From positions 57,412,001 through 57,476,000 of the forward strand of contig CM069145.1 of assembly GCA_035221665.1 (NCBI GenBank): a stretch of DNA of 64,000 nt. Direction: 5' to 3'. The DNA comes from Okamejei kenojei (taxonomy: Eukaryota). The position numbers were made by a program, and so were the translations under genes. How positions within the stretch are numbered: position 1 is the first letter of the stretch; the number at the start of each line of letters is the position of its first letter. Shown here one piece after another: positions 1-64,000 of the stretch. A model generated the notes under the pieces. That model did not search any database. It had not been told where the DNA came from and worked only from the letters and a program-made list of their open reading frames with translations.

Positions 1-460
1 ACGCCATTCAATCAGGGCTGACCTATCACTTCCTCCTAACCCCATCCGCCTGCCTTCTCATAACAGCCGTACTAATAAGAAAAACCTATCCATCTCTGCC
101 TTAAAAATAACCGTTGACTTGGCCTCCACAGCCTTCTGTAGGATACTATTCCACAGATAACACCACGCTCTGACCCTCTGACTAAATAAATTCCTCCTCG
201 TCTCCTACCTAAAGGAACTGCCTTTAATTCTGAGGCCATTACCTCTAGTCCGAGACTCACACTGGTGAAAACATAATTTTCACACCTGCTCAAGAGAGAG
301 TTAGATGTATCTCTTCGGGCTAAAGGAATCAAGCGAAAATCAATGGGGGAAAAACAGGAATGGTTCTTGGTTCTTGATTTTAGATGATCAGCCATGATCA
401 TATTGAATGGTGGTGCTGGCTCGAAGGGCCGAATGGCCTACTGCACCTATTTTTCTATGT
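1..460. mobile_element. Two CR1 (HER1-like) LINE 3' fragments in opposite orientations
   Basis: About 1-285 is the reverse complement of a CR1 3' end. About 290-460 is a plus-strand tail gatgatcagccatgatcatattgaatggtggtgctggctcgaagggccgaatggcc..ttctatgtt. Confidence 0.7.
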
Positions 461-509
461 TTACTCTACCCAAGCCTTTTAATATTTTTATTCCTATTAC
501 TATTTAACG

Positions 510-695
510 TGAAGATAGACACAAAATGCTGGAGAAACTCAGCGGGACAGGCAGCATCTTCCTGTCTGAAGATGGGTCTCGACCCAAAACGTCACCCATT
601 CCTTCCATCCAGAGATGTCACGTGTCCCACTGAGTTACTCCAGCATTTTGTGTAGATCTTTCATGTAAACCTGCATGTGCAGTGCCTTCCTACAC
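510..695. repeat. Penelope-derived palindromic repeat with degenerate hammerhead motif (566-593)
   Basis: Inverted arms gacacaaaatgctggagaaactcag / ctgagttactccagcattttgtgt around the core CTGAAGA-T-GGGTC-TC-GACCC-AAAAC-GTC. Confidence 0.6.
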
Positions 696-1766
696 ACCTC
701 AGTATTTAAGGTGATTTATTTTACATTCCAGTAAAAAAAAACGTTGCATGTTTTGGTATTGGTGTGAGGCGAGTAAGCTTGTGTAGTCTAAAACAAATCG
801 TCATAATGTGCGAAATTGATAAAGAGGGAATTTTATCGAAGTCTTGCAAAAATACCAAGTGGTCCGGTAAACAGTGTAGATGGGAATAGAATTACAAAGG
901 GCAATGATGAATTCAGTGGGCAAAAGAGTAGCTTTGCCCACTCACTCAATCAGAAATGTTACCTGAGAAGTTTATAAAACTAAAAACCAAGGACTTTTTT
1001 CGGTTCTTAGAAACATAGAAACAGAGAAAATTGGTGCAGGAGGAGGCCATTCGGCCCTTCGAGCCAGCACCGCCATTCAATATGACCATGGCTGATTGAA
1101 CGTCTTGATTTGTTAGGATATCAAAGTTTACTGAGAAAAGACAAGATAATGGGGTTGAGGGAGAAAATGGATCGAATGGTGGAGCCGACTTGAAGGGCTG
1201 AAATGGCCTAATTCTGCCCCTAAGTCTTATGATCTTATCTTATGAATTTATCCATTGCTGAGTGCTGATTCCCAAAATACATGTCATCCTCATATGTTCC
1301 TGAACCTACAAGATGCATGTAGGGGACCCAACCCCCAGGTTTTCCTGATCTTTAGCCTCAGACCACAAGGTTCCTTGTTCACCACTTCGAGCACAAGAGA
1401 AGGAGAGGTTATGCATTGACAGGACAACATTAACTGACTTAGCACTGCAACAGCCAGAGGAGTATGCACACAAGCATCAGACATTTAGCGACACTGTTAT
1501 GTTTTTCAGGCACATAGTGGATCATTGCATTGGCCAGTGATACACAGATATGTGCTGATATATAGTGCATGTCCACAAACCCCTATAGGACAAGTTGATA
1601 AGAATGGCCATGGCAGAAGATGAGACTATTATTTATTACATGTTACATATGCAAGATATGTCAAACTGTATAAAATGTTGTTTTGGCATTTGGATGTGAC
1701 AGCACTAGAGTTGATGCAGAGATGGCAAATTATTTTCTCAACTTCAAAACAAAGTACACCTTATAG

Positions 1767-1940
1767 TGAAGGTAGACACAAAATTCTGGAGTAACTCAGC
1801 GGGACAGGTAGCATCTCTGGAGAGAAGGAATGAATTACGTCACCCATTCCTTCTCTCCAGAGATGCTGCCTGTCCCGCTGACTTACTTCAGCATTTTGTG
1901 TCTATCTTCGATTTAAACCAGCATCTGCAGTTCCTTCCCG
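1767..1940. repeat. Penelope-derived palindromic repeat with the central hammerhead region missing
   Basis: About 65-bp near-perfect inverted arms (gaaggtagacacaaaattctggagtaactcagcgggacagg..gagaaggaatg / cattccttctctccagagatgctgcctgtcccgctgac..tgtgtctatcttc). Confidence 0.65.
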
Positions 1941-1959
1941 CACTTATGTACCTTATGTT

Positions 1960-2595
1960 AGGCAACATAGGCATGTTGGCCTTCATAACAAGAGGAGTTG
2001 AGTATAGGAGCAAAGAAGTCCTTCTGCAGTTGTACAGGGCCCTAGTGAAACCGCACCTGCAGTATTTTGTGCAGTTTTGGTCTTCCAATTTGAGGAAGGA
2101 CGTTCTTGCTATTGAGGGAGTGCAACGTAGGTTCACCAGGTTAATTCCCGGGATTGCGGGACCCATATGTTGATAGAATGGGCTTGTATACTCTGGAATT
2201 TAGAAGGATCTTATTGAAACATATAAGATTATTAAGGGTTTGGACAAGCAAGAGGCAGTTCACATGTTCCCGATGTTGGAGGAGTCCAGAACCAGGGGCC
2301 ACAGTTTAAGTATAAGGGATAAGCCATTTAGAACGGAGATGAGGAAAACCCTTTTCACACAGAGAATTGTGAGTCTGTGGAATTCTCTGCCTCAGAGGGC
2401 GATGGAGGCTGGTTCTCTGGATGCTCTCAAGGGAGAGCTAGACAGCGCGCTTAAAGATGGCGGTGTTAGGGGATATGGGAAGAAGGCAGGGACGGGGTAC
2501 TGATTGTGGATGATCAGCCATGATCACATTGAACGGCGGTGCTGTCTCGAGGGGCCGAATGGGTTACTCCTCAACCTATTGTGTACTGTAATGAA
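1960..2595 (+). mobile_element. CR1 LINE 3' fragment
   Basis: GMLAFITRGVEYRSKEVLLQLYRALVKPHLQY..RTRGHSL..LWNSLPQ followed by the CR1 3' UTR. Confidence 0.9.
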
Positions 2596-2815
2596 TTAGG
2601 CAATACAGGAATTAAATCAGAACTCATTCACTTTCCCTGCCACTACTCAATCTAGTTGGCATTTGGAGATAAATACCTGATATTTATTTGACGTGTAATG
2701 AATATGAAAGCAGATACAAGAATTAATGAGGCTAACAAAGTTACAGCCCATCTTTCAGTCTGATCATGAGCTTTTTCCGAACAGCTGTTGTGGCAGCAGG
2801 ATCGAGATGCTGCAA

Positions 2816-3660
2816 TCACTTATGAACTCGCTTGTGTGACTGCAGGTAGGAGAATTGAGTGAATCCCTTCCGGCACACGGAGCAGTTGAATGGCTTCTCC
2901 CTGGTGTGAACCCACTGATAGATCAGCAGGGTGGGTGAACAAGTGAATCCCTTCCCGCAGACGAAGCAGGTAAATGGTCTCTCCCCTGTGCGAACCAGCC
3001 CATGTATCTGCAAGTGGGTCGGCTGAGTGAATCCCTTCCCACAGACAGTACAGGTGAATGGCCTCTACCCGGTATGAATGCGTTGATGTCTAAGCAGATC
3101 TTCTGATATTTTAAAGCTCTTCTTACAGAGCAATTAAACGTCCTCTCATCGGTATGGACTAGTTGGTGTGTCTTTAGATGACTTGATTGTATGAACCCTT
3201 TTCCACACACACACTGCAGACAAATGGTTTCTCCCCCGTGTGAATACGTTGGTGCCTCACCAGAACATCCAAGCTTTTAAAGCTCTTTTCACAGTAAGAA
3301 CAATTAAACGTTCTCTTTTCTGTGTGCACCTCCTGATGTTACTGCAGATGAGACGACTGGGAACATCCCTTGCCGCACACAGCGCAGGAAAACGGCCTCT
3401 CTCCTGTGTGTGTCCGGTATCAGATCGGAGAGACGAATGAATCCCTCCTTGCACATGGAGCAGGTGTAGGATCTCTCCCTGCATGAACTTGCCAGTCTCA
3501 GATGTTCAGAAGCCTGAGCGAATCTCTTCCTGCAAACGGAGGAAGGGGACGGTCTCTTCTTGCTGCGTGTGCATTGATGATGTTCCAATTTGGATGGGCA
3601 ATAGAATCTCTTCGCGCTTTCCCCACATTTACCTGGATTTTGCATGGTCAGCATGTCCCT
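2816..3660 (-). pseudogene. Tandem C2H2 zinc-finger pseudogene (about 10 fingers)
   Basis: Repeated CxxC..F..L..HxxxH units with TGERPF/TGEKPF linkers spread over several frames (ORFs 2816-3013, 2923-3210, 3304-3783). In-frame stops, frameshifts and mutated zinc ligands are present. Confidence 0.85.
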
Positions 3661-3789
3661 GGGAACGAAGTTGGATGATGAACTGAATCCCACTTCAAAC
3701 GTGTACACTGTTTCTTCCACCACTACTGTCTCCCCGTATTCTCTCCAACTTGTTGCAACTTTTCCCCATCTTCCCACAGTCAAAGCACT

Positions 3790-4415
3790 GGAATACTATT
3801 ATACGCGTGTCTCAATGCTGTCAAATCACAGTGTGCTGAATGGGATGGCTGACGGGGTGAAAGGTGAGAACTAGGGGGGAATTCTGTCCTTGATGTAACT
3901 GGGGGGAGGGGGGACAAGAGAGCAGCAGCGGGATACCAAGGAGACCCGTGTGAGGGCAGAGGGGAATCCCCATTAACCAAAGAATGAGGACATCGCGGAG
4001 GTCCTGGTTTGGAACACCTCTTCTTGGGCGCAGATGCAGGGTGTGGAAATTGGGAGTAGGGGATCGAGTATTTGCAGGAAGCAGGGTGGGAAGAAGTGTA
4101 GTCAGCATAGCTGTGGGAGACATTAGCTTTACAATAAATGTCAGTCGCCATGGGTTGTAAGCTGCCCAAGCGAAATATGAGGTGATGTTCCTCCGATTTG
4201 CATGTAGCCTCATTCTGACAATGAATGAGGATTAGGACAGAAAGTTCAGTATGGAAACTGGAAGAAAAGTTAAAATGTTTGGCTACTGGGAGATCACATA
4301 GGCCAAGGCGGACTGAGCGTAGATGTTCAGCTAAACTGTCGCCAGTCTATGCTTGGTCTCACCTATATATAAATGAGTCCACCCAGAGAACACCGGATAC
4401 AGTAGATGAGTTTGG
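3790..4415 (-). mobile_element. Penelope-like element fragment (GIY-YIG endonuclease and RT C-terminal pieces)
   Basis: Minus-strand translation gives LIYCIRCS..YIGETKHR..AEHLRSV..HLIFRLGSLQP (GIY-YIG) and TDIYCKANVSHSYADYTSSHPASCKYSIPYSQF (PLE RT thumb/linker). Confidence 0.8.
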
Positions 4416-4970
4416 GAGTGGTGCTCGCAGTTCGGGGAAAGCAGCGTGTATGAACTGCTGCCCCTTTAACAGATTTGTCCGCATCCATCCGAATGGGCGG
4501 GGTTTATGACCTACATGGGCGGGTCTAATTCTGGATATCACTTTGGCTGAAGTTGTGCAGGGACCCCCTTCGTTCTGGATACCACTCTCCCCCCTCCCGC
4601 CCCATGTATGTGTATCGCTTTGCTTCCAGAAATCGATCACTATGTCTTGCTTACGTTACAAGATACAAGATACATTTATTTATTTGTCACATGTGCCAGT
4701 TGGCACAGTGAAATGAAATCACCATACAGCCATACAATGAAAATAAAGAACACACCATAGATTTGATAGAATTCAACATAAAACATCCCCACACAACAGA
4801 ATCAAAGTTTCCCACTGGGAGGGAAGGCACCAAAGTCAGTCTGTTCGTTGAGAAAATGGCTGTTATTTTGACACCAGGTCACGAGGTTCTTAATCTCCTT
4901 CCTGTACCCAGCCTTGTCATTATTTGATATCCGTGCGTAAAGAAAGGGGCTGAGAAATGGAATGCTTTAT

Positions 4971-5212
4971 ATGTGGCGTTTGCACGTTCTCCCTGTAACC
5001 ACCTGGGTTTCCGCAGGGTGGTTCCGGTTTCCTCCCACATCCCAAAGACGTGCGGGGTTGTAGTTTAAATGGCCTTTATAAATTGTCCCAAATGTAGGGA
5101 CTGTGTGCGAAAGTGGAATAAAACAGATGTAGTGTGAACGAATGATCAATGATCGGCATGAATTCGGTGGGCAAAAGAGTCAGTTTCCTTGCTCTGTTTC
5201 TAAACTAAACTA
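4971..5212 (+). mobile_element. 5'-truncated V-SINE (HE1-like)
   Basis: V-domain-like gtggcgtttgcacgttctccc..ccggtttcctcccacatcccaaagacgtg, then a CR1-like tail ending in (ctaaa)n. Confidence 0.7.
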
Positions 5213-5327
5213 CACTGCGGGTTAATTATCTGGCTGTATTGGCAGTCAGATCCCAGCAGTTTGGCAGTCAGATCCCAGCAGTTTGTTGTGTACTTTATAT
5301 TGTATCCTGTGTAAGGGGGGGGGGAGT

Positions 5328-8300
5328 ATGAAGGCAAGGGCAGTGTACTGTTCTGGATGTCAGATGTGGGAGGTCAGGGAATCTGATAGCCCTCCAGACA
5401 TCCACATCTGCGCCAGGTGTGTTGAGATGGGGCTCCTAAAGGACTGTGTTAGGAACCTGGAGCAGCAGCTCGATGACCTCCGTCTGGTCAGGGAGAGTGA
5501 GGAGGTCGTAGAGAGGAGCTACAGGGAGGTAGTCACTCCCAAACCACAGGAGGCAGACAAGTGGGTTACAGTTAGGAAGGGCAAGGGGCAGAGGCAGAGG
5601 CTAGAGAGTACCCCTGTGACCGTACACCTGGAAATAGGTACTCGGATTTGAGTACGATTGGAGGGGACAGCCTAGCTGGGGGCAGCAACAGCGGCTGCGC
5701 CTCCGGCACAGAGACCGGCCCTGATGCTCAGAAGGGTAACAAAAAGAGGAGGGCAATTGTAATAGGGGACTCTATAGTTAGGGGGTCGGATAGGCGATTC
5801 TGTGGACGCAGTCGGGAGACCCGGATGGTAGTTTGCCTCCCTGGTGCCAGGGTCTCGCATGTGTCAGAACGTGTCCAAAAGATTCTGATAAGGGAGGGAG
5901 AGGAGCCTGATGTTGTGGTACACATAGGTACCAATGACATAGGCAGAAAAAGTTACGAGGTCCTGAAGGGAGAATTTAGGAGTTGGGGGGAAAGTTAAGG
6001 AGAAGGACCAAAAGGGTAACAATTTCAGGATTACTGCCTGTGTGCCGCATGACAGTGATAGTAGGAATGAAATGAGGTGGAGGATAAATGCGTGGCTGAG
6101 GGACTGGTGAAGTGGGCAGGGATTCAAGTTTCTTGATCACTGGGACCCTCTTTTGGGGAAGGCATGATCTGTACACAAAGGACGGGTTTACACTTGAGCC
6201 CGAGGGGGACCAATATCCTGGCAGGGAGATTTGCAAAGGGTACTGGGGAGACTTTAAACTAGAAAGGCTGGGGGGAGGGACTCGGGTAGAGGGGGCTAGG
6301 GCTCAGGGTGTGGGGCAAGAGGCAGAGAAGGGAAGCACTCGGATCCAAAATGTAGGCGAGAAAGATGAAAAAGATAATAGACAGAGAATAAGGGATAGTG
6401 GGTTTCTAAAATGTGTATATTTTAATGCTAGGAGCATTGTAAGTAAGGTGGACGAACTTAGAGCCTGGATTGACACCTGGAAATATGATGTTGTGGCAAT
6501 CAGTGAAACGTGGTTGCAGGAGGGCTGTGATTGGAAACTAAATATTCCAGGATTTCGTTGCTTCAGGTGTGATAGAATTGGAGGGACCAGAGGGGGGAGG
6601 TGTTGCATTGCTTGTCAGAGAAGATATTACAGCAGTGCTTTGGGCAGGATAGATTAGAGGGCTCGTCTAGGGAGGCTATTTGGGTGGAACTGAGAAGTGG
6701 GAACGGTGTAGCAACACTTTTAGGGGTGTATTATAGACCGCCAAATGGGGAGCGTGAATTGGAAGAGCAAATATGTAAGGAGATAGCAGATATTAGTAGT
6801 AAGCACAAGGTAGTGATTGTGGGAGATTTCAATTTTCCAAAAATAGACTGGGAAACATATTCTGTAAATGGGCTGGATGGTTTGGAGTTTGTAAAATGTG
6901 TGCAGGATAGTTTTTTGCAGCAGTACATAGAGGTATCGACCAGAGAAGGGGCAGTGCTGGACCTCCTGTTAGGAAATGAGGCAGGTCAGGTGACGGAGGT
7001 ATGCGTTGGTGAGCACTTCGGGACCAGTGATCACAATACCATTAGTTTCAATATAATTATGGAGAGAGTCAGAACTGGACCTAGGGTGGAGATTTTTGAT
7101 TGGAGAAAGGCTAACTTTGAGGGAATGCGTAAGGATTTTAAAGGAGTGAATTGGGACACTTTGTTTCATGGGAAGGATGTAGAAGAGAAATGGAGGACAT
7201 TTAAAGGGGAAATTGTAAGAGTACAGAATCTTTATGTCCCTGTTAGGTTGAAAGGAAATAGTAAAAATTGGAAAGAGCCATGGTTTTCAAGGGAAATTGG
7301 ACACTTGTTTCGAAACAAGAGAGATATCTACAATAATTATAGGAGGCATGGAGTAAATGAGGTGCTAGAGGAGTATAAAGAATGTAAAATGAATCTTAAG
7401 AAATAAATTAGGAAGGCTAAAAGAAGATATGAGGTTGTTTGGCAAGAAAGGTGAAAATAACCCCAAAGGGTTTCTACAGCTATATTAATAGCAAAACATA
7501 GAAACATAGAAACATAGAAATTAGGTGCAGGAGTAGGCCATACAGCCCTTCGAGCCTGCACCGCCATTCAATATGATCATGGCTGATCATCCAACTCAGT
7601 ATCCCGTACCTGCCTTCTCTCCATACCCTCTGATCCCCTTAGCCACAAGGGCCACATCCAACTCACTCTTAAATATAGCCAATGAACTGGCCTCAACTAC
7701 CCTCTGTGGCAGAGAGTTCCAGAGACTCACCACTCTCTGTGTGAAAAAAGTCTTTCTCATCTCGGTCTTAAAGGATTTCCCCCTTATCCTTAAGCTGTGA
7801 CCCCTTGTCCTGGACTTCCCCAACATCGGGAACAATCTTCCTGCATCTAGCCTGTCCAACCCCTTAAGAATTTGTAAGTTTCTATAAGATCCCCTCTCAA
7901 TCTCCTAAATTGCAGAGAGTATAAACCGAGTCTATCCAGTCTTTCTTCATAAGACAGTCCTGACATCCCAGGAATCAGTCTGGTGAACCTTCTCTGCACT
8001 CCCTCTATGGCAATAATGTCCTTCCTCAGATTTGGAGACCAAAACTGTACGCAATACTCCAGGTGTGGTCTCACCAAGACCCTGTACAACTGAAGTAGAA
8101 CCTCCCTGCTCCTGTACTCAAATCCTTTTGCTATGAAAGCTAACATACCATTCGCTTTTTTCACTGCCTGCTGCACCTGCATGCCTACTTTCAATGACTG
8201 GTGTACCATGACACCCAGGTCTCGTGCATCTCCCCTTTTCCTAATCGACCACCATTTAAATAATAGTCTGCTTTCCTGTTTTTGCCACCAAAGTGGATAA

Positions 8301-10457
8301 CCTCACATTTATCCACATTATACTGCATCTGCCAAACATTTTACCACTCACCCGGCCTATCCAAGTCACCTTGCAGTCTCCTAGCATCCTCCTCACAGCG
8401 AACACTGCCCCCCAGCTTAGTGTCATCCGCAAACTTGGAGATATTGCCTTCAATTCCCTCATCCAGATCATTAATATATATTGTAAATAGCTGGGGTCCC
8501 AGCACTGAGCCCTGCGGTACCCCACTAGTTACTGCCTGCCATTGTGAAAAGGACCCGTTTACTCCTACTCTTTGCTTCCTGTTTGCCAGCCAGTTCTCTA
8601 TCCACCTCAATACTGAACCCCTAATACCGTATGCTTTAAGTTTGTAGGCTTTAAGTAAGGATAACGAGGGATAAAATTGGACCATTAGAGAACCAGAATG
8701 GACAGCTATCTGCAGAGCCAAAAGAGATGGGGGAGATATTGAACAATTTCTTTTCTTCGGTATTCACCAAGGAGAAGGATATTGAACTCTGTGAGTTAAG
8801 GGGAAAAAGTAGAGTAGCTATGGAAACTATGAGATTCAAAGAGGAGGAAGTACTGGCACTTTTGAAAAATATAAAAGTGGATAAGTCTCCAGGTCCTGAC
8901 AGGATATTCCCTAGGACATTGAGGGAAGTTAGTGTAGAAATAGCAGGAGCTATGACAGGAATATTTCAAATGTCATTAGAAACGGGAATAGTGCCGGAGG
9001 ATTGGCGTACTGCGCATGTTGTTCCATTGTTTTAAAAAAGGGTTCAAAGAATAAACCTAGCAATTATAGACCTATTAGTTTGACGTCAGTGGTGGGCAGA
9101 TTAATGGAAAGGATACTTAGAGATAATATATATAAGCATCTGGATAAACAGGGTCTGATCAGGAACAGTCAAAATGGATTTGTGCCTGGAAGGTCATGTT
9201 TGACAAACCTTCTTGAATTTTTTGAAGCGGTAACTAGGGAAATTGATGAGGGTACAGCAGTGGATGTTGTCTATATGGATTTCAGTAAGGCCTTAGACAA
9301 GGTTCCCCATGGAAGGTTGGTTAAGAAGGTTCAATCTTTGGGTGTTAATGGCGGAGTAGCAAGATGGATTCAACAGTGGCTGAATGGGAGATGTCAGAGA
9401 GTAATGGTGGATGGCTGTTTGTCAGGTTGGAAGCCGGTGACCATGGGGGTGCCTCAGGGATCTGTGTTGGGTCCACTGTTGTTTGTCATGTACATCAATG
9501 ATCTGGATGATGGGGTGGAAAATTGGATAAGTAAGTATGCAGATGATACTAAGATAGGTGGTGTTGTGGATAATGAAGTAGATTTTCAAAGTCTACAGAG
9601 AGATTTGGGCCATTTGGAAAAGTGGGCTGAAAGATGGCAGATGGAGTTTAATGCTGATAAGTGTGAAGTGCTACATCTTGGCAGGACAAATCAAAATAGG
9701 ACGTACATGGTAAATGGTAGGGAATTGAGGAATGCTGTGGAACAGAGGGATCTAGGAATAACTGTTCATAGTTCCCTGAAGGGGAATCGCATGTAGATAG
9801 GGTGGTAAAGAAAGCCTTTGGTGTGCTGGCCTTTATAAATCAGAGCATTGAATATAGGAGTAGGGAAGTAATGTTAAAATTGTACAAGGCATTGGTAAGA
9901 CCAATTCTGGAGTATGGTGTACAATTTTGGTCGCCTAGTTATAGGAAGGATGTCAACAAAATAGGGAGAGTACAGAGGAGATTTACTAGAATGTTGCCAG
10001 GGTTCCAGCAACTATGTTACAGAGAAAGGTTGAACAAGTTAGGTCTTTATTCTTTGGAGCGCAGAAGGTTAAGGGGGGACTTGATTGAGGTCTTTAAAAT
10101 GATGAAAGGGATAGACAGAGTTGACGTGGATACGTTTTTCCCATTGAGGGTAGGGAAGATTCAAACAAGAGGGCATGACATGAGAATTAAGGGACAGAGG
10201 TTTCGGGGTAATGTGAGGGGAAACTTCTTTACTCAGAGGGTGGTGGCTGTGTGGAATGAGCTTCCAGCAGACGTGGTGGAGGCAGGATCGATTTTAACAT
10301 TTAAGAGTAAAGTGGATAGGTATATGGACGTGAAGGGAATGGAGGGGTATGGTCTGAGTGCAGGTAGATGGGACTAGGGGAAAACAAATGGTCGGCACGG
10401 ACTGGAAGGGCCGAGAGGGCCTGTTTCCGTGCTGTAATTGTTATATGGTTATATGGT
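5328..10457 (+). mobile_element. Near full-length CR1 LINE (ORF1 zinc finger plus SGNH esterase; ORF2 APE plus RT), interrupted at 7495-8647
   Basis: ORF1 has CSGC..HICARC, VIGDSIVRG and HIGTND. ORF2 has [47 protein letters not shown] and YADD. The tail is (ttatatgg)n, and only a handful of frameshifts are seen. Confidence 0.95.
7495..8647 (-). mobile_element. 5'-truncated CR1 LINE nested antisense in the full-length CR1
   Basis: An (aacataga)n tail at 7495 and RT motifs [14 protein letters not shown] on minus. The host reading YINSK|[10 protein letters not shown] resumes at about 8659. Confidence 0.95.
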
Positions 10458-10459
10458 TA

Positions 10460-10978
10460 ATTTGCCGAAATCATACTCTGTGATGTGTGTGTGTGTGTGT
10501 GGGTGTGTGTGTGTGTGCGTGTGTGGGGTGTGGGGGGGGGGGGGGTCAACCGGAGCATCCTGTATGATTCCGGGGCAATATCCCCTCCCTGCCTCTGTCT
10601 CTGTGGGTCTCTTTGATTGAATGGTGTCCACCAAATGCTGTGCTAAATATTTCAGCCAAGTGTTATATTCGACACTGAGTATGTAGGTGTTCTGATAATG
10701 TAGTGGCCCGAACAAGCGGAGTTTGGTGTTAAGGCACTGGAATGGCAGCAGAATCAATCTATCTGCACACGCGCGGTTTTTAAGATTTGTAATCTTCGAT
10801 AACTCTTATCAGCTTCTACCGATCGGAACGGAACTTGGTGAAATCGCAGTATAGGAGATCGGTGAGTAAGCTGGCGAAAAATCGTAGCGCTAACGCGTAC
10901 CGTTTTTGCGCAAATAGAATGACCGCCAAAACGGAAGATAACAAGATCAGACTTTGAGCATTGTATAGATAGATAGAT
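10460..10978 (+). mobile_element. Putative non-autonomous Helentron/DINE-1-like element containing (TG)n and poly-G
   Basis: Its last ~190 bp are collinearly similar to 34590-34776, and both end caagat.agac.tt...tatagat. The classification is inference. Confidence 0.4.
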
Positions 10979-10990
10979 GTTTGACATTTA

Positions 10991-13900
10991 TTACTTTCGT
11001 GAAATAAACAACTTAGAAACCAAATTAAATTGATACTGGACCGCTCTCTTTAACTCCTCTCTGAATTTGCTTTGAATCGCTGCATAGATAAACGTGTTGG
11101 TGCAAGAGCTTAGAAGCTGCAGCATGTTCCCGGTTTCCTGGAGAATAAAGCGGGGGTCATTGAAACTTCCGAAGTTATAGTCATTGACAATGCGCACGCG
11201 TAAAAATTGTATGACATACGTCAGCCACAGCAGGATGAAACTCCCCGAGATGGTGAACAGCAAAACGATGGACTTCTTCCTGCTCTCCATTTGTGGGTCA
11301 CTCTGAGTCTCTCCGTTGCTCTGGACTCGGAGTCTCCTGCGGGCTCTACTGGCCGCCAGGATGTATCTGACCGTTAGAGCATTGAGCAGCAAAATCAGGA
11401 GGAATGGGAGACAGGGGGTCAAAATACTATCGAACCAGTCAAATGCTGTCCACACGGGTGAGGTGTATCGGATTTCCTTAATTCTGCAATACCATGGGAC
11501 ATTGTCGACCACATAGATAGGCTCGTGTATGAAGTAAAATGGGACGTTGGTCAAACAGCCCAGTGTACAGATGGTCCCTATAACCACTGCCGCCGTCCGC
11601 TCGGTGCAATACTTCGCTTTAAAGTTCTGGCAGCAAATAGCTACAAATCGATCAAAGGTGAAGCTGACCGTTAACCAGACTGAGCTGACCCTGGCCGCAA
11701 AGGTTAGCACGTTGCTGACACTACACACGGGAGTGATCGAGAGGAAACTGCCCGGAAAATACATCCCACTGAGCCGGTTGATTATCACAGCGGTGATAAT
11801 GACGAGAAGATCAGTCACCGCCATGGAGACCAGGTAACGAGTGATACACCGGGAGAGGCCGCACCTTCCTCGGGACAGGATCACAATTGCCACTAAATTA
11901 GCTGCACGCAAGAGAGAGAGAGAGAGAACGAGCGAGAGAGAGAGAAAGATTAGAGAAAGACAAGTTAGTGGAACTTAGTGGAGTGGCTTTTTCCAGGGAG
12001 AAGATACTTCGGAAACTGAAAGGCCTGAAGGTGGATAGGTCACCTGGGCCGGATAGACTGCACCCTAGCGTTCTGAAAGAGGTGGCTTTAGAGATTGTGG
12101 AGGCATTGATATTGATATTTCAGGAATCACTATAGTCAGCAGTGGTCGCAGATGATTGGAATAGTACCCATATTACCCCGCTGCACAAAAAGGGGTCAAA
12201 GCAAAATAGTGCGAACTATAGGCCGGTTAGTCTGACTTCAGTGTTTGGAATGATTTTAGAGTCCATTATAAAGGATGAGGTTACGGAGTACTTAGAAGTT
12301 CACGATAAAATAGGCCGATGTCAGCGTGGCTTTGTGAAGGGGTGGTCTTGCTTGACAAATGTGCTGGAATTCTTTGAAATAGCAGGACAGACAAAGGAGA
12401 GTCGGTAGATATTGAACACTTAGATTTCCAGAAACCCTTTCATAAGGTGCCACGCGTTAGGCTGCTAGATGAGATGAGAAGATAATGCCCACTGTATCAA
12501 AGGGGAGATACCAGCCTGGATAGTAGGTTGGCTGGATGGCACAAGACAAAGAGTGGCAAAAAACGGGGCTTTTCAGGTCACGGTTGAGTTCCGCAAGGGT
12601 CGGTGCTGGGGCCGCTACTCTTCACGTTATATATTAATCTTTTGGACCAGCGGATTGAAGGCTTGGTGGCAAAGTTTGCGGATGAGACAAAAAGAGATGG
12701 AGGGGCAAATAGTGTAGAGAATGCGGGGACTCTGCAGGAGGACTTGGACGGGTTGGATTATTGGGCAGTGCAGTGGTACATGGAAGATAGTGTAGCAGAG
12801 TGTGGAGTCATGCATTTTGGCAGTGGGATTAAAGGCGTGGTCTATTTTCTAAATGGGGTGAGAATCCAGAAATCGGAGGAACAAAGAGACTTGGGAGTGC
12901 TGGTGCAGAATTCCCAAAAAGTTAATCTGCAAGTCAAATCGGTAGTAAAGAAAACAAACTCAATGCTAGCATAATTTCACGAGGACTTGTAGACAAAAAC
13001 AGGGATGTAATGTTGAGGCTCTGTATGGCGCTGGTAAGGCCGCATTTGGAATATTGTGAGCAATTTTTGGCAGCATATCTGAAGAGGATCCAGAGGAGGT
13101 TTACAAGAATGATCCCAGGAATTAGTAGGTTAACCTATGATGAGCGGTTGTCGGCGCTGGACTTGTACTCGCTGGAGTTAAGAAGAAAGAGGTGAGACCA
13201 CATTGAAACATTCAGAATGGTGAAATGTTTGGATAGAGTGGACGTGGAAAGGATATTTCAACTAGTAGGAAAGTATAGGACTAGGGGCCTCAGAATTAAA
13301 GGACGTTCTTTTTAGAAGGAAATTAGGTGAAATGTCTTCAGTCAGAGGTTGGTGAATCTGTGGGATTCTTTGCTCAGAATGCTGTGGAGGCCGTCAGTGG
13401 ATATCTTTAAGGCAGATTTCTACAGATTCTTGATTAGTACAGTTGTCAGAGGTTATGGTGGGAAGGCAGGAGAATTAGGTTAGGAGGAAAGGATAGACCA
13501 GCCATGATTGAACGGCGGAATAGGCGTCATGCGCCGAATGGCCCAATTCAACTCCTATGCCTTATGACCTTTTGACAACATTTTATTAATGCCCTGAGCC
13601 CGAAAAATCCTGGGGTTCAGCTACCATTTTCCACGAACCACTGCAAGTTAATGAGGACTTGGGTACAAGAGCTGCAGTTGCTTCTGGTTCTGTTGACACG
13701 GCACCTGGGAGGTTAAAGGGCGTGGATTGATTCCTTACACAGGGCCATTTGGGAGAGCGAGGAAGCAGACTCGTTTTCAGAACTTAGACCAATGCAGTCC
13801 TCTTTTGATACATAGATAATTCTTACAGGTTCTGTCGCTGAGTGTATTTAAAATGCATAGATCGACAGTCTTTTTTGCAAATGGAAGATGTTGTTAATAC

Positions 13901-15462
13901 AGGAAAAATCAGGCTGATTGAAAAGTTAAAATTGAGAAGTTAAAAACTGTTAAAATTGTACAAGGCATTGGTAAGACCAATTCTGGAGTATGGTGTACAA
14001 TTTTGGTCGCCTAGTTATAGGAAGGATGTCAACAAAATAGAGAGAGTACAGAGGAGATTTACTAGAATGTTGCCAGGGTTCCAGCAACTCTGTTACAGAG
14101 AAAGGTTGAACAAGTTAGGTCTTTATTCTTTGGAGCGCAGAAGGTTAAGGGGGGACTTGATTGAGGTCTTTAAAATGATGAAAGGGATAGACAGAGTTGA
14201 CGTGGATACGTTTTTCCCATTGAGGGTAGGGAAGATTCAAACAAGAGGGCATGACATGAGAATTAAGGGACAGAAGTTTCGGGGTAACGTGAGGGGGAAC
14301 ATCTTTACTCAGAGGGTGGTGGCTGTGTGGAATGAGCTTCCAGCAGAAGTGGTGGAGGCAGGATCGATTTTAACATTTAAGAGTAAAGTGGATAGGTATA
14401 TGGACGTGAAGGGAATGACGGGGTATGGTCTGAGTGCAGGTAGATGGGACTAGGGGAAAACAAATGGTCGGCACGGACTGGAAGGGCCGAGAGGGCCTGT
14501 TTCCGTGCTGTAATTGTTATATGGTTATATGGTTAAAAGCGGTGCAGAAATAAGAAAGCAAATTACTGAAGAAACTCAGCGTGTCAGGCAGCATCTGCGA
14601 AGGAAAATGGACAGATGGCGTTTTGGATCGAGACAGTTCTACGAACATGTTTATACGTCCCTCAGTTATAGGAGCAGAATTAGGCGATTCGGCCGAAGAT
14701 AGACACAAAAAGCTGGAGTAACTCAGCAGGACAGGCGGCATCTCTGCAGAGAAGGAATGGGCGATGTTTCGGGTCGAAACCCTTTCGGCCCATCTACTCT
14801 GCCATTCAAACATGACTGATCTATCTTTCCCTCTCAACCCCATTCTCATGCCTTCTCTCCATAATCCCATGACACCCTTGCTAATCAAGAATCTGTCAAT
14901 CTCTACCTGTAAAAAAAGCCAATGACGTGGACTCCACAGCTGTTTGTGGCAATGAATTCCACAGATTCACCACCCTCTGACTAAAGAAATTCATTTTCCT
15001 CACATCTATGGGTACGTCCTTCTAATCTGACGCTATGTCTCTGGTCCTAGATTATCCCACTAGTGGAAACATCCTCTCCACATTCGCTCCATCAGACATT
15101 TCACTATTCGGTAAGTATCAGTGAGGCCTCCATCATTTTTGTAAACTCCTTTCCATGCCTTTGCCTCCACTGAACACGTTTGTAGGTTTCACTGAGAGAA
15201 ACTCAGTCGACACTCATTCCGACACGAATACGTCTTTCTTCGCCACACAGCATCCAGAAGTGAAGCGAATCCACCCGGTGAGTTCTGAAAGGTGTTTGGG
15301 GAACCGTAAACTAAATTTCACCACCTTTGCATCCAAGCGCTCGTGAGATTACAGTTATAATGAGGAACACGTGTATTACTGACATCGCTTACCTGGGATA
15401 GCGACGACGGCAAGAACAGTGTAGTAAATGACATAGGGCAGGCCCGTTGGTGGAGCGTGCAT
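10991..15462 (-). CDS. GPCR-1: GPR139/GPR142-like rhodopsin-class 7TM receptor; exon 1 15393-15462, exon 2 10991-11901; 326 aa, intact
   Basis: Exon 1 reads MHAPPTGLPYVIYYTVLAVVAIP+G|gtaagc. The acceptor (tc)n..gtgcag|CT AAT gives ANLVAIVILSRGRC. Total CDS is 981 nt with seven hydrophobic segments and motifs SVWLTVSFTFDRFVAIC and NMLQLLSSCTNTFIY, resembling GPR139 TSIWITVPLTIDRYIAVC and NMLALLNTAINFFLY. Confidence 0.9.
11911..11945. repeat. (GA)n microsatellite serving as the polypyrimidine tract of the GPCR-1 acceptor
   Basis: (TC)n on the minus strand immediately upstream of the gtgcag acceptor at 11902-11904. Confidence 0.8.
11990..13575 (+). mobile_element. Degenerate CR1 LINE (RT to 3' end) in the GPCR-1 intron
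   Basis: NYRPVSLTS, SCLTNVLEFFE, LGPLLFTLYI, KFADE and LVRPHLEYC, with many stops and frameshifts. Confidence 0.9.
13948..14535 (+). mobile_element. Young CR1 3' fragment, near-identical to 9872-10457
   Basis: ORF 13956-14453 is almost identical to the end of ORF 9802-10377 and has the same (ttatatgg)n tail. Confidence 0.95.
14790..15145 (-). mobile_element. CR1 3' fragment, preceded by Penelope-derived half-palindromes at 14560-14785
   Basis: Reverse complement of a CR1 3' end (VVNLWNSLPQ region). Confidence 0.7.
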
Positions 15463-15532
15463 TTTCAGAAAGATGAAGTCGCTTCTGTACCCAGCGCCAC
15501 ATGCGATCTGTTCAGCTTTTTAAAAAATCCCC

Positions 15533-15539
15533 TTTTATA
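15533..15539 (-). promoter_or_regulatory. TATA box of GPCR-1
   Basis: TATAAAA on the minus strand about 70 nt upstream of ATG 15462. Confidence 0.5.
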
Positions 15540-15734
15540 CCAGATTCGAGTTTGCCGCTGGGGAAAACTAACTACCATCATCATTAGTGTTTGTGAAATT
15601 GAGTTGCTCAACAAGGTTACATCATCACTAACATCAGTTGCAGCCATTGAGCGAACAAGGAATAGGGTGGATATTGGGGGTTTTAAGAGAATTGTTCGTG
15701 CCATTCATGTTTAAAGTTTACGTTTACATTTACG

Positions 15735-15995
15735 TTTAAGGTGAAGGGCAAAAGATTTAAAGGGAATCTGTTGGGTGACTTTTTCACACAATGGGCAGTG
15801 CGGCAAGCGGCCAGAGGATATAGTTAAGGCACGGACTTTCCCAACGTTAAGAAACACTTAGACGAGTACATGGATGGGACAAGTTTGTAGGGATGTGGAC
15901 TAAACGCGGGCGGGACCAGTGTGGCTGGGACATGTTGGTCGCAGTGGGCAAGTTTGGCCGAACGGCCTGTTTCCACGCACTGTTACTCTATGACT
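15735..15995 (+). mobile_element. CR1 3' fragment upstream of GPCR-1
   Basis: aaggtgaagggcaaaagatttaa..ggccgaacggcctgtttccacg..ctctatgactct tail. Confidence 0.7.
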
Positions 15996-16529
15996 CTCGA
16001 GAGTGAAGACGAGTTCCCAAAACCCGACTGAGCCTTTTTAGGTGTCGTCCCACAATAGATCATAAAGAGTAACTCTGGGGCCAGGCAGCATCTGTGGAGG
16101 GTATGGAGAGACGACGTTTCGGTTCTGACCCTTTCTCCAGACTGCGTAAATATAGTTGGCTCTACACTCACAATTCACACCATTGTGTATCAGAAAGAAA
16201 CAAGTGGATTGCTGGGCTGCAGCTGTGAATATGGGCCAGATCACAACTGAAGGCACACCCAGCCCATCAACCCTCTCACGCGTGGGTACTGGTACCAGGA
16301 CACTGAAGACTATCTGTGGCTACCCAACATTTCCAACTCACGGATTCATCGCTATCTGCCAACATGTCTGGCTCCGGGGTCACTGCTACTGAATATGTTC
16401 GATCCTGACAAATGTGGACTCTGGAACAGCAGTCGATATGCTGGATATGGGGGTATTTATGGGGATATGTACAATCAATATGCCAAAGACATTTCATGGT
16501 CCATTTTGGCACTCATTTCATAGTTCACT

Positions 16530-17045
16530 TCAGTTTAGTTTTTTTTTCAAATGTACCGAGGTACAGTGAAACGCTTTTTGATGTGTGCCAACAAGTCAGC
16601 AGAAAGACAATGCACGATTACAATCAATCCACTTACAGTGCATAGATGCATGATAAGGGAATAACGTTTAGTGCAAGGTAAAGCCAGCAGAATCCGATCA
16701 AGGATAGTCTGAGCGACATCTGAGGTAGTTTAGCACTGCTCTCTGGTTGTGGCAGGATGAATCGAGTTGCCTGATAACAGCTGGGAAGAAGCTGCCCCTG
16801 AATCTGGTGTGTGTTTTCACACTTCTACACTTCTTGCATGATGGGAGAGGGGAGAAGAGGGAGTGGCGAGGGTGCGACCTGTCCTTGATAATGCTGCTTA
16901 CCTTGACGAGGCAGCGTGAGGTATTAATGGAATCAACAGAAGATAGGTTGGTTTGTGTGAAGGCCTGGGCTGCATCCACAATTCGCTGTAATTTCTTATG
17001 GTCTTGAATGGAGCTGTTCTCAAACCAAACTGTGATTCATTCTGA
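16530..17045 (-). mobile_element. Rex1/Babar-like non-LTR 3' fragment
   Basis: SIIKDRSHPRHSLFSPLPS..RFRGSFFPAVIRQL, a typical Rex1 C-terminus. Confidence 0.75.
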
Positions 17046-17260
17046 TCCATTCTTTCCTCATTTATTTATATTCCTCAAAGGTCCTATATAACTCCATCCT
17101 TTTAAACCCCACACGTGCTTTCATTTTTTTTCTCTTTTTGAGTAAATGTACATCTTTGTCATTCAAGATTCCCTTATATTTGCATTGTGATCCATCTTCC
17201 TGACTGGAACATACCGATCCTGAACTAGTCTTTAAACGACTTCCATATGTTAGATGTTTA

Positions 17261-17494
17261 AGAAAGAACTGCAGATGCTGGATAATTCGAAGGTTGACAA
17301 ACAATGCAGGAAAAACTCATTGGGCAAGGCAGCATCTATGGAGAGAAGGAATAGGCGACGTTTCGGGTCGAGACCCTTCTTCAGATGGACCCTTCTTCAT
17401 TCTGAAGAAAGGTCTCGACCCGAGACGTCGCCTATTCCTTCTCTCCATAGATGCTGCCTCACCCGCTACGTTTCTCCAGCATTTTTGTCCACCT
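17261..17494. repeat. Penelope-derived palindrome carrying two inverted hammerhead-like motifs
   Basis: About 95-bp inverted arms (17291-17385 and 17401-17494) around a 15-nt spacer. Confidence 0.75.
17357..17384 (-). ncRNA. Minimal type I hammerhead ribozyme-like motif
   Basis: The minus strand reads CUGAAGA-A-GGGUC-UC-GACCC-GAAAC-GUC: intact CUGANGA and GAAA boxes, stem II hairpin, palindromic ACGU in place of stem III and a GUC cleavage triplet. Stem I is weak or absent. Confidence 0.55.
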
Positions 17495-17624
17495 CCGTAT
17501 GTTAGTTGTACTGTTACCTAATAACACTCCCGAGCTCCTGCTCAATGATGCTGTAATTTCCCTTACTCCAATTTAGTACTCCCTGCAAGGTCTAGCCTTC
17601 TCCCTATAATGCACAATATACCAC

Positions 17625-18362
17625 TAGGGGCGCCGCACGATTGGCAGCCCCGGCAACAGTCTGTCTGTTTCTTCGTCTTTTTTTATTTTTAGTGTGTGTT
17701 AAAAGTTCGTGTAAATGTTCTCCGGCTTGTTTGATGTGGGGGGAGGGGGTAGGGGTAGGGAGAAAGATGTTCTCAGTTTCTTACCTTGACGGGAGATGCG
17801 ATTGTTTTCCGGGTCGTATATCCGGTCGCTCTTCAGCCTAACATCGATGGAGCTGGAGTCTTCCTCGGATTGACTTTGAGCCCTACCGCGGGGTGTGGAC
17901 TTAACATCGGAGCTGATCCCTTGGGATCGCTCCAACCGCGGCCTGCGGACTTTCCTATTGTGAGCTCGCAGTCTCGGGAGAGGCCGAGTCGGGAAGCTCC
18001 AACTACTCAGCACCTCGACCAGTCCCGACGCGGGATCCGATCGCCGGCGCGGGGGAGCTGACATACCCCCAGATGCAAAAGCTGATCTCCCCGATGCGGA
18101 GAGCCCAAACGCCGCCGGCGACGGGAGTCAAAATCGTCCCGTTAACGGTGGGATCGAACCCCCGACCGCGGGAGAGCAAAGAAGGGAAGAGATTTGAACT
18201 TTCTGTGGAGGAGTCACAGTGGTGGATGTTTATGTTAAAATAATATTTTGTGAGTTCCGTTGCTTTTTTATTTGTACAACTGAGTTGGCAAATGCAATTA
18301 CTCGTACGTTGCAAAACATACTTGGCTAATAAAGTATTATTGTGATTGTGATTGTGATTGAT
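17625..18362 (+). mobile_element. GC-rich non-autonomous retroposon (about 0.7 kb) with a LINE-like tail
   Basis: Head ggggcgcc..tggcagcc, a T-rich tract and G-run, and 3' aataaa+(gtgatt)n. Related copies are at 36045-36852 and 56797-57543 (both minus). Confidence 0.6.
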
Positions 18363-18429
18363 TCAAAGCGACCTTAAGACTTATGGAGTTGTGATTACTA
18401 TCCCCCAAATGCTCTTCGATTTAAATGCC

Positions 18430-18990
18430 AGTCACCTGGCAAGACACATTTCGCTACACAAGGTTCAATCTGGTCCCTTCTCAGATTGGACTATCCACAT
18501 GCTACGTACGAGAAACCGCCTTGGATACATCGAACACATTCTGCACCTATGGCATTCAGCAAGTCCCAGTCTATATAGTTAAAGTCATCCCCTAAAGAAA
18601 ATGTATTGCTGTGGCATCTTGTGCATGTCTGTTTGTCTATCTCCCGCTTGCTATTGGGGGACCTACAGTGCAATTCCATTAGAGTACGTGCACCTTTCCT
18701 ATTTTTAAGCTCTACCCGTGTAGCCTGAGGGGGGGACACCACATATCGATGTGTCCTATGGTTGGCGCATTGACAGTCTCCCTGAGTAGCAGCTACTGCT
18801 CTCTCCAACCTCTGAAACATCAAAACCCCGTGGCACTGACTGCCAGTCGTGTCCAACTCGCAACGATATTTCGACAATGGTCACAACATTGTCGTTCCAA
18901 GCACAATTCTTTCTAAGTTCATCGATTAGTGTATTTGTTCTTCCCCAAATTATCCTTGCGTTGAATAAACTTATTTTATTCCATCAGCTT
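18430..18990 (-). mobile_element. Old CR1 ORF2 endonuclease fragment
   Basis: VELKNRKG..RSPNSKREIDKQTC..GDDFNYIDW..VRCIQ resembles the CR1 APE at 6600-6960. Confidence 0.65.
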
Positions 18991-19655
18991 CATCAGATTC
19001 CATCACCTGTCCCTGCCCGTCCTTCCTTTGAGACCTACTGGTGCTAACCTCTACCTTCGAATCGCTCTTTCCAATTTCTGCCCAACTATTATGGTCCCCT
19101 CCCCACCTTTCTTGTGTTCTGTGACTTCATTCACGCAAAATCAAGACCTATTAACGCTGACCACTGCAAGCTCTCCCTCCCACCAATATGTACTGCAAAT
19201 CCACGGAAATAGAAAATAGATGCGGAATTTGATAGATTTTTAAATTTTATTTATTTCAACAAGAAGAATAGAATCTTGATCGAAACAGTCCTGGATTAAA
19301 TCTGCGAGTCAGGCAGTATCGCTGGAGGAAATTGATAGGCGACGTTTCGGATCATAACCTTTCGTCAGATGGACAACAGTGGGGCGGAGACAGCTGGAAC
19401 AGAGAAGTGCGGGCAGGATAAAGCCTGGGAAGTGACAACTGGATACGCAGATGGCAGATGGATGGTGTAAGTAAACAACGGGGATGAAAAAGAGAAAATA
19501 ATTCCTATCTGCCCCTCTACAACTACCATCACTGACCCCGCAATTCAGAGACATCTTACACTATGCTTATAGCTGACAATAGATCACACAATTCAAAAAT
19601 AACCGACTTAATTGTAACTCTTGCTTGTTAGTAGAATCTGAGAAGGGCTTTTGTT

Positions 19656-22600
19656 TTATTTCAACATTCTGCTAATTAGTTTGAATGGATATTTCACAGC
19701 GCCTTTCAACTGCTCCCTGAATTTGGTCTGCGTCCCTGCATAAATGCACGTGTTGGTGCAGGAACTGAGAAGCTGCAACATGTACCCGCTCTCCTGCAGG
19801 ATAAACATTGGGTCCTTGCTATTGGAGCCGATGGAATAGGTATCGCTTCTAATTTGCACAACGAGAAAATATATAATGTAGGTCAACCACAGGAGGATAA
19901 AACTGCCCGAGATGGCGAAGAGTAAAATGATCGACTTCCTCCTGCTCTCCATCTCGGGGTCACTCTGTTTATCGCCGTTGCTCTGGGCCCGGAGTCGCAT
20001 GCGAGCTCTGCTGGCGGCTAGAATGAATCTGACTGTCAGAGCGTTGAGCAGCAAAATCAAGACAAACGGTAGGCAGGGGCTTAGAATACGGTCTAGCCAG
20101 TCATAAACTTTCCATCCAACTGAATTATAATAGAATTCCGTTATGCTGCAGTACCAGGGTACGTTATCAATGATTTGCATCGCCTCATATATAAAGTAAA
20201 AGGGGACGTTTTTCAAGCTGGCCGCCACGCAGACGACTCCTATAACAAGAGCCGCGGTTTTCTCGGTGCAGTACCTCAGCTTTAGCTTTTGGCAGCAAAT
20301 GGCGAGGAACCGGTCGAAGGTGAAAGCGACCGTTAACCAAACGGAAGTGTCTCTGGAAGCGCAGCTGAGGACAATAATCAGACTGCAGGCTGGTGTGGTG
20401 GACAGGAATGTAACTGGGAAATAAATCGCCCGGAGCCGGCTTAATATCACAGCGGTGATAATGACCAGAAAGTCCGTCACCGCCATGAACACCAGGTAGC
20501 GAGTGATGCACTTGGAGAGGCCGCACTTTCCTTGGGACAGGATCACAATCGTCACCACGTTCGCTGCAAAAGAAAGAGAGAGTAGCCATGAGACAAATAT
20601 TGGTGAGGTTACTGTCGACCTTACCTGTTGTCTGATGGCCGGTCTGTGGCGAATAAAATCGATCCGTTAACTGATGGTTATCTTCAGATGAAGGAAATTT
20701 GCAGAGTGGAGGGGTGAGATAGGTGGAAGTCCATGTGGTTCGCAAGGAAAAGAAGGGAAGAGGGGGGTAAAGCCGTGAGGTGGGTGGCGATGGTTGAGGT
20801 CTTTTATTTTCTTTGTTGCTTCGGTGACTCGGGAAAAGATCGCCCAGTGGCTCCGCTAATAACGCGGAATACTTCAGCCACCGCAGCACTTAGGCGTTAC
20901 TTCAATGACCCCTCAACAAAACAACAGCACTGTCAGTGTTGTAGATGGCACGTTTCTGGGAACGTGGGGCCACAATGTTTGAAAAAAAAACCACCGAAAA
21001 CACAACCTTTACGTAGAGCATTGAATAGCACAGCAAAGAAACAGACCCGTTGTAGATGTCGAACATAACATCAGGTCGAAGATATCTTCTCTTCCTACAC
21101 GTAATCTCGATTTAAAGCTATGCGCTCAAGTATTTGATACATCCACACGGGGAAAATAATCCGACTGCCAACCCTATCTATACCTATCATAGTTTTATAC
21201 ACTCCTATCAGGTCTCCCCTCAGCCTCCAACCATGCTGAGAAAGCAATCCCAGTTTGTCAATTTCTCTTTATAGAGGCTATCCCCTAATCCAGGCACTAT
21301 TCTGGACTCTCTCCAAACTATCCACTTCATTCCGGTAATGGCGACCGAACAGTGCGCATTGAATGCGCAGTCTGAATCCTCGCCGTGATTTCACAACATA
21401 GCTCAGCAATAAATGTCCCCATGTGTCAGAACAGCAACGTTTTGGCTGGCTATAATTTGACATCACCCGGTAAAGCTGCTTTTAGCAACTAACAGGAAAG
21501 AAGCTTGATTCCCGTTCATTGCAGGAAATGACTGATAACGTTGTCCAAATAGACAGCTAACAACAGTAAATGCATCTACTATACATGTAATGACGAGAGA
21601 ACAAACCAACAAACCAGGAAACATCTGCGACAATGCTAACCAGAAACTGAAGAGTAACCAAAATGATGAGTAACAATATTTGATGTTAATTTAACAATAT
21701 TCGATGTTAATCGCATTGTCCATTTAGTTCACGATGAGTTTATGGATACATACAGCAAAACATAGATGCACAGATCAGAGACAAGACGTTCATTACAAGC
21801 GGTTATTGCGGATCAGAGGCATCTGCGGAGGTTGAAACGGGAAGCAAAACTGACGCATAAAATAATACCGATTCAATAGTTTCAGATCCCCATTCACGTC
21901 CGCGTGCCCATAATATTGGTGCAGTTATCGCCGTTATACTGTATAATGTTGTAATGCTGTCTTCTAGGGCCTATCTGACAGGCAAAGCCTGAGTATACAG
22001 AATGTCCAAACTATATTCAAAGCAAGCAGTAATTCGTGGATCTATGAGGGACAGTACATTATTAACACTGATATCGGACGAGATAATTACATCTCTGAAC
22101 GTAACTTAAAAGCACAAGACGACACTGCAGAACAACCTCAGCGATAATATAAATAGAATAGATTTGTTGAGCGACGTGATTATATTCGCATTTCGCTAAG
22201 AGAGCACAATGGACAATCGAAGGAGCATCAGGACACCGTGCGGTTTGAGCCGAGAACTCAGGCAGCGGCTGAAAAGGCGCAATTATCGCCGTTATACAGT
22301 ATAATGTTGCAACGCTGTCTTCTGCCGCTATCTGATAGGCAAAGCCCGAGTAGACAGAATGTCCAATCTATATTCAAAGCAAGCAGTCATTCGTGGATTG
22401 GCGAGGGGCAGTACATTATTAACACTGATATTGGACGAGAAAAATACATCTCTGAACGCAACTTAAAAGCACAAGACGACACCGCAGAACAACCTCAGAG
22501 ACAATATAAATAGAATGGATTTGTTGAGCGACGTGATTATATTCGTATTTCGCGAAGAGAACGACGGACAATCGAAGGAGCATCGGGTGTGCGCGGTTTG

Positions 22601-22787
22601 AGCCGAGAACTCAGGCAGCGGCTGAAAAGGAAAGCCCACGATTATAATGAGCTGCCAAGTATACAGCGAGGAAGCGGTCAAACATGAAACATTGGCATCT
22701 TCACTGCCAAACATTACCTAGTACACCGAAGGTCGCGAGAGCAGAATAATAAATGGCAAAGACTGGTCCATTTCCAGGTGCATGCAT
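19656..22787 (-). CDS. GPCR-2: GPR139/GPR142-like 7TM receptor; exon 1 22718-22787, exon 2 19656-20563; 325 aa, intact
   Basis: Exon 1 reads MHAPGNGPVFAIYYSALATFGVL+G|gtaatg. The acceptor ttttgcag|CG AAC gives ANVVTIVILSQGKC. The frame is open to TAA at 19656-19658; DRF and SSCTNTCIY motifs are present. Confidence 0.9.
21050..21365 (-). mobile_element. Old CR1 3' fragment in the GPCR-2 intron
   Basis: Reverse complement of the LERVQ..RLRGDLIGVYKT region. Confidence 0.55.
21921..22630. repeat. Tandem duplication of about 355 bp (2 copies) in the GPCR-2 intron
   Basis: Copies start gcagttatcgccgttata (21921) and gcaattatcgccgttata (22279); both end actcaggcagcggctgaaaagg. Confidence 0.9.
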
Positions 22788-22843
22788 CTTCCGTGTTGAT
22801 ATATTTCTAAGCTGCAGCTTTTCCAAATTGACTGTGACACATC

Positions 22844-22927
22844 TATTTATATCTGACGTTAACTGCCTAAACGCCAATCGGTTGTTGCAGTTTTCTGAAC
22901 AAACAAATTAAGGTAGTCATTTTCACG
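22844..22927 (-). promoter_or_regulatory. GPCR-2 proximal promoter: TATA plus a 42-bp block conserved with GPCR-3
   Basis: TATAAATA at 22844-22851. Block 22886-22927 (CGTGAAAATGACTACCTTAATTTGTTTGTTCAGAAAACTGCA on minus) matches 30845-30886 at 37 of 42 positions. Confidence 0.55.
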
Positions 22928-23749
22928 GTGACGTAAATTAACCCAACCGTCAATTAATCCATAGACTAATGCACTAAATCACTTAAGGCACATTGCTCTG
23001 ATTTAGGATTGAATAGCATAGAACCCATGGTTTCATTAAAGTAAATACGTGGTGTAGATAACGTGACAGTAAGTCAAAGTAAAAATTCATAACATGGTAG
23101 ACGGGAATAAAGCTGATCTTATGAAGTTTCAATAGACACACAATGAAGCGGATTAACTTGCAAACGTAAAGCTCGCGAGTTGAAAGAGCAACCGATGGAG
23201 GGCATAATAAGTGAAGAACATATAGAAATGAAGAGTTAATATGCAAACTGAAGATATTTCTTCAATGATGTTCGCCACGCGTTCGTATTGAGACCAGCGT
23301 TCTTTCTGATACATTACTGACCGAATTAAGGCATAATTTCAAAATTAGAAATATCCAGGAAAAAAAGGAAAAAAAAGGGGTCTAAAACAGATGCTGCCTG
23401 AATCATTGAGTTGGAACATGGAGCAGTACCGTCCACTACCGTCCAGTACCAACATCCCCTTTCGCCCACAATATTGGCGCGGAACATGATGCTAAATTAA
23501 GCTGATTTGCTCCGCCTACACTTGATCTCCATCTCCTCCTTTCCTGCATCGATTTGGTTTCTGCAGCAATTTAGGGATTTGTTTTTTCTCGCGATAAAGG
23601 AGATTCGATGTTTCATAAAATATATTAAATATAGGAGAGCACAGCATGGCAAATGAAATAGACACCCGTTTGGCAAATGCAATTTGCCACATAAAAGAGG
23701 CAAATGATATAGGGCGCCAGGAACCAAAAAAATAGTATTTAAACCGAGT

Positions 23750-26207
23750 GGACGCGAACACCCGCTGAAACCCGTGAATGTCGGAAGGCCAGTTGATGGC
23801 GTGCTGTGGCACCTCAAACAGCAGGGTGCAGCCATTTTTAATCGGGTGGCGGCTGTGACGTCAACTACAAGGACAAGCGGTACTACTACCTCCAAAGGCG
23901 GGGCTCCAAGGCTCGCCGATGCGACCACTTTTCACGTATCTGGGTAATGCCTCGTCCGGCCGTCGGTAGTGCCAACTGCGGCCGGCCAAAAATATAGCCA
24001 CCTCTACACCTGGGATCGTCATTCGGGGCGGGATTTTCTCTTTGACAGGGGAGCAGAGGTCAGTATTTCGCCCCGCTCGGGCACCGATACTTGTTCCGTA
24101 AATAAGGGGCCGCCCCTGACCGTCACCAACAGCAGAAACATCAGAACATATAGGGTCTGCACCTCCCGCTTAAACCTGGCCATCAATCTTGCCAAGTGTC
24201 AGTTTGGCCTCACTTCCATCAACTTCCTCGGTCACCACATCAACCAGCACGGAGCGATCCCGCTCCCGACCAGGGTTCGAGACCATTCGCAAGTTTGGTA
24301 AACCATCCGCTGTGAAGGGACTCCAAGAGTTTGGCGGCATGGTCAACTTCTACCACCGCTTCATGCCAGCAGCCGCCAGGATCATGCGACCGCTATTCAA
24401 GGCCCGAGCCAACAAGTCAAAAGAGCTAATTTGGGACGATGCGGCCACGACCGCATTCGACGCCACGGAGGCGCTGCAAAGGCAACGATGTTGGTACATC
24501 CACTGGCCAACGCACCAACAGCTCTCGTGGTCGACACATCTGGCACAGCCGTGGGCAGAGTACTGGAACAACTGATCGATGGTAGCAGGCAGCCCCTCGC
24601 CTTTTTCACCTGAGAACCCCCAAGCAGACATACAGCGCTTTCGACCAGGAACTCTCCTCTCTCTACCTGGCCATCCGGCATTTCCGCTACTTCCACAAGG
24701 GCATGGATTTCACAGCGTTCATCGACCACAAGACACTCACGTTTGCCTTTGCCAAAGAGTTTGATCCTTGGTCAGTCCAGCATTAGCGCCCCCTGACATA
24801 CATCTCAGAATACATGACTTACGCCCAGCAAATTGCAAGCAAGAGCAACCAGGTCACAGATGCGTTGTCCCATACTGCCATCAATGCCATCCACACTCTG
24901 GCCCCAGGTGTCGACTACATGGCTGTAGTGGCCGCCCAGCGAGAGGATGAAGAGCCGCTCGCCTACCTCACCGCCATTTCAGTCCTGCTGTTGGAAGGTG
25001 TGCGATTCGGGCCTGCTGACACCACACTCCGCGACGTGTCTACGGGAGAGCCAAGACCCATCATCCCCGCTGCCTGGCGCCGCTGGATTTTCGACATGGT
25101 TCATGGCCTAGCTCACCCTTCCATTCGGCCAACAGAGGCACTGATGACAGCCAAGTTCATGCGGCACGGATTGTGCAAACAGATCGGCAACTGGGCCAGA
25201 GCGTGCATGCCCTGTCACACCTCCAACATTCGGCGTTACAGCAAGGCGCCACGCAGAACTTCGTCCTGACACACCGACGTTTCGACCACATCCACGTCGA
25301 CATCGTTGGACCCACTGCCCACATCCAGAGGTGTCACCCACCTCTTCACCATCGTGGACAGATTCACGAGATGGCCGGAATCCGTCTCGCTCTCGGATAC
25401 CTCCACTGCGACCTGTGCACGTGCCCTCACCGCTCACTGGATCGCCCACTTTGGCGTGCCGGCTGACATCTCCTCCAACAGAGGTGCGCAGTTCACCTCC
25501 GAGCTGTGGTCAGCAATGGCCCGGCTACTTGGCACTAAGCTGCACCACGCAACGGCCTACCACCCGCAAGCAAACGATCTAGTCGAACATTTTCACCGGC
25601 ACACGAAGGCATCCCTCAAGGCATGGCTCACGGGCCCAGACTGGATGGACGAATTGCCGTGGGTCATGCTAGGTATACGCACTGCCTCAAAGGAGGAGCT
25701 GGCAACTTCCTCTGCCGAGCTGATGTACGGCACCCCGTTTACGGTCACAGAAACTTCCTCCCGGCGGCATGTGGACATAAACAACCGCGCACGGCCACGT
25801 TGACGCACCTTCATGAGCAGGTGGGCACGCCTTCTCCTGTCCCAACGTCCCGACACGGTATCACAACCACTTACGTCCCATCCGACCTCTAAGGACTGCC
25901 AGTACGTCTTCCTTCACCGAGATTCCCACCGTACACCACTGCAATAGTATTATGAGAGACCCTTCAGAGTGCCGCACAACGACGCCACGGCTTTCATCAT
26001 TGACATGGGTGGCAGACAAGAGACTGTCTCCGTGGACCGTCTTAAGCCGGCACACTTGGACATTGACCAACCCCGCCGCAGAGGCATCCACTATCACCAC
26101 CAAACCCGCCCTCAACTCAACCAGCTGCAAACTCGAACACAGGAGACGAGTACATAAGATCCGGCTGCCTCACTCAACAGACTAACCGCCTCCAATACTC
26201 CGGTTCT

Positions 26208-26254
<47 letters not shown>

Positions 26255-26410
26255 CATGTGGCGCCTTCTTGTGGCCGAGTCACCTTGGCCTCGAACCTTC
26301 GTTCGTCGAGCTAGAACTCACGCGTGAACTGGCGTGATATGGACCGACCAATCAACGCCGATCTGGGTGGTCAGGTGACGGGGTACAGCGGACCAGACCA
26401 AATATCCAAT
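23750..26410 (+). mobile_element. Degenerate Gypsy/Ty3 LTR retrotransposon: gag end, protease, partial RT, RNase H, integrase, PPT and start of the 3' LTR
   Basis: FLFDRGAEVSI (protease), KCQFGLTSINFLGHHI (RT end), TALVVDTSGTAVG (RNase H), HGLAHP..CMPC and FDHIHVDIVGP..TIVDRFTRWPE..RGAQFTS..AYHPQAN (integrase). Poly-G PPT at 26208-26253 is followed by TG at 26257. Confidence 0.9.
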
Positions 26411-26477
26411 AGCAACTGCGGTCATGGGCAGATTCATGGGTAATTTTCGGCCCCATTTCCGTCTACCGGTCACCGCA

Positions 26478-26778
26478 CCAAAGATCCCATAGCGGAGCAA
26501 AGATACCAGCGCAGCGACGGAAGCCATTTACGGAAACATCCTCGTGAAAATAAAAGTTATTTGGTAAAAATCTTCTACTCATTTTCTGAATTATAATTTA
26601 TTAACACAAACTGTTCCCCCGCAACGTTGATTGATGTTCACACTGCGAGTCGGGTCGGGTCGGGTCGGGTTACTGAAATGGTTGAAAAAAAGGCCCACGT
26701 TTCGCTCCGTTGCTTACTCCACGTCCGCCCATAGCATTTAGAAGGATTGGTCTATCTTGCTCGCTATAGGATCTTTGG
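26478..26778. mobile_element. MITE-like element with ~28-bp imperfect terminal inverted repeats
   Basis: The left end is CCAAAGATCCCATAGCGGAGCAAAGATAC; the right end reverse-complements to CCAAAGATCCTATAGCGAGCAAGATAGAC. Internal (gtcgg)4; no clear TSD. Confidence 0.7.
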
Positions 26779-27869
26779 ACCACACGACAGAGCTAGAATT
26801 CACTTGGCCCCCATCGCCTTTGTACTAATAGTAAACTGTGTCTAAATATTAAATGAGGGTTTGTACAAGACGTGAACCTCTTCAACCTATCCAATTTTCC
26901 CCAGAGATGTTGCTTTGTCCGCTGATTTTCTCCAGCACTCACTTTTTGTACAGTTCAGCCTGGCCTATGACTGTCAATGCCAGTGGAAGCTGGTTTTCAG
27001 TTTAATACCTTGAGTTCTTCGTGTCCTTAAAACCGAACGCACAGGAGAGTCTGGGCAAAGAACTGATAGTTGTGGCAGGAAAATAAATATTTCCAGATGG
27101 TAGGAGCGATCTCAACTATGAACCAGGACGGATTATCGAATTAGGACTGAATCACTGTACAAATAACGTTTTGTACATTGCACAGATGATATTGAAGATG
27201 ACAAGAATACTGCCGTCATTAATGTTCAAAAGGAATCTGGATTCACTATGTGGAGATTTGAATATTTGACGTGGGAATCCTTGTGTGAAGGTAGGGTTTT
27301 TAAGAAATTATTTCTTGTGTTCTGGTTCAGTCACAGATATACTGACTTTACCCTTAGTTATTGGAAGTGAACGTTCCATGGGCGTGCGACCTCGGGGCGT
27401 TGCTTAAGGCTGGTAAACGTCTAGGTTCCGCAACCATTGCACGGATCAACATTTTGAAATTGTGAAAAGGGACAGGTTTAATCAAGTTTTAAAAATCCTT
27501 TAAATTTGGACGTGCGAAAAATTTCTGAATAAAAAATCAAGATTACATTTTAAATTACAGGTTGACATTTTTCCTTTAGAAAAACGACATACTCTCTATG
27601 TCTCATGCTCTCTTTGTCTCATCTATCCATCAAACATCACACTCCCCTGTGTTCATCAGCCACACTTTGCCCTGCTGTTCTCTCTTTCAGCTTTTTCCCA
27701 ACCGCAATCAGTTGCATGAAGTCCCCAACCATTAATGTCACCCCTGTTCTGCTAGACCCGCTGAGTTACTCGAACACTTTTTTTGAATCACTTGTTTGAT
27801 ACCACTTCGATTTGCCTATCGTCACAGTAGGTTAACAACAGCTAATACCCCACTGACTCTCCATTCTGC

Positions 27870-28410
27870 TAGTGACAATTCGGATATCCGGAAAACTCCG
27901 CATTCAACATTAACACCCCCCGAACGCATCAACAAGCTCCCACGGGCCTACCTCCGTCTGTAAGTCGATCCTTCACTTCCTCGTGTGCAGTGCCGTCATT
28001 AGCATAGATCAGTAGATACAGCTCCTGCTCGTTGACCGTCACCACAGGTGAACCTGAAGGCTACGCGATTGCCCCCCAGCTCTACTCTACACCAGTGACT
28101 GTGTGGTTAAGCACGTCCATTGCCGTTTATAAAGTCTCTGACCGTGCCACTGCCATTGGTAGAATTGTGAGTGGTGATATATCAACGTACACGAGACAGA
28201 TACAACAAACGGCTCAGTGGTGCCGAGAAAAAAAACCTTTCCGCATGTCAAAAAGGCCAAATAATTAATAGTTGAGAGGGGAAGCCGAGAGACCACGCTC
28301 CAGTTTTCATCGGTAAATCAGCGATGGTGAAACTTAGCAGCTTCAAAATCCTGGGCAGTAACACCATGCATGAACTGTGCTTGGCGCAGCACAGGAGTAA
28401 TATTGAAGAA
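27870..28410 (+). mobile_element. Highly degenerate Rex1/Babar-like RT fragment, apparently continuing at 29480-29765 after a CR1 insertion
   Basis: TVTTGEPEG..PQLYS and SSFKILG remnants; the downstream piece reads IVKDPHHQGQAMFSLLP. Confidence 0.5.
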
Positions 28411-28429
28411 AGCGTACTTTTCTTCGCAT

Positions 28430-29480
28430 GTCACCCAATGTCCTTTTCAGAATGTCAGGCAGTGGCGAGTGGAGTGCCTCAAGGCTCGGTGTTGGGGCCG
28501 CAACTGTTTACCATATATATTAATGATTTGGAAGAGGGAATTAGGAGTAACACTATCAAGTTTGCGGATGACACAAAGCTGGGTGGCAGTGTGAACTGTG
28601 AAGAGGATGTTAGGAAGTTGCAGGGGGACCAGGTTGAGCGAGTGGGAAGATGCGTGACAGATGCAGTATAATATAGATAAATGTGAGGTTATCCACTTTG
28701 GCGGCAAAAACAAGGGGGCAGATTATTATCTCAATGGGGTTAGGTTAGGTAAGGGGGAAGTATAGCGAGGCCTGGGTGTCCTTGTACACTAGTCACTGAA
28801 GGTTGGCGTACATGTACAGCAGGCAGTGAAGAAAGCTAATGGAATGTTGGTCTTCATAACAAGAGTATTTCAGTACAGGAGTAAAGAGGTTCTTCTGCAG
28901 TTGTATAGGGCTCTGGTGAGACCACATCTGGAGTATTGTGTACAGTTTTGGTCTCCTAATTTGAGGAATGATGTCCTTGTGATTGAGGCAGTACAGCATA
29001 GGTTCACGAGATTGATCCCTGGGATGGCGGGACTGTCATATGAGGAAAGATTGAAAAGACTAGGCTTGTATTCACTGGAGTTTAGAAAGATGAGGGGGAT
29101 TTTTATAGAAACATATAAAATTATAAAATGACTGGATGCAGCTAGATGCAGGAAAAATGTTCCCAGTGTTGGGTGAGTCCAGAAGCAGGGGCCACAGACT
29201 TAGAATAAAGGGGGGGTCATTTAAGACTGAGGTGAGAAAAAACTTTTTTACCCAGAGAGTTGTGAATTTATGGAATTCCCTGCCAGTGGAGGCCAAATAA
29301 CTGGATGGATTTAAGAGAAAGTCGGATAGAGCTCTAGGGGCTAGTGGAGTCAAGGGATATGGGGAGAAGGCAGGCACGGGTTATTGATAGCGGCCGATCA
29401 GCCATGATCACAATGAATGGCGGTGCTGGCTCGAAGGGCCGAATGGCCTCCCCCTGCACCTATTTCCTATGTTTCTATGT
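28430..29480 (+). mobile_element. CR1 LINE 3' fragment
   Basis: [39 protein letters not shown] and a (ttctatgt)n tail. Confidence 0.92.
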
Positions 29481-30339
29481 AATACCTCTACAGATGTACC
29501 TTACTGTGACTCGTTGCATCAAGGCCATGTACAGAAATTCCATCGCACCGGCATGCAAGTGGCCCCGGAGTGTGGTGACCTTAGCCCGGCCCATCGCGGG
29601 CATAGAGGTTGCAGGGGGGGGGGGGGGGGGACATTCTTCGATACATAATTGAACCGCCCTCGCCATCATCGAAAGCAACTACAAGTGGCGCTGCCTCCAG
29701 AAGGCAGTATCTATCGTCAAGGATCCTCATCATCAAGGCCAAGCCATGTTCTCGCTGCTACCAACATTGTAATCCAATGTATTTTAAAATCGCGTTAACA
29801 GGGGGCTTTATATTGCAACGTATTTTCTAAATTGTGGCATCCATAGCCGAACGCAATGTGGTGTAAAGCAGCACATTATATAGTACATTGTGTACGTCTG
29901 CCTTTCTACCTTAATTTGGTACTCTATACCCTGAATTATAACGTCATATGCAGTGGGATCCTATCTGTTCACAATCTATAGTAACGATGTGTTGATAAAA
30001 AGGAAGTTAGCAGTTGGCGGGGTTGCCTTCAAGAAGGGTGGATAATGGGTTCAGATGCATAAAATATCTCACGTGAATGGCAATAACACGAAGCAGGTTA
30101 ATGCCTGTCAGCTAAAAGGACTTTGTTCGTGTGGGGTAGATTAAATGTAACATTTGACATGTTTAATATTGTATTCTACCCGATTGCTGGGACTCGCCGA
30201 TCCCCCTGAAGCTACGAAAGCATTCATCAAATATCACACTTGGTAACTTCCTTTCCAGTATATGTTTACAAATCTTGAAATTATAGCTTGCTTCATGAAT
30301 CGGGGCATCAATATATTTCATCTAGAGCCTTCAAGCAGA

Positions 30340-30620
30340 CAATTGTGTACAGTTTTGGTCTCCTAATTTGAGGAAGGACGTCCTTGTGATTGAGGCAGTA
30401 CAGCGTAGGTTCACGAGATTGATCCCTGGGATGGCGGGACTGTCATATGAGGAAAGATTGAAAATACTAGGCTTGTATTCACTGGAGTTTAGAAGGATGA
30501 GGGGGATTTTTATAGAAACATATAAAATTATAAAAGGACTGGGTGCAGCTAGATGCAGGAAAAATGTTCCCAATGTTGGGTGAGTCCAGAACCAGGGGCC
30601 ACAGCCTTAGAATAAAGGGC
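30340..30620 (+). mobile_element. CR1 internal fragment, very similar to 28955-29210
   Basis: RKDVLVIEAVQRRFTRLIPGMAGLSYEERL..RGIFIETYKIIK. Confidence 0.85.
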
Positions 30621-30844
30621 ATTTGCAACACTTTGGTGAAATTTCCCCCCGTCTGAAAACAATGGTTCACCTCTGCACAATCTCTGCTCCAGTTTTATTT
30701 TATCAAGTGTATTTTGAAAGTCCACTATTCTTCTTATTTTCTTAGATTGCCTTTTAAATTTACTTACAAGATTTTATTTTTAACTGAACTTTATGTTAAT
30801 CGGTCTTAAAAGTTAGAACATCCCCCCTGATTAATTAGCACAAG

Positions 30845-30936
30845 CGTGAAAATGACTGCTTAAATTTGTTTGTTCGGAAAATTGCATCATGATCCAAGTT
30901 AATTGCTGCCTCGGCGGTTGACATTGGCTATAAGTA
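30845..30936 (+). promoter_or_regulatory. GPCR-3 proximal promoter: conserved 42-bp block plus TATA-like element
   Basis: CGTGAAAATGACTGCTTAAATTTGTTTGTTCGGAAAATTGCA at 30845-30886 and TATAAGTA at 30929-30936, at similar distances from the ATG as in GPCR-2. Confidence 0.55.
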
Positions 30937-30992
30937 GAAGGGTCAAACACGGATTTCAGAAGCTACGACTCACAAGCACACCGTCACGGAAA

Positions 30993-33202
30993 ATGCATGC
31001 TCCTGGAAATGGACCAGTCTTTGCCATTTATTATTCTGCTCTTGCAGCTTTCGGTGTTCTAGGTAACGTTTGGACGACTAAACTAGTATTCAAGGTTTGA
31101 CCAAATCTAAGCGGAATAGCGTGTCGATTGTACCTTTAATCTTCAGCCGCAGGCTGCGTATCGAATGTGTGCAGCACTACGTCTTAACTATCGGCTGATA
31201 TTCGTTCTGTTCTCTTTACGAAATAAGTAACTATGTTAATAAGTTAAATAAGTTATGATCGAGTAACTTTGAAAGGGAATCTGGTTATATAATTATTCTC
31301 TTTATATTTATGGAAGAAGCATTTATTTTGCAGCATGATCTTGGGCTATTAAGGCACAGTTAAGGTTTAGTCATAAGTCTAATCTAGCTCCGAAATTCAT
31401 TTTTCTGAATAATTTGGCGTTTCCTTAGTTTTTTACGTCTGGCCTGTCTTCCTTTCGGTTCGCCACTCTCTACTGTCGGATGGTTGGAGAAGGCAACATC
31501 ACAGAATGATCTGCTTCTAATATATTTATAATTATAATCGTCACGGAGTACCGCAACTATCGCTTTGCTAACGAGATGTTGAACTGACACAATAGAGGGA
31601 GAAGGATCCCGGTTATTGGCCGTAAAAAAACTACACCTACTTGCAACAAAAAACAAAATTCCTTCCTAAGCATAGCAAGAAATAACAGTTGGATAAGCGT
31701 TCAAATATTTGTTCTGATGCATTACTTTCGCTGACTGCTGCATGTAATATCATCTGATCTTCTTTGATATAGTCACAGTGACTTTCTTGTATTCCAGGCA
31801 GCTTAAAAGTTTATTCCAATATCTTCATAGTTTGATTTTGCTTCTTATTGCCTTGTAAACCACGCATTGCGTTGAGATTTATTAGAACATTTGCTCATTT
31901 AACATGAGGCGTTGTTTGACCTTTTCATGATTCATTTGTTCTGCTGCAATAGGAAAGGTTTCACACACTTGGAAATAAATGTTGCATCTTATTTTCCGTT
32001 TGATAATTTAATTGTATTCATGATAAGTATTTTTATTTATAAATGGATAACTATCGATAAGCCGATAACGTGAAACCACTTATTAGAGTATTAATTGGTG
32101 TAGCCAATTATTAGAGATGTGATAAAAACGGACGCAACGTGCTGGAGTAACTCAGAGGGTCATGCAGCACTTCTGGAGAACATGCATATGTGACTTTTTT
32201 GGATGAAGAATTTGATAACAGTTTTTCTCTAACTGGTAAACTCGGAGATCGAATGATCACTAAACTGTCTCGTGGTCTCTTCCTCTTACAGCCAACCTGG
32301 TGACAATTGCGATCCTTTCTCAAGGAAAGTGCGGCCTTTCCAAGTGCATCACTCGCTACCTGGTGTCCATGGCCGTGACGGATTTCCTGGTCATTATCAC
32401 AGCTGTGATATTAAGCCGGCTCCGGGCGATTTATTTCCCAGTTACATTCCTGTCCACCACACCAGCCTGCAGTCTGGTTATTGTCCTCAGCTGCGCTGCC
32501 AGAGACACTTCCGTTTGGTTAACAGTCGCTTTCACCTTCGACCGATTCATCGCCATTTGCTGCCAACAGCTAAAGCTGAGGTACTGCACCGAGAAAACCG
32601 CGGCTCTTGTTATAGGAGTCGTCTGCGTGGTGGGCTGCCTGAAAAACGTCCCCTTTTACTTCATTTACGAGCCTGTTTATGTTGCGAATAACATACCCTG
32701 GTACTGTAGCATCAAAGAAAATAATTACACTGCCGTTGGCTGGAGGGTTTATGACTGGCTGGACCGAATTTTGAACCCCTGCCTCCCGTTCCTCATGATT
32801 CTGCTGCTCAACGCTTTTACAGTCAGATTCATTCTAGCCGCCAGCAGAGCTCGCAGGAGACTCCGGGCCCAAAGCAATGGCGAGAAACAGAGTGACCCCG
32901 AGATGGAGAGCAGGAGAAAGTCTATAATTTTACTCTTCGCCATATCGGGCAGTTTTATTCTCTTGTGGTTGACCTACGTTGTAAATTTTGCGTTTGTACA
33001 AATTACAAGCAATACCTACTCCGTCGTGTCAAATGGCAACGATCCAAAGTTTATCCTGCAAGAAAGCGGGTACATGTTGCAGCTTCTCAGTTCCTGCACC
33101 AACACGTGCATTTACGCAGGGACGCAGACCAAATTTAGAGAGCAGTTAAAAGGCGCGTTGAAATATCCATTTGATTTAATTACCCAACGATTGAAACAAT
33201 GA
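30993..33202 (+). CDS. GPCR-3: GPR139/GPR142-like 7TM receptor; exon 1 30993-31062, exon 2 32292-33202; 326 aa, intact; closest paralog of GPCR-2, divergently oriented
   Basis: Exon 1 reads MHAPGNGPVFAIYYSALAAFGVL+G|gtaacg. The acceptor cttacag|CC AAC gives ANLVTIAILSQGKC. ORF 32300-33202 is open, and AATAAA follows at 33212. Confidence 0.9.
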
Positions 33203-33783
33203 GGCTAACTGAATAAATGCTTATTTCATTTGCAAGGTTAATAAAGAGGAATAATAAAGTTTTTTTCATGTATTGGAACTGTGCATGAGCTGATGATTGC
33301 ATTGTTCATGGTCAGCTATAATGCTAATATAAATATCGATTAAAGATGGACAACGAATCCCATTGGTTATAGTGCACCGGTGATCAAACACTGCGAAATA
33401 GAATTCCATCAAATTAAGTTGACATCTTCTATTTATTTTTGCTAAAATAAGGATATAGTAATTTGTGGCAAGAGTAACGCATATGGTTCATCATCAATTC
33501 AGGCCAAACCACTTTGTCATATGCTTGGAGTCACATTCAGGAATAGAGAGGACAATAGATACACTACATGGTTGAAAATACATTATTGATGATATTGTAC
33601 TGAAGTGGAACATGTGGTTTAATAAGGGAGCGGCAATATGCCATCTCTCCACCAATTCCAATATTCGTGGCCTGTCGGGAGGGAGGGGGAATTTCCTGAG
33701 CGTTAGTATGGGTGTTGTGGGCCGAAGGGACTGGCTTACATAGGGCTAGTGTGGACATTGTTGGTCGAATGGATTCATGTGAT

Positions 33784-33990
33784 GGCAGCTCAGTCACTCA
33801 GGGTCGGTGAGCTGGCAGCTCAGTCACTCAGGGCTGTTGGGCTGGCAGCTCAGTCACTTAGGGCTGGTGGGCTGGCAGCTCAGTCACTCAAGGCTGGTGG
33901 GCTGGCAGCTCAGTCATTCAGGGCTGGAGGGCTGGCAGCTCAGTCACTCGGGACTGGTGGGCTGGCAGATCAGTCACTCGGGGCTGGTAG
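33784..33990. repeat. Minisatellite, 30-bp unit x7
   Basis: ggcagctcagtcactcagggctggtgggct repeated with period 30, starting at 33784, 33814 and so on to 33964. Confidence 0.95.
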
Positions 33991-34017
33991 TTCACTTAAG
34001 GTTATTCCTTGAAATTC

Positions 34018-34413
34018 CATTTCAAGCAGAGTGCAGGCCACCAAACTCAATTTCATAGCATTTCAGTCAGAGCGCAGGCCACCAAACTCAATTTCATAGC
34101 ATTTCAGGCAGAGTGCGGGCCACCAAACTCAATATCATAGCATTTCATGCAGAGTGCAGGCCACCAAATTCAATTTCATAGCATTTCAAGCGGAGTGCCT
34201 GCCACCAAATTCAATTTCATAGCATTTCAAGCAGAGTGCAGGACACCAAGTTTAATTTCATAGCATTTCAAACAGAGTGCGGGCCACCAAACTCAATTTA
34301 ATTGCATTTGAAGCAGAGTGCAGGCCACCAAACTCAATTTCATTGCATTTCAAGCAGAGTGCAGGCCACCAAACTCGATTTCCTAGCATTTCAGGCAAAG
34401 TGCAGGCCACTAA
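34018..34413. repeat. Minisatellite, 41-bp unit x~9.7
   Basis: catttcaagcagagtgcaggccaccaaactcaatttcatag with period 41, starting at 34018, 34059 and so on to 34387; no spacers. Confidence 0.95.
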
Positions 34414-34819
34414 ATTGCCAAACAGTTCAGTTGATTCACAGCTTAGAATCACGGGTGTGGACTCGTCCTCGCGATCTTCCAGAGTGACTGACTCACGTCC
34501 AGGCTTTTATAGTCCTGCCCCCCCCCCCCGAAGGGGCGTTACCTTCATCGTGGTGATAGACATGCGAGAGGACCAATCAGCCGAACTCATGATTTTTTAA
34601 ACTCTCATAACATTTTTACTTTTCATCGATCGGAAAAATCCTCGGGGCTGCATCAGCGGACGAGGACTGTGAGTGAGATGACCAAACATCATAGCGATAT
34701 ATGTCAGCATTTTTTCTAAAATCAATATACAGCACAGACAGGAAGTGGTCAAGATGAGACCTTTAGTTATATAGATACACACACACACGCGCACTCACAC
34801 GCACTCACGCACACACACC

Positions 34820-35270
34820 AAAATAAACAATAGTAGTGCCATCATAGCAATAATAGTCTATTCTAGTTCAGAGCTTATTTGAGGTAGTAGTGTTTAATAG
34901 CCTGATGGCTGCAGGGAAGAAGCTGTTGCTGAACCTGGACGTTACAGTTTTCAGGCTCCTGCACCTTTTTCACGATGGTAGTGGTGAAATGAGTATATGG
35001 CCAGGATGGTGAGGGTCTCTAATGATGTTGTCTGCCTTTTTGAGGCAGCGACTCCGGAAAATCCCTTCGATGGTGGGGAGATCAGAACCGGTGATGGACT
35101 GGGCAGTGTTCACAACCTTTTGCAGTCTTTTTCGCTCGTGGGCATTCAAGTTGCTGAACCAGGCCATGATGGAACCAATTAATATGCACGCTACTGTACA
35201 CCTGTAGAGGTTCAAGAGAATCCTCTCGGACATTCCAAATCTCCGTAGTCTTTTCAGGAAGCCACCCAAC
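34820..35270 (-). mobile_element. Rex1/Babar-like 3' fragment
   Basis: FLKRLRRFGMSERILLNLYRCTV..KRLQKVVNTAQSITG..IIRDPHHPGH..PLPS. Confidence 0.85.
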
Positions 35271-35274
35271 TAGG

Positions 35275-38200
35275 ACATTCCCAGCCCTACGTTCTCCCTG
35301 ATGCACAGGGTGTCCAAAGATGAGGATAGGGGAGGGGGGGAGGGGTGATAAGTGCAGCCAGAAGGCAAGGAGCAGCCGCATTAGATAATAGAACAAGGGC
35401 TGCAACCTCACATACTCCATATAAACGTGGTACAGACTCTTCCAGCCCGCAAAAGTGGCAGGTGAGTGGCGAGTCTGGGAACCGCGAGAGAAACAGGTGT
35501 CAAGGGACTACTCGGTGCAGCACCTCTCCATTCCAGGTCCCCGATGTAGAGGGTGAGAATCCCTGCATAGAGGGATCTCCACCGGGGCCCCCTCGCGACC
35601 AGAAGGCAACATCGACCACCACTTGTTGTCCGGACGGTAGACCAGGGCGAGGAAATGCAGGGTGTGGAGGAGGAGCCCGTACAAAAGATGCTTCCCTGCG
35701 TCTTGGAGGGAGATGAAGGGTGTCGAGGAAAGGCGGCTCAAGTTGCGTGGGATCGGCTACATGGAAGGATTACTGCGCCCGGGTCAGACGAATACTTCCG
35801 GCTGAGCGGGGATTTGCTCAGTCGCAAGTACTCCACACGTTTGAGCCCCCCCCCCCCCCCCCCCGACACACGGTGGGGCAGGACAAGGGCCGGCTGCTCT
35901 CACGCCTGGGCGGTCGCCCTCCATCAGCAGAGGGGGGGGGGGGGGCGGTCGATGTCAACCAGGTTCCAGACTATCAATAAGTCCAGGTGGAAGCTGGGCA
36001 TCCTCAGCAGGATGGTACGGTTGACATCCACCATCGGCAACTTGAAGAATCAGAATCAGATTTTATTCACCAAGTATGTTTTGCAACATAGGAGGGATTT
36101 CACTGGCCAGGTCAGTCATACAATTAAAAGCAACAAACTCAAAAAACTGAAACACACATATTGAATGGCGGTGCAGGCTCGAAGGGCTGAATGGCCTATG
36201 CACCTATTCTAACTATCCACTATAGTGACTCCTGCACATTCCTCACTGTGATGGAAGGCGAAATAAAGTGCAAGTCCTTCCTCTTGTTCCTCCTTGGTCG
36301 AGGGCCTCCGTTGACGGGACTATCTTTACTCCCGTAGCCGGCAGCGTTCTGGCCCTCCGCGTCGAGGCGTTCAGCTCCTGCATGGGGGGGAGGGGGGGGG
36401 GGTGTCAGCTCCCCCGCGCCGGGCGATCGACCCTCGCGTCGGGGCAGGTCGAACCTTCTGCGTCGTTGGAGCTCCCGACTAGCCTCTCCCGAGACTGCGA
36501 GCCCTTGATGTTAACTCCGCAGGTCGCGGTGGGAGCGATCCCAGGCAAGGGATCCGCTCCGCTGTTAAGTCCGTGGACAGTCCGAGGAGGCCTCGGAGGA
36601 GGCCTCGGACTGTCCAGCTCCAGCGATGGTAGGCCGCAAAGCCCGGAGAATGTGATCTAAAAATTGATCACATCTCCGGGAAGGTAGGAATTTGAAAAAA
36701 AGTTTCCCCGATCACCCCCCCCCCCCCCCCCCCCCCCACATTAAACAAACCGAAGTCCATTAATGCAAACTTTTAACAAACGCTAAAAGTAACAAAAAGA
36801 TGAAAAAACGTACTGACTGCCGGCAAGGCTGCCATCTCACCGGCGCCCATGGTGGTCTTTTTTGAAGGCAGCAGTCCCTTCCCACAGATCACTGCACTCG
36901 TCCCCGCCGGAGCTATCCGGTGAGAACAAGGTACCGTAAAAGGAACGAACTGCCACGTTGATGTCTTGGTTCGGTGATGGGGGAGTCATCATCAGCGATC
37001 AGCTCCACTAATTGCTGACGGACTCCTCGATACTTCTCCAGCGAGTAGAAGAAGGGTTAACCGCAGTCCAAATCGTGGAGCATTTGGATCCGCGACCTCC
37101 TTCTTCTCCTGGTATTCCTACCAGAGGATCGGGTCCCCGACGGCCTCTTAGACGCAAATTGAAATCGACTAGCTTGCTTCGGTGCTGTCTGACCTTGGAA
37201 TCGCGCCTCTTGGTCGGCTGCCTAGTGTACTCCTGACAGAAACACCGGATGTGAGCCTTGCCCACGTCCCACCACAGCCATAGGGAGTGAAATCCTCCCT
37301 GCTTCCACTTACAGGTGGTCCAGAACCTCTTAAACGAGTTCCGAAAGCGGCGATCCTCCAGCAGGCGCTTGTTAAAGTGCCAGTACGTGGACCCTCGCCG
37401 CGTGCACAGTGTGGTGAACTCAGTCCACACTAAGTGATGGACTGAGCTCGGCACCGGCCGCATGGAGGCCGTCGAGACGTGGGAGACGTATGCCCGAAAA
37501 ATGTACAGGCAGTCGATGTGAGAACCATCATTACAGGAACTAGAGTCGGGGTGGAGGTTCCTCCAAGTGTCTACCAAGTCAAAGGAGCCCACAAGTTCCT
37601 TCAACTTCTTCACTGACTCCTGTTCGCGCTGATCACCGCAACGGTCTCCTTTCTCCAGGTGACAGTTGAAGTCTCCCCCGAGGATCACGCACTCACCAGG
37701 GTCAATGGAGCTCAGCAGGGTAGACACCTCCCGGAACAGGCGCGTCCGCAACACGGCAGTCTTGGGGGCATTCATGTTGCCAAAATGCAACTGCGCGCCA
37801 TCCCGGCACATGGCCAAGTGAAGCATGCGGCCTGGCACCAGTTCCTGGACTTTTAGGATTTCTGGCCGGAAATTCGAGTCCAATAAAAAGGCCACCCACT
37901 GGAAATGGAGCTGATGTGGCTCATGAAGACCACACTAACTCATTCCAGGAGCCAAGTGGATTCGTCTCCTGGGATGGTGTGGGTGTCCTGCAGGAAGCTC
38001 ACGCATATATCCCATCCCTCAGGGTTGAGAGATGGTTAAACCTGCGGAGAGGCCTCCTGCTGCCATTTTTGTTGTAACTGGCTATGGTGATCGCCATGTC
38101 TGGAGTACACTTGATCCTCTCACCGGCCCGCCGGTCGCTGACAGCAGAACCGCTCCTCCCCCTACGGACGCTAGGTGGCGCGGCGGTGCGTCTTACCTTC

Positions 38201-38560
38201 CGGATGTTAGCAAAAAGGGATGCTCTACTGCTCCCTCTGCCCTCTGCAGGAATAACGCTGCTCTGGGCCTTCGCGTCCTTTTCCAGGTCGTCCAAGAAGG
38301 ACCTGAGCTGACGCCGGTCGTTCCCCTTTAACCCCATCGCTCCCGTGCCCCTCCAACTCCTTTTAAGGATGAGGTTCAGCGAGCCAGTGAGCCCTTGTAA
38401 GTTTGGCCAGCGGAGGGAGGCCAATCTGGGCCGATTTTGGGCTCCCTCGGTGCCCCCGATGGATTTCCTCCACTGGAATGGGTGCGGTGGCGTCGGGGGG
38501 AGTGAGAACATCCATTGACCGAGGAGTCCCCTTCCAACGACAAGGCCTGGTTTGCTACAG
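35275..38560 (-). mobile_element. Tx1-clade (L1-like) LINE remnant, internally deleted and interrupted at 36045-36852
   Basis: ORF2 start MAITIASYNKNGSR, then VILGGDFNC, SHIDCLYI, YWHFNKRLLED and WWDVGKAHIRCFCQEY. C-terminal remnants lie at 35275-36030. Confidence 0.8.
36045..36852 (-). mobile_element. GC-rich non-autonomous retroposon, same family as 17625-18362
   Basis: Head gggcgccggtgagatggcagcc on minus; tail aataaa+(tctgat)n. Confidence 0.6.
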
Positions 38561-39135
38561 AACTCAGATAGCTCTGACAGTCTATAGAGGAAGCGTACCG
38601 GAGCGGGAATGCAGACCTCTAAAGTACCTCCACTGATTCCTCAAGCTTCTCAACTTTATGGATGACACAACCCTGATTGGACTGGTCCAGGATGGGGTGG
38701 AATCTGCGTACAGAAACGAAGTGACACAGCTGGCGTCCTGGTGCCAATGACACAACCTGGAGCTCAATGCTCTTAAATCAGTGGAATAGATTGTAGACTT
38801 TAGGAGAGTACCCCCTCCCCTCACCCCATTCACCGTCAACAACACCACGTTCACATCTGTGGAGTCTTTTAAGTTCCTGGGAACCATAATCTCCAATGAC
38901 CTTAAATGAGGGGCCAACATCGACTCCACAGTCAAAAAGGCACAACAGAGGATGTACTTCCAGCGGCAGCTGAGGAAGTACAATCTGCCACAGGCAATGA
39001 TGGTCCAATTCTGTACGGCCACCTATGCAGCGAATCGTCCGATCAGCTAAGAAGGTTATTGGTTGCAACCTTCCCTCCAGTGACGAACTGGACACGGCAA
39101 GGGCCTTCCTGGCGAGCAGGCAAGATCATCTCTGA
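38560..39135 (+). mobile_element. Rex1/Babar-like RT fragment
   Basis: LLNFMDDTTLIGLVQDG.ESAYRNEV..NLELNALK..VESFKFLGTII..VKKAQQRMYF. Confidence 0.8.
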
Positions 39136-39652
39136 GGAAGGACATCCTTGTGATTGAGGCAGTGCAGCATAGGTTCACGAGATTCATCCATGGGATGGCG
39201 GGACTGTCATATGAGGAAAGATTGAAAAGGCTAGGTTTGTATTCATTTGAGTTTAGAAGGATGGAGGGCTATCTTATGGAAACATATAACATTATAAAAG
39301 GACTGGACAGGTTAAATGCAGGAAACATGTTCCCAATGTTGGGCGAGTCCAGAACTAGGGGCCGCAGTCTTAGAATAAAGGGGATGCCATTTAGGACTGA
39401 GGTAAGAAAAACTTTTTCACCCAGAGAGTTGTGAATTTGTGGAATTCCCTGACACAGAGGGCAGTGGAGGCCAAATTACTGGATGGATTTATGAGAGAGT
39501 TAGAGAGAGCTCTAGGGGCTGGTGAAATCAATGGATATGGGGAGAAGGCAGGCACGGGTTATTGATTGGGGACGATCAGCCATGATCACAATGAACGGCG
39601 GTACTGGCTCGAGGGGCCGAATAGCCTGGTCCTGCACCTATTTTTTTATGTT
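39135..39652 (+). mobile_element. CR1 3' fragment
   Basis: IEAVQHRFTRFIHGMAGLSYEERLKRLGLYS..RTRGRSLRIKG followed by the 3' UTR. Confidence 0.9.
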
Positions 39653-39654
39653 TA

Positions 39655-40052
39655 TTCACATACAAGGAATTTGCCTTGGAGCTCCGCCCGCAACTGACAA
39701 TGGCATGACAGTGACAGTTAGGAATGACACATAAAACATTAAACATTAATAATAAAACATTATCGATTAAACATGTGAATTAAATAAAACATCAGAGAAA
39801 AAGGAGGCTACATACTTTTGGTTATTGAGTAGAGCTACTACTCGTGGGAAAATAAGCTGTTTTTATGTTTGGCTGTGGCAGCTTTGACAGTTCGGAGCCG
39901 CCTTCCCGGAGGAAGTCATTCAAAGAGTTTGTGGCCTGGCTGAGAGGGGTCAGAGATGATCTTACCCGCTCGCTTCTGGCCGTTGCAGTGTACAGTTCGT
40001 CAATGGACGGAAGGTTGCAGCCAATAACCTTATCAGCTGATCGGACGATTCT
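39655..40052 (-). mobile_element. Rex1/Babar-like 3' fragment; a short CR1 tail follows at 40080-40186
   Basis: RIVRSADKVIGCNLPSIDELYTA; same family as 39030-39135 but inverted. Confidence 0.75.
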
Positions 40053-40507
40053 CCAAAATGGAGGATCATAGGTATAAAAGGGATACTGAGTTGGATGATC
40101 AGCCATGATCATATTGAATGGCGGTGCAGGCTCGAAGGGCTGAATGGCCTACTCCTGCACCTAATTTCTATGTTTCTATGTTTCTAAAAGAAGCGGCAGA
40201 GAATTGTCTAATATTAAAACACATTGAAATATGACTGGCCAATTAGATATCAAGAGGCATTGTGTCCATCAATAGGAAAATGTATTGCGATCTTAATTTA
40301 TTCACAGTTCAACTGTTCATCCGCCTCCTATTTACCCTACACCTAACGGATGTACGATCCCGCCTAGCAACGAAAATTGATACATATTGCCGCAGTATTT
40401 GGGTAGAACAGGTACGCGCCTTTCTTTCTTTTAAAATCGGTTCAGCTCAATGTTTTGATTGCCGGAAGCGATCGGAACCGCCAGAAACCTTGCAGGTGGA
40501 ATAAAAC

Positions 40508-41680
40508 ATGGACATGGCTCCTAATTGCCAGTGCGTATTAGCCATCACGGCATTATGCGCTCAGACATTCATTTTCTTTATATCCATGCTACCAGGTGCG
40601 TATTTAACGAGACCTTTTGATATTTATTGATTTTACCAATTTTTTTAAAGCATAATAATGTGATTGGGGAAATAATTAAGGTAAGAGTGGAGTGAATGAG
40701 GTGAGAAGAGAAGTATTTAACAGGAACCTGAGAGGCAACTTTGTCACACAAAGATTGTACATGGAACGAGGTGCTTTCGGGGGTAGTTGAGACAGGTGTT
40801 ATCTCAACATTTAAAATACATTTCGACAGGTACATGCAAAGGAGATGTTTGGAGGGCAAAACGCGGGAAGGTGGGGCGAGTGTAGAGAGGGCGGCATTGG
40901 GGCATTGATAAGCTGGGCCGCATGTTTCGTGATGTATGACTATGAATCTGGATTTGGGTCACAATCGGTGGTGACCAGGAATGAGTTCCCTCTTTCATGA
41001 GGATTGGAGACTCTGGAGAACATCTATGGAGCTGCGATCTCTCCGAACTTAAGCACCGACACACATGTCCGCTCGAACAGCTATTAATCGCACAGAGATG
41101 TAAATCAAAATGAGAAGTTTCAAACATCTTCGGCACATTTTTTATCTGCTCACAGATGCTGGCGTGTTGGGGTGGGGAATGGCGGGTCGGAAGGTATTGG
41201 GATGGGGTGGGGGTTGATGGACGTGGGAGGTAAAAATGTGACTCGGTATCTCGTAATCTAGCAATCATCGGGTCATCGTTTCTCGCGAAAGCTTCAACTG
41301 TAATTCCCGCGTTGGATTGTTGTACTTTATATATTATATGTAATTAATACATCTTTGGTAATTTGATTTCAGAAGTTAGCACTCAGGACATTTTGTCCCA
41401 AGAACCTTCAGCCTTGGTGATAAGTGAAGGAAATACTGCGACCTTTCCCTGTGACTACCCCGCCACCTACACTGCTGCTTACTTTTACTGGTACGTCCAG
41501 TACGAGAGTTGTGGACCGCAGTATATGTTGGTCAGGCACACAGCAAATCTTGAAGAGAACGCGCCAGCTTTCAAAAAGCGGTTTACTGCACTGCAGGACA
41601 GAATGAACGCTCGCATCCCTCTGAACATCTCACTCGCGGAGTTGTCTGACTCCGCTGTATATTACTGCGCGGCCATGAAC
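40508..41680 (+). CDS. T-cell receptor alpha/delta-type V segment V1; predicted leader exon 40508-40595, V exon 41373-41680
   Basis: Ig V-set hallmarks: QEPS..EG..ATFPC (C23), WYVQ (W41), RFT, LNISLAELSDSAVYYC (C104). The acceptor tttcag|AA is phase 1. An upstream hydrophobic exon MDMAPNCQCVLAITALCAQTFIFFISMLP+G|gtgcgt is also phase 1, though the leader is less certain than the V exon. A 23-RSS follows. Confidence 0.88.
40698..40945 (+). mobile_element. Old CR1 3' fragment inside the V1 leader intron
   Basis: aggaacctgagaggcaactttgtcacaca..acatttaaaatacatttcgacaggtacatg..gtatgactatga. Confidence 0.65.
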
Positions 41681-41719
41681 CACCATGTTACAAGATCACA
41701 GGGCACTGGTACAAAAACT
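41681..41719 (+). promoter_or_regulatory. 23-bp-spacer recombination signal sequence of V1
   Basis: Heptamer CACCATG at 41681-41687, exactly 23-nt spacer, nonamer ACAAAAACT at 41711-41719, directly after YYCAAMN. Confidence 0.9.
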
Positions 41720-42264
41720 ATCAGTTCAGTCTGTGAATTATGTACACATAACCCGTTACAATCAGGCCTTTTTTGTATTTTATATTTGCGATTTTTCCAG
41801 ATTTAATAAGGATGTTAGAGAAGTGCAATATTTACTTTTAAATAAATCATTTTATGAGCATGATTGATAATTTAATTGTAACGGCTCCACTATATTAATG
41901 TGTGTCCAAATAACCGCAGCTCCTTAATTCTGATGACAGGACACACAAATACGTTGACATTCTATCTTCGTCTCATGGAAAACAATGTTCCTGAAGGTAG
42001 AACCCAGAAGGCCTGTATATAATCCCCTCATCAGGCTTGATTTTGTGACATAATAGAGAATAATTGTAACCCGCTACAATCAGGCTTGGACTCAGTGAGC
42101 ATGTGATGTTATTGCTGGTTTGTATTTTATATTTGCGATATAGAGAATGAGATCGGTCTGGGCCAACGTTCTAATACCAATATCTGGGTCCATGATGGCC
42201 GGCGTAGACATGGTAGGCCGTGTGGCCTGTTTCTTTGTTGTGTAACAACATGACTGTTTTCTTG

Positions 42265-43110
42265 AAATGGGAAAAAATGGTTTTAACGCGTTAAGGATTC
42301 AATAATTAAAACATGCCAGACATGCTTTAATACAATGTAAAGTGTTACACAGATTACATTGCTCAAAAGTAAAACTGAATAGAATCTTTCCACATGTCTC
42401 TGCTATCTGCGATAAATGTCAGCATCTAGAGGCTCACTTAACACATACTTTTGCAAATTGTATTAAAAAAAATTTCTGGATTGAGATTTTTAGAATAACT
42501 TCAGAAGTTATTAATACTAAACTGGATCCGGACTCAAAACTAATAATACTTGGAATATCAGAACAAAGTTTGACACTTCAACAAGCCAAAGAAATATCCT
42601 AGATTACAGTATAATAATCGGGTAGAAATTAATATTAACATTTTGGAAAGGCCCTATAACCCCCACAATTAAAATATGGATTATGGAAATATCGGAGACA
42701 CTACACCTGGAAAGAATCAGATTTGCCTTAATGGACAAACAGGAACTTTTTGTTAGAATATGGTCTTCTTTCATCGATTATTTGAAAGGGTAGATTGGTT
42801 CGGCAGGGGGACCAAACTGAAACTTGGACTCAGGATCAGATGAAAAGTTATACTCTATGTTCCTTGATCTTATCTCCAATGATGTATTAATGGTAAATTA
42901 TTCCATTCCTTATGATTTTTTTCTCTTTATTTTCTCTCTGTCTCTTGCTTTTTTTTTACTCTTAATCTATATATTTTTTTAATTATTAGAGGCAGAATGA
43001 TTCAATTGATAATATTAATAATGTATGATTGATGTACACGGAATATTTCTACCATAATATGTGTTTGCTAATTTATTGTTTACCTTTAATAAAAATATAT
43101 TTAAAAAAAT
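42265..43110 (+). mobile_element. L1-clade LINE 3' end
   Basis: KVLHRLHCSKVKLNRIFP..CDKC..HLTHTFANC..FW (C-terminal CCHC), then a T-rich 3' UTR, AATAAA near 43088 and an A-rich tail. Confidence 0.75.
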
Positions 43111-43199
43111 ATATAATTAAAACCAAGATAATTTCCCATATCACCCAGTTGCCACGTAAATTTCCCCACCATTGCCATCCCCTCGTCTCCTTTCACCTG

Positions 43200-43465
43200 C
43201 AACGCTTCGAGCCGCTCTCTTCTTATCTCACTGGCCTTTATTTTAGTTTCATTTCCTGCCGTTTTCTACCCACCTGCTCATCAAACAGCCCTCCGTCACC
43301 TGTCTCCACCAATCACTTGTCTGCTTTTACCCGCTTCCATCTGTCTTCCGGCTTTCTCTCCACCGACGACAATCATTCTGATAAAGGGTTCTGACCCGAA
43401 ACATTGCCTATCTATATCCTCCTGCGATGCTACCTGGCCCGCTGAGTTATTCGACAACACAGGCT
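43200..43465 (+). mobile_element. Penelope-like 3' terminal fragment with degenerate hammerhead motif (43378-43405)
   Basis: A pyrimidine-rich stretch, then CTGATAA-AGGGTT-CT-GACCC-GAAAC-ATT and the gatgctacctggcccgctgagttattc arm. Confidence 0.55.
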
Positions 43466-44206
43466 GCAACAGAAGACTAAAACTGCGCAGTGTTTCCTTT
43501 TGGAGGACAACTGATTCGTTTCCCATAGACATCTAACACGTATTAGCCATATGATAGACTATAGCTGCTTCTGGGTATTCAGGATACGATTGCGTCATAC
43601 GTGGATCTTAGAGTAAACATCCAGCACATTGGCAACGGTGCATGAAATTAAGTTACAGAGATGGGCAGAGTGGGGGCAGCATAATTATTTGGAAGAAACA
43701 AGATGAAGATTAAAGTTGAAATTATAGAGGGCGGAGAAGGGAAAGGAAGAGTAAATAGGCGAGAAACGGTAAAGGCAACATGATATAATGATTATGCAGA
43801 ATATAGCTATGGCGCAAATAAAGAGTGGCCGGAATAGGATGAGTTATCTCGCCGCTTTCATTAGATGCCGTTTAAGGTCATACTGACGAAAGGACAACTG
43901 GAAGGCTAATGGGTGCGCTCTGATACTTCACACTGTTGGGTCTAAAATAGCAAGAAAGCCATCATAAAACTTTCTTTAATTGCATTATTCCGTTCCCCAT
44001 TTCCCGCTAAGCAGTGCAATTGTATTGTCTGTTTCACTCTCCCCTGGCACTCTGCCTGAAGAAGGCTCACCCATTCCATCCCTCACCCTTCGATGAATGT
44101 TACCTGAACGACAGAGTTACTCCAGCATTCTGAGCCTTTCCTCGGTGTAAACCAGCATCTGCAGTTCGTTTCTACACAATGTCATACTAAGCATGTCAGT
44201 CTATCC

Positions 44207-44238
<32 letters not shown>

Positions 44239-45884
44239 ATTCGCTGCGACAATTCAGGCAACGGAAACATTTTCAAGTACTAGTCGACGTAAGGACTCAA
44301 CATAATTGCTTGCCTTATGAAGTGTGATTTTACCTCCTCCAATTGATTTGCCGACATAAAGCCAGGAGAAATTACAGAAGCTACCTTCTGTACTCATTCG
44401 AAATCCTTAAAGACTTTCTTATACAATGGGTCCCAGAATTGTCCACAATATTGCCAAATGGCTCAACGTTTGTGACAGCGGCACTGTAGTTTACTTATCA
44501 CTGACGTCGGAAGAAGAAACCTTCCACAAAATGCCCAGTGTGTGCGAACTTCCTACCTTACCCTGCTTGCAATTTACAATCGTCCAACAGCGACAGTGGC
44601 TACAATGGTAAAGATTTATATGAGGTATTGCATTGAAATAACACATTTTTAACTTTAAAACTATTTTGCTAAAACTAATAATAATATTGATCGTATTCCC
44701 CATCTATAGCCCTAACCTTCCCGTCAAAAAAATGTCACCTTGCCAAATGCGATTTTATTTCACTTAACTGTTTTCTCCCGAGCCTCACTTTTGTGTTTAT
44801 AATGTCGCTAAACGACACCCAGTCCATTAAATGCGGCGTCACAAGTGTTCAACTAAATGTTGTTTGATTTTTAAGGATCATCGTAAAATTCATCTTCATT
44901 CCCGAATGCCTCGACTTTCTGTCCGGGTCAAATTCTCTCTCGAATTATTTCAGATGTGAAACTACCGTTGGAACCGCAAGTGCACCTGCATCATGCAGAC
45001 ATACCGTAAAAGGTAAATGTCTGCAGTTACGAGCAAAATTATCTCTATCCCAGAGTGTGGTTTATTTCAAACCACACTCGTTTTAAACAGCATTGTACTT
45101 ACTCAGAAAAACGTTGCTTTCAAAGTGGAAATGTGGGGGTTATGTTCATTGTATAGATATTGTCGGATGTAAAAGCCGCAGAGAGGAAGTTAGATAGGGC
45201 CATTCTTCATGACACATTGATAACTTAACTGAATTAATATGGTCTGAATGTTTTTTCCAAGAGCTTAAAAATGCAGGTGCCTCACGCAGCCCAAATATCA
45301 CAACATTGGTGTTAATATTTGCAGAATATTTAATCCGAAATGAAATATTAAATGATGCTTCCTTGTGTTCAGATACACTTCGCAAACTTTAATACCTATT
45401 CTTGAAGAAACAAACATATAAAGCAATATTTTTCCGGTTAATTACTATAAAGAGAATAAAGCATTTTTATGGATCAATGGCATGACACCACTTATCTTTT
45501 CCACATATCTGTTCCCTAATTGGACTGTACGTGGCAGCCATTTTACCGAATTGGCTCTGTATTATCATCGGCTAGAGGATGCGACTGTCCGACCAGATTT
45601 TAAACATTTCGCCACATGGCAGCAACGATGTGATAAAAAAACGAATCAAGATACGATGGAAATCAGAACTAGAAAGATAAATCGGAAGGAGGACTCAGCA
45701 AACTGTGCAGCATCTGTGGAAATACAAACAGAATTAAGAATGACAGGTTAGAGATTCTTCAACAGGGCAGACTGCACAAAGACGAATTTTGGGGGTCCGT
45801 TGGCCCCAGGGTAGTCCTACTCGTCAACTATATCAGCACATCTACTACGACCATCCCTTCAATGTTATCTCTATGATCACAGCG

Positions 45885-46020
45885 CTGCTACAACCTTCAC
45901 TGTTATTACAATTATTCTTACTATTATCATTTCTATTATTACTGCTGCAGCTACAGCCACCACAATTGTTACAACTATTATTATTATCATTACTTTTACT
46001 ACTGCTATTAATGTTGTAAG
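45885..46020 (+). repeat. Degenerate trinucleotide (ACT/ATT/GCT) low-complexity tract
   Basis: Period-3 composition reading Leu-rich, Thr/Ile-rich or Asn/Ser-rich depending on frame. Confidence 0.7.
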
Positions 46021-47409
46021 TGAATCTGTAGCTGTATGTTATATTCCTGTTTAGGTAAAGCAACATAGCTAACTTATCGATGTCAGAATTGTTGACGCAA
46101 GGTACACGTGACGGCCCAAAATCATCCTGAGACATTGAACATAGATTTAATCGGTCAGATAATTCATCGCTGCAGATATCCGGCAGTCCTCCCTTGAATG
46201 CTCTGAAGCAAATCATGCTGAAATTGTTCAGATTGACAATAATGTTTTCGATTCGAATCAAATTTATGAGATGTAAGTATTGAAACGTCAAAGCTAACGT
46301 GAAGAGATCGTGTAGGAAACTGATCATATTTAATATATTTCCGATTCAGGGGCACAAAGTTGCACATCCAAGTTTGTAGATTGCATTGGTTTGGAAATGT
46401 CACTAATCTACGGAACTAAACGGAGTCAGTGAAGAGACACAACTGTGGTAAATTGAGGTTAGAACCTACGTGCCTCTGACAATTCCGAGAAGTTTTACAA
46501 AGCGTAAATTTATTGCAGGTTATAAAATGTAATTACGCGTGCTCATTGAATGATGAGCTTTATCAAAGGTGCTGCAAATGACAGTTCTGTTTGAAAATCC
46601 ACAAACTGTTATTCAGATAAAGTGTCTTTGATCTTTTTTTCTTTCTATTCACCTTCTGAATATTTTAATTATTCTCAGTTTCTACCTCGAGCTTGTTCTT
46701 CTGCTGTTCAAGCCTCTATTTGCGCCGGATCTGGCGCACAGTATCGGAATATGATTACCGTCATTTGAGAAGATTATATTTGGCATGGGACAGCGGCAGC
46801 GCAGGTTCTGCCAGAGAATTATAGCTTGAATAAAAGCAATTTGTGGTGATGCAAGGGTACTTTCAAAACGTAGAACGCATTCGATAAGCAAGGTGAATAA
46901 AAGGTTTCTCTGAACATGTAAGACACTTAACATCGTTTTAAAGCTTAGGACTTGAGGTGCACAGAAACGCGTACATATCGTGCCGACTTTTGTGTACTGA
47001 CTCGATATGGTCTATTATCTTACACTCACAAACTTGGTATAATTGTGCGTAATGAATGTACTGTTACACTCTATGCAAACATACCATTTAATTGTTCATT
47101 ATACTTTAAAATAAAGTACCATTGATCCATTGATATAGAAATTATATAGATAACATCATTTAAAATTACATCTGGACCATTCAAAAATGAGGCACTGCAA
47201 CCGAAAGTATCAGAGATGTTCCCGATCGCTCTCATTCGAAACCGATTCGCAATGCACAGAATGCACGGCCCACGGAGCAGGTCAAGCCACCGCTGTTGCT
47301 TCTCAGAAACATCTTCCGCTCTTTGCCTCCACAACGCTCACTGTCTGATGAAGATTATTTTGGCTTCCCCGCTATTTCTCTTCAGTTTACAGATGTAGTT
47401 CTATTTCTG

Positions 47410-48500
47410 ACACCACAGACCTATAGAGTGGTACAGTACTGAAATAGGCCCTTTCGTCCCGCCATGTCCCTGCCTTGCCACACTAATCTAATTTACACGC
47501 ATTCGATGCCTTGGGGATTGAAGAAACCTGTCAGACTTGTCAGTCGGTTATCTGCCTCCATCACCTCTTCAGACAGCGCCTTCCAGATTCTAGCAACCCT
47601 GTGAGCAACGGTTCGCTCAGAGCTCCTCTATACCTCCCAACTCTCACCCTAAACATATACTCTCTTGTTTGAGGAGCTTGCACATCGGGGAAATTATTTT
47701 TACTATCTACCATATTTATATACAATTTTTCTCAATTTCTATCACATCCCCACACAGCCCCTTCTCTCCACGAAAACCAAACCCAGACTCTTTATCTGTC
47801 CTTACACTTAGTTTCTCCAGTCCAGCCAACATCCTCGTAAATTTCAGATGCATCCTCTCCAGAACATTTGCATCATTTATTTAGTGTGGCTAGCAGAGCA
47901 GCAGAAAGTAGTTAATGTGTGGCATAAACCATGTTTTATATAGTTGTTATATGAGATTCCAGTTCTTTTGTCCCATGCTATAGCCAATGAGATCGACCAC
48001 GTCTTATGTCTTCTTCGCCGCCATATCAACCTGTGCTTCGACTTTGAGGGATATTTGACCGTGGACAGTAATGTGCCTTTGTTCATCAGCATTCCTCGTG
48101 GCCTTATATTTTAAATAGCACGCCCTGCTGTGCTCGTCCTATTCTCAGAACTGTGACGACCCGGTTGACTTGGTTGCACTAGGGACTTGGGACTTGTTTT
48201 TTTTTTTTGCGCTATATTATATTTTTTGTTTGTTGATTTTTTCTGTAATATATGACTGTACTTACAACCCTGTTGTACTGCTGCAAGGGGAAACATATTG
48301 TTCCGATTCGGTACATATGACAATTGAACATTATTGAATCATGACTCATGACTACTCTCGTTTGCCATCTTAATATGCATCACAGCCCATTTGTCAGGTT
48401 TTAATTCCATCTACCATTGCTCCAAGCCATTTTCCAACTGATCTGTCTCATGTTGTTACATTGAACACACGTCATTGCTATCGACAACACCACCTCTGCT
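47410..48500 (-). mobile_element. Very old CR1 remnant
   Basis: Patchy reverse-complement similarity to the CR1 RT and 3' end, e.g. ccagccaacatcctcgtaaatttcagatgcatcctctccag. Confidence 0.45.
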
Positions 48501-48949
48501 CGTATCAACTGCAGATAAATCATACCCCCTATATTCACATTCGGGTAGCTTGGGAATATGTAATATATATAGCCAATGTTTCAGGTTAGCTCTCAATCCT
48601 GGTGCAAGATCTCAATGCAAAATGTCGACTTACATGTTTTGTCTCCATAGATGTCGATTGGCCCACTAAGCGCTATTCTGTTGCTGCGGGTAGAAATACC
48701 TGATCCATATGCTGTTATCTCCTAAAATATTTATTCTGATTTGTTCGCCCGAATTTACCCACGAATAAACCACGGATGATTATCAACTCTCACCTTTCCA
48801 CATGGAAATGAATCATGGTCCTTAGACGTTTTCCAATATTTTCCCTGTCACTGAAGGAAGATGCAAGTGATGCAAAAGTAAGTGCAAATGGGGATCTGCA
48901 CTCATCATTTCTTTCTTGAATGATGGAAATATTTGCTGTCTTCCGATTC

Positions 48950-49275
48950 ACGACGTGGAGAAGATGTTTCCACTAGTGGGAGAGTCTAGGACCAGGGGCC
49001 ATAACCTCAGAATAAAATAATGTAACTTTAGAAAGGAGACGAGGAGGGATTCATTTAGACAGAGGGTGCTGAATCCGTGGAATCCATTGCAACAGAAGGC
49101 TGTAGAGGCTAGATTAATGCATATTTTAAAGATGGAGGTTGTTGTGATTAGTAAGGGTGTGAGGAGAAGGCACAACAATGGTATTGAGAATGAAAGATAG
49201 ATCGGTCATAATTGAATGGCGGAGAAGATTCGATCGGCCGAATGGCTTAATTCTGCTCATACAAGTTATGAACTT
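48950..49275 (+). mobile_element. CR1 3' fragment
   Basis: gacgtggagaagatgtttccactagtgggagagtctaggaccaggggccata..ggccgaatggcttaattctgctc. Confidence 0.8.
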
Positions 49276-49689
49276 AGGAAATTATGAACCACGTACTTTA
49301 ACGGTAGCTAATGCGGCGCAGGAATACCGGTTAGGCCGCAGCAATCCCATTAATTTATTCCCAGGGCAGTATTAGATGCATTTCAGTAGATCCCGGGGAG
49401 TTGAGGACTTTGTGGACTATGCGTCTCAAACCACTTGCACTGCTTCCTTCATTAAGCTAACCCTCTCAAACATAAACGTGTCTCACTCTGTACTCTCTTT
49501 CCAACATGTCTTCGTCTGAGTGGAAACACGCTCACCTCGTCAGTGCTTTAAATCTTCGAGGATTCCATGAGGGCGCTTAGCAGCCTTCACCTTTCCAACT
49601 CAAGGAGGGAAAGAACACAGCATGGTCGATATTTTCCTATAGATAGCCCTGGTGGAAATCTTGTAACAGAATATTTGCCCCATCAATCG

Positions 49690-49792
49690 TGACTCAAATT
49701 TGGAGTTGGAGGTGTTACCGATCCCCCGAAAGGCAACGCCTTGTATGCAGAACTGTATTTGTCAATTCCTCCACTTTGAGCACGTTTATAAA
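49690..49792 (+). promoter_or_regulatory. Putative V2 promoter with AP-1 site and TATA box
   Basis: TGACTCA at 49690-49696 and TATAAA at 49787-49792, about 75 nt upstream of ATG 49866. Motif matches only. Confidence 0.4.
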
Positions 49793-49865
49793 TTTTTCTT
49801 CGACATTCCATTCATATGTGGCTTAGGACATTAAAGATTATGGAATGATTCGAGCTTAGTAATGC

Positions 49866-50217
49866 ATGTTCACATGTTCACGAAATATATTTTGGAAACG
49901 CCTGGCCGTGTCTGTTTGTCCACTAATGATATCGTTTGGCTTAGGTGGGGAAAACGTTGTGCAAACATCTCCATCACAAATTCCCAGCGAATGGAAGACT
50001 ATCTCGATGGATTGTAATTCAACTATTGCATTCTCCGAGATGTATTGGTATGTGCAGCAGGCAGCCGAGGGCCCAAAATTATTGATCATGGCTTCAGATC
50101 TGGGTGAATATGAAGGTCGATTTACAGCAGTCGGTCGAAGTTCGGAGAAGAATGGTTCCTTGACAATCTCGTCCTTGCGTCTGACAGACACCGGAACCTA
50201 CTACTGTGCAGTACACA
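49866..50217 (+). CDS. T-cell receptor alpha/delta-type V segment V2, apparently with leader and V in one exon
   Basis: One ORF runs from MFTCSRNIFWKRLAVSVCPLMISFGLGG into ENVVQTSPS..ISMDC..MYWYVQQAAEGPKLLI..GRFT..GSLTISSLRLTDTGTYYCAV. C23, W41 and C104 are present, and an RSS follows. Confidence 0.88.
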
Positions 50218-50254
50218 CACAGTGCCAAGAAGCGTCGGAGACCGTACAAAAACT
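50216..50254 (+). promoter_or_regulatory. RSS of V2: canonical heptamer with a 21-nt spacer, or overlapping CACACAG heptamer with a 23-nt spacer
   Basis: CACAGTG at 50218-50224 and nonamer ACAAAAACT at 50246-50254 (21 nt between). An alternative CAC at 50216 gives exactly 23 nt. Confidence 0.85.
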
Positions 50255-51079
50255 GCCCTGCGTTCAAGTTGCTAGTTTCAAAGTGACTGAACTAATAGGC
50301 GCTCTGTTGTGTGAAAGATGGTGAAGTGCCCACTTCACCATCGTCTTAAGATATATTCTTTTGATATCTGTTGATGAAATATATGGACTCTGTGGAACAC
50401 TTTGCCCGAAAGCTTTCTTCGAGTGCGCATTATTACACTATCAATCCGTCCACCAATGGTTGCCCAGTAGAAACCCTCAGCGAAAAGCACAGAGGTTCAA
50501 GATCATCGAATCGCAGTTTGAAGAGTAATTACTGTTCGCGGCGTTCAAAATATAATCGACAAATACTTTCACAACGAGCAAGCGAGGTATTACGTGATAA
50601 AATATATTCAATGTTTAGATGTTATTTGAACACAATGCATTGTAATCAATATTTCGCTAACTCAATCTATCGAGTTTAGGAATAAATGAATACTGATTCA
50701 TTCAAATACACGTTTGTTTTGGAGTATTATATGAGAGTAATTTATTAGACGAGCTACTGCGCTTCGGGGTAGAATGTGGTATATTTTTCGTGAATGGAAA
50801 CAGGAGTATTGGAATGCTATATTATATCATATCATAAAAGTAATACAAATAATATAATCTAATGTCGAAGAATGCATAAGACACATATAACGGATGCTTT
50901 GAACATATATGAAATGCCGCTGGGTGGATAAAATTGCAATTGAACATGTTGTGAGTTTTGCTGCAGGATCCAGAACATTCCACCAGGTACACGTACCGGC
51001 AACTGTCTTCTGCCTTACGATTCTAGGATTTCTTTAGTAGGCACAATGTTGAATTACAATGCATATTGATGAATTGAGG

Positions 51080-51655
51080 GTTCGGTCCTAATTTGAGGAA
51101 TGACATTCTTGTTATTCCTAATTTGAGGAAGGACATTCTTGTTATTGAGGGACTTCAGCGTAGGTTTACAAGGTTAATTCCCGGGATGGCGGGGCTGTCA
51201 TATGCTGAGAGAATTCAGCAGCTGGGCTTGTACACTCTAGGGTTTAGAAGGATGAGAGGTGGTCTTATTGAAACATATAAGATTGTTAAGGGTTTGGACA
51301 CGCTAGAGGCAGGAAACATGTTCTCGATGTTGGGTGAGTCGAGAACGAGGGGCCACAGTTTAAGGATTTAAGTTTTAGGAGTAAGCCATTTAGAACGGAG
51401 ACGAAGAACCACTTGTTCTCACAATGGTGAGTCTGTGGAATTCTCTGCCTCAGAGGGCGGCAGAGGCAGGTTCTCTGGATACTTTCAAGAGAGAGCTAGA
51501 TAGGGCTCTTAAAAATAGCGGAGTCGGGGGATATGGGGAGAAGGAAGGAACGGGGTATTGATTGGTGATGATCAGCCATGATCACATTGAATGGCGGTGC
51601 TGGCTCGAAGGGCCGAATGGCCTACTCTTGCACCTATTGTCTATTGTCTATTGTC
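51080..51655 (+). mobile_element. CR1 3' fragment
   Basis: NLRKDILVIEGLQRRFTRLIPGMAGLSY..RTRGHSL with tail (ctattgt)n. Confidence 0.9.
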
Positions 51656-52089
51656 TTAAAATCGAAGTAAATGGATTTGTAAACAATACGACGTGGAAGT
51701 GCAGCTGAACAAAATAAGTACAATTGAATAACTAAAGAAACTTAAGCCGCAAGGTGAAATACGCACCTAAATGCTTAAGTTGTATAAATCATTTTCATCA
51801 ATCAATCAATGAGTAGACATGGGCACTGGATGTCAAACAATAGATGTTAAGAGTTATGATATGGCTTTAATCCGCCGTCAAGCGAGTTGATGAACGCCTC
51901 TGATGTAAGACACAACAAAATTCACACCATGGGAGGGGGAGGACACGTTAATTAAAGAGAGAGATATCGGAAGTCCTAGAATGGAAAGCTTCAGTTTGGG
52001 AGCAGATGCGGTGGTGAAGAGAAATTGAGAGTAGGGGATCACGTAATTGCCAGGGGCAAGGTCGAAGGAAATTGCGTCAGGTTACCTGG

Positions 52090-52560
52090 GAGAACAGTTG
52101 TGCAATACGTCAGTGAGGCCACACTTACAGTATCGTGTTGAGTTTTAGTCAAGCGACTAGAGGTAGAAAGTCATCAAGCAGGAAATCCTGCGGAGACGAT
52201 TGAGGAGGATGGCGCCAGAACTCGACCCCATGAGCTATTAAGGGAGGTAATGGAGTATATGACTATTCCTCTTAGGGCTGGAGTCTGAGAGATGATCTTG
52301 CAGATGTGTACACACTCATGGGGTGAATAGATAAGGTGAGTGCAGTTGTTTTAGGGGGTGGAGGGGGCATAAATTGGAATAAGAGCACATAATTGAACTA
52401 GAGCACATAAATTGGAATAGAGATGGGAAACATTTAATAGGAACACGAGTGGCAAATTTGTCACACAGAAGATGTTAGGTGCTGTAATTGGAACGAGCTG
52501 TTAGGGGACGTAGTTGGGGTGGTTACAATAACAACCTTTGAAATATATTTAGGAAACCGA
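52090..52560 (+). mobile_element. Old degenerate CR1 fragment; a Rex1 tail follows at 52778-53035
   Basis: cagtgaggccacacttacagtatcgtgttgagttttagtc is an LVRPHLEY-like remnant; downstream reads LKNRFPAVIRLLN. Confidence 0.55.
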
Positions 52561-53154
52561 ATAGAAACGATTGAACAGAATAGAAGGAGCCGTGGATGTG
52601 GCATCTTCAAACTTATATGAAGTCTCATTCATGAGGCAGGTTAAGAGCTATGATGTTTGGACGAGTGTGGTGGGGGTAATGGCATATATCCAGAATTGTA
52701 TAACAATATAAAATAAGAAGTTTGGAACACATGGACTCCCCGTTTTGCAAATCTGTCTGCTGGGATCATGGAGATCGCCACACTCAAGAACCGTTTCCCC
52801 GCTGTTATCAGACTGTTGAACATACCTCTCCTCCCTTTTAATCTCCCCTTTCGCGCCTTTTCACTTTTAAACTGCTCTTTCTCTGTCACCGTAACACTAT
52901 ATTCACCACTCGGTTTATTCTTTCTTTTGTACTACCCTCATGTGCTCATCTATGCTGTAATTTGCCTGGATAGCACGCAACACAAAGTTTTCACGGTTTC
53001 TCGATACAGGTGACAATAATAAACCAACACAAATACCAATTATTGATCGGCCATTTATCGTCAAATACCAATACATTTGATAATGCCAGATCGACGGTCG
53101 TTGGATAACAATATTTCATCGCACGATTAGCCAAAGTTGAGATTTAGTGTTCCC

Positions 53155-55631
53155 TCATCTTACTAATGTAGTAATTCGATTCCAAAGATACAGTGCAGCA
53201 TTTTTCATTTCCTCCCTGAATTTACTCTGGGTAACTACATAAATGCAAGTGTTGGTGCAAGAGCTCAGTAGCTGAAGCATGTTTCCACTTTCCTGGACGA
53301 ATGAACCTTGGGTCGTTGAAATTAGAACCACTGAAATAGGGTTCCTTTGAAATTTCCACGTAGAGGAAGTCAACAACGTACGTCATCCACAACAGGATGA
53401 AACTGCCCGAGATGAGAAAGAGCAAAACGATGGACTTTCTCCGACTCTCCATCTCTGCGTCGCTTTGCTTTTCTCCGTGACTCTGAGACACGAGTTTTTT
53501 GCGGCCTCTACTCGCCACGAGAATGTGTCTGGCCGTCAGAATATTAAAGATTAAAATCAGGACGAACGGGAGGCCTGGGTTTAAAATGCGTGCAAACCAA
53601 TCATACATTGTCCAGGCGAGTGATGTGCTGTAGACTGATTTCCTGGTACAAAACCATGGTTGATTGTCAATGATGTAGAGTGGTTCGTAGATAAAGTACC
53701 AGGGGACGCTTTTCAAACAGCTCAACACACAGATTGTCCCAATGACCACCGCCGCCGTTCTCTCCGTGCAATATGCACTCCTCAGCTTCTGGCAACAAAT
53801 GGCCACGAACCGATCAAAGGTGAATGCGACTGTCAACCAGACCGAACTCTCGGTGGCTGCATAAATTGCAACAGTGCTGAAAGTACAAGCTGGGGTTAAG
53901 GACATAAAACTAAAGGGAAAATAAATGCCAACAATCCGGTTGAATATAACAGCAGTGATAACGACCAGTAGATCCGTCACCGCCATCGACACCAGATACA
54001 GAGTGATGCACTTGGAGAGACCGCATCTTCCTCTGGATAGGACCATAATCGCCACCACATTCACTGATGGAAAAGACATTTTAAATTAATAGACGTGTTA
54101 TCATATTTATTTTAGTTTAGTTTAGTTTAGTTTAGTTTAATTTATTGTCACGTGTACCAAAGTACAGTGAAAACCTTTTTGCTGCGAGCAACCAGTCAAC
54201 TGAAAGACAATACATGATTCGGCTCGAAAGGCCGAATGGCCCTACTCCTGCACCTGTTGTCTATTGTCACGATGAAAATCGGGCCATCCACAGTGGATAC
54301 TCACGCAAACCATCACCCGGATGTTTTAAAGTTCTCACAGATAATAGTTTACAGATTGAGAGCAAAGCGAAAACACAAGTTCCCGGGATCAGTTACTGAC
54401 ACGATTTTACACGGAATATTTAGCTCTCAATTTAAAGGTAAGGACACGAGTGCGAAGGATTGGAAGGTATCTCGAAAATCCATTGAATGTTAGTCGGTAT
54501 CTATTAGCGTACAATTTTCCCTTTGAGGGGACAATGCAATGAAAATCTAGGTCTCTTCCACTATGGCTGCCAATCCAATACTGCGGCCTTTCCAGTAACG
54601 GCACAAACACAATGTACCAGTTTCCCTTTACCTTGAACTGAATTGAGCCTTAACTCATAAAGTATAGCAAGGTACTGGTGCCACAAATACGATACAGATA
54701 AGATATTGAACCGCAAGGTACAAAGTCGCCCCAAGCTAACCATCAAGTTGCAGAATACAATTAATATTTATCTGTATGCACGCTCAAAAAATAAACACAA
54801 TATCGGCGTTAACTTGGATTTTTTTTTTAAATGATCAGAGAGACTTACAATAAATATCAAGTAAAACGATTAAGAATGTTCTCAAAGATCCATGAAAAAT
54901 TGTAACATCTTCTGAAAACTAATAAGAAGCTCTGGCCCAAGGCCGACTAAAATAAAGACGTTATTCGTGGAAGGGCGGCGAGAGCCACTAGTCTAGTCCG
55001 GTAAATCAAAGACAATCTGTGGTAAAGAGAAGTCCGAAAGTAAGCATGACCTCGCACACCACCCAGCCACCACTGTTGTCTGATCGGGATCTCCTTGTCT
55101 GCTGAATCGCTCTGCGACATTGGACCATTTACATCGTTCACCTAGATCGGGTAAATTGTGACTTGGAATGATGGCATACAATCTATGATTACGAATTTGC
55201 AGTTGAATTTGCATCTTCCCAATTAGCAATCCTTCTGAAATGAATAGAAATACAATTCGGGGAAAGGCATCTCAGGTTGCAAGGTCGCCATTAATCATTT
55301 TCCATCACCACTGAGGGTTAAGATTTGTGCAATGGCGTTGTTGATTTCAGCAAGTCCGCCAGGAGACCTGTCATCAAAACCTCACATGTTATAAGAAGTT
55401 ACCAAAAATTTAGTTTCGTGACTAATTCTAAAATTACCATTGGAGTTTGCTTACCGAGGTAGAAGCACGCAGAGAAAAATGTGTCACCTTGTTAAATATC
55501 AGAAAAACTGTAATTTATTAAACATCGATATATCATTCGCTGATTTAGTACAACGGCTTACCCGGAACGCCGATGGCTGCAAGAAGTGGGTAGTAAATAG
55601 CATAAACTGGACCAGTTATTCTGTCGTGCAT
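53155..55631 (-). pseudogene. GPCR-4: GPR139/GPR142-like receptor with a single +1 frameshift before TM7; exon 1 55562-55631, exon 2 53155-54063; young pseudogene or assembly indel
   Basis: Exon 1 reads MHDRITGPVYAIYYPLLAAIGVP+G|gtaagc, and the acceptor is ttttccatcag|TG AAT. At 53296-53299 the sequence is TTC ATT CGTC CAG GAA where paralogs have F-I-L-Q-E. TM7 (QESGNMLQLLSSCTNTCIY) continues in the other frame to the stop at 53155. Total length is 979 nt (3n+1). Confidence 0.85.
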
Positions 55632-56344
55632 TGTTCATGAGATGGGTAGGTTTCTCCTGAAGGTATTCCGAAGTGCAATTTTGCCACAACCGACCTCTCA
55701 GTTTTACGCGGCGGGAATCCACAGAGATGCAATTAGATTAACGATGATTCAATTTCTTAAACGAATAAATTTGACACACGTTCCCTGTGCTCATTTTGTT
55801 TTCCAACAATTGGTCATCGAGGCGAAACAACCGCAGTTGGGTGAGATATAGTTGAGGAGAGCAACAGAGTAGTTAATCTCTGTAGTTGGGTGAGATATAG
55901 TTGAGGAGAAGCAAAGATAGAGGTGGTTACGTGTTTTTGTCCTGTGTCGCAATATTATAAATCTAATTTGCACAGAACGAAATACACTTACATAATACAC
56001 GGAGGACTCACTCAACGCACGGTGGATTCCCAACATTTTTCGTTACATCTCTGCAGAAATATTATTTGTACCCACCATCCAAGGTCTACACAAGATTACA
56101 AAATGCACTCGCTAAGGCGGCCTCACAAAACAGAAAGTGCAAGATGAGACCCCATAAGCAAATTACAGCATACTCCTTGCATTGCAAACAAACTCACACA
56201 ATACCTGGTCTGCAAGTAGAAAATGGAGGTAACTTATTTTGCACAAGAGCCATTCACCCTGTATTTCATCTAAAGACGTTGTTGTCGTTTACAAGTAGGA
56301 AACGTATTCTTAAAAACGGCTGACCCGTATATACTTGTAGATGT

Positions 56345-56676
56345 TCGTCCATTACAAGGATAGAAAAGTTCATAGTCAACAATCAGGGTGATTAATGGCA
56401 ATACTAGTGCAAAAACAAAAACAATGCGCCCAAGTGGATGTAGTTCGGAGCTTAGTTGAAGTTTGTAGTGTTTATTAACCTAACGGTTGTAGCAACGAAG
56501 CTGCCCTTGAACCTTGACGTTACAGTTTTCAGGCTCCTATAACTTATTCCGGATGGCAGGAGTGACATGAGAGTGTGGCCAGACTGGTGGGGGTTACTGA
56601 TGATGCTGGTTGCCTTTTTGAGGCAGCTACTCTTCTACATCCCTTTGATGGCGGTGGCGGTGTGTGTGTGTGTGTA

Positions 56677-56709
<33 letters not shown>

Positions 56710-56790
56710 ATACCTGTGATGGACTGGGCAGTCTTCACCACGCTCACCACTCTTTGCAATCTGCTTCGATATTAGGCGTTGGCGTTGCCG
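56345..56790 (-). mobile_element. Rex1/Babar-like 3' fragment
   Basis: LQRVVSVVKTAQSITG; strongly similar to 34820-35150. Confidence 0.7.
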
Positions 56791-56796
56791 ACCCAA

Positions 56797-57543
56797 AGGT
56801 TCACAGGTTCAAAGGTTCATTTATCGTCACATACACCAATTGGTGTAGTGAAATTCAAGTTGCCATTGCAGCACACTAATAAGAATGCAACACAACATTA
56901 AGGAGAATTTAAGATAAAACAAACAAACATCCCCTCACAATGGTTCCCACTGTGAAGGATGGCACAAAGTCCAGTCCCCATCCCCTTGTCCACCCATAGT
57001 CGGCCCTATTGAGGCCTCCGCAGTCGCCGCTATGGGGGCCCGATGTTTCAGGCCCTTCTCGCCGGGTGATGGTGCTGCGACGTCGGGAGAACCCTCTCAG
57101 CGGCTTGGGATGCCTGCAACGGCCGCTTCCTTACCGGAAACCGCGGCTTCCGAGGCCGGCAGGCCGCTCTGGACGGAGCTTCACCACTCAGCGAAAGATC
57201 CCAGGCTACCGATGTTAAAGTCAGCGCCGCCGCCCGCGGCTGGCCGCTCCACAGACCCGCAGCTCCGCGATGTTCAATTGGCGGACTCAGCATTCCGGAG
57301 CTCCAGCGCAGCGACCCGGGAAAGGCATCGCCCGCTCCCCGATAGCGCTCCTTATCTCGATGGCACGTACGGACTGAGAAACACAGTTCCCCCCCCCCCC
57401 CCCCCCCCTCCCCACCCCGCCCACCACAAATAAAAATAAAAGACCTACAAACAACACTTTTTACGTACTAAAAATAAAAAAGAAATAAAAGGACGGACAG
57501 CTGCAGGCAGGGCAACCATACCCAACTGGACGGCGCCCCCTAG
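56797..57543 (-). mobile_element. GC-rich non-autonomous retroposon, same family as 17625-18362
   Basis: Head tagggggcgccg on minus with T-rich and G tracts, tail (tgaacct)n; the 3' part also resembles 4655-4842. Confidence 0.6.
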
Positions 57544-57654
57544 ACTCCACATGCCATTTTGTAATGGTTTGCAGTCCATTGAATAGATAAGCATTATGGT
57601 TTTTAGTAATTTATACCAGGAAGCTTGATCAAAGGTGCTGAAGTAAATTATCTA

Positions 57655-58020
57655 TGGAGGTATATAAAATCATGACAGGAATAGATCGGGTAGATGCACA
57701 GAGTATCTTGCCCAGAGTAGGTGAATCGAGGACCAGAGGGCATGGGTATCAGGTGGAAAAGATTTAATAAGAATCTGGAGGGTTGGCCGTTTCACACAAA
57801 GCGCGGTGGGTGTATGGAACAAGCTGCCAGCAGAGGTAGTTGAGGCTGGGACTATTCCAACCTTTAAGAATCTGTTAGACAGGTACATGGATAGAACAGG
57901 TTTGGAGGGACATGGACTAAACGCGCGCAGATGGGACTAGTGTAGCTGGGACATTTTGGCCGGCGTGGACAAGTTAGGCCGAAGGGCCTGTTTCCACGAT
58001 TAATCACTCTATGACTCTAC
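57655..58020 (+). mobile_element. CR1 3' fragment
   Basis: gaggtatataaaatcatgacaggaatagatcggg..ggccgaagggcctgtttccacg..ctctatgactct. Confidence 0.8.
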
Positions 58021-58195
58021 GAAATCGGCGGGTCTGGCAGCATCAGTGGAGTGAATGATAAGGCGACGTTTCGTGCGTTTATTCTGTATTTCAAGGTAGG
58101 TTTTCATGCCTCTTTTTCTTATCTTCTAATCTTGAAGAGAGCAGCCACAAACCGAGTAGAAGGGTCGTCTGTACATATCTGCCCCCGCCCCAACC

Positions 58196-58228
<33 letters not shown>

Positions 58229-58326
58229 ACAGATGCAGCCTGGCCCGGTGAGTTTCGCCAGCGCTTTATTTTCTGCTACAATATTATCACCGCGCCTTTT
58301 ACACGCATTTTTAAGAGATATTTACA

Positions 58327-61300
58327 GATAGAAACATAAAAACATAGAAATTAGGTGCCGGAGGAGGCCATTCGGCCCTTCGACCCAGCACGGCCATTAA
58401 TTGTGATCATGGCTGATCGTCCCCTATCAATAACCCTGCCTGCCTTCTCCCCATATCCAATGAACCTACTAGCCCCTAGAGCTCTATCCAACTCTCTCTT
58501 AAAGGATAAGGGAGAACCAGTGGATGTGGTATATCTCGACTTCCAGAAGGCTTTCGACAAGGTCCCACATAAGTGATTAGTATACAAACTTAAAGCATAC
58601 GGCATTTGGGGTTCAGTATTGATGTGGATATAGAACTGGCTGGCAAACAGGAAGCAAAGAGTAGGAGTAAACGGGTCCTTTTCACAATGGCAGGCAGTGA
58701 CTAGAGGGGTGCCGCAGGGCTCAGTGCTGGGACCCCAGCTATTTACAATATATATTAATGATCTGGATGAGGGAATAGAAGGCAATATCTCCAAATTTGC
58801 GGATGACACTAAGCTGGGGGGCAGTGTTAGCTGTGAGGAGGATGCTAGGAGACTGCAAGGTGACTTGGATAGGCTGAGTGAGTGGGCAAATGTTTGGCAG
58901 ATGCAGTATAATGTGGATAAATGTGAGGTCATCCACTTTGGTGGCAAAAACAGGAAAGCAGACTATTATTTAAATGGTGGCCGATTAGGAAAAGGGGAGA
59001 TGCAGCGAGACCTGGGTGTACGGTACACCAGTCATTGAAAGTAGGCATGCAGGTGCAGCAGTCAATGAAAAAAGCGAATGGTATGTTAGCTTTCATAGCA
59101 AAAGGATTTGAGTATAGGAGCAGGGAGGTTCTACTTCAGTTGTACAGGGTCTTGGTGAGACCACACCTGGAGTATTGCGTACAGTTTTGGTCTCCAAATC
59201 TGAGGAAGGACATTATTACCATAGAGGGAGTACAGAGAAGGTTCACCAGACCGATTCCTGGGATGTCAGGACTGTCTTATGAAGAAAGACTGGATAGACT
59301 CGGTTTATACTCGCTAGAATTTAGGAGATTGAGAGGGGATCTTATAGAAACCTACAAAATTCTTAAGGGGTTGGACAGGCTAGATGCAGGAAGATTGTTC
59401 CCGATGTTGGGGAAGTCCAGGACAAGGGGTCACAGCTTAAGAATAAGGGGGAAATCCTTTAAGACCGACATGAGAAATATTTTTTTCACACAGAGAGTGG
59501 TGAGTCTCTGGAACTCTCTGCCACAGAGGGTAGTTGAGGCCAGTTCATTGGCTATATTTAAGAGGGAGTTAGATGTGGCCCTTGTGGCTAAGGGGATCAG
59601 AGGGTATGGAGAGAAGGCAGGTACAGGATACTGAGTTGGATGATCAGCCATGATCATATTGAATGGCGGTGCAGGCTCGAAGGGCCGAACGGCCTACTCC
59701 TGCACCTAATTTCTATGTTTCTATGTTTCTATTAAACCCATCCAGTGATTTGGCCTCCACTGCCCTCTGTGGCAGGGAATTCCATAAATTCACAACTCTC
59801 TGGGTGAAAATGGTTTTTCTAACCTCAGTCTTAAATGACCTTCCCTTTATTCTAAGACTGTGGCCCCTGGTTCTGGACTCGCCCAACATTGGGAACATTT
59901 TTCCTACATCTAGCTTGTCCAGTCCTTTTATAATTTTATATGTTTCTATAAGATCCCCCCTCATCCTTCTAAACTCCAGTGAATACAGGCTACTCTTTTC
60001 AATCTTTCCTCCAATGACAGTCCCGCCATCCCAGGGATCAATCTCGTGAACCTACGCTGCACTGCCTCAATCACAAGGATGTCCTTCCTCAAATTAGAAA
60101 ACCAAAACTGTACACAATACTCCAGATGTGGTCTCACCAGAGCTTTATACAGCTGCAGAAGAACCTCTTTACTCCTTTTCTGAAATCCTCTTGTTATGAA
60201 AACCAACATTCCATTAGCTTTCTTCACTGCCTGCTGTACCCGCACGCCAACTCTCAGTGACCTGTGTAGGAGGACACCCAGGTCTCGCTGTACCTCCCCC
60301 TTACCTAACCTAACCCCATTGAGATAAGAACCTGCCCCCTTGTTTTTGCCGCCAAAGTGGATAACCTCACATTTATCTATATTATACTGCATCTGCCACG
60401 CATCTTCCCACTCACTCAACCTGTCCAGGTCACCCCGCAACCTCCTAACTACCTGTTCACAGTTCACACTGCCACCCAGCTTTGAGTCATCCGCAAACTT
60501 GGTAGTGCTGCTCCGAATTCACTCTTCCAAATCATTAATATATATGGTAAACAGTTGCGGCCCCAACACCGAGCCTTGCGGCACTCCACTCGCCACTGCC
60601 TGCCATCCTGAAAAGGACCCATTCAATCCTACCCTTTGCTTCCGGTCTGCCAACCAATTTTCTATCCATGTCAACACCCTACCCGCAATACCATGTGCTC
60701 TAATTTTAGTCACCAGTCTCCCATGCGGGACCTTATCAAAGGTTTTCTGAAAGTCTGGATACACTACATCCACTGGCACCCCTTCATCCATTTTACTTGT
60801 CACATCCTCAAAAAATTCCAGAAGATTAGTCAAGCATGATTTCCCTTTCATAAATCCATGTTGACTTGGACTAATCATTTTACTGCTATCCAAATGCCCC
60901 ATTATTACCTATTTAATAATTGACTCCAGCATCTTTCCCACCACCGAAGTCAGGCTAACTGGTCTGTAATTCCCCGTTTTCTCTCTCGCTCCTTTCTTGA
61001 AAAGTGGGATAACATTAGCTATCCTCCAATCCACAGGAACTGATCCTGAATCTGTTAAACATTGGAAAATGATCACCAATGCGTCAACTATTTCCAAAGC
61101 CACCTCCATGAGGACCCTGGGATGCGGACCATCCGGCCCAGGGAATTTATCATCCTTCAGTCCCATTAGCCTACCCAATATTATTTCTCGCCTAATGAAA
61201 ATGTCTTTCAGTTCCTCTACCCCCTTCGATCCTCTGTCCTCCAGTACATCTGGGAGATTGTTTGTGTCTTCCTTAGTGAAGACAGATCCGAAGTACCTAT

Positions 61301-62133
61301 TCAACTATTCAGCAATTTCCTTGTTGCCCATGATAATTTCACCCGTGTCTGCCTTCAAGGGACCCACATTTGACTTTGCTACTCTTTTTCCCTTAACATA
61401 TCTAAAGAAGCTTTTACTGTCCTTTTTTTATATTCCTGGCCATCTTCCCCTCATACTTCATCTTTTCAGTCCGTATTGCCCGTTTTGTTTCCTTCTGTTG
61501 TCCTATGAAAGTTTCCCAATCCTCTGGCTTCCGGCTACTCTTTGCTGTGTTATACATCGTTTCTTTTAGTTTTATTCTATCCCTAACTTCTCTTGTCAGC
61601 CACGGTTGCCCCCTACTCCCCTTAGAATCTTTCTTCCTTTTTGGAATGAAATAATCCTGCGTCTTCTGGATTATGCCCAGAAATTCCTGCCATTGCTGTT
61701 CCACCGTCATTCCTGCTAGGATCCCTTTCCAGTCTACCTTGGCCAGCTCCCTTCTCATGCCTTCCTAGTCCCCTTTGTTCAATTGCATCACTGCCACTTC
61801 CGATTTAACGTTCTCCTTCTCAAATTGCAGATTAAAACAAATTAGATTATGATCACTACCTCCAAGCGGTTCCTTTACCTCGAGTTCTCTTATTATATCT
61901 GGTTCATTGGACAACACTAAATACAGAATTGCCTTTTCTCTGGTCGGCTCCATTACAAGCTGCTCTAAGAATCAATCTCGGAGGCATTCTACAAACTCTC
62001 TTTCTTGGGGTCCTGAACCAACCTAATTTTCGCAGTCTACCTGCATATTGAAATCCCCCATCACCACAGTGGTATTACCTTTGTTACATGCCAGTTTTAA
62101 CTCCTGCTGCAACTTACACCCTTCATTCGGGCT
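58327..62133 (-). mobile_element. Long CR1 LINE (APE to 3' tail), interrupted at 58504-59729 and running into the gap
   Basis: [48 protein letters not shown] and [10 protein letters not shown]; (catagaaa)n tail at 58327. Confidence 0.95.
58504..59729 (+). mobile_element. 5'-truncated CR1 nested antisense in another CR1; near-identical to 7495-8647
   Basis: ORFs 58697-59038 and 59035-59634; tail (ttctatgt)n; flanked by a TTAAA duplication (58499-58503 and about 59732-59736). Confidence 0.95.
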
Positions 62134-62523
62134 NNNNNNNNNNNNNNNNNNNNNNNNNNNNNNNNNNNNNNNNNNNNNNNNNNNNNNNNNNNNNNNNNNN
62201 NNNNNNNNNNNNNNNNNNNNNNNNNNNNNNNNNNNNNNNNNNNNNNNNNNNNNNNNNNNNNNNNNNNNNNNNNNNNNNNNNNNNNNNNNNNNNNNNNNNN
62301 NNNNNNNNNNNNNNNNNNNNNNNNNNNNNNNNNNNNNNNNNNNNNNNNNNNNNNNNNNNNNNNNNNNNNNNNNNNNNNNNNNNNNNNNNNNNNNNNNNNN
62401 NNNNNNNNNNNNNNNNNNNNNNNNNNNNNNNNNNNNNNNNNNNNNNNNNNNNNNNNNNNNNNNNNNNNNNNNNNNNNNNNNNNNNNNNNNNNNNNNNNNN
62501 NNNNNNNNNNNNNNNNNNNNNNN
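62134..62523. other. Assembly gap (390 N)
   Basis: Run of N. Confidence 1.
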
Positions 62524-62599
62524 AAGTATCATCCAAATTCGAATCCACGTATTACAATTCAGGGGTTGTTAGTTCTCAGAGGACGATGAAAATGTACAA

Positions 62600-63210
62600 G
62601 GCACGATTAGTAAATTTGCAGATGGCACTAAGTAGATGGTATCCTAGACAGTGAAAACGGTTATCATGAACGAAGATGCCCCTTAATCAGTTGGGCGAGT
62701 GCGCCGAGGAATTGCTAATTACTTTAATTTAGATAAGTGTGCGACGTTGCATTTTTGGGATTCAAACCATTGCAGGACTCTCACAGTTTTTAATCCTTCG
62801 AGGATTCCAAGGGAGGTTGACAGATGTTCATGTACAGGTGTATAACCCACGTGGGGAATAGTGTGAACGCACTGACCCCTTTCCCCCTAGGGTAAGAGAA
62901 CCAAGAACGAACCACTGGTTTAACTTGACAATCGAAATATGTAATAGGAATCTGAGGGGTGGGGGGTGGGAACACCTTATTCGCAGAGGGTGGTGAATCT
63001 ATGGAACGACCTGCCAAAGGACGTACAATACCTACAAAGAAAAGAACATTATGTACAAAGTACAAAAAGACAATATGGACAGGTACATGTATAGGAAAGG
63101 AATGGAGGGATATGGATCGAAGAGAGTAAAATGGACCAGAATCTTCTTCGGCATGAACAACTTGGGATGTAGAGCCTAAACCCGTGATGCTCGACTCTGT
63201 GGCCCTATGG
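62600..63210 (+). mobile_element. Old degenerate CR1 fragment
   Basis: attagtaaatttgcagatggcactaag (ISKFADGTK), gataagtgtgcgacgttgcatttt and cagagggtggtgaatctatggaacgacctgcc. Confidence 0.65.
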
Positions 63211-63760
63211 CGTTAAAATCAAGAAAACCTAAACATTAAACAGTATAAATTATAAACTTTATTAATCATTTATGACAAAAGTCCCGGATTCAATTGTATT
63301 CAAAATCTACAGTGATGCAGAAATGTGAACGGCCCAGTGAGATGTGATACTTTGGCCACCGCTCCATTATGATTACCTATCAGTCTAATGGTATATTCTC
63401 TCTATTTACGGTGGTCAGCCCTCATTTTGTTGGGTTATTTGTGTTATTAAAAAACTCAGATATCAGGGCATTCAAATATTTATTTATTAATACGCAATGA
63501 CTATTTCTCAGTAATTGGGGTGTCACGTAATTGACACAGGAAGCAGACTGCCAAATTAGTTGGGATTTTATATTACAAAATCGGTATCATCATTAAGATA
63601 GACGGTGAAATGTAAAAATGTTTCATAAAACATTAAATATCACCCTTAGGAGTGAAAAACGGATTCGAAGAAAGTATCTCGGATTCAAATCGGTTAATTT
63701 GTTACATCGCTCGTTAACTTCATGCGATTCAATAGATTAAATTGTTAAAATGTTAGGTAC

Positions 63761-63794
<34 letters not shown>

Positions 63795-64000
63795 TGGTGA
63801 ATGCTATGTACTTAACTCTTTTGTTTCTCTCCTGAGTGCAGACCCCGTGGCTGGGAGTCAGGAATGGGGGCTCGTCCTAAGCTTTGAGGACCCTAGACAG
63901 TTGGGGGGTTTTTTGGTAGGCTTATGGTGACTGAGGAAGTCTGTGTTGTGAGGTGACTGAGGAATTCTGTGTTGTGAGATTTTTTTTCTCTTCCGTTTTG

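Follow-up and report, generated by a model that had tools for sequence, protein, structure and literature searches.

What kind of receptor is encoded by a compact group of four paralogous genes in the skate Okamejei kenojei, and what might so many related receptors be for? The genes lie in a 64,000-nucleotide stretch (the window; assembly GCA_035221665.1, contig CM069145.1, positions 57,412,001 to 57,476,000). An initial annotation assigned them to an expanded GPR139/142-like subfamily, proposed as a chemosensory or immune-sensing repertoire for amino acids or peptides. Our analysis indicates that they encode GPCRs of a separate, GPR139-related lineage with about a thousand skate loci, and we put the probability that this lineage is a chemosensory repertoire of olfactory-type neurons at about 0.5.

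Four class A GPCR genes, each of two exons, lie in the window, and all match Pfam 7tm_1 above the cut-off (E values 3e-18 to 6e-24).

g1 exon 1: 15393..15462, minus strand, 70 nt, phase-1 GT donor
g1 exon 2: 10991..11901, minus strand, intact receptor of 326 aa
g2 exon 1: 22718..22787, minus strand, 70 nt
g2 exon 2: 19656..20563, minus strand, intact receptor of 325 aa
g3 exon 1: 30993..31062, plus strand, 70 nt
g3 exon 2: 32292..33202, plus strand, intact receptor of 326 aa
g4 exon 1: 55562..55631, minus strand, 70 nt
g4 exon 2: 53155..54063, minus strand, one-base frameshift near 53297

The "invariant" first exon of the initial annotation is invariant in length (70 nt in all four genes) but not in sequence, where only 43-64 of 70 nucleotides are identical. 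The predicted phase-1 intron in TM1 was confirmed in each gene, with exon 1 ending in a G before the GT donor in mid-TM1, as were the short N-terminus starting MH and the lack of an N-terminal sequon. About seven residues precede TM1; modelling of the Amblyraja protein (95% identical) puts the start of this helix at residue 8. In ECL2, g3 carries one sequon. A 70-nt exon 1 recurs in 20 of 20 further genes of the same cluster, 19 of which start with MH; other subfamilies have first exons of 67-82 nt and different starts. The family's first exon was not seen in the Logan-derived homologues P0043 and P0066, which therefore give no sign of splicing.

The frameshift in g4 went unmentioned in the initial annotation. 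Contigs from all four public runs lack the extra base (these runs represent at most two samples from two studies, with two contigs per run, some possibly paralogous), and a pseudogene was for this reason rejected as the likely reading; the gene is probably intact, with the frameshift introduced in assembly.

The DRF motif, the TM3 cysteine, PW(Y/F)C and the ICL3 word noted earlier are each present in all four genes. The TM7 motif S(S/C)CTNTxIY is in frame in three, but the g4 copy lies behind the frameshift. Likewise, the contrast drawn between a conserved ICL3 and variable outer loops holds among g1-g4 (83% identity over residues 217-234, versus 50% for ECL2 and 41% for ECL3) but fades across 46 cluster paralogues, where ICL3 is only 61% identical and its omega of 0.26 is close to the 0.30 of ECL2. 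A model of the g3 orthologue (pLDDT 76) adopts a seven-helix class A fold with helix 8, has a TM-score of ~0.7 to class A structures, and forms a beta-hairpin in ECL2, a feature of peptide receptors. Searching by fold could not separate the peptide-type class A receptors from one another, and GPR139 ranked 11th. No Pfam OR, V1R or T2R family was matched; 7tm_1 was the only hit above the cut-off, with one sub-threshold Srx match.

Relatedness to GPR139 is upheld by a profile search, in which human GPR139 (PDB 7vug/9m42) is the nearest solved structure by sequence (E 6e-18; 68 bits versus 44.5 for the next), with peptide receptors as the other near structures. Skate GPR139 shares the TM1 intron at the same codon and in phase 1, its acceptor having been placed; GPR139 also lacks the NPxxY proline, a loss common to g1-g4, and retains W6.48, Y4x61 and often N7x38, as the family does. 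Unlike the family, GPR139 is single-copy in the skate (one pattern match genome-wide). The family in turn differs from GPR139/142 in having the TM3-ECL2 cysteine pair and in having mostly lost P6.50 and R6.51.

Membership of the GPR139/142 subfamily itself is rejected by phylogeny: the GPR139+142 clade (support 100/99) excludes the family, and forcing it to group with GPR139 or with GPR139+142 yields AU p values of 2e-5 and 9e-8, in analyses of 26 rows under LG+G4 that carry a warning of long branches meeting near the root. The tree places the family as a separate lineage, sister with low-copy amphibian and fish orphans; its nearest bony relatives are salamander, coelacanth (Latimeria) and teleost orphans (clade support 99/98). 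Beside GPR139/142, Rinne et al. (2019, PMC6504862) describe three further gene sets, termed GPR210A/B, from coelacanth, gar and fishes, in a paper that does not mention sharks. The family's nearest bony relatives likewise include coelacanth and fish orphans close to GPR139/142, and may be GPR210. They form few clusters, versus about a thousand loci in the skate family. The literature search found no paper describing the family, whose members NCBI names 'probable G-protein coupled receptor 139', a label that its placement in the tree marks as mistaken.

The predicted expansion is borne out genome-wide, with 554 exact motif matches and 1,220 with one mismatch (none for reversed-pattern controls), counts that include broken genes and possibly uncollapsed haplotypes (contigs C176 and C988 are 91-97% alike in part). 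The family spans sharks and rays and is multi-copy in both. Copies are arranged in tandem clusters and as dispersed genes, with a young dispersed subfamily accounting for 310 motif matches. Between dispersed copies, a cassette of 3-4 kb is ~82-91% identical, and these copies are located close to the ends of contigs and on numerous small ones. A transposon as their vehicle is conjectural; the sequence in common covers ~3-4 kb around the two exons.

Among 20 sampled exon-2 copies, 11 are intact and 9 broken. Some breaks are likely assembly errors, because g4 is likely one and the single GPR139 gene also reads with frameshifts. The size of the expansion and the broken copies agree with the lineage-specific birth-and-death process proposed earlier, but g1-g4 are not a recent burst, because g1, g2/g3 and g4 each have shark genes as partners in the tree. 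The g1 protein is 94-95% identical to those of Amblyraja, Leucoraja and Rhinoraja and 78-82% identical to shark proteins; g3 is 95%, 87% and 82% identical to its Amblyraja, Mobula and Heterodontus counterparts; and g2 and g3, the youngest pair in the window, are 86% identical. With shark counterparts 78-82% identical, the window cluster is an old, conserved part of the family.

This family evolves in two regimes, one old, clustered and purified, the other young, dispersed and diversifying. In codon models run with custom code and without recombination correction, omega is 0.21 over the 46 old paralogues of the window clade, which denotes purifying selection, and pocket positions (0.20) do not differ from the rest of the TM helices (0.21; p=0.80). 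No significant positive selection was found in this clade (M8 versus M8a, p=0.16; M8 versus M7, p=0.051). A grid approximation had favoured M8 over M8a there, a signal that disappeared on full optimisation. In the dispersed subfamily (25 sequences), the same comparison gives 2dL=355, with 10.7% of sites at omega 5.4. Of 26 sites with posterior >0.9, none falls in an intracellular loop, TM1, TM4 or TM5, and 23 coincide with a list, drawn up in advance, of pocket and outer-loop positions (Fisher p=2e-12). A tree-free estimate from 11 disjoint dispersed pairs gives dN/dS values of 2.1 for the pocket, 1.85 for outer loops, 0.46 for other TM positions and 0.32 for inner loops. Thus the proposed design of a conserved signalling face and a diversified ligand face describes the dispersed subfamily but not the clade of g1-g4.

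Upstream of the first exons are putative promoters, with functions predicted from their motifs.

g1 putative promoter: 15532..15564, minus strand, O/E-like site at 15555-15564 (2 mismatches) and TATA box
g2 promoter: TATA box near 22843-22855, minus strand, no O/E match (4 mismatches)
g3 putative promoter: 30898..30937, plus strand, homeodomain word, degenerate O/E-like site (3 mismatches) and TATA-like box
g4 putative promoter: 55699..55736, minus strand, homeodomain word, 2 bp, O/E-like site (1 mismatch) and TATA-like box

In a discovery set of 20 non-redundant promoters, 13 have an O/E-like match with at most two mismatches (1.7 in shuffles), an enrichment with a z of 8.4 versus at most 2.6 for ten other motifs, and eight have a TAATT(G/A/T) or TTATTG word at -29/-28. 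When the test was fixed beforehand and applied to 22 promoters of new genes, which like the others are of shared ancestry, O/E-like sites occurred in 6 (null 1.7, p=0.004) and at the fixed position in 5 (null 0.56, p=0.001); a permuted O/E consensus equalled the out-of-sample fit in 5% of draws (p=0.052). The module of homeodomain word, O/E-like site and TATA box is thus position-locked and replicated weakly out of sample (13/20 to 6/22), with TATA absent by rule in 7 of 29 promoters. In one set of 22 promoters, homeodomain words are present in 18 (9.4 expected), and no enrichment of ETS, RUNX, IRF or NF-kB words was found in that set. B cells and other neurons likewise use EBF factors. Enrichment of O/E, homeodomain and TATA motifs is reported to mark mouse OR promoters (PMC3247239), and on motif content the module leans towards chemosensory rather than immune expression.

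Two TCR-like V exons missed by the initial annotation lie between g3 and g4.

V1: 41373..41719, plus strand, TCR alpha/delta-like V exon (predicted class) with a 23-bp-spacer recombination signal at 41681-41719
V2: 49945..50254, plus strand, TCR-like V exon with a recombination signal

No clear canonical leader exon was found within 700 bp of V1, nor a clear leader for V2, whose signal fits two readings, a canonical heptamer with 21 bp of spacing or a non-canonical heptamer with 23. As to class, a homologue search for long proteins was empty and Atlas names are generic V-set only; within the genome, V1 is closest to V segments arrayed in tandem on C176 and C988. V segments with 23-bp signals are interleaved with family genes in the window and on C176 and C241, and others, known by search matches, lie among family genes on C988. 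The C15 cluster itself also contains two groups of Ig constant-like exons. No J segment was present in 100 kb scanned at C15:57.61-57.71 Mb, and a TCR-alpha constant profile gave no match.

This neighbourhood bears on the idea that the receptors are innate-immune or barrier-epithelium sensors, located in leukocytes or in skin or gut and detecting microbial or parasite ligands. Precedents exist in formyl-peptide receptors and MRGPRs, lineage-expanded class A receptors with fast-evolving pockets that are found in immune cells and sensory neurons; neither is among the best 60 solved-structure matches listed. An omega near 5 in the pocket, together with the neighbouring TCR V and Ig constant-like exons, fits immune use as well. 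We nevertheless judge this explanation unlikely: no immune-cell signature was found in the 22 promoters, which are rich in homeodomain words, and the V exons have no clear leaders and no J segment in the interval scanned. Moreover, the linkage cannot discriminate between immune and chemosensory roles, because olfactory receptor genes are interspersed with TRAV genes in mammals (PMC4574546), just as family copies sit among V segments. Even less probable are receptors for internal or reproductive signals, such as neuropeptides or gamete and mate-recognition cues, following the FMRFamide/MIP-receptor ancestry of the wider group. FMRFamide-receptor-like clusters among the family's Atlas neighbours, a review tying GPR139 to MIP/sex-peptide and FMRFamide receptors (PMC12208981), the conserved shark counterparts of the window genes and the modelled ECL2 hairpin all agree with such a role, but a thousand or so loci with hypervariable pockets far exceed the needs of an endogenous peptide set.

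Sensing of aromatic amino acids in nose, gut or brain, in the manner of GPR139/142, seems more improbable still, despite GPR139 being the nearest solved structure. Residues needed or modelled for the GPR139 response to Trp and Phe include F3x33, H5x43, W6x48, N7x38 and R6x51 (PMC5430874), and these are only patchily kept, leaving the Trp/Phe sensing suggested earlier unsupported. Of the 46 paralogues, 42 keep W6.48, 26 keep N7x38 and 36 have an aromatic side chain at 3.33, and Y4x61 is invariant, but exact F3x33 and H5x43 occur in 8 each and R6x51 in 2. H5x43 and R6x51 are absent from all of g1-g4, and in g2 and g3 position 3.33 is Cys and 7x38 is Tyr. The Trp/Phe positions are also among those positively selected in the dispersed subfamily, a pattern that would not arise if all receptors bound one ligand. 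At the far end of the scale, most copies could be passengers of duplication-prone subtelomeric or small-chromosome DNA, with few functional. The dispersed cassette, its location and the broken copies point that way, but some breaks are likely artefacts of assembly, and neutral copying can give neither omega values of 0.3-0.5 inside the cell and ~2 in the pocket nor 0.21 over 46 old paralogues, so this account is largely refuted.

The chemosensory reading accommodates both regimes. Lhx2- and EBF-type factors would bind the homeodomain, O/E-like and TATA module and switch the genes on in sensory neurons. Within its class A pocket, each receptor would recognise its own small polar ligand or peptide, and at the conserved inner face all would couple to the same G protein. 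Old clustered genes, including g1-g4, may have retained their ligands from a time before sharks and rays diverged, while the young dispersed subfamily may sample new ligands under positive selection. OR, TAAR, V1R, ORA, V2R and T2R genes resemble the family in forming large clustered repertoires with broken copies and short N-termini, and vertebrate chemoreceptors may share the promoter composition and, with part of the family, share pocket-focused positive selection. Unlike OR, V1R and T2R genes, the family belongs to Pfam 7tm_1 and has a coding-region intron; unlike vertebrate chemoreceptors generally, it would have originated independently from a peptide-receptor-like branch, and its sensory-neuron expression is putative. 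We counted against this reading the purified window clade, the drop in promoter fit and the missing O/E match of g2. A catshark 'brain & olfactory epithelium' top-50 list contains no GPCR gene (PMC11979771), an absence that is a weak point for any large family. More tentatively, the family may constitute a further shark and ray chemoreceptor family derived from a GPR139-related orphan, with many hundred intact genes (more than ten times the known 50-65), one or a few expressed per olfactory neuron from an EBF/Lhx2-type promoter, in which an old conserved tier that includes g1-g4 coexists with a young tier whose pockets are under intense selection.

The literature portrays cartilaginous fishes as having few chemoreceptor genes, 65 being known from catshark (PMC6368271), and few GPCRs overall (PMC8455134), which is hard to square with how much they rely on chemical senses. 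Existing tissue RNA-seq from catshark and skate makes a direct test possible, and the two regimes can guide deorphanisation, with g1-g4 suited to conserved cues and dispersed members to fast-changing ones. About a thousand loci hidden under a misleading automatic name would overturn the chemoreceptor count, and the family would be one more case of a sensory or immune receptor repertoire arising independently in vertebrates.

Six-frame translation and Pfam searches of the 64-kb window reveal four rhodopsin-family genes, g1 to g4, and two immunoglobulin V-set exons, V1 and V2, amid LINE-like and other repeats:

g1, 15462-10991, minus strand, intact receptor gene, 325-326 aa
g2, 22787-19656, minus strand, intact receptor gene, 325-326 aa
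g3, 30993-33202, plus strand, intact receptor gene, 325-326 aa
g4, 55631-53155, minus strand, receptor gene with a one-base frameshift near 53297
V1, 41373-41719, TCR-like V exon
V2, 49945-50254, TCR-like V exon

The receptor motifs named in the initial annotation are present, and each of the four genes has a 70-nt exon 1 with a final G followed by GT, one intron (3,491 bp in g1, 2,154 bp in g2, 1,229 bp in g3 and 1,498 bp in g4) and a single large exon. Protein identity between gene pairs is 63-67%, except for g2/g3 (86%), and conservation is lowest in ECL2 (50%) and ECL3 (41%). The extra base near 53297 is absent from contigs of four of four public DNA runs (intron ~99% identical), which represent at most two samples, with two contigs per run over the site, some possibly paralogous. 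Because none of these contigs carries the base, g4 is probably an intact gene. Adjacent minisatellites with 30-bp and 41-bp units lie just 3′ of g3 (33783-34414), and C2H2 zinc-finger gene remnants and arrays occur on both flanks of the receptor cluster (window 2856-3800; contig C15:57.61-57.66 Mb). Broken pol/integrase frames and several reverse-transcriptase remnants (23900-25900, 5200-10400 and 58300-61800) are, judging from their motifs, presumably LTR-retrotransposon-like and LINE-like, respectively.

The closest homologues come from skates, rays and sharks and are titled ‘probable G-protein coupled receptor 139’, with a 95% match to Amblyraja; 2,560 proteins match at E 0.001, and the named entries among the 120 matches listed are all elasmobranch. 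A protein search of the skate’s own genome gave 2,892 candidates, of which the 130 scored are each at least 53% identical and reveal a dense receptor cluster at C15:55.2-57.6 Mb. The family is indeed, as proposed, greatly expanded: two TM3 patterns yield 554 exact and 1,220 one-mismatch matches genome-wide and none in reversed controls, these being loci rather than genes, with haplotypes possibly duplicated on unplaced contigs. The second exon is intact in 11 of 20 matches hand-picked from the first 100 listed and spread across chromosomes. Cartilaginous fishes are said in a shark genome paper (PMC8455134) to show a paucity of GPCRs, and the openly available text of the literature, including shark genome papers in which terms were looked up, yielded no description of this family (further sources drawn on in part: PMC12208981, PMC6368271).

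The family’s database name is automatic and wrong. GPR139 is the top match among solved structures, although the match is weak (single-sequence E 2e-10; profile 68 bits versus 44.5 for the next). A GPR139-specific pattern identifies one locus in the genome (L021, C22:1.17 Mb), whose exon 2 starts at the same codon and phase as that of the family, so common descent of the two is well supported. This true, single-copy GPR139 shows at least two frameshifts in the assembly; these are probably indel errors, and pseudogene counts from the assembly may be inflated.

A profile search against 50%-identity representatives recovered 131 proteins passing a cut-off of E 1e-30. Among 30 representatives looked up, those with a name come from elasmobranchs, followed by salamander, coelacanth, teleosts and amphioxus; several are nameless. 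In a 26-row tree the closest branch to the family is a salamander protein (support 100/100); orphans of coelacanth and teleosts join next (99/98), followed by amphioxus (98/96), and GPR139 and GPR142 form a separate clade (100/99). A 59-row quick tree gives the same groups. Membership in a GPR139/142 subfamily, as initially proposed, is not borne out: forced grouping with GPR139 or with GPR139 plus GPR142 is rejected (AU p=2e-5 and 9e-8), with long branches near the root flagged. The family also differs from GPR139/142 in its TM3-ECL2 cysteines, which those receptors lack, and in that P6.50 and R6.51 are mostly missing. Two UniRef proteins with A0A4W3 accessions (P0204 and P0177), which we take to be from elephant shark, fall inside the family on long branches in the quick tree, hinting that it extends to chimaeras. 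Rinne et al. 2019 (PMC6504862, in the part available) place GPR210A/B of coelacanth and fishes beside GPR139/142, and we infer that the coelacanth and teleost relatives are these genes.

Within the family, the partner of g1 is a sawshark protein (82% identity), that of g4 a catshark protein (79%) and that of g2/g3 a horn shark protein, each pairing having support of 100/99. Since all three pair with shark proteins, these lineages are older than the split between sharks and rays some 270-300 million years ago; g1 matches in three skates are 94-95% identical. Only the g2/g3 pair looks younger in origin.

Selection was assessed with GY94/F3x4 site models in our own implementation on IQ-TREE trees, ignoring recombination. 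For the older tier that contains g1 to g4, the models were run on 46 intact second exons (C15, C176 and C241), a set that leaves out g4, one sequence on account of length, and eight of 40 small loci missed by the extraction pattern. Overall omega is 0.21 (ECL3 0.46, ECL2 0.30, ICL3 0.26, TM2/3/7 0.12-0.13). The initial annotation had suggested a conserved signalling face and a diversified ligand face. The loops agree with this, as omega is 0.34 in outer versus 0.22 in inner loops (p=0.004), but the 32 standard pocket positions do not differ from other TM positions (0.20 versus 0.21, p=0.80). Counted dN/dS in eight pairs is 0.16 in the pocket, 0.44 in outer loops, 0.20 in other TM and 0.21 in inner loops. 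Positive selection is not significant in the 46 exons (M8 versus M8a, p=0.16).

The pocket diversification absent from the window’s tier is found in a young, dispersed subfamily with 310 signature matches genome-wide (L102-L121 and others). Among 25 of 30 intact copies that carry the dispersed signature (median nucleotide identity 90%), M8 versus M8a gives 2dL=355, with omega 5.4 at 10.7% of sites. The 26 selected sites are located at 2.57-2.65, ECL1, 3.29/3.32/3.33, ECL2, 6.51/6.54, ECL3 and 7.32-7.39, with none on the cytoplasmic side; 23 fall within 73 previously defined pocket or outer-loop positions (of 286; p=2e-12). In 11 disjoint close pairs, pocket dN/dS is 2.1 (1.4 against local dS); the outer loops have 1.85, other TM positions 0.46 and the inner loops 0.32. 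The dispersed unit is a 3-4 kb two-exon cassette found on most chromosomes, with an exon 1 of 76-82 nt; copies have a variable N-terminus, a hypervariable pocket and a near-identical promoter.

A TATA-like word lies 57-89 bp upstream of the start codon. Among 20 non-redundant promoters (of 35), 13 match the O/E core (PMC3247239, available part) with at most two mismatches, versus a shuffled count of 1.7; of 1,000 permuted consensus words, not one fits equally well, and z is 8.4, compared with 2.6 or less for ten other motifs (RP58 control word from the available part of PMC3247230). A homeodomain-type word occurs at -29/-28 in eight of the 20. Because the search window had been picked after the alignment was seen, the rule was then fixed and 40 new genes were fetched, of which 31 yielded a first exon; removal of redundancy left 29, and 22 carried a TATA word by rule. 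The O/E match recurs in 6/22 (p=0.004), at the fixed position in 5/22 (p=0.001), but permuted words equalled its fit in 5.2% of draws. The promoter module is real and position-locked, and the O/E-like element is plausibly an EBF site. Within the window the module is complete in g4; the O/E-like part is present in g1, the homeodomain part in g3, and g2 lacks both. Promoters of the C15 cluster also show a second conserved block ~60-90 bp upstream of the TATA box, with one 8-mer common to 8/22 and words that we take to be CRE/AP-1-like and forkhead-like.

V1 and V2, both with recombination signals, sit between g3 and g4 and are the only two such segments detected in 264 kb. Within the genome, V1 is closest to V segments arrayed in tandem on C176 and C988, contigs that also carry close g2/g3 paralogues. 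In the window, at C176:300-400 kb and at C241:320-420 kb, g2/g3-subclade receptors are interleaved with TCR-like V segments bearing 22-23-bp signals. The 2.4-Mb receptor cluster is interrupted by Ig C1-set exons in two groups (IgH-like miniloci; C15:56.94-56.95 and 57.05-57.06 Mb).

The interleaving recalls the mammalian layout in which, according to the accessible part of PMC4574546, OR genes are located among TRAV genes; by this analogy the linkage favours neither a sensory nor an immune function. We regard immune or barrier sensing as unlikely. Reception of internal or reproductive signals seems more doubtful, and GPR139-like sensing of Trp/Phe slightly more so. Among residues that the available text of PMC5430874 links to Trp/Phe responses of GPR139, only W6.48 is generally retained. 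That the copies are neutral passengers is very improbable.

Measured here are the intron common to the family and true GPR139, the phylogenetic position by AU tests, the promoter module out of sample, the likely g4 artefact and, within one genome, a conserved tier set against a positively selected one. We consider a chemosensory repertoire the most likely reading, with a probability of about 0.5. OR enhancers bear Lhx2 and Ebf sites side by side (Monahan et al. 2017, available part). In a chemosensory repertoire, the promoter module would drive expression in olfactory-type neurons, and the receptors would share a G-protein face while responding to polar or peptide ligands that vary between them.
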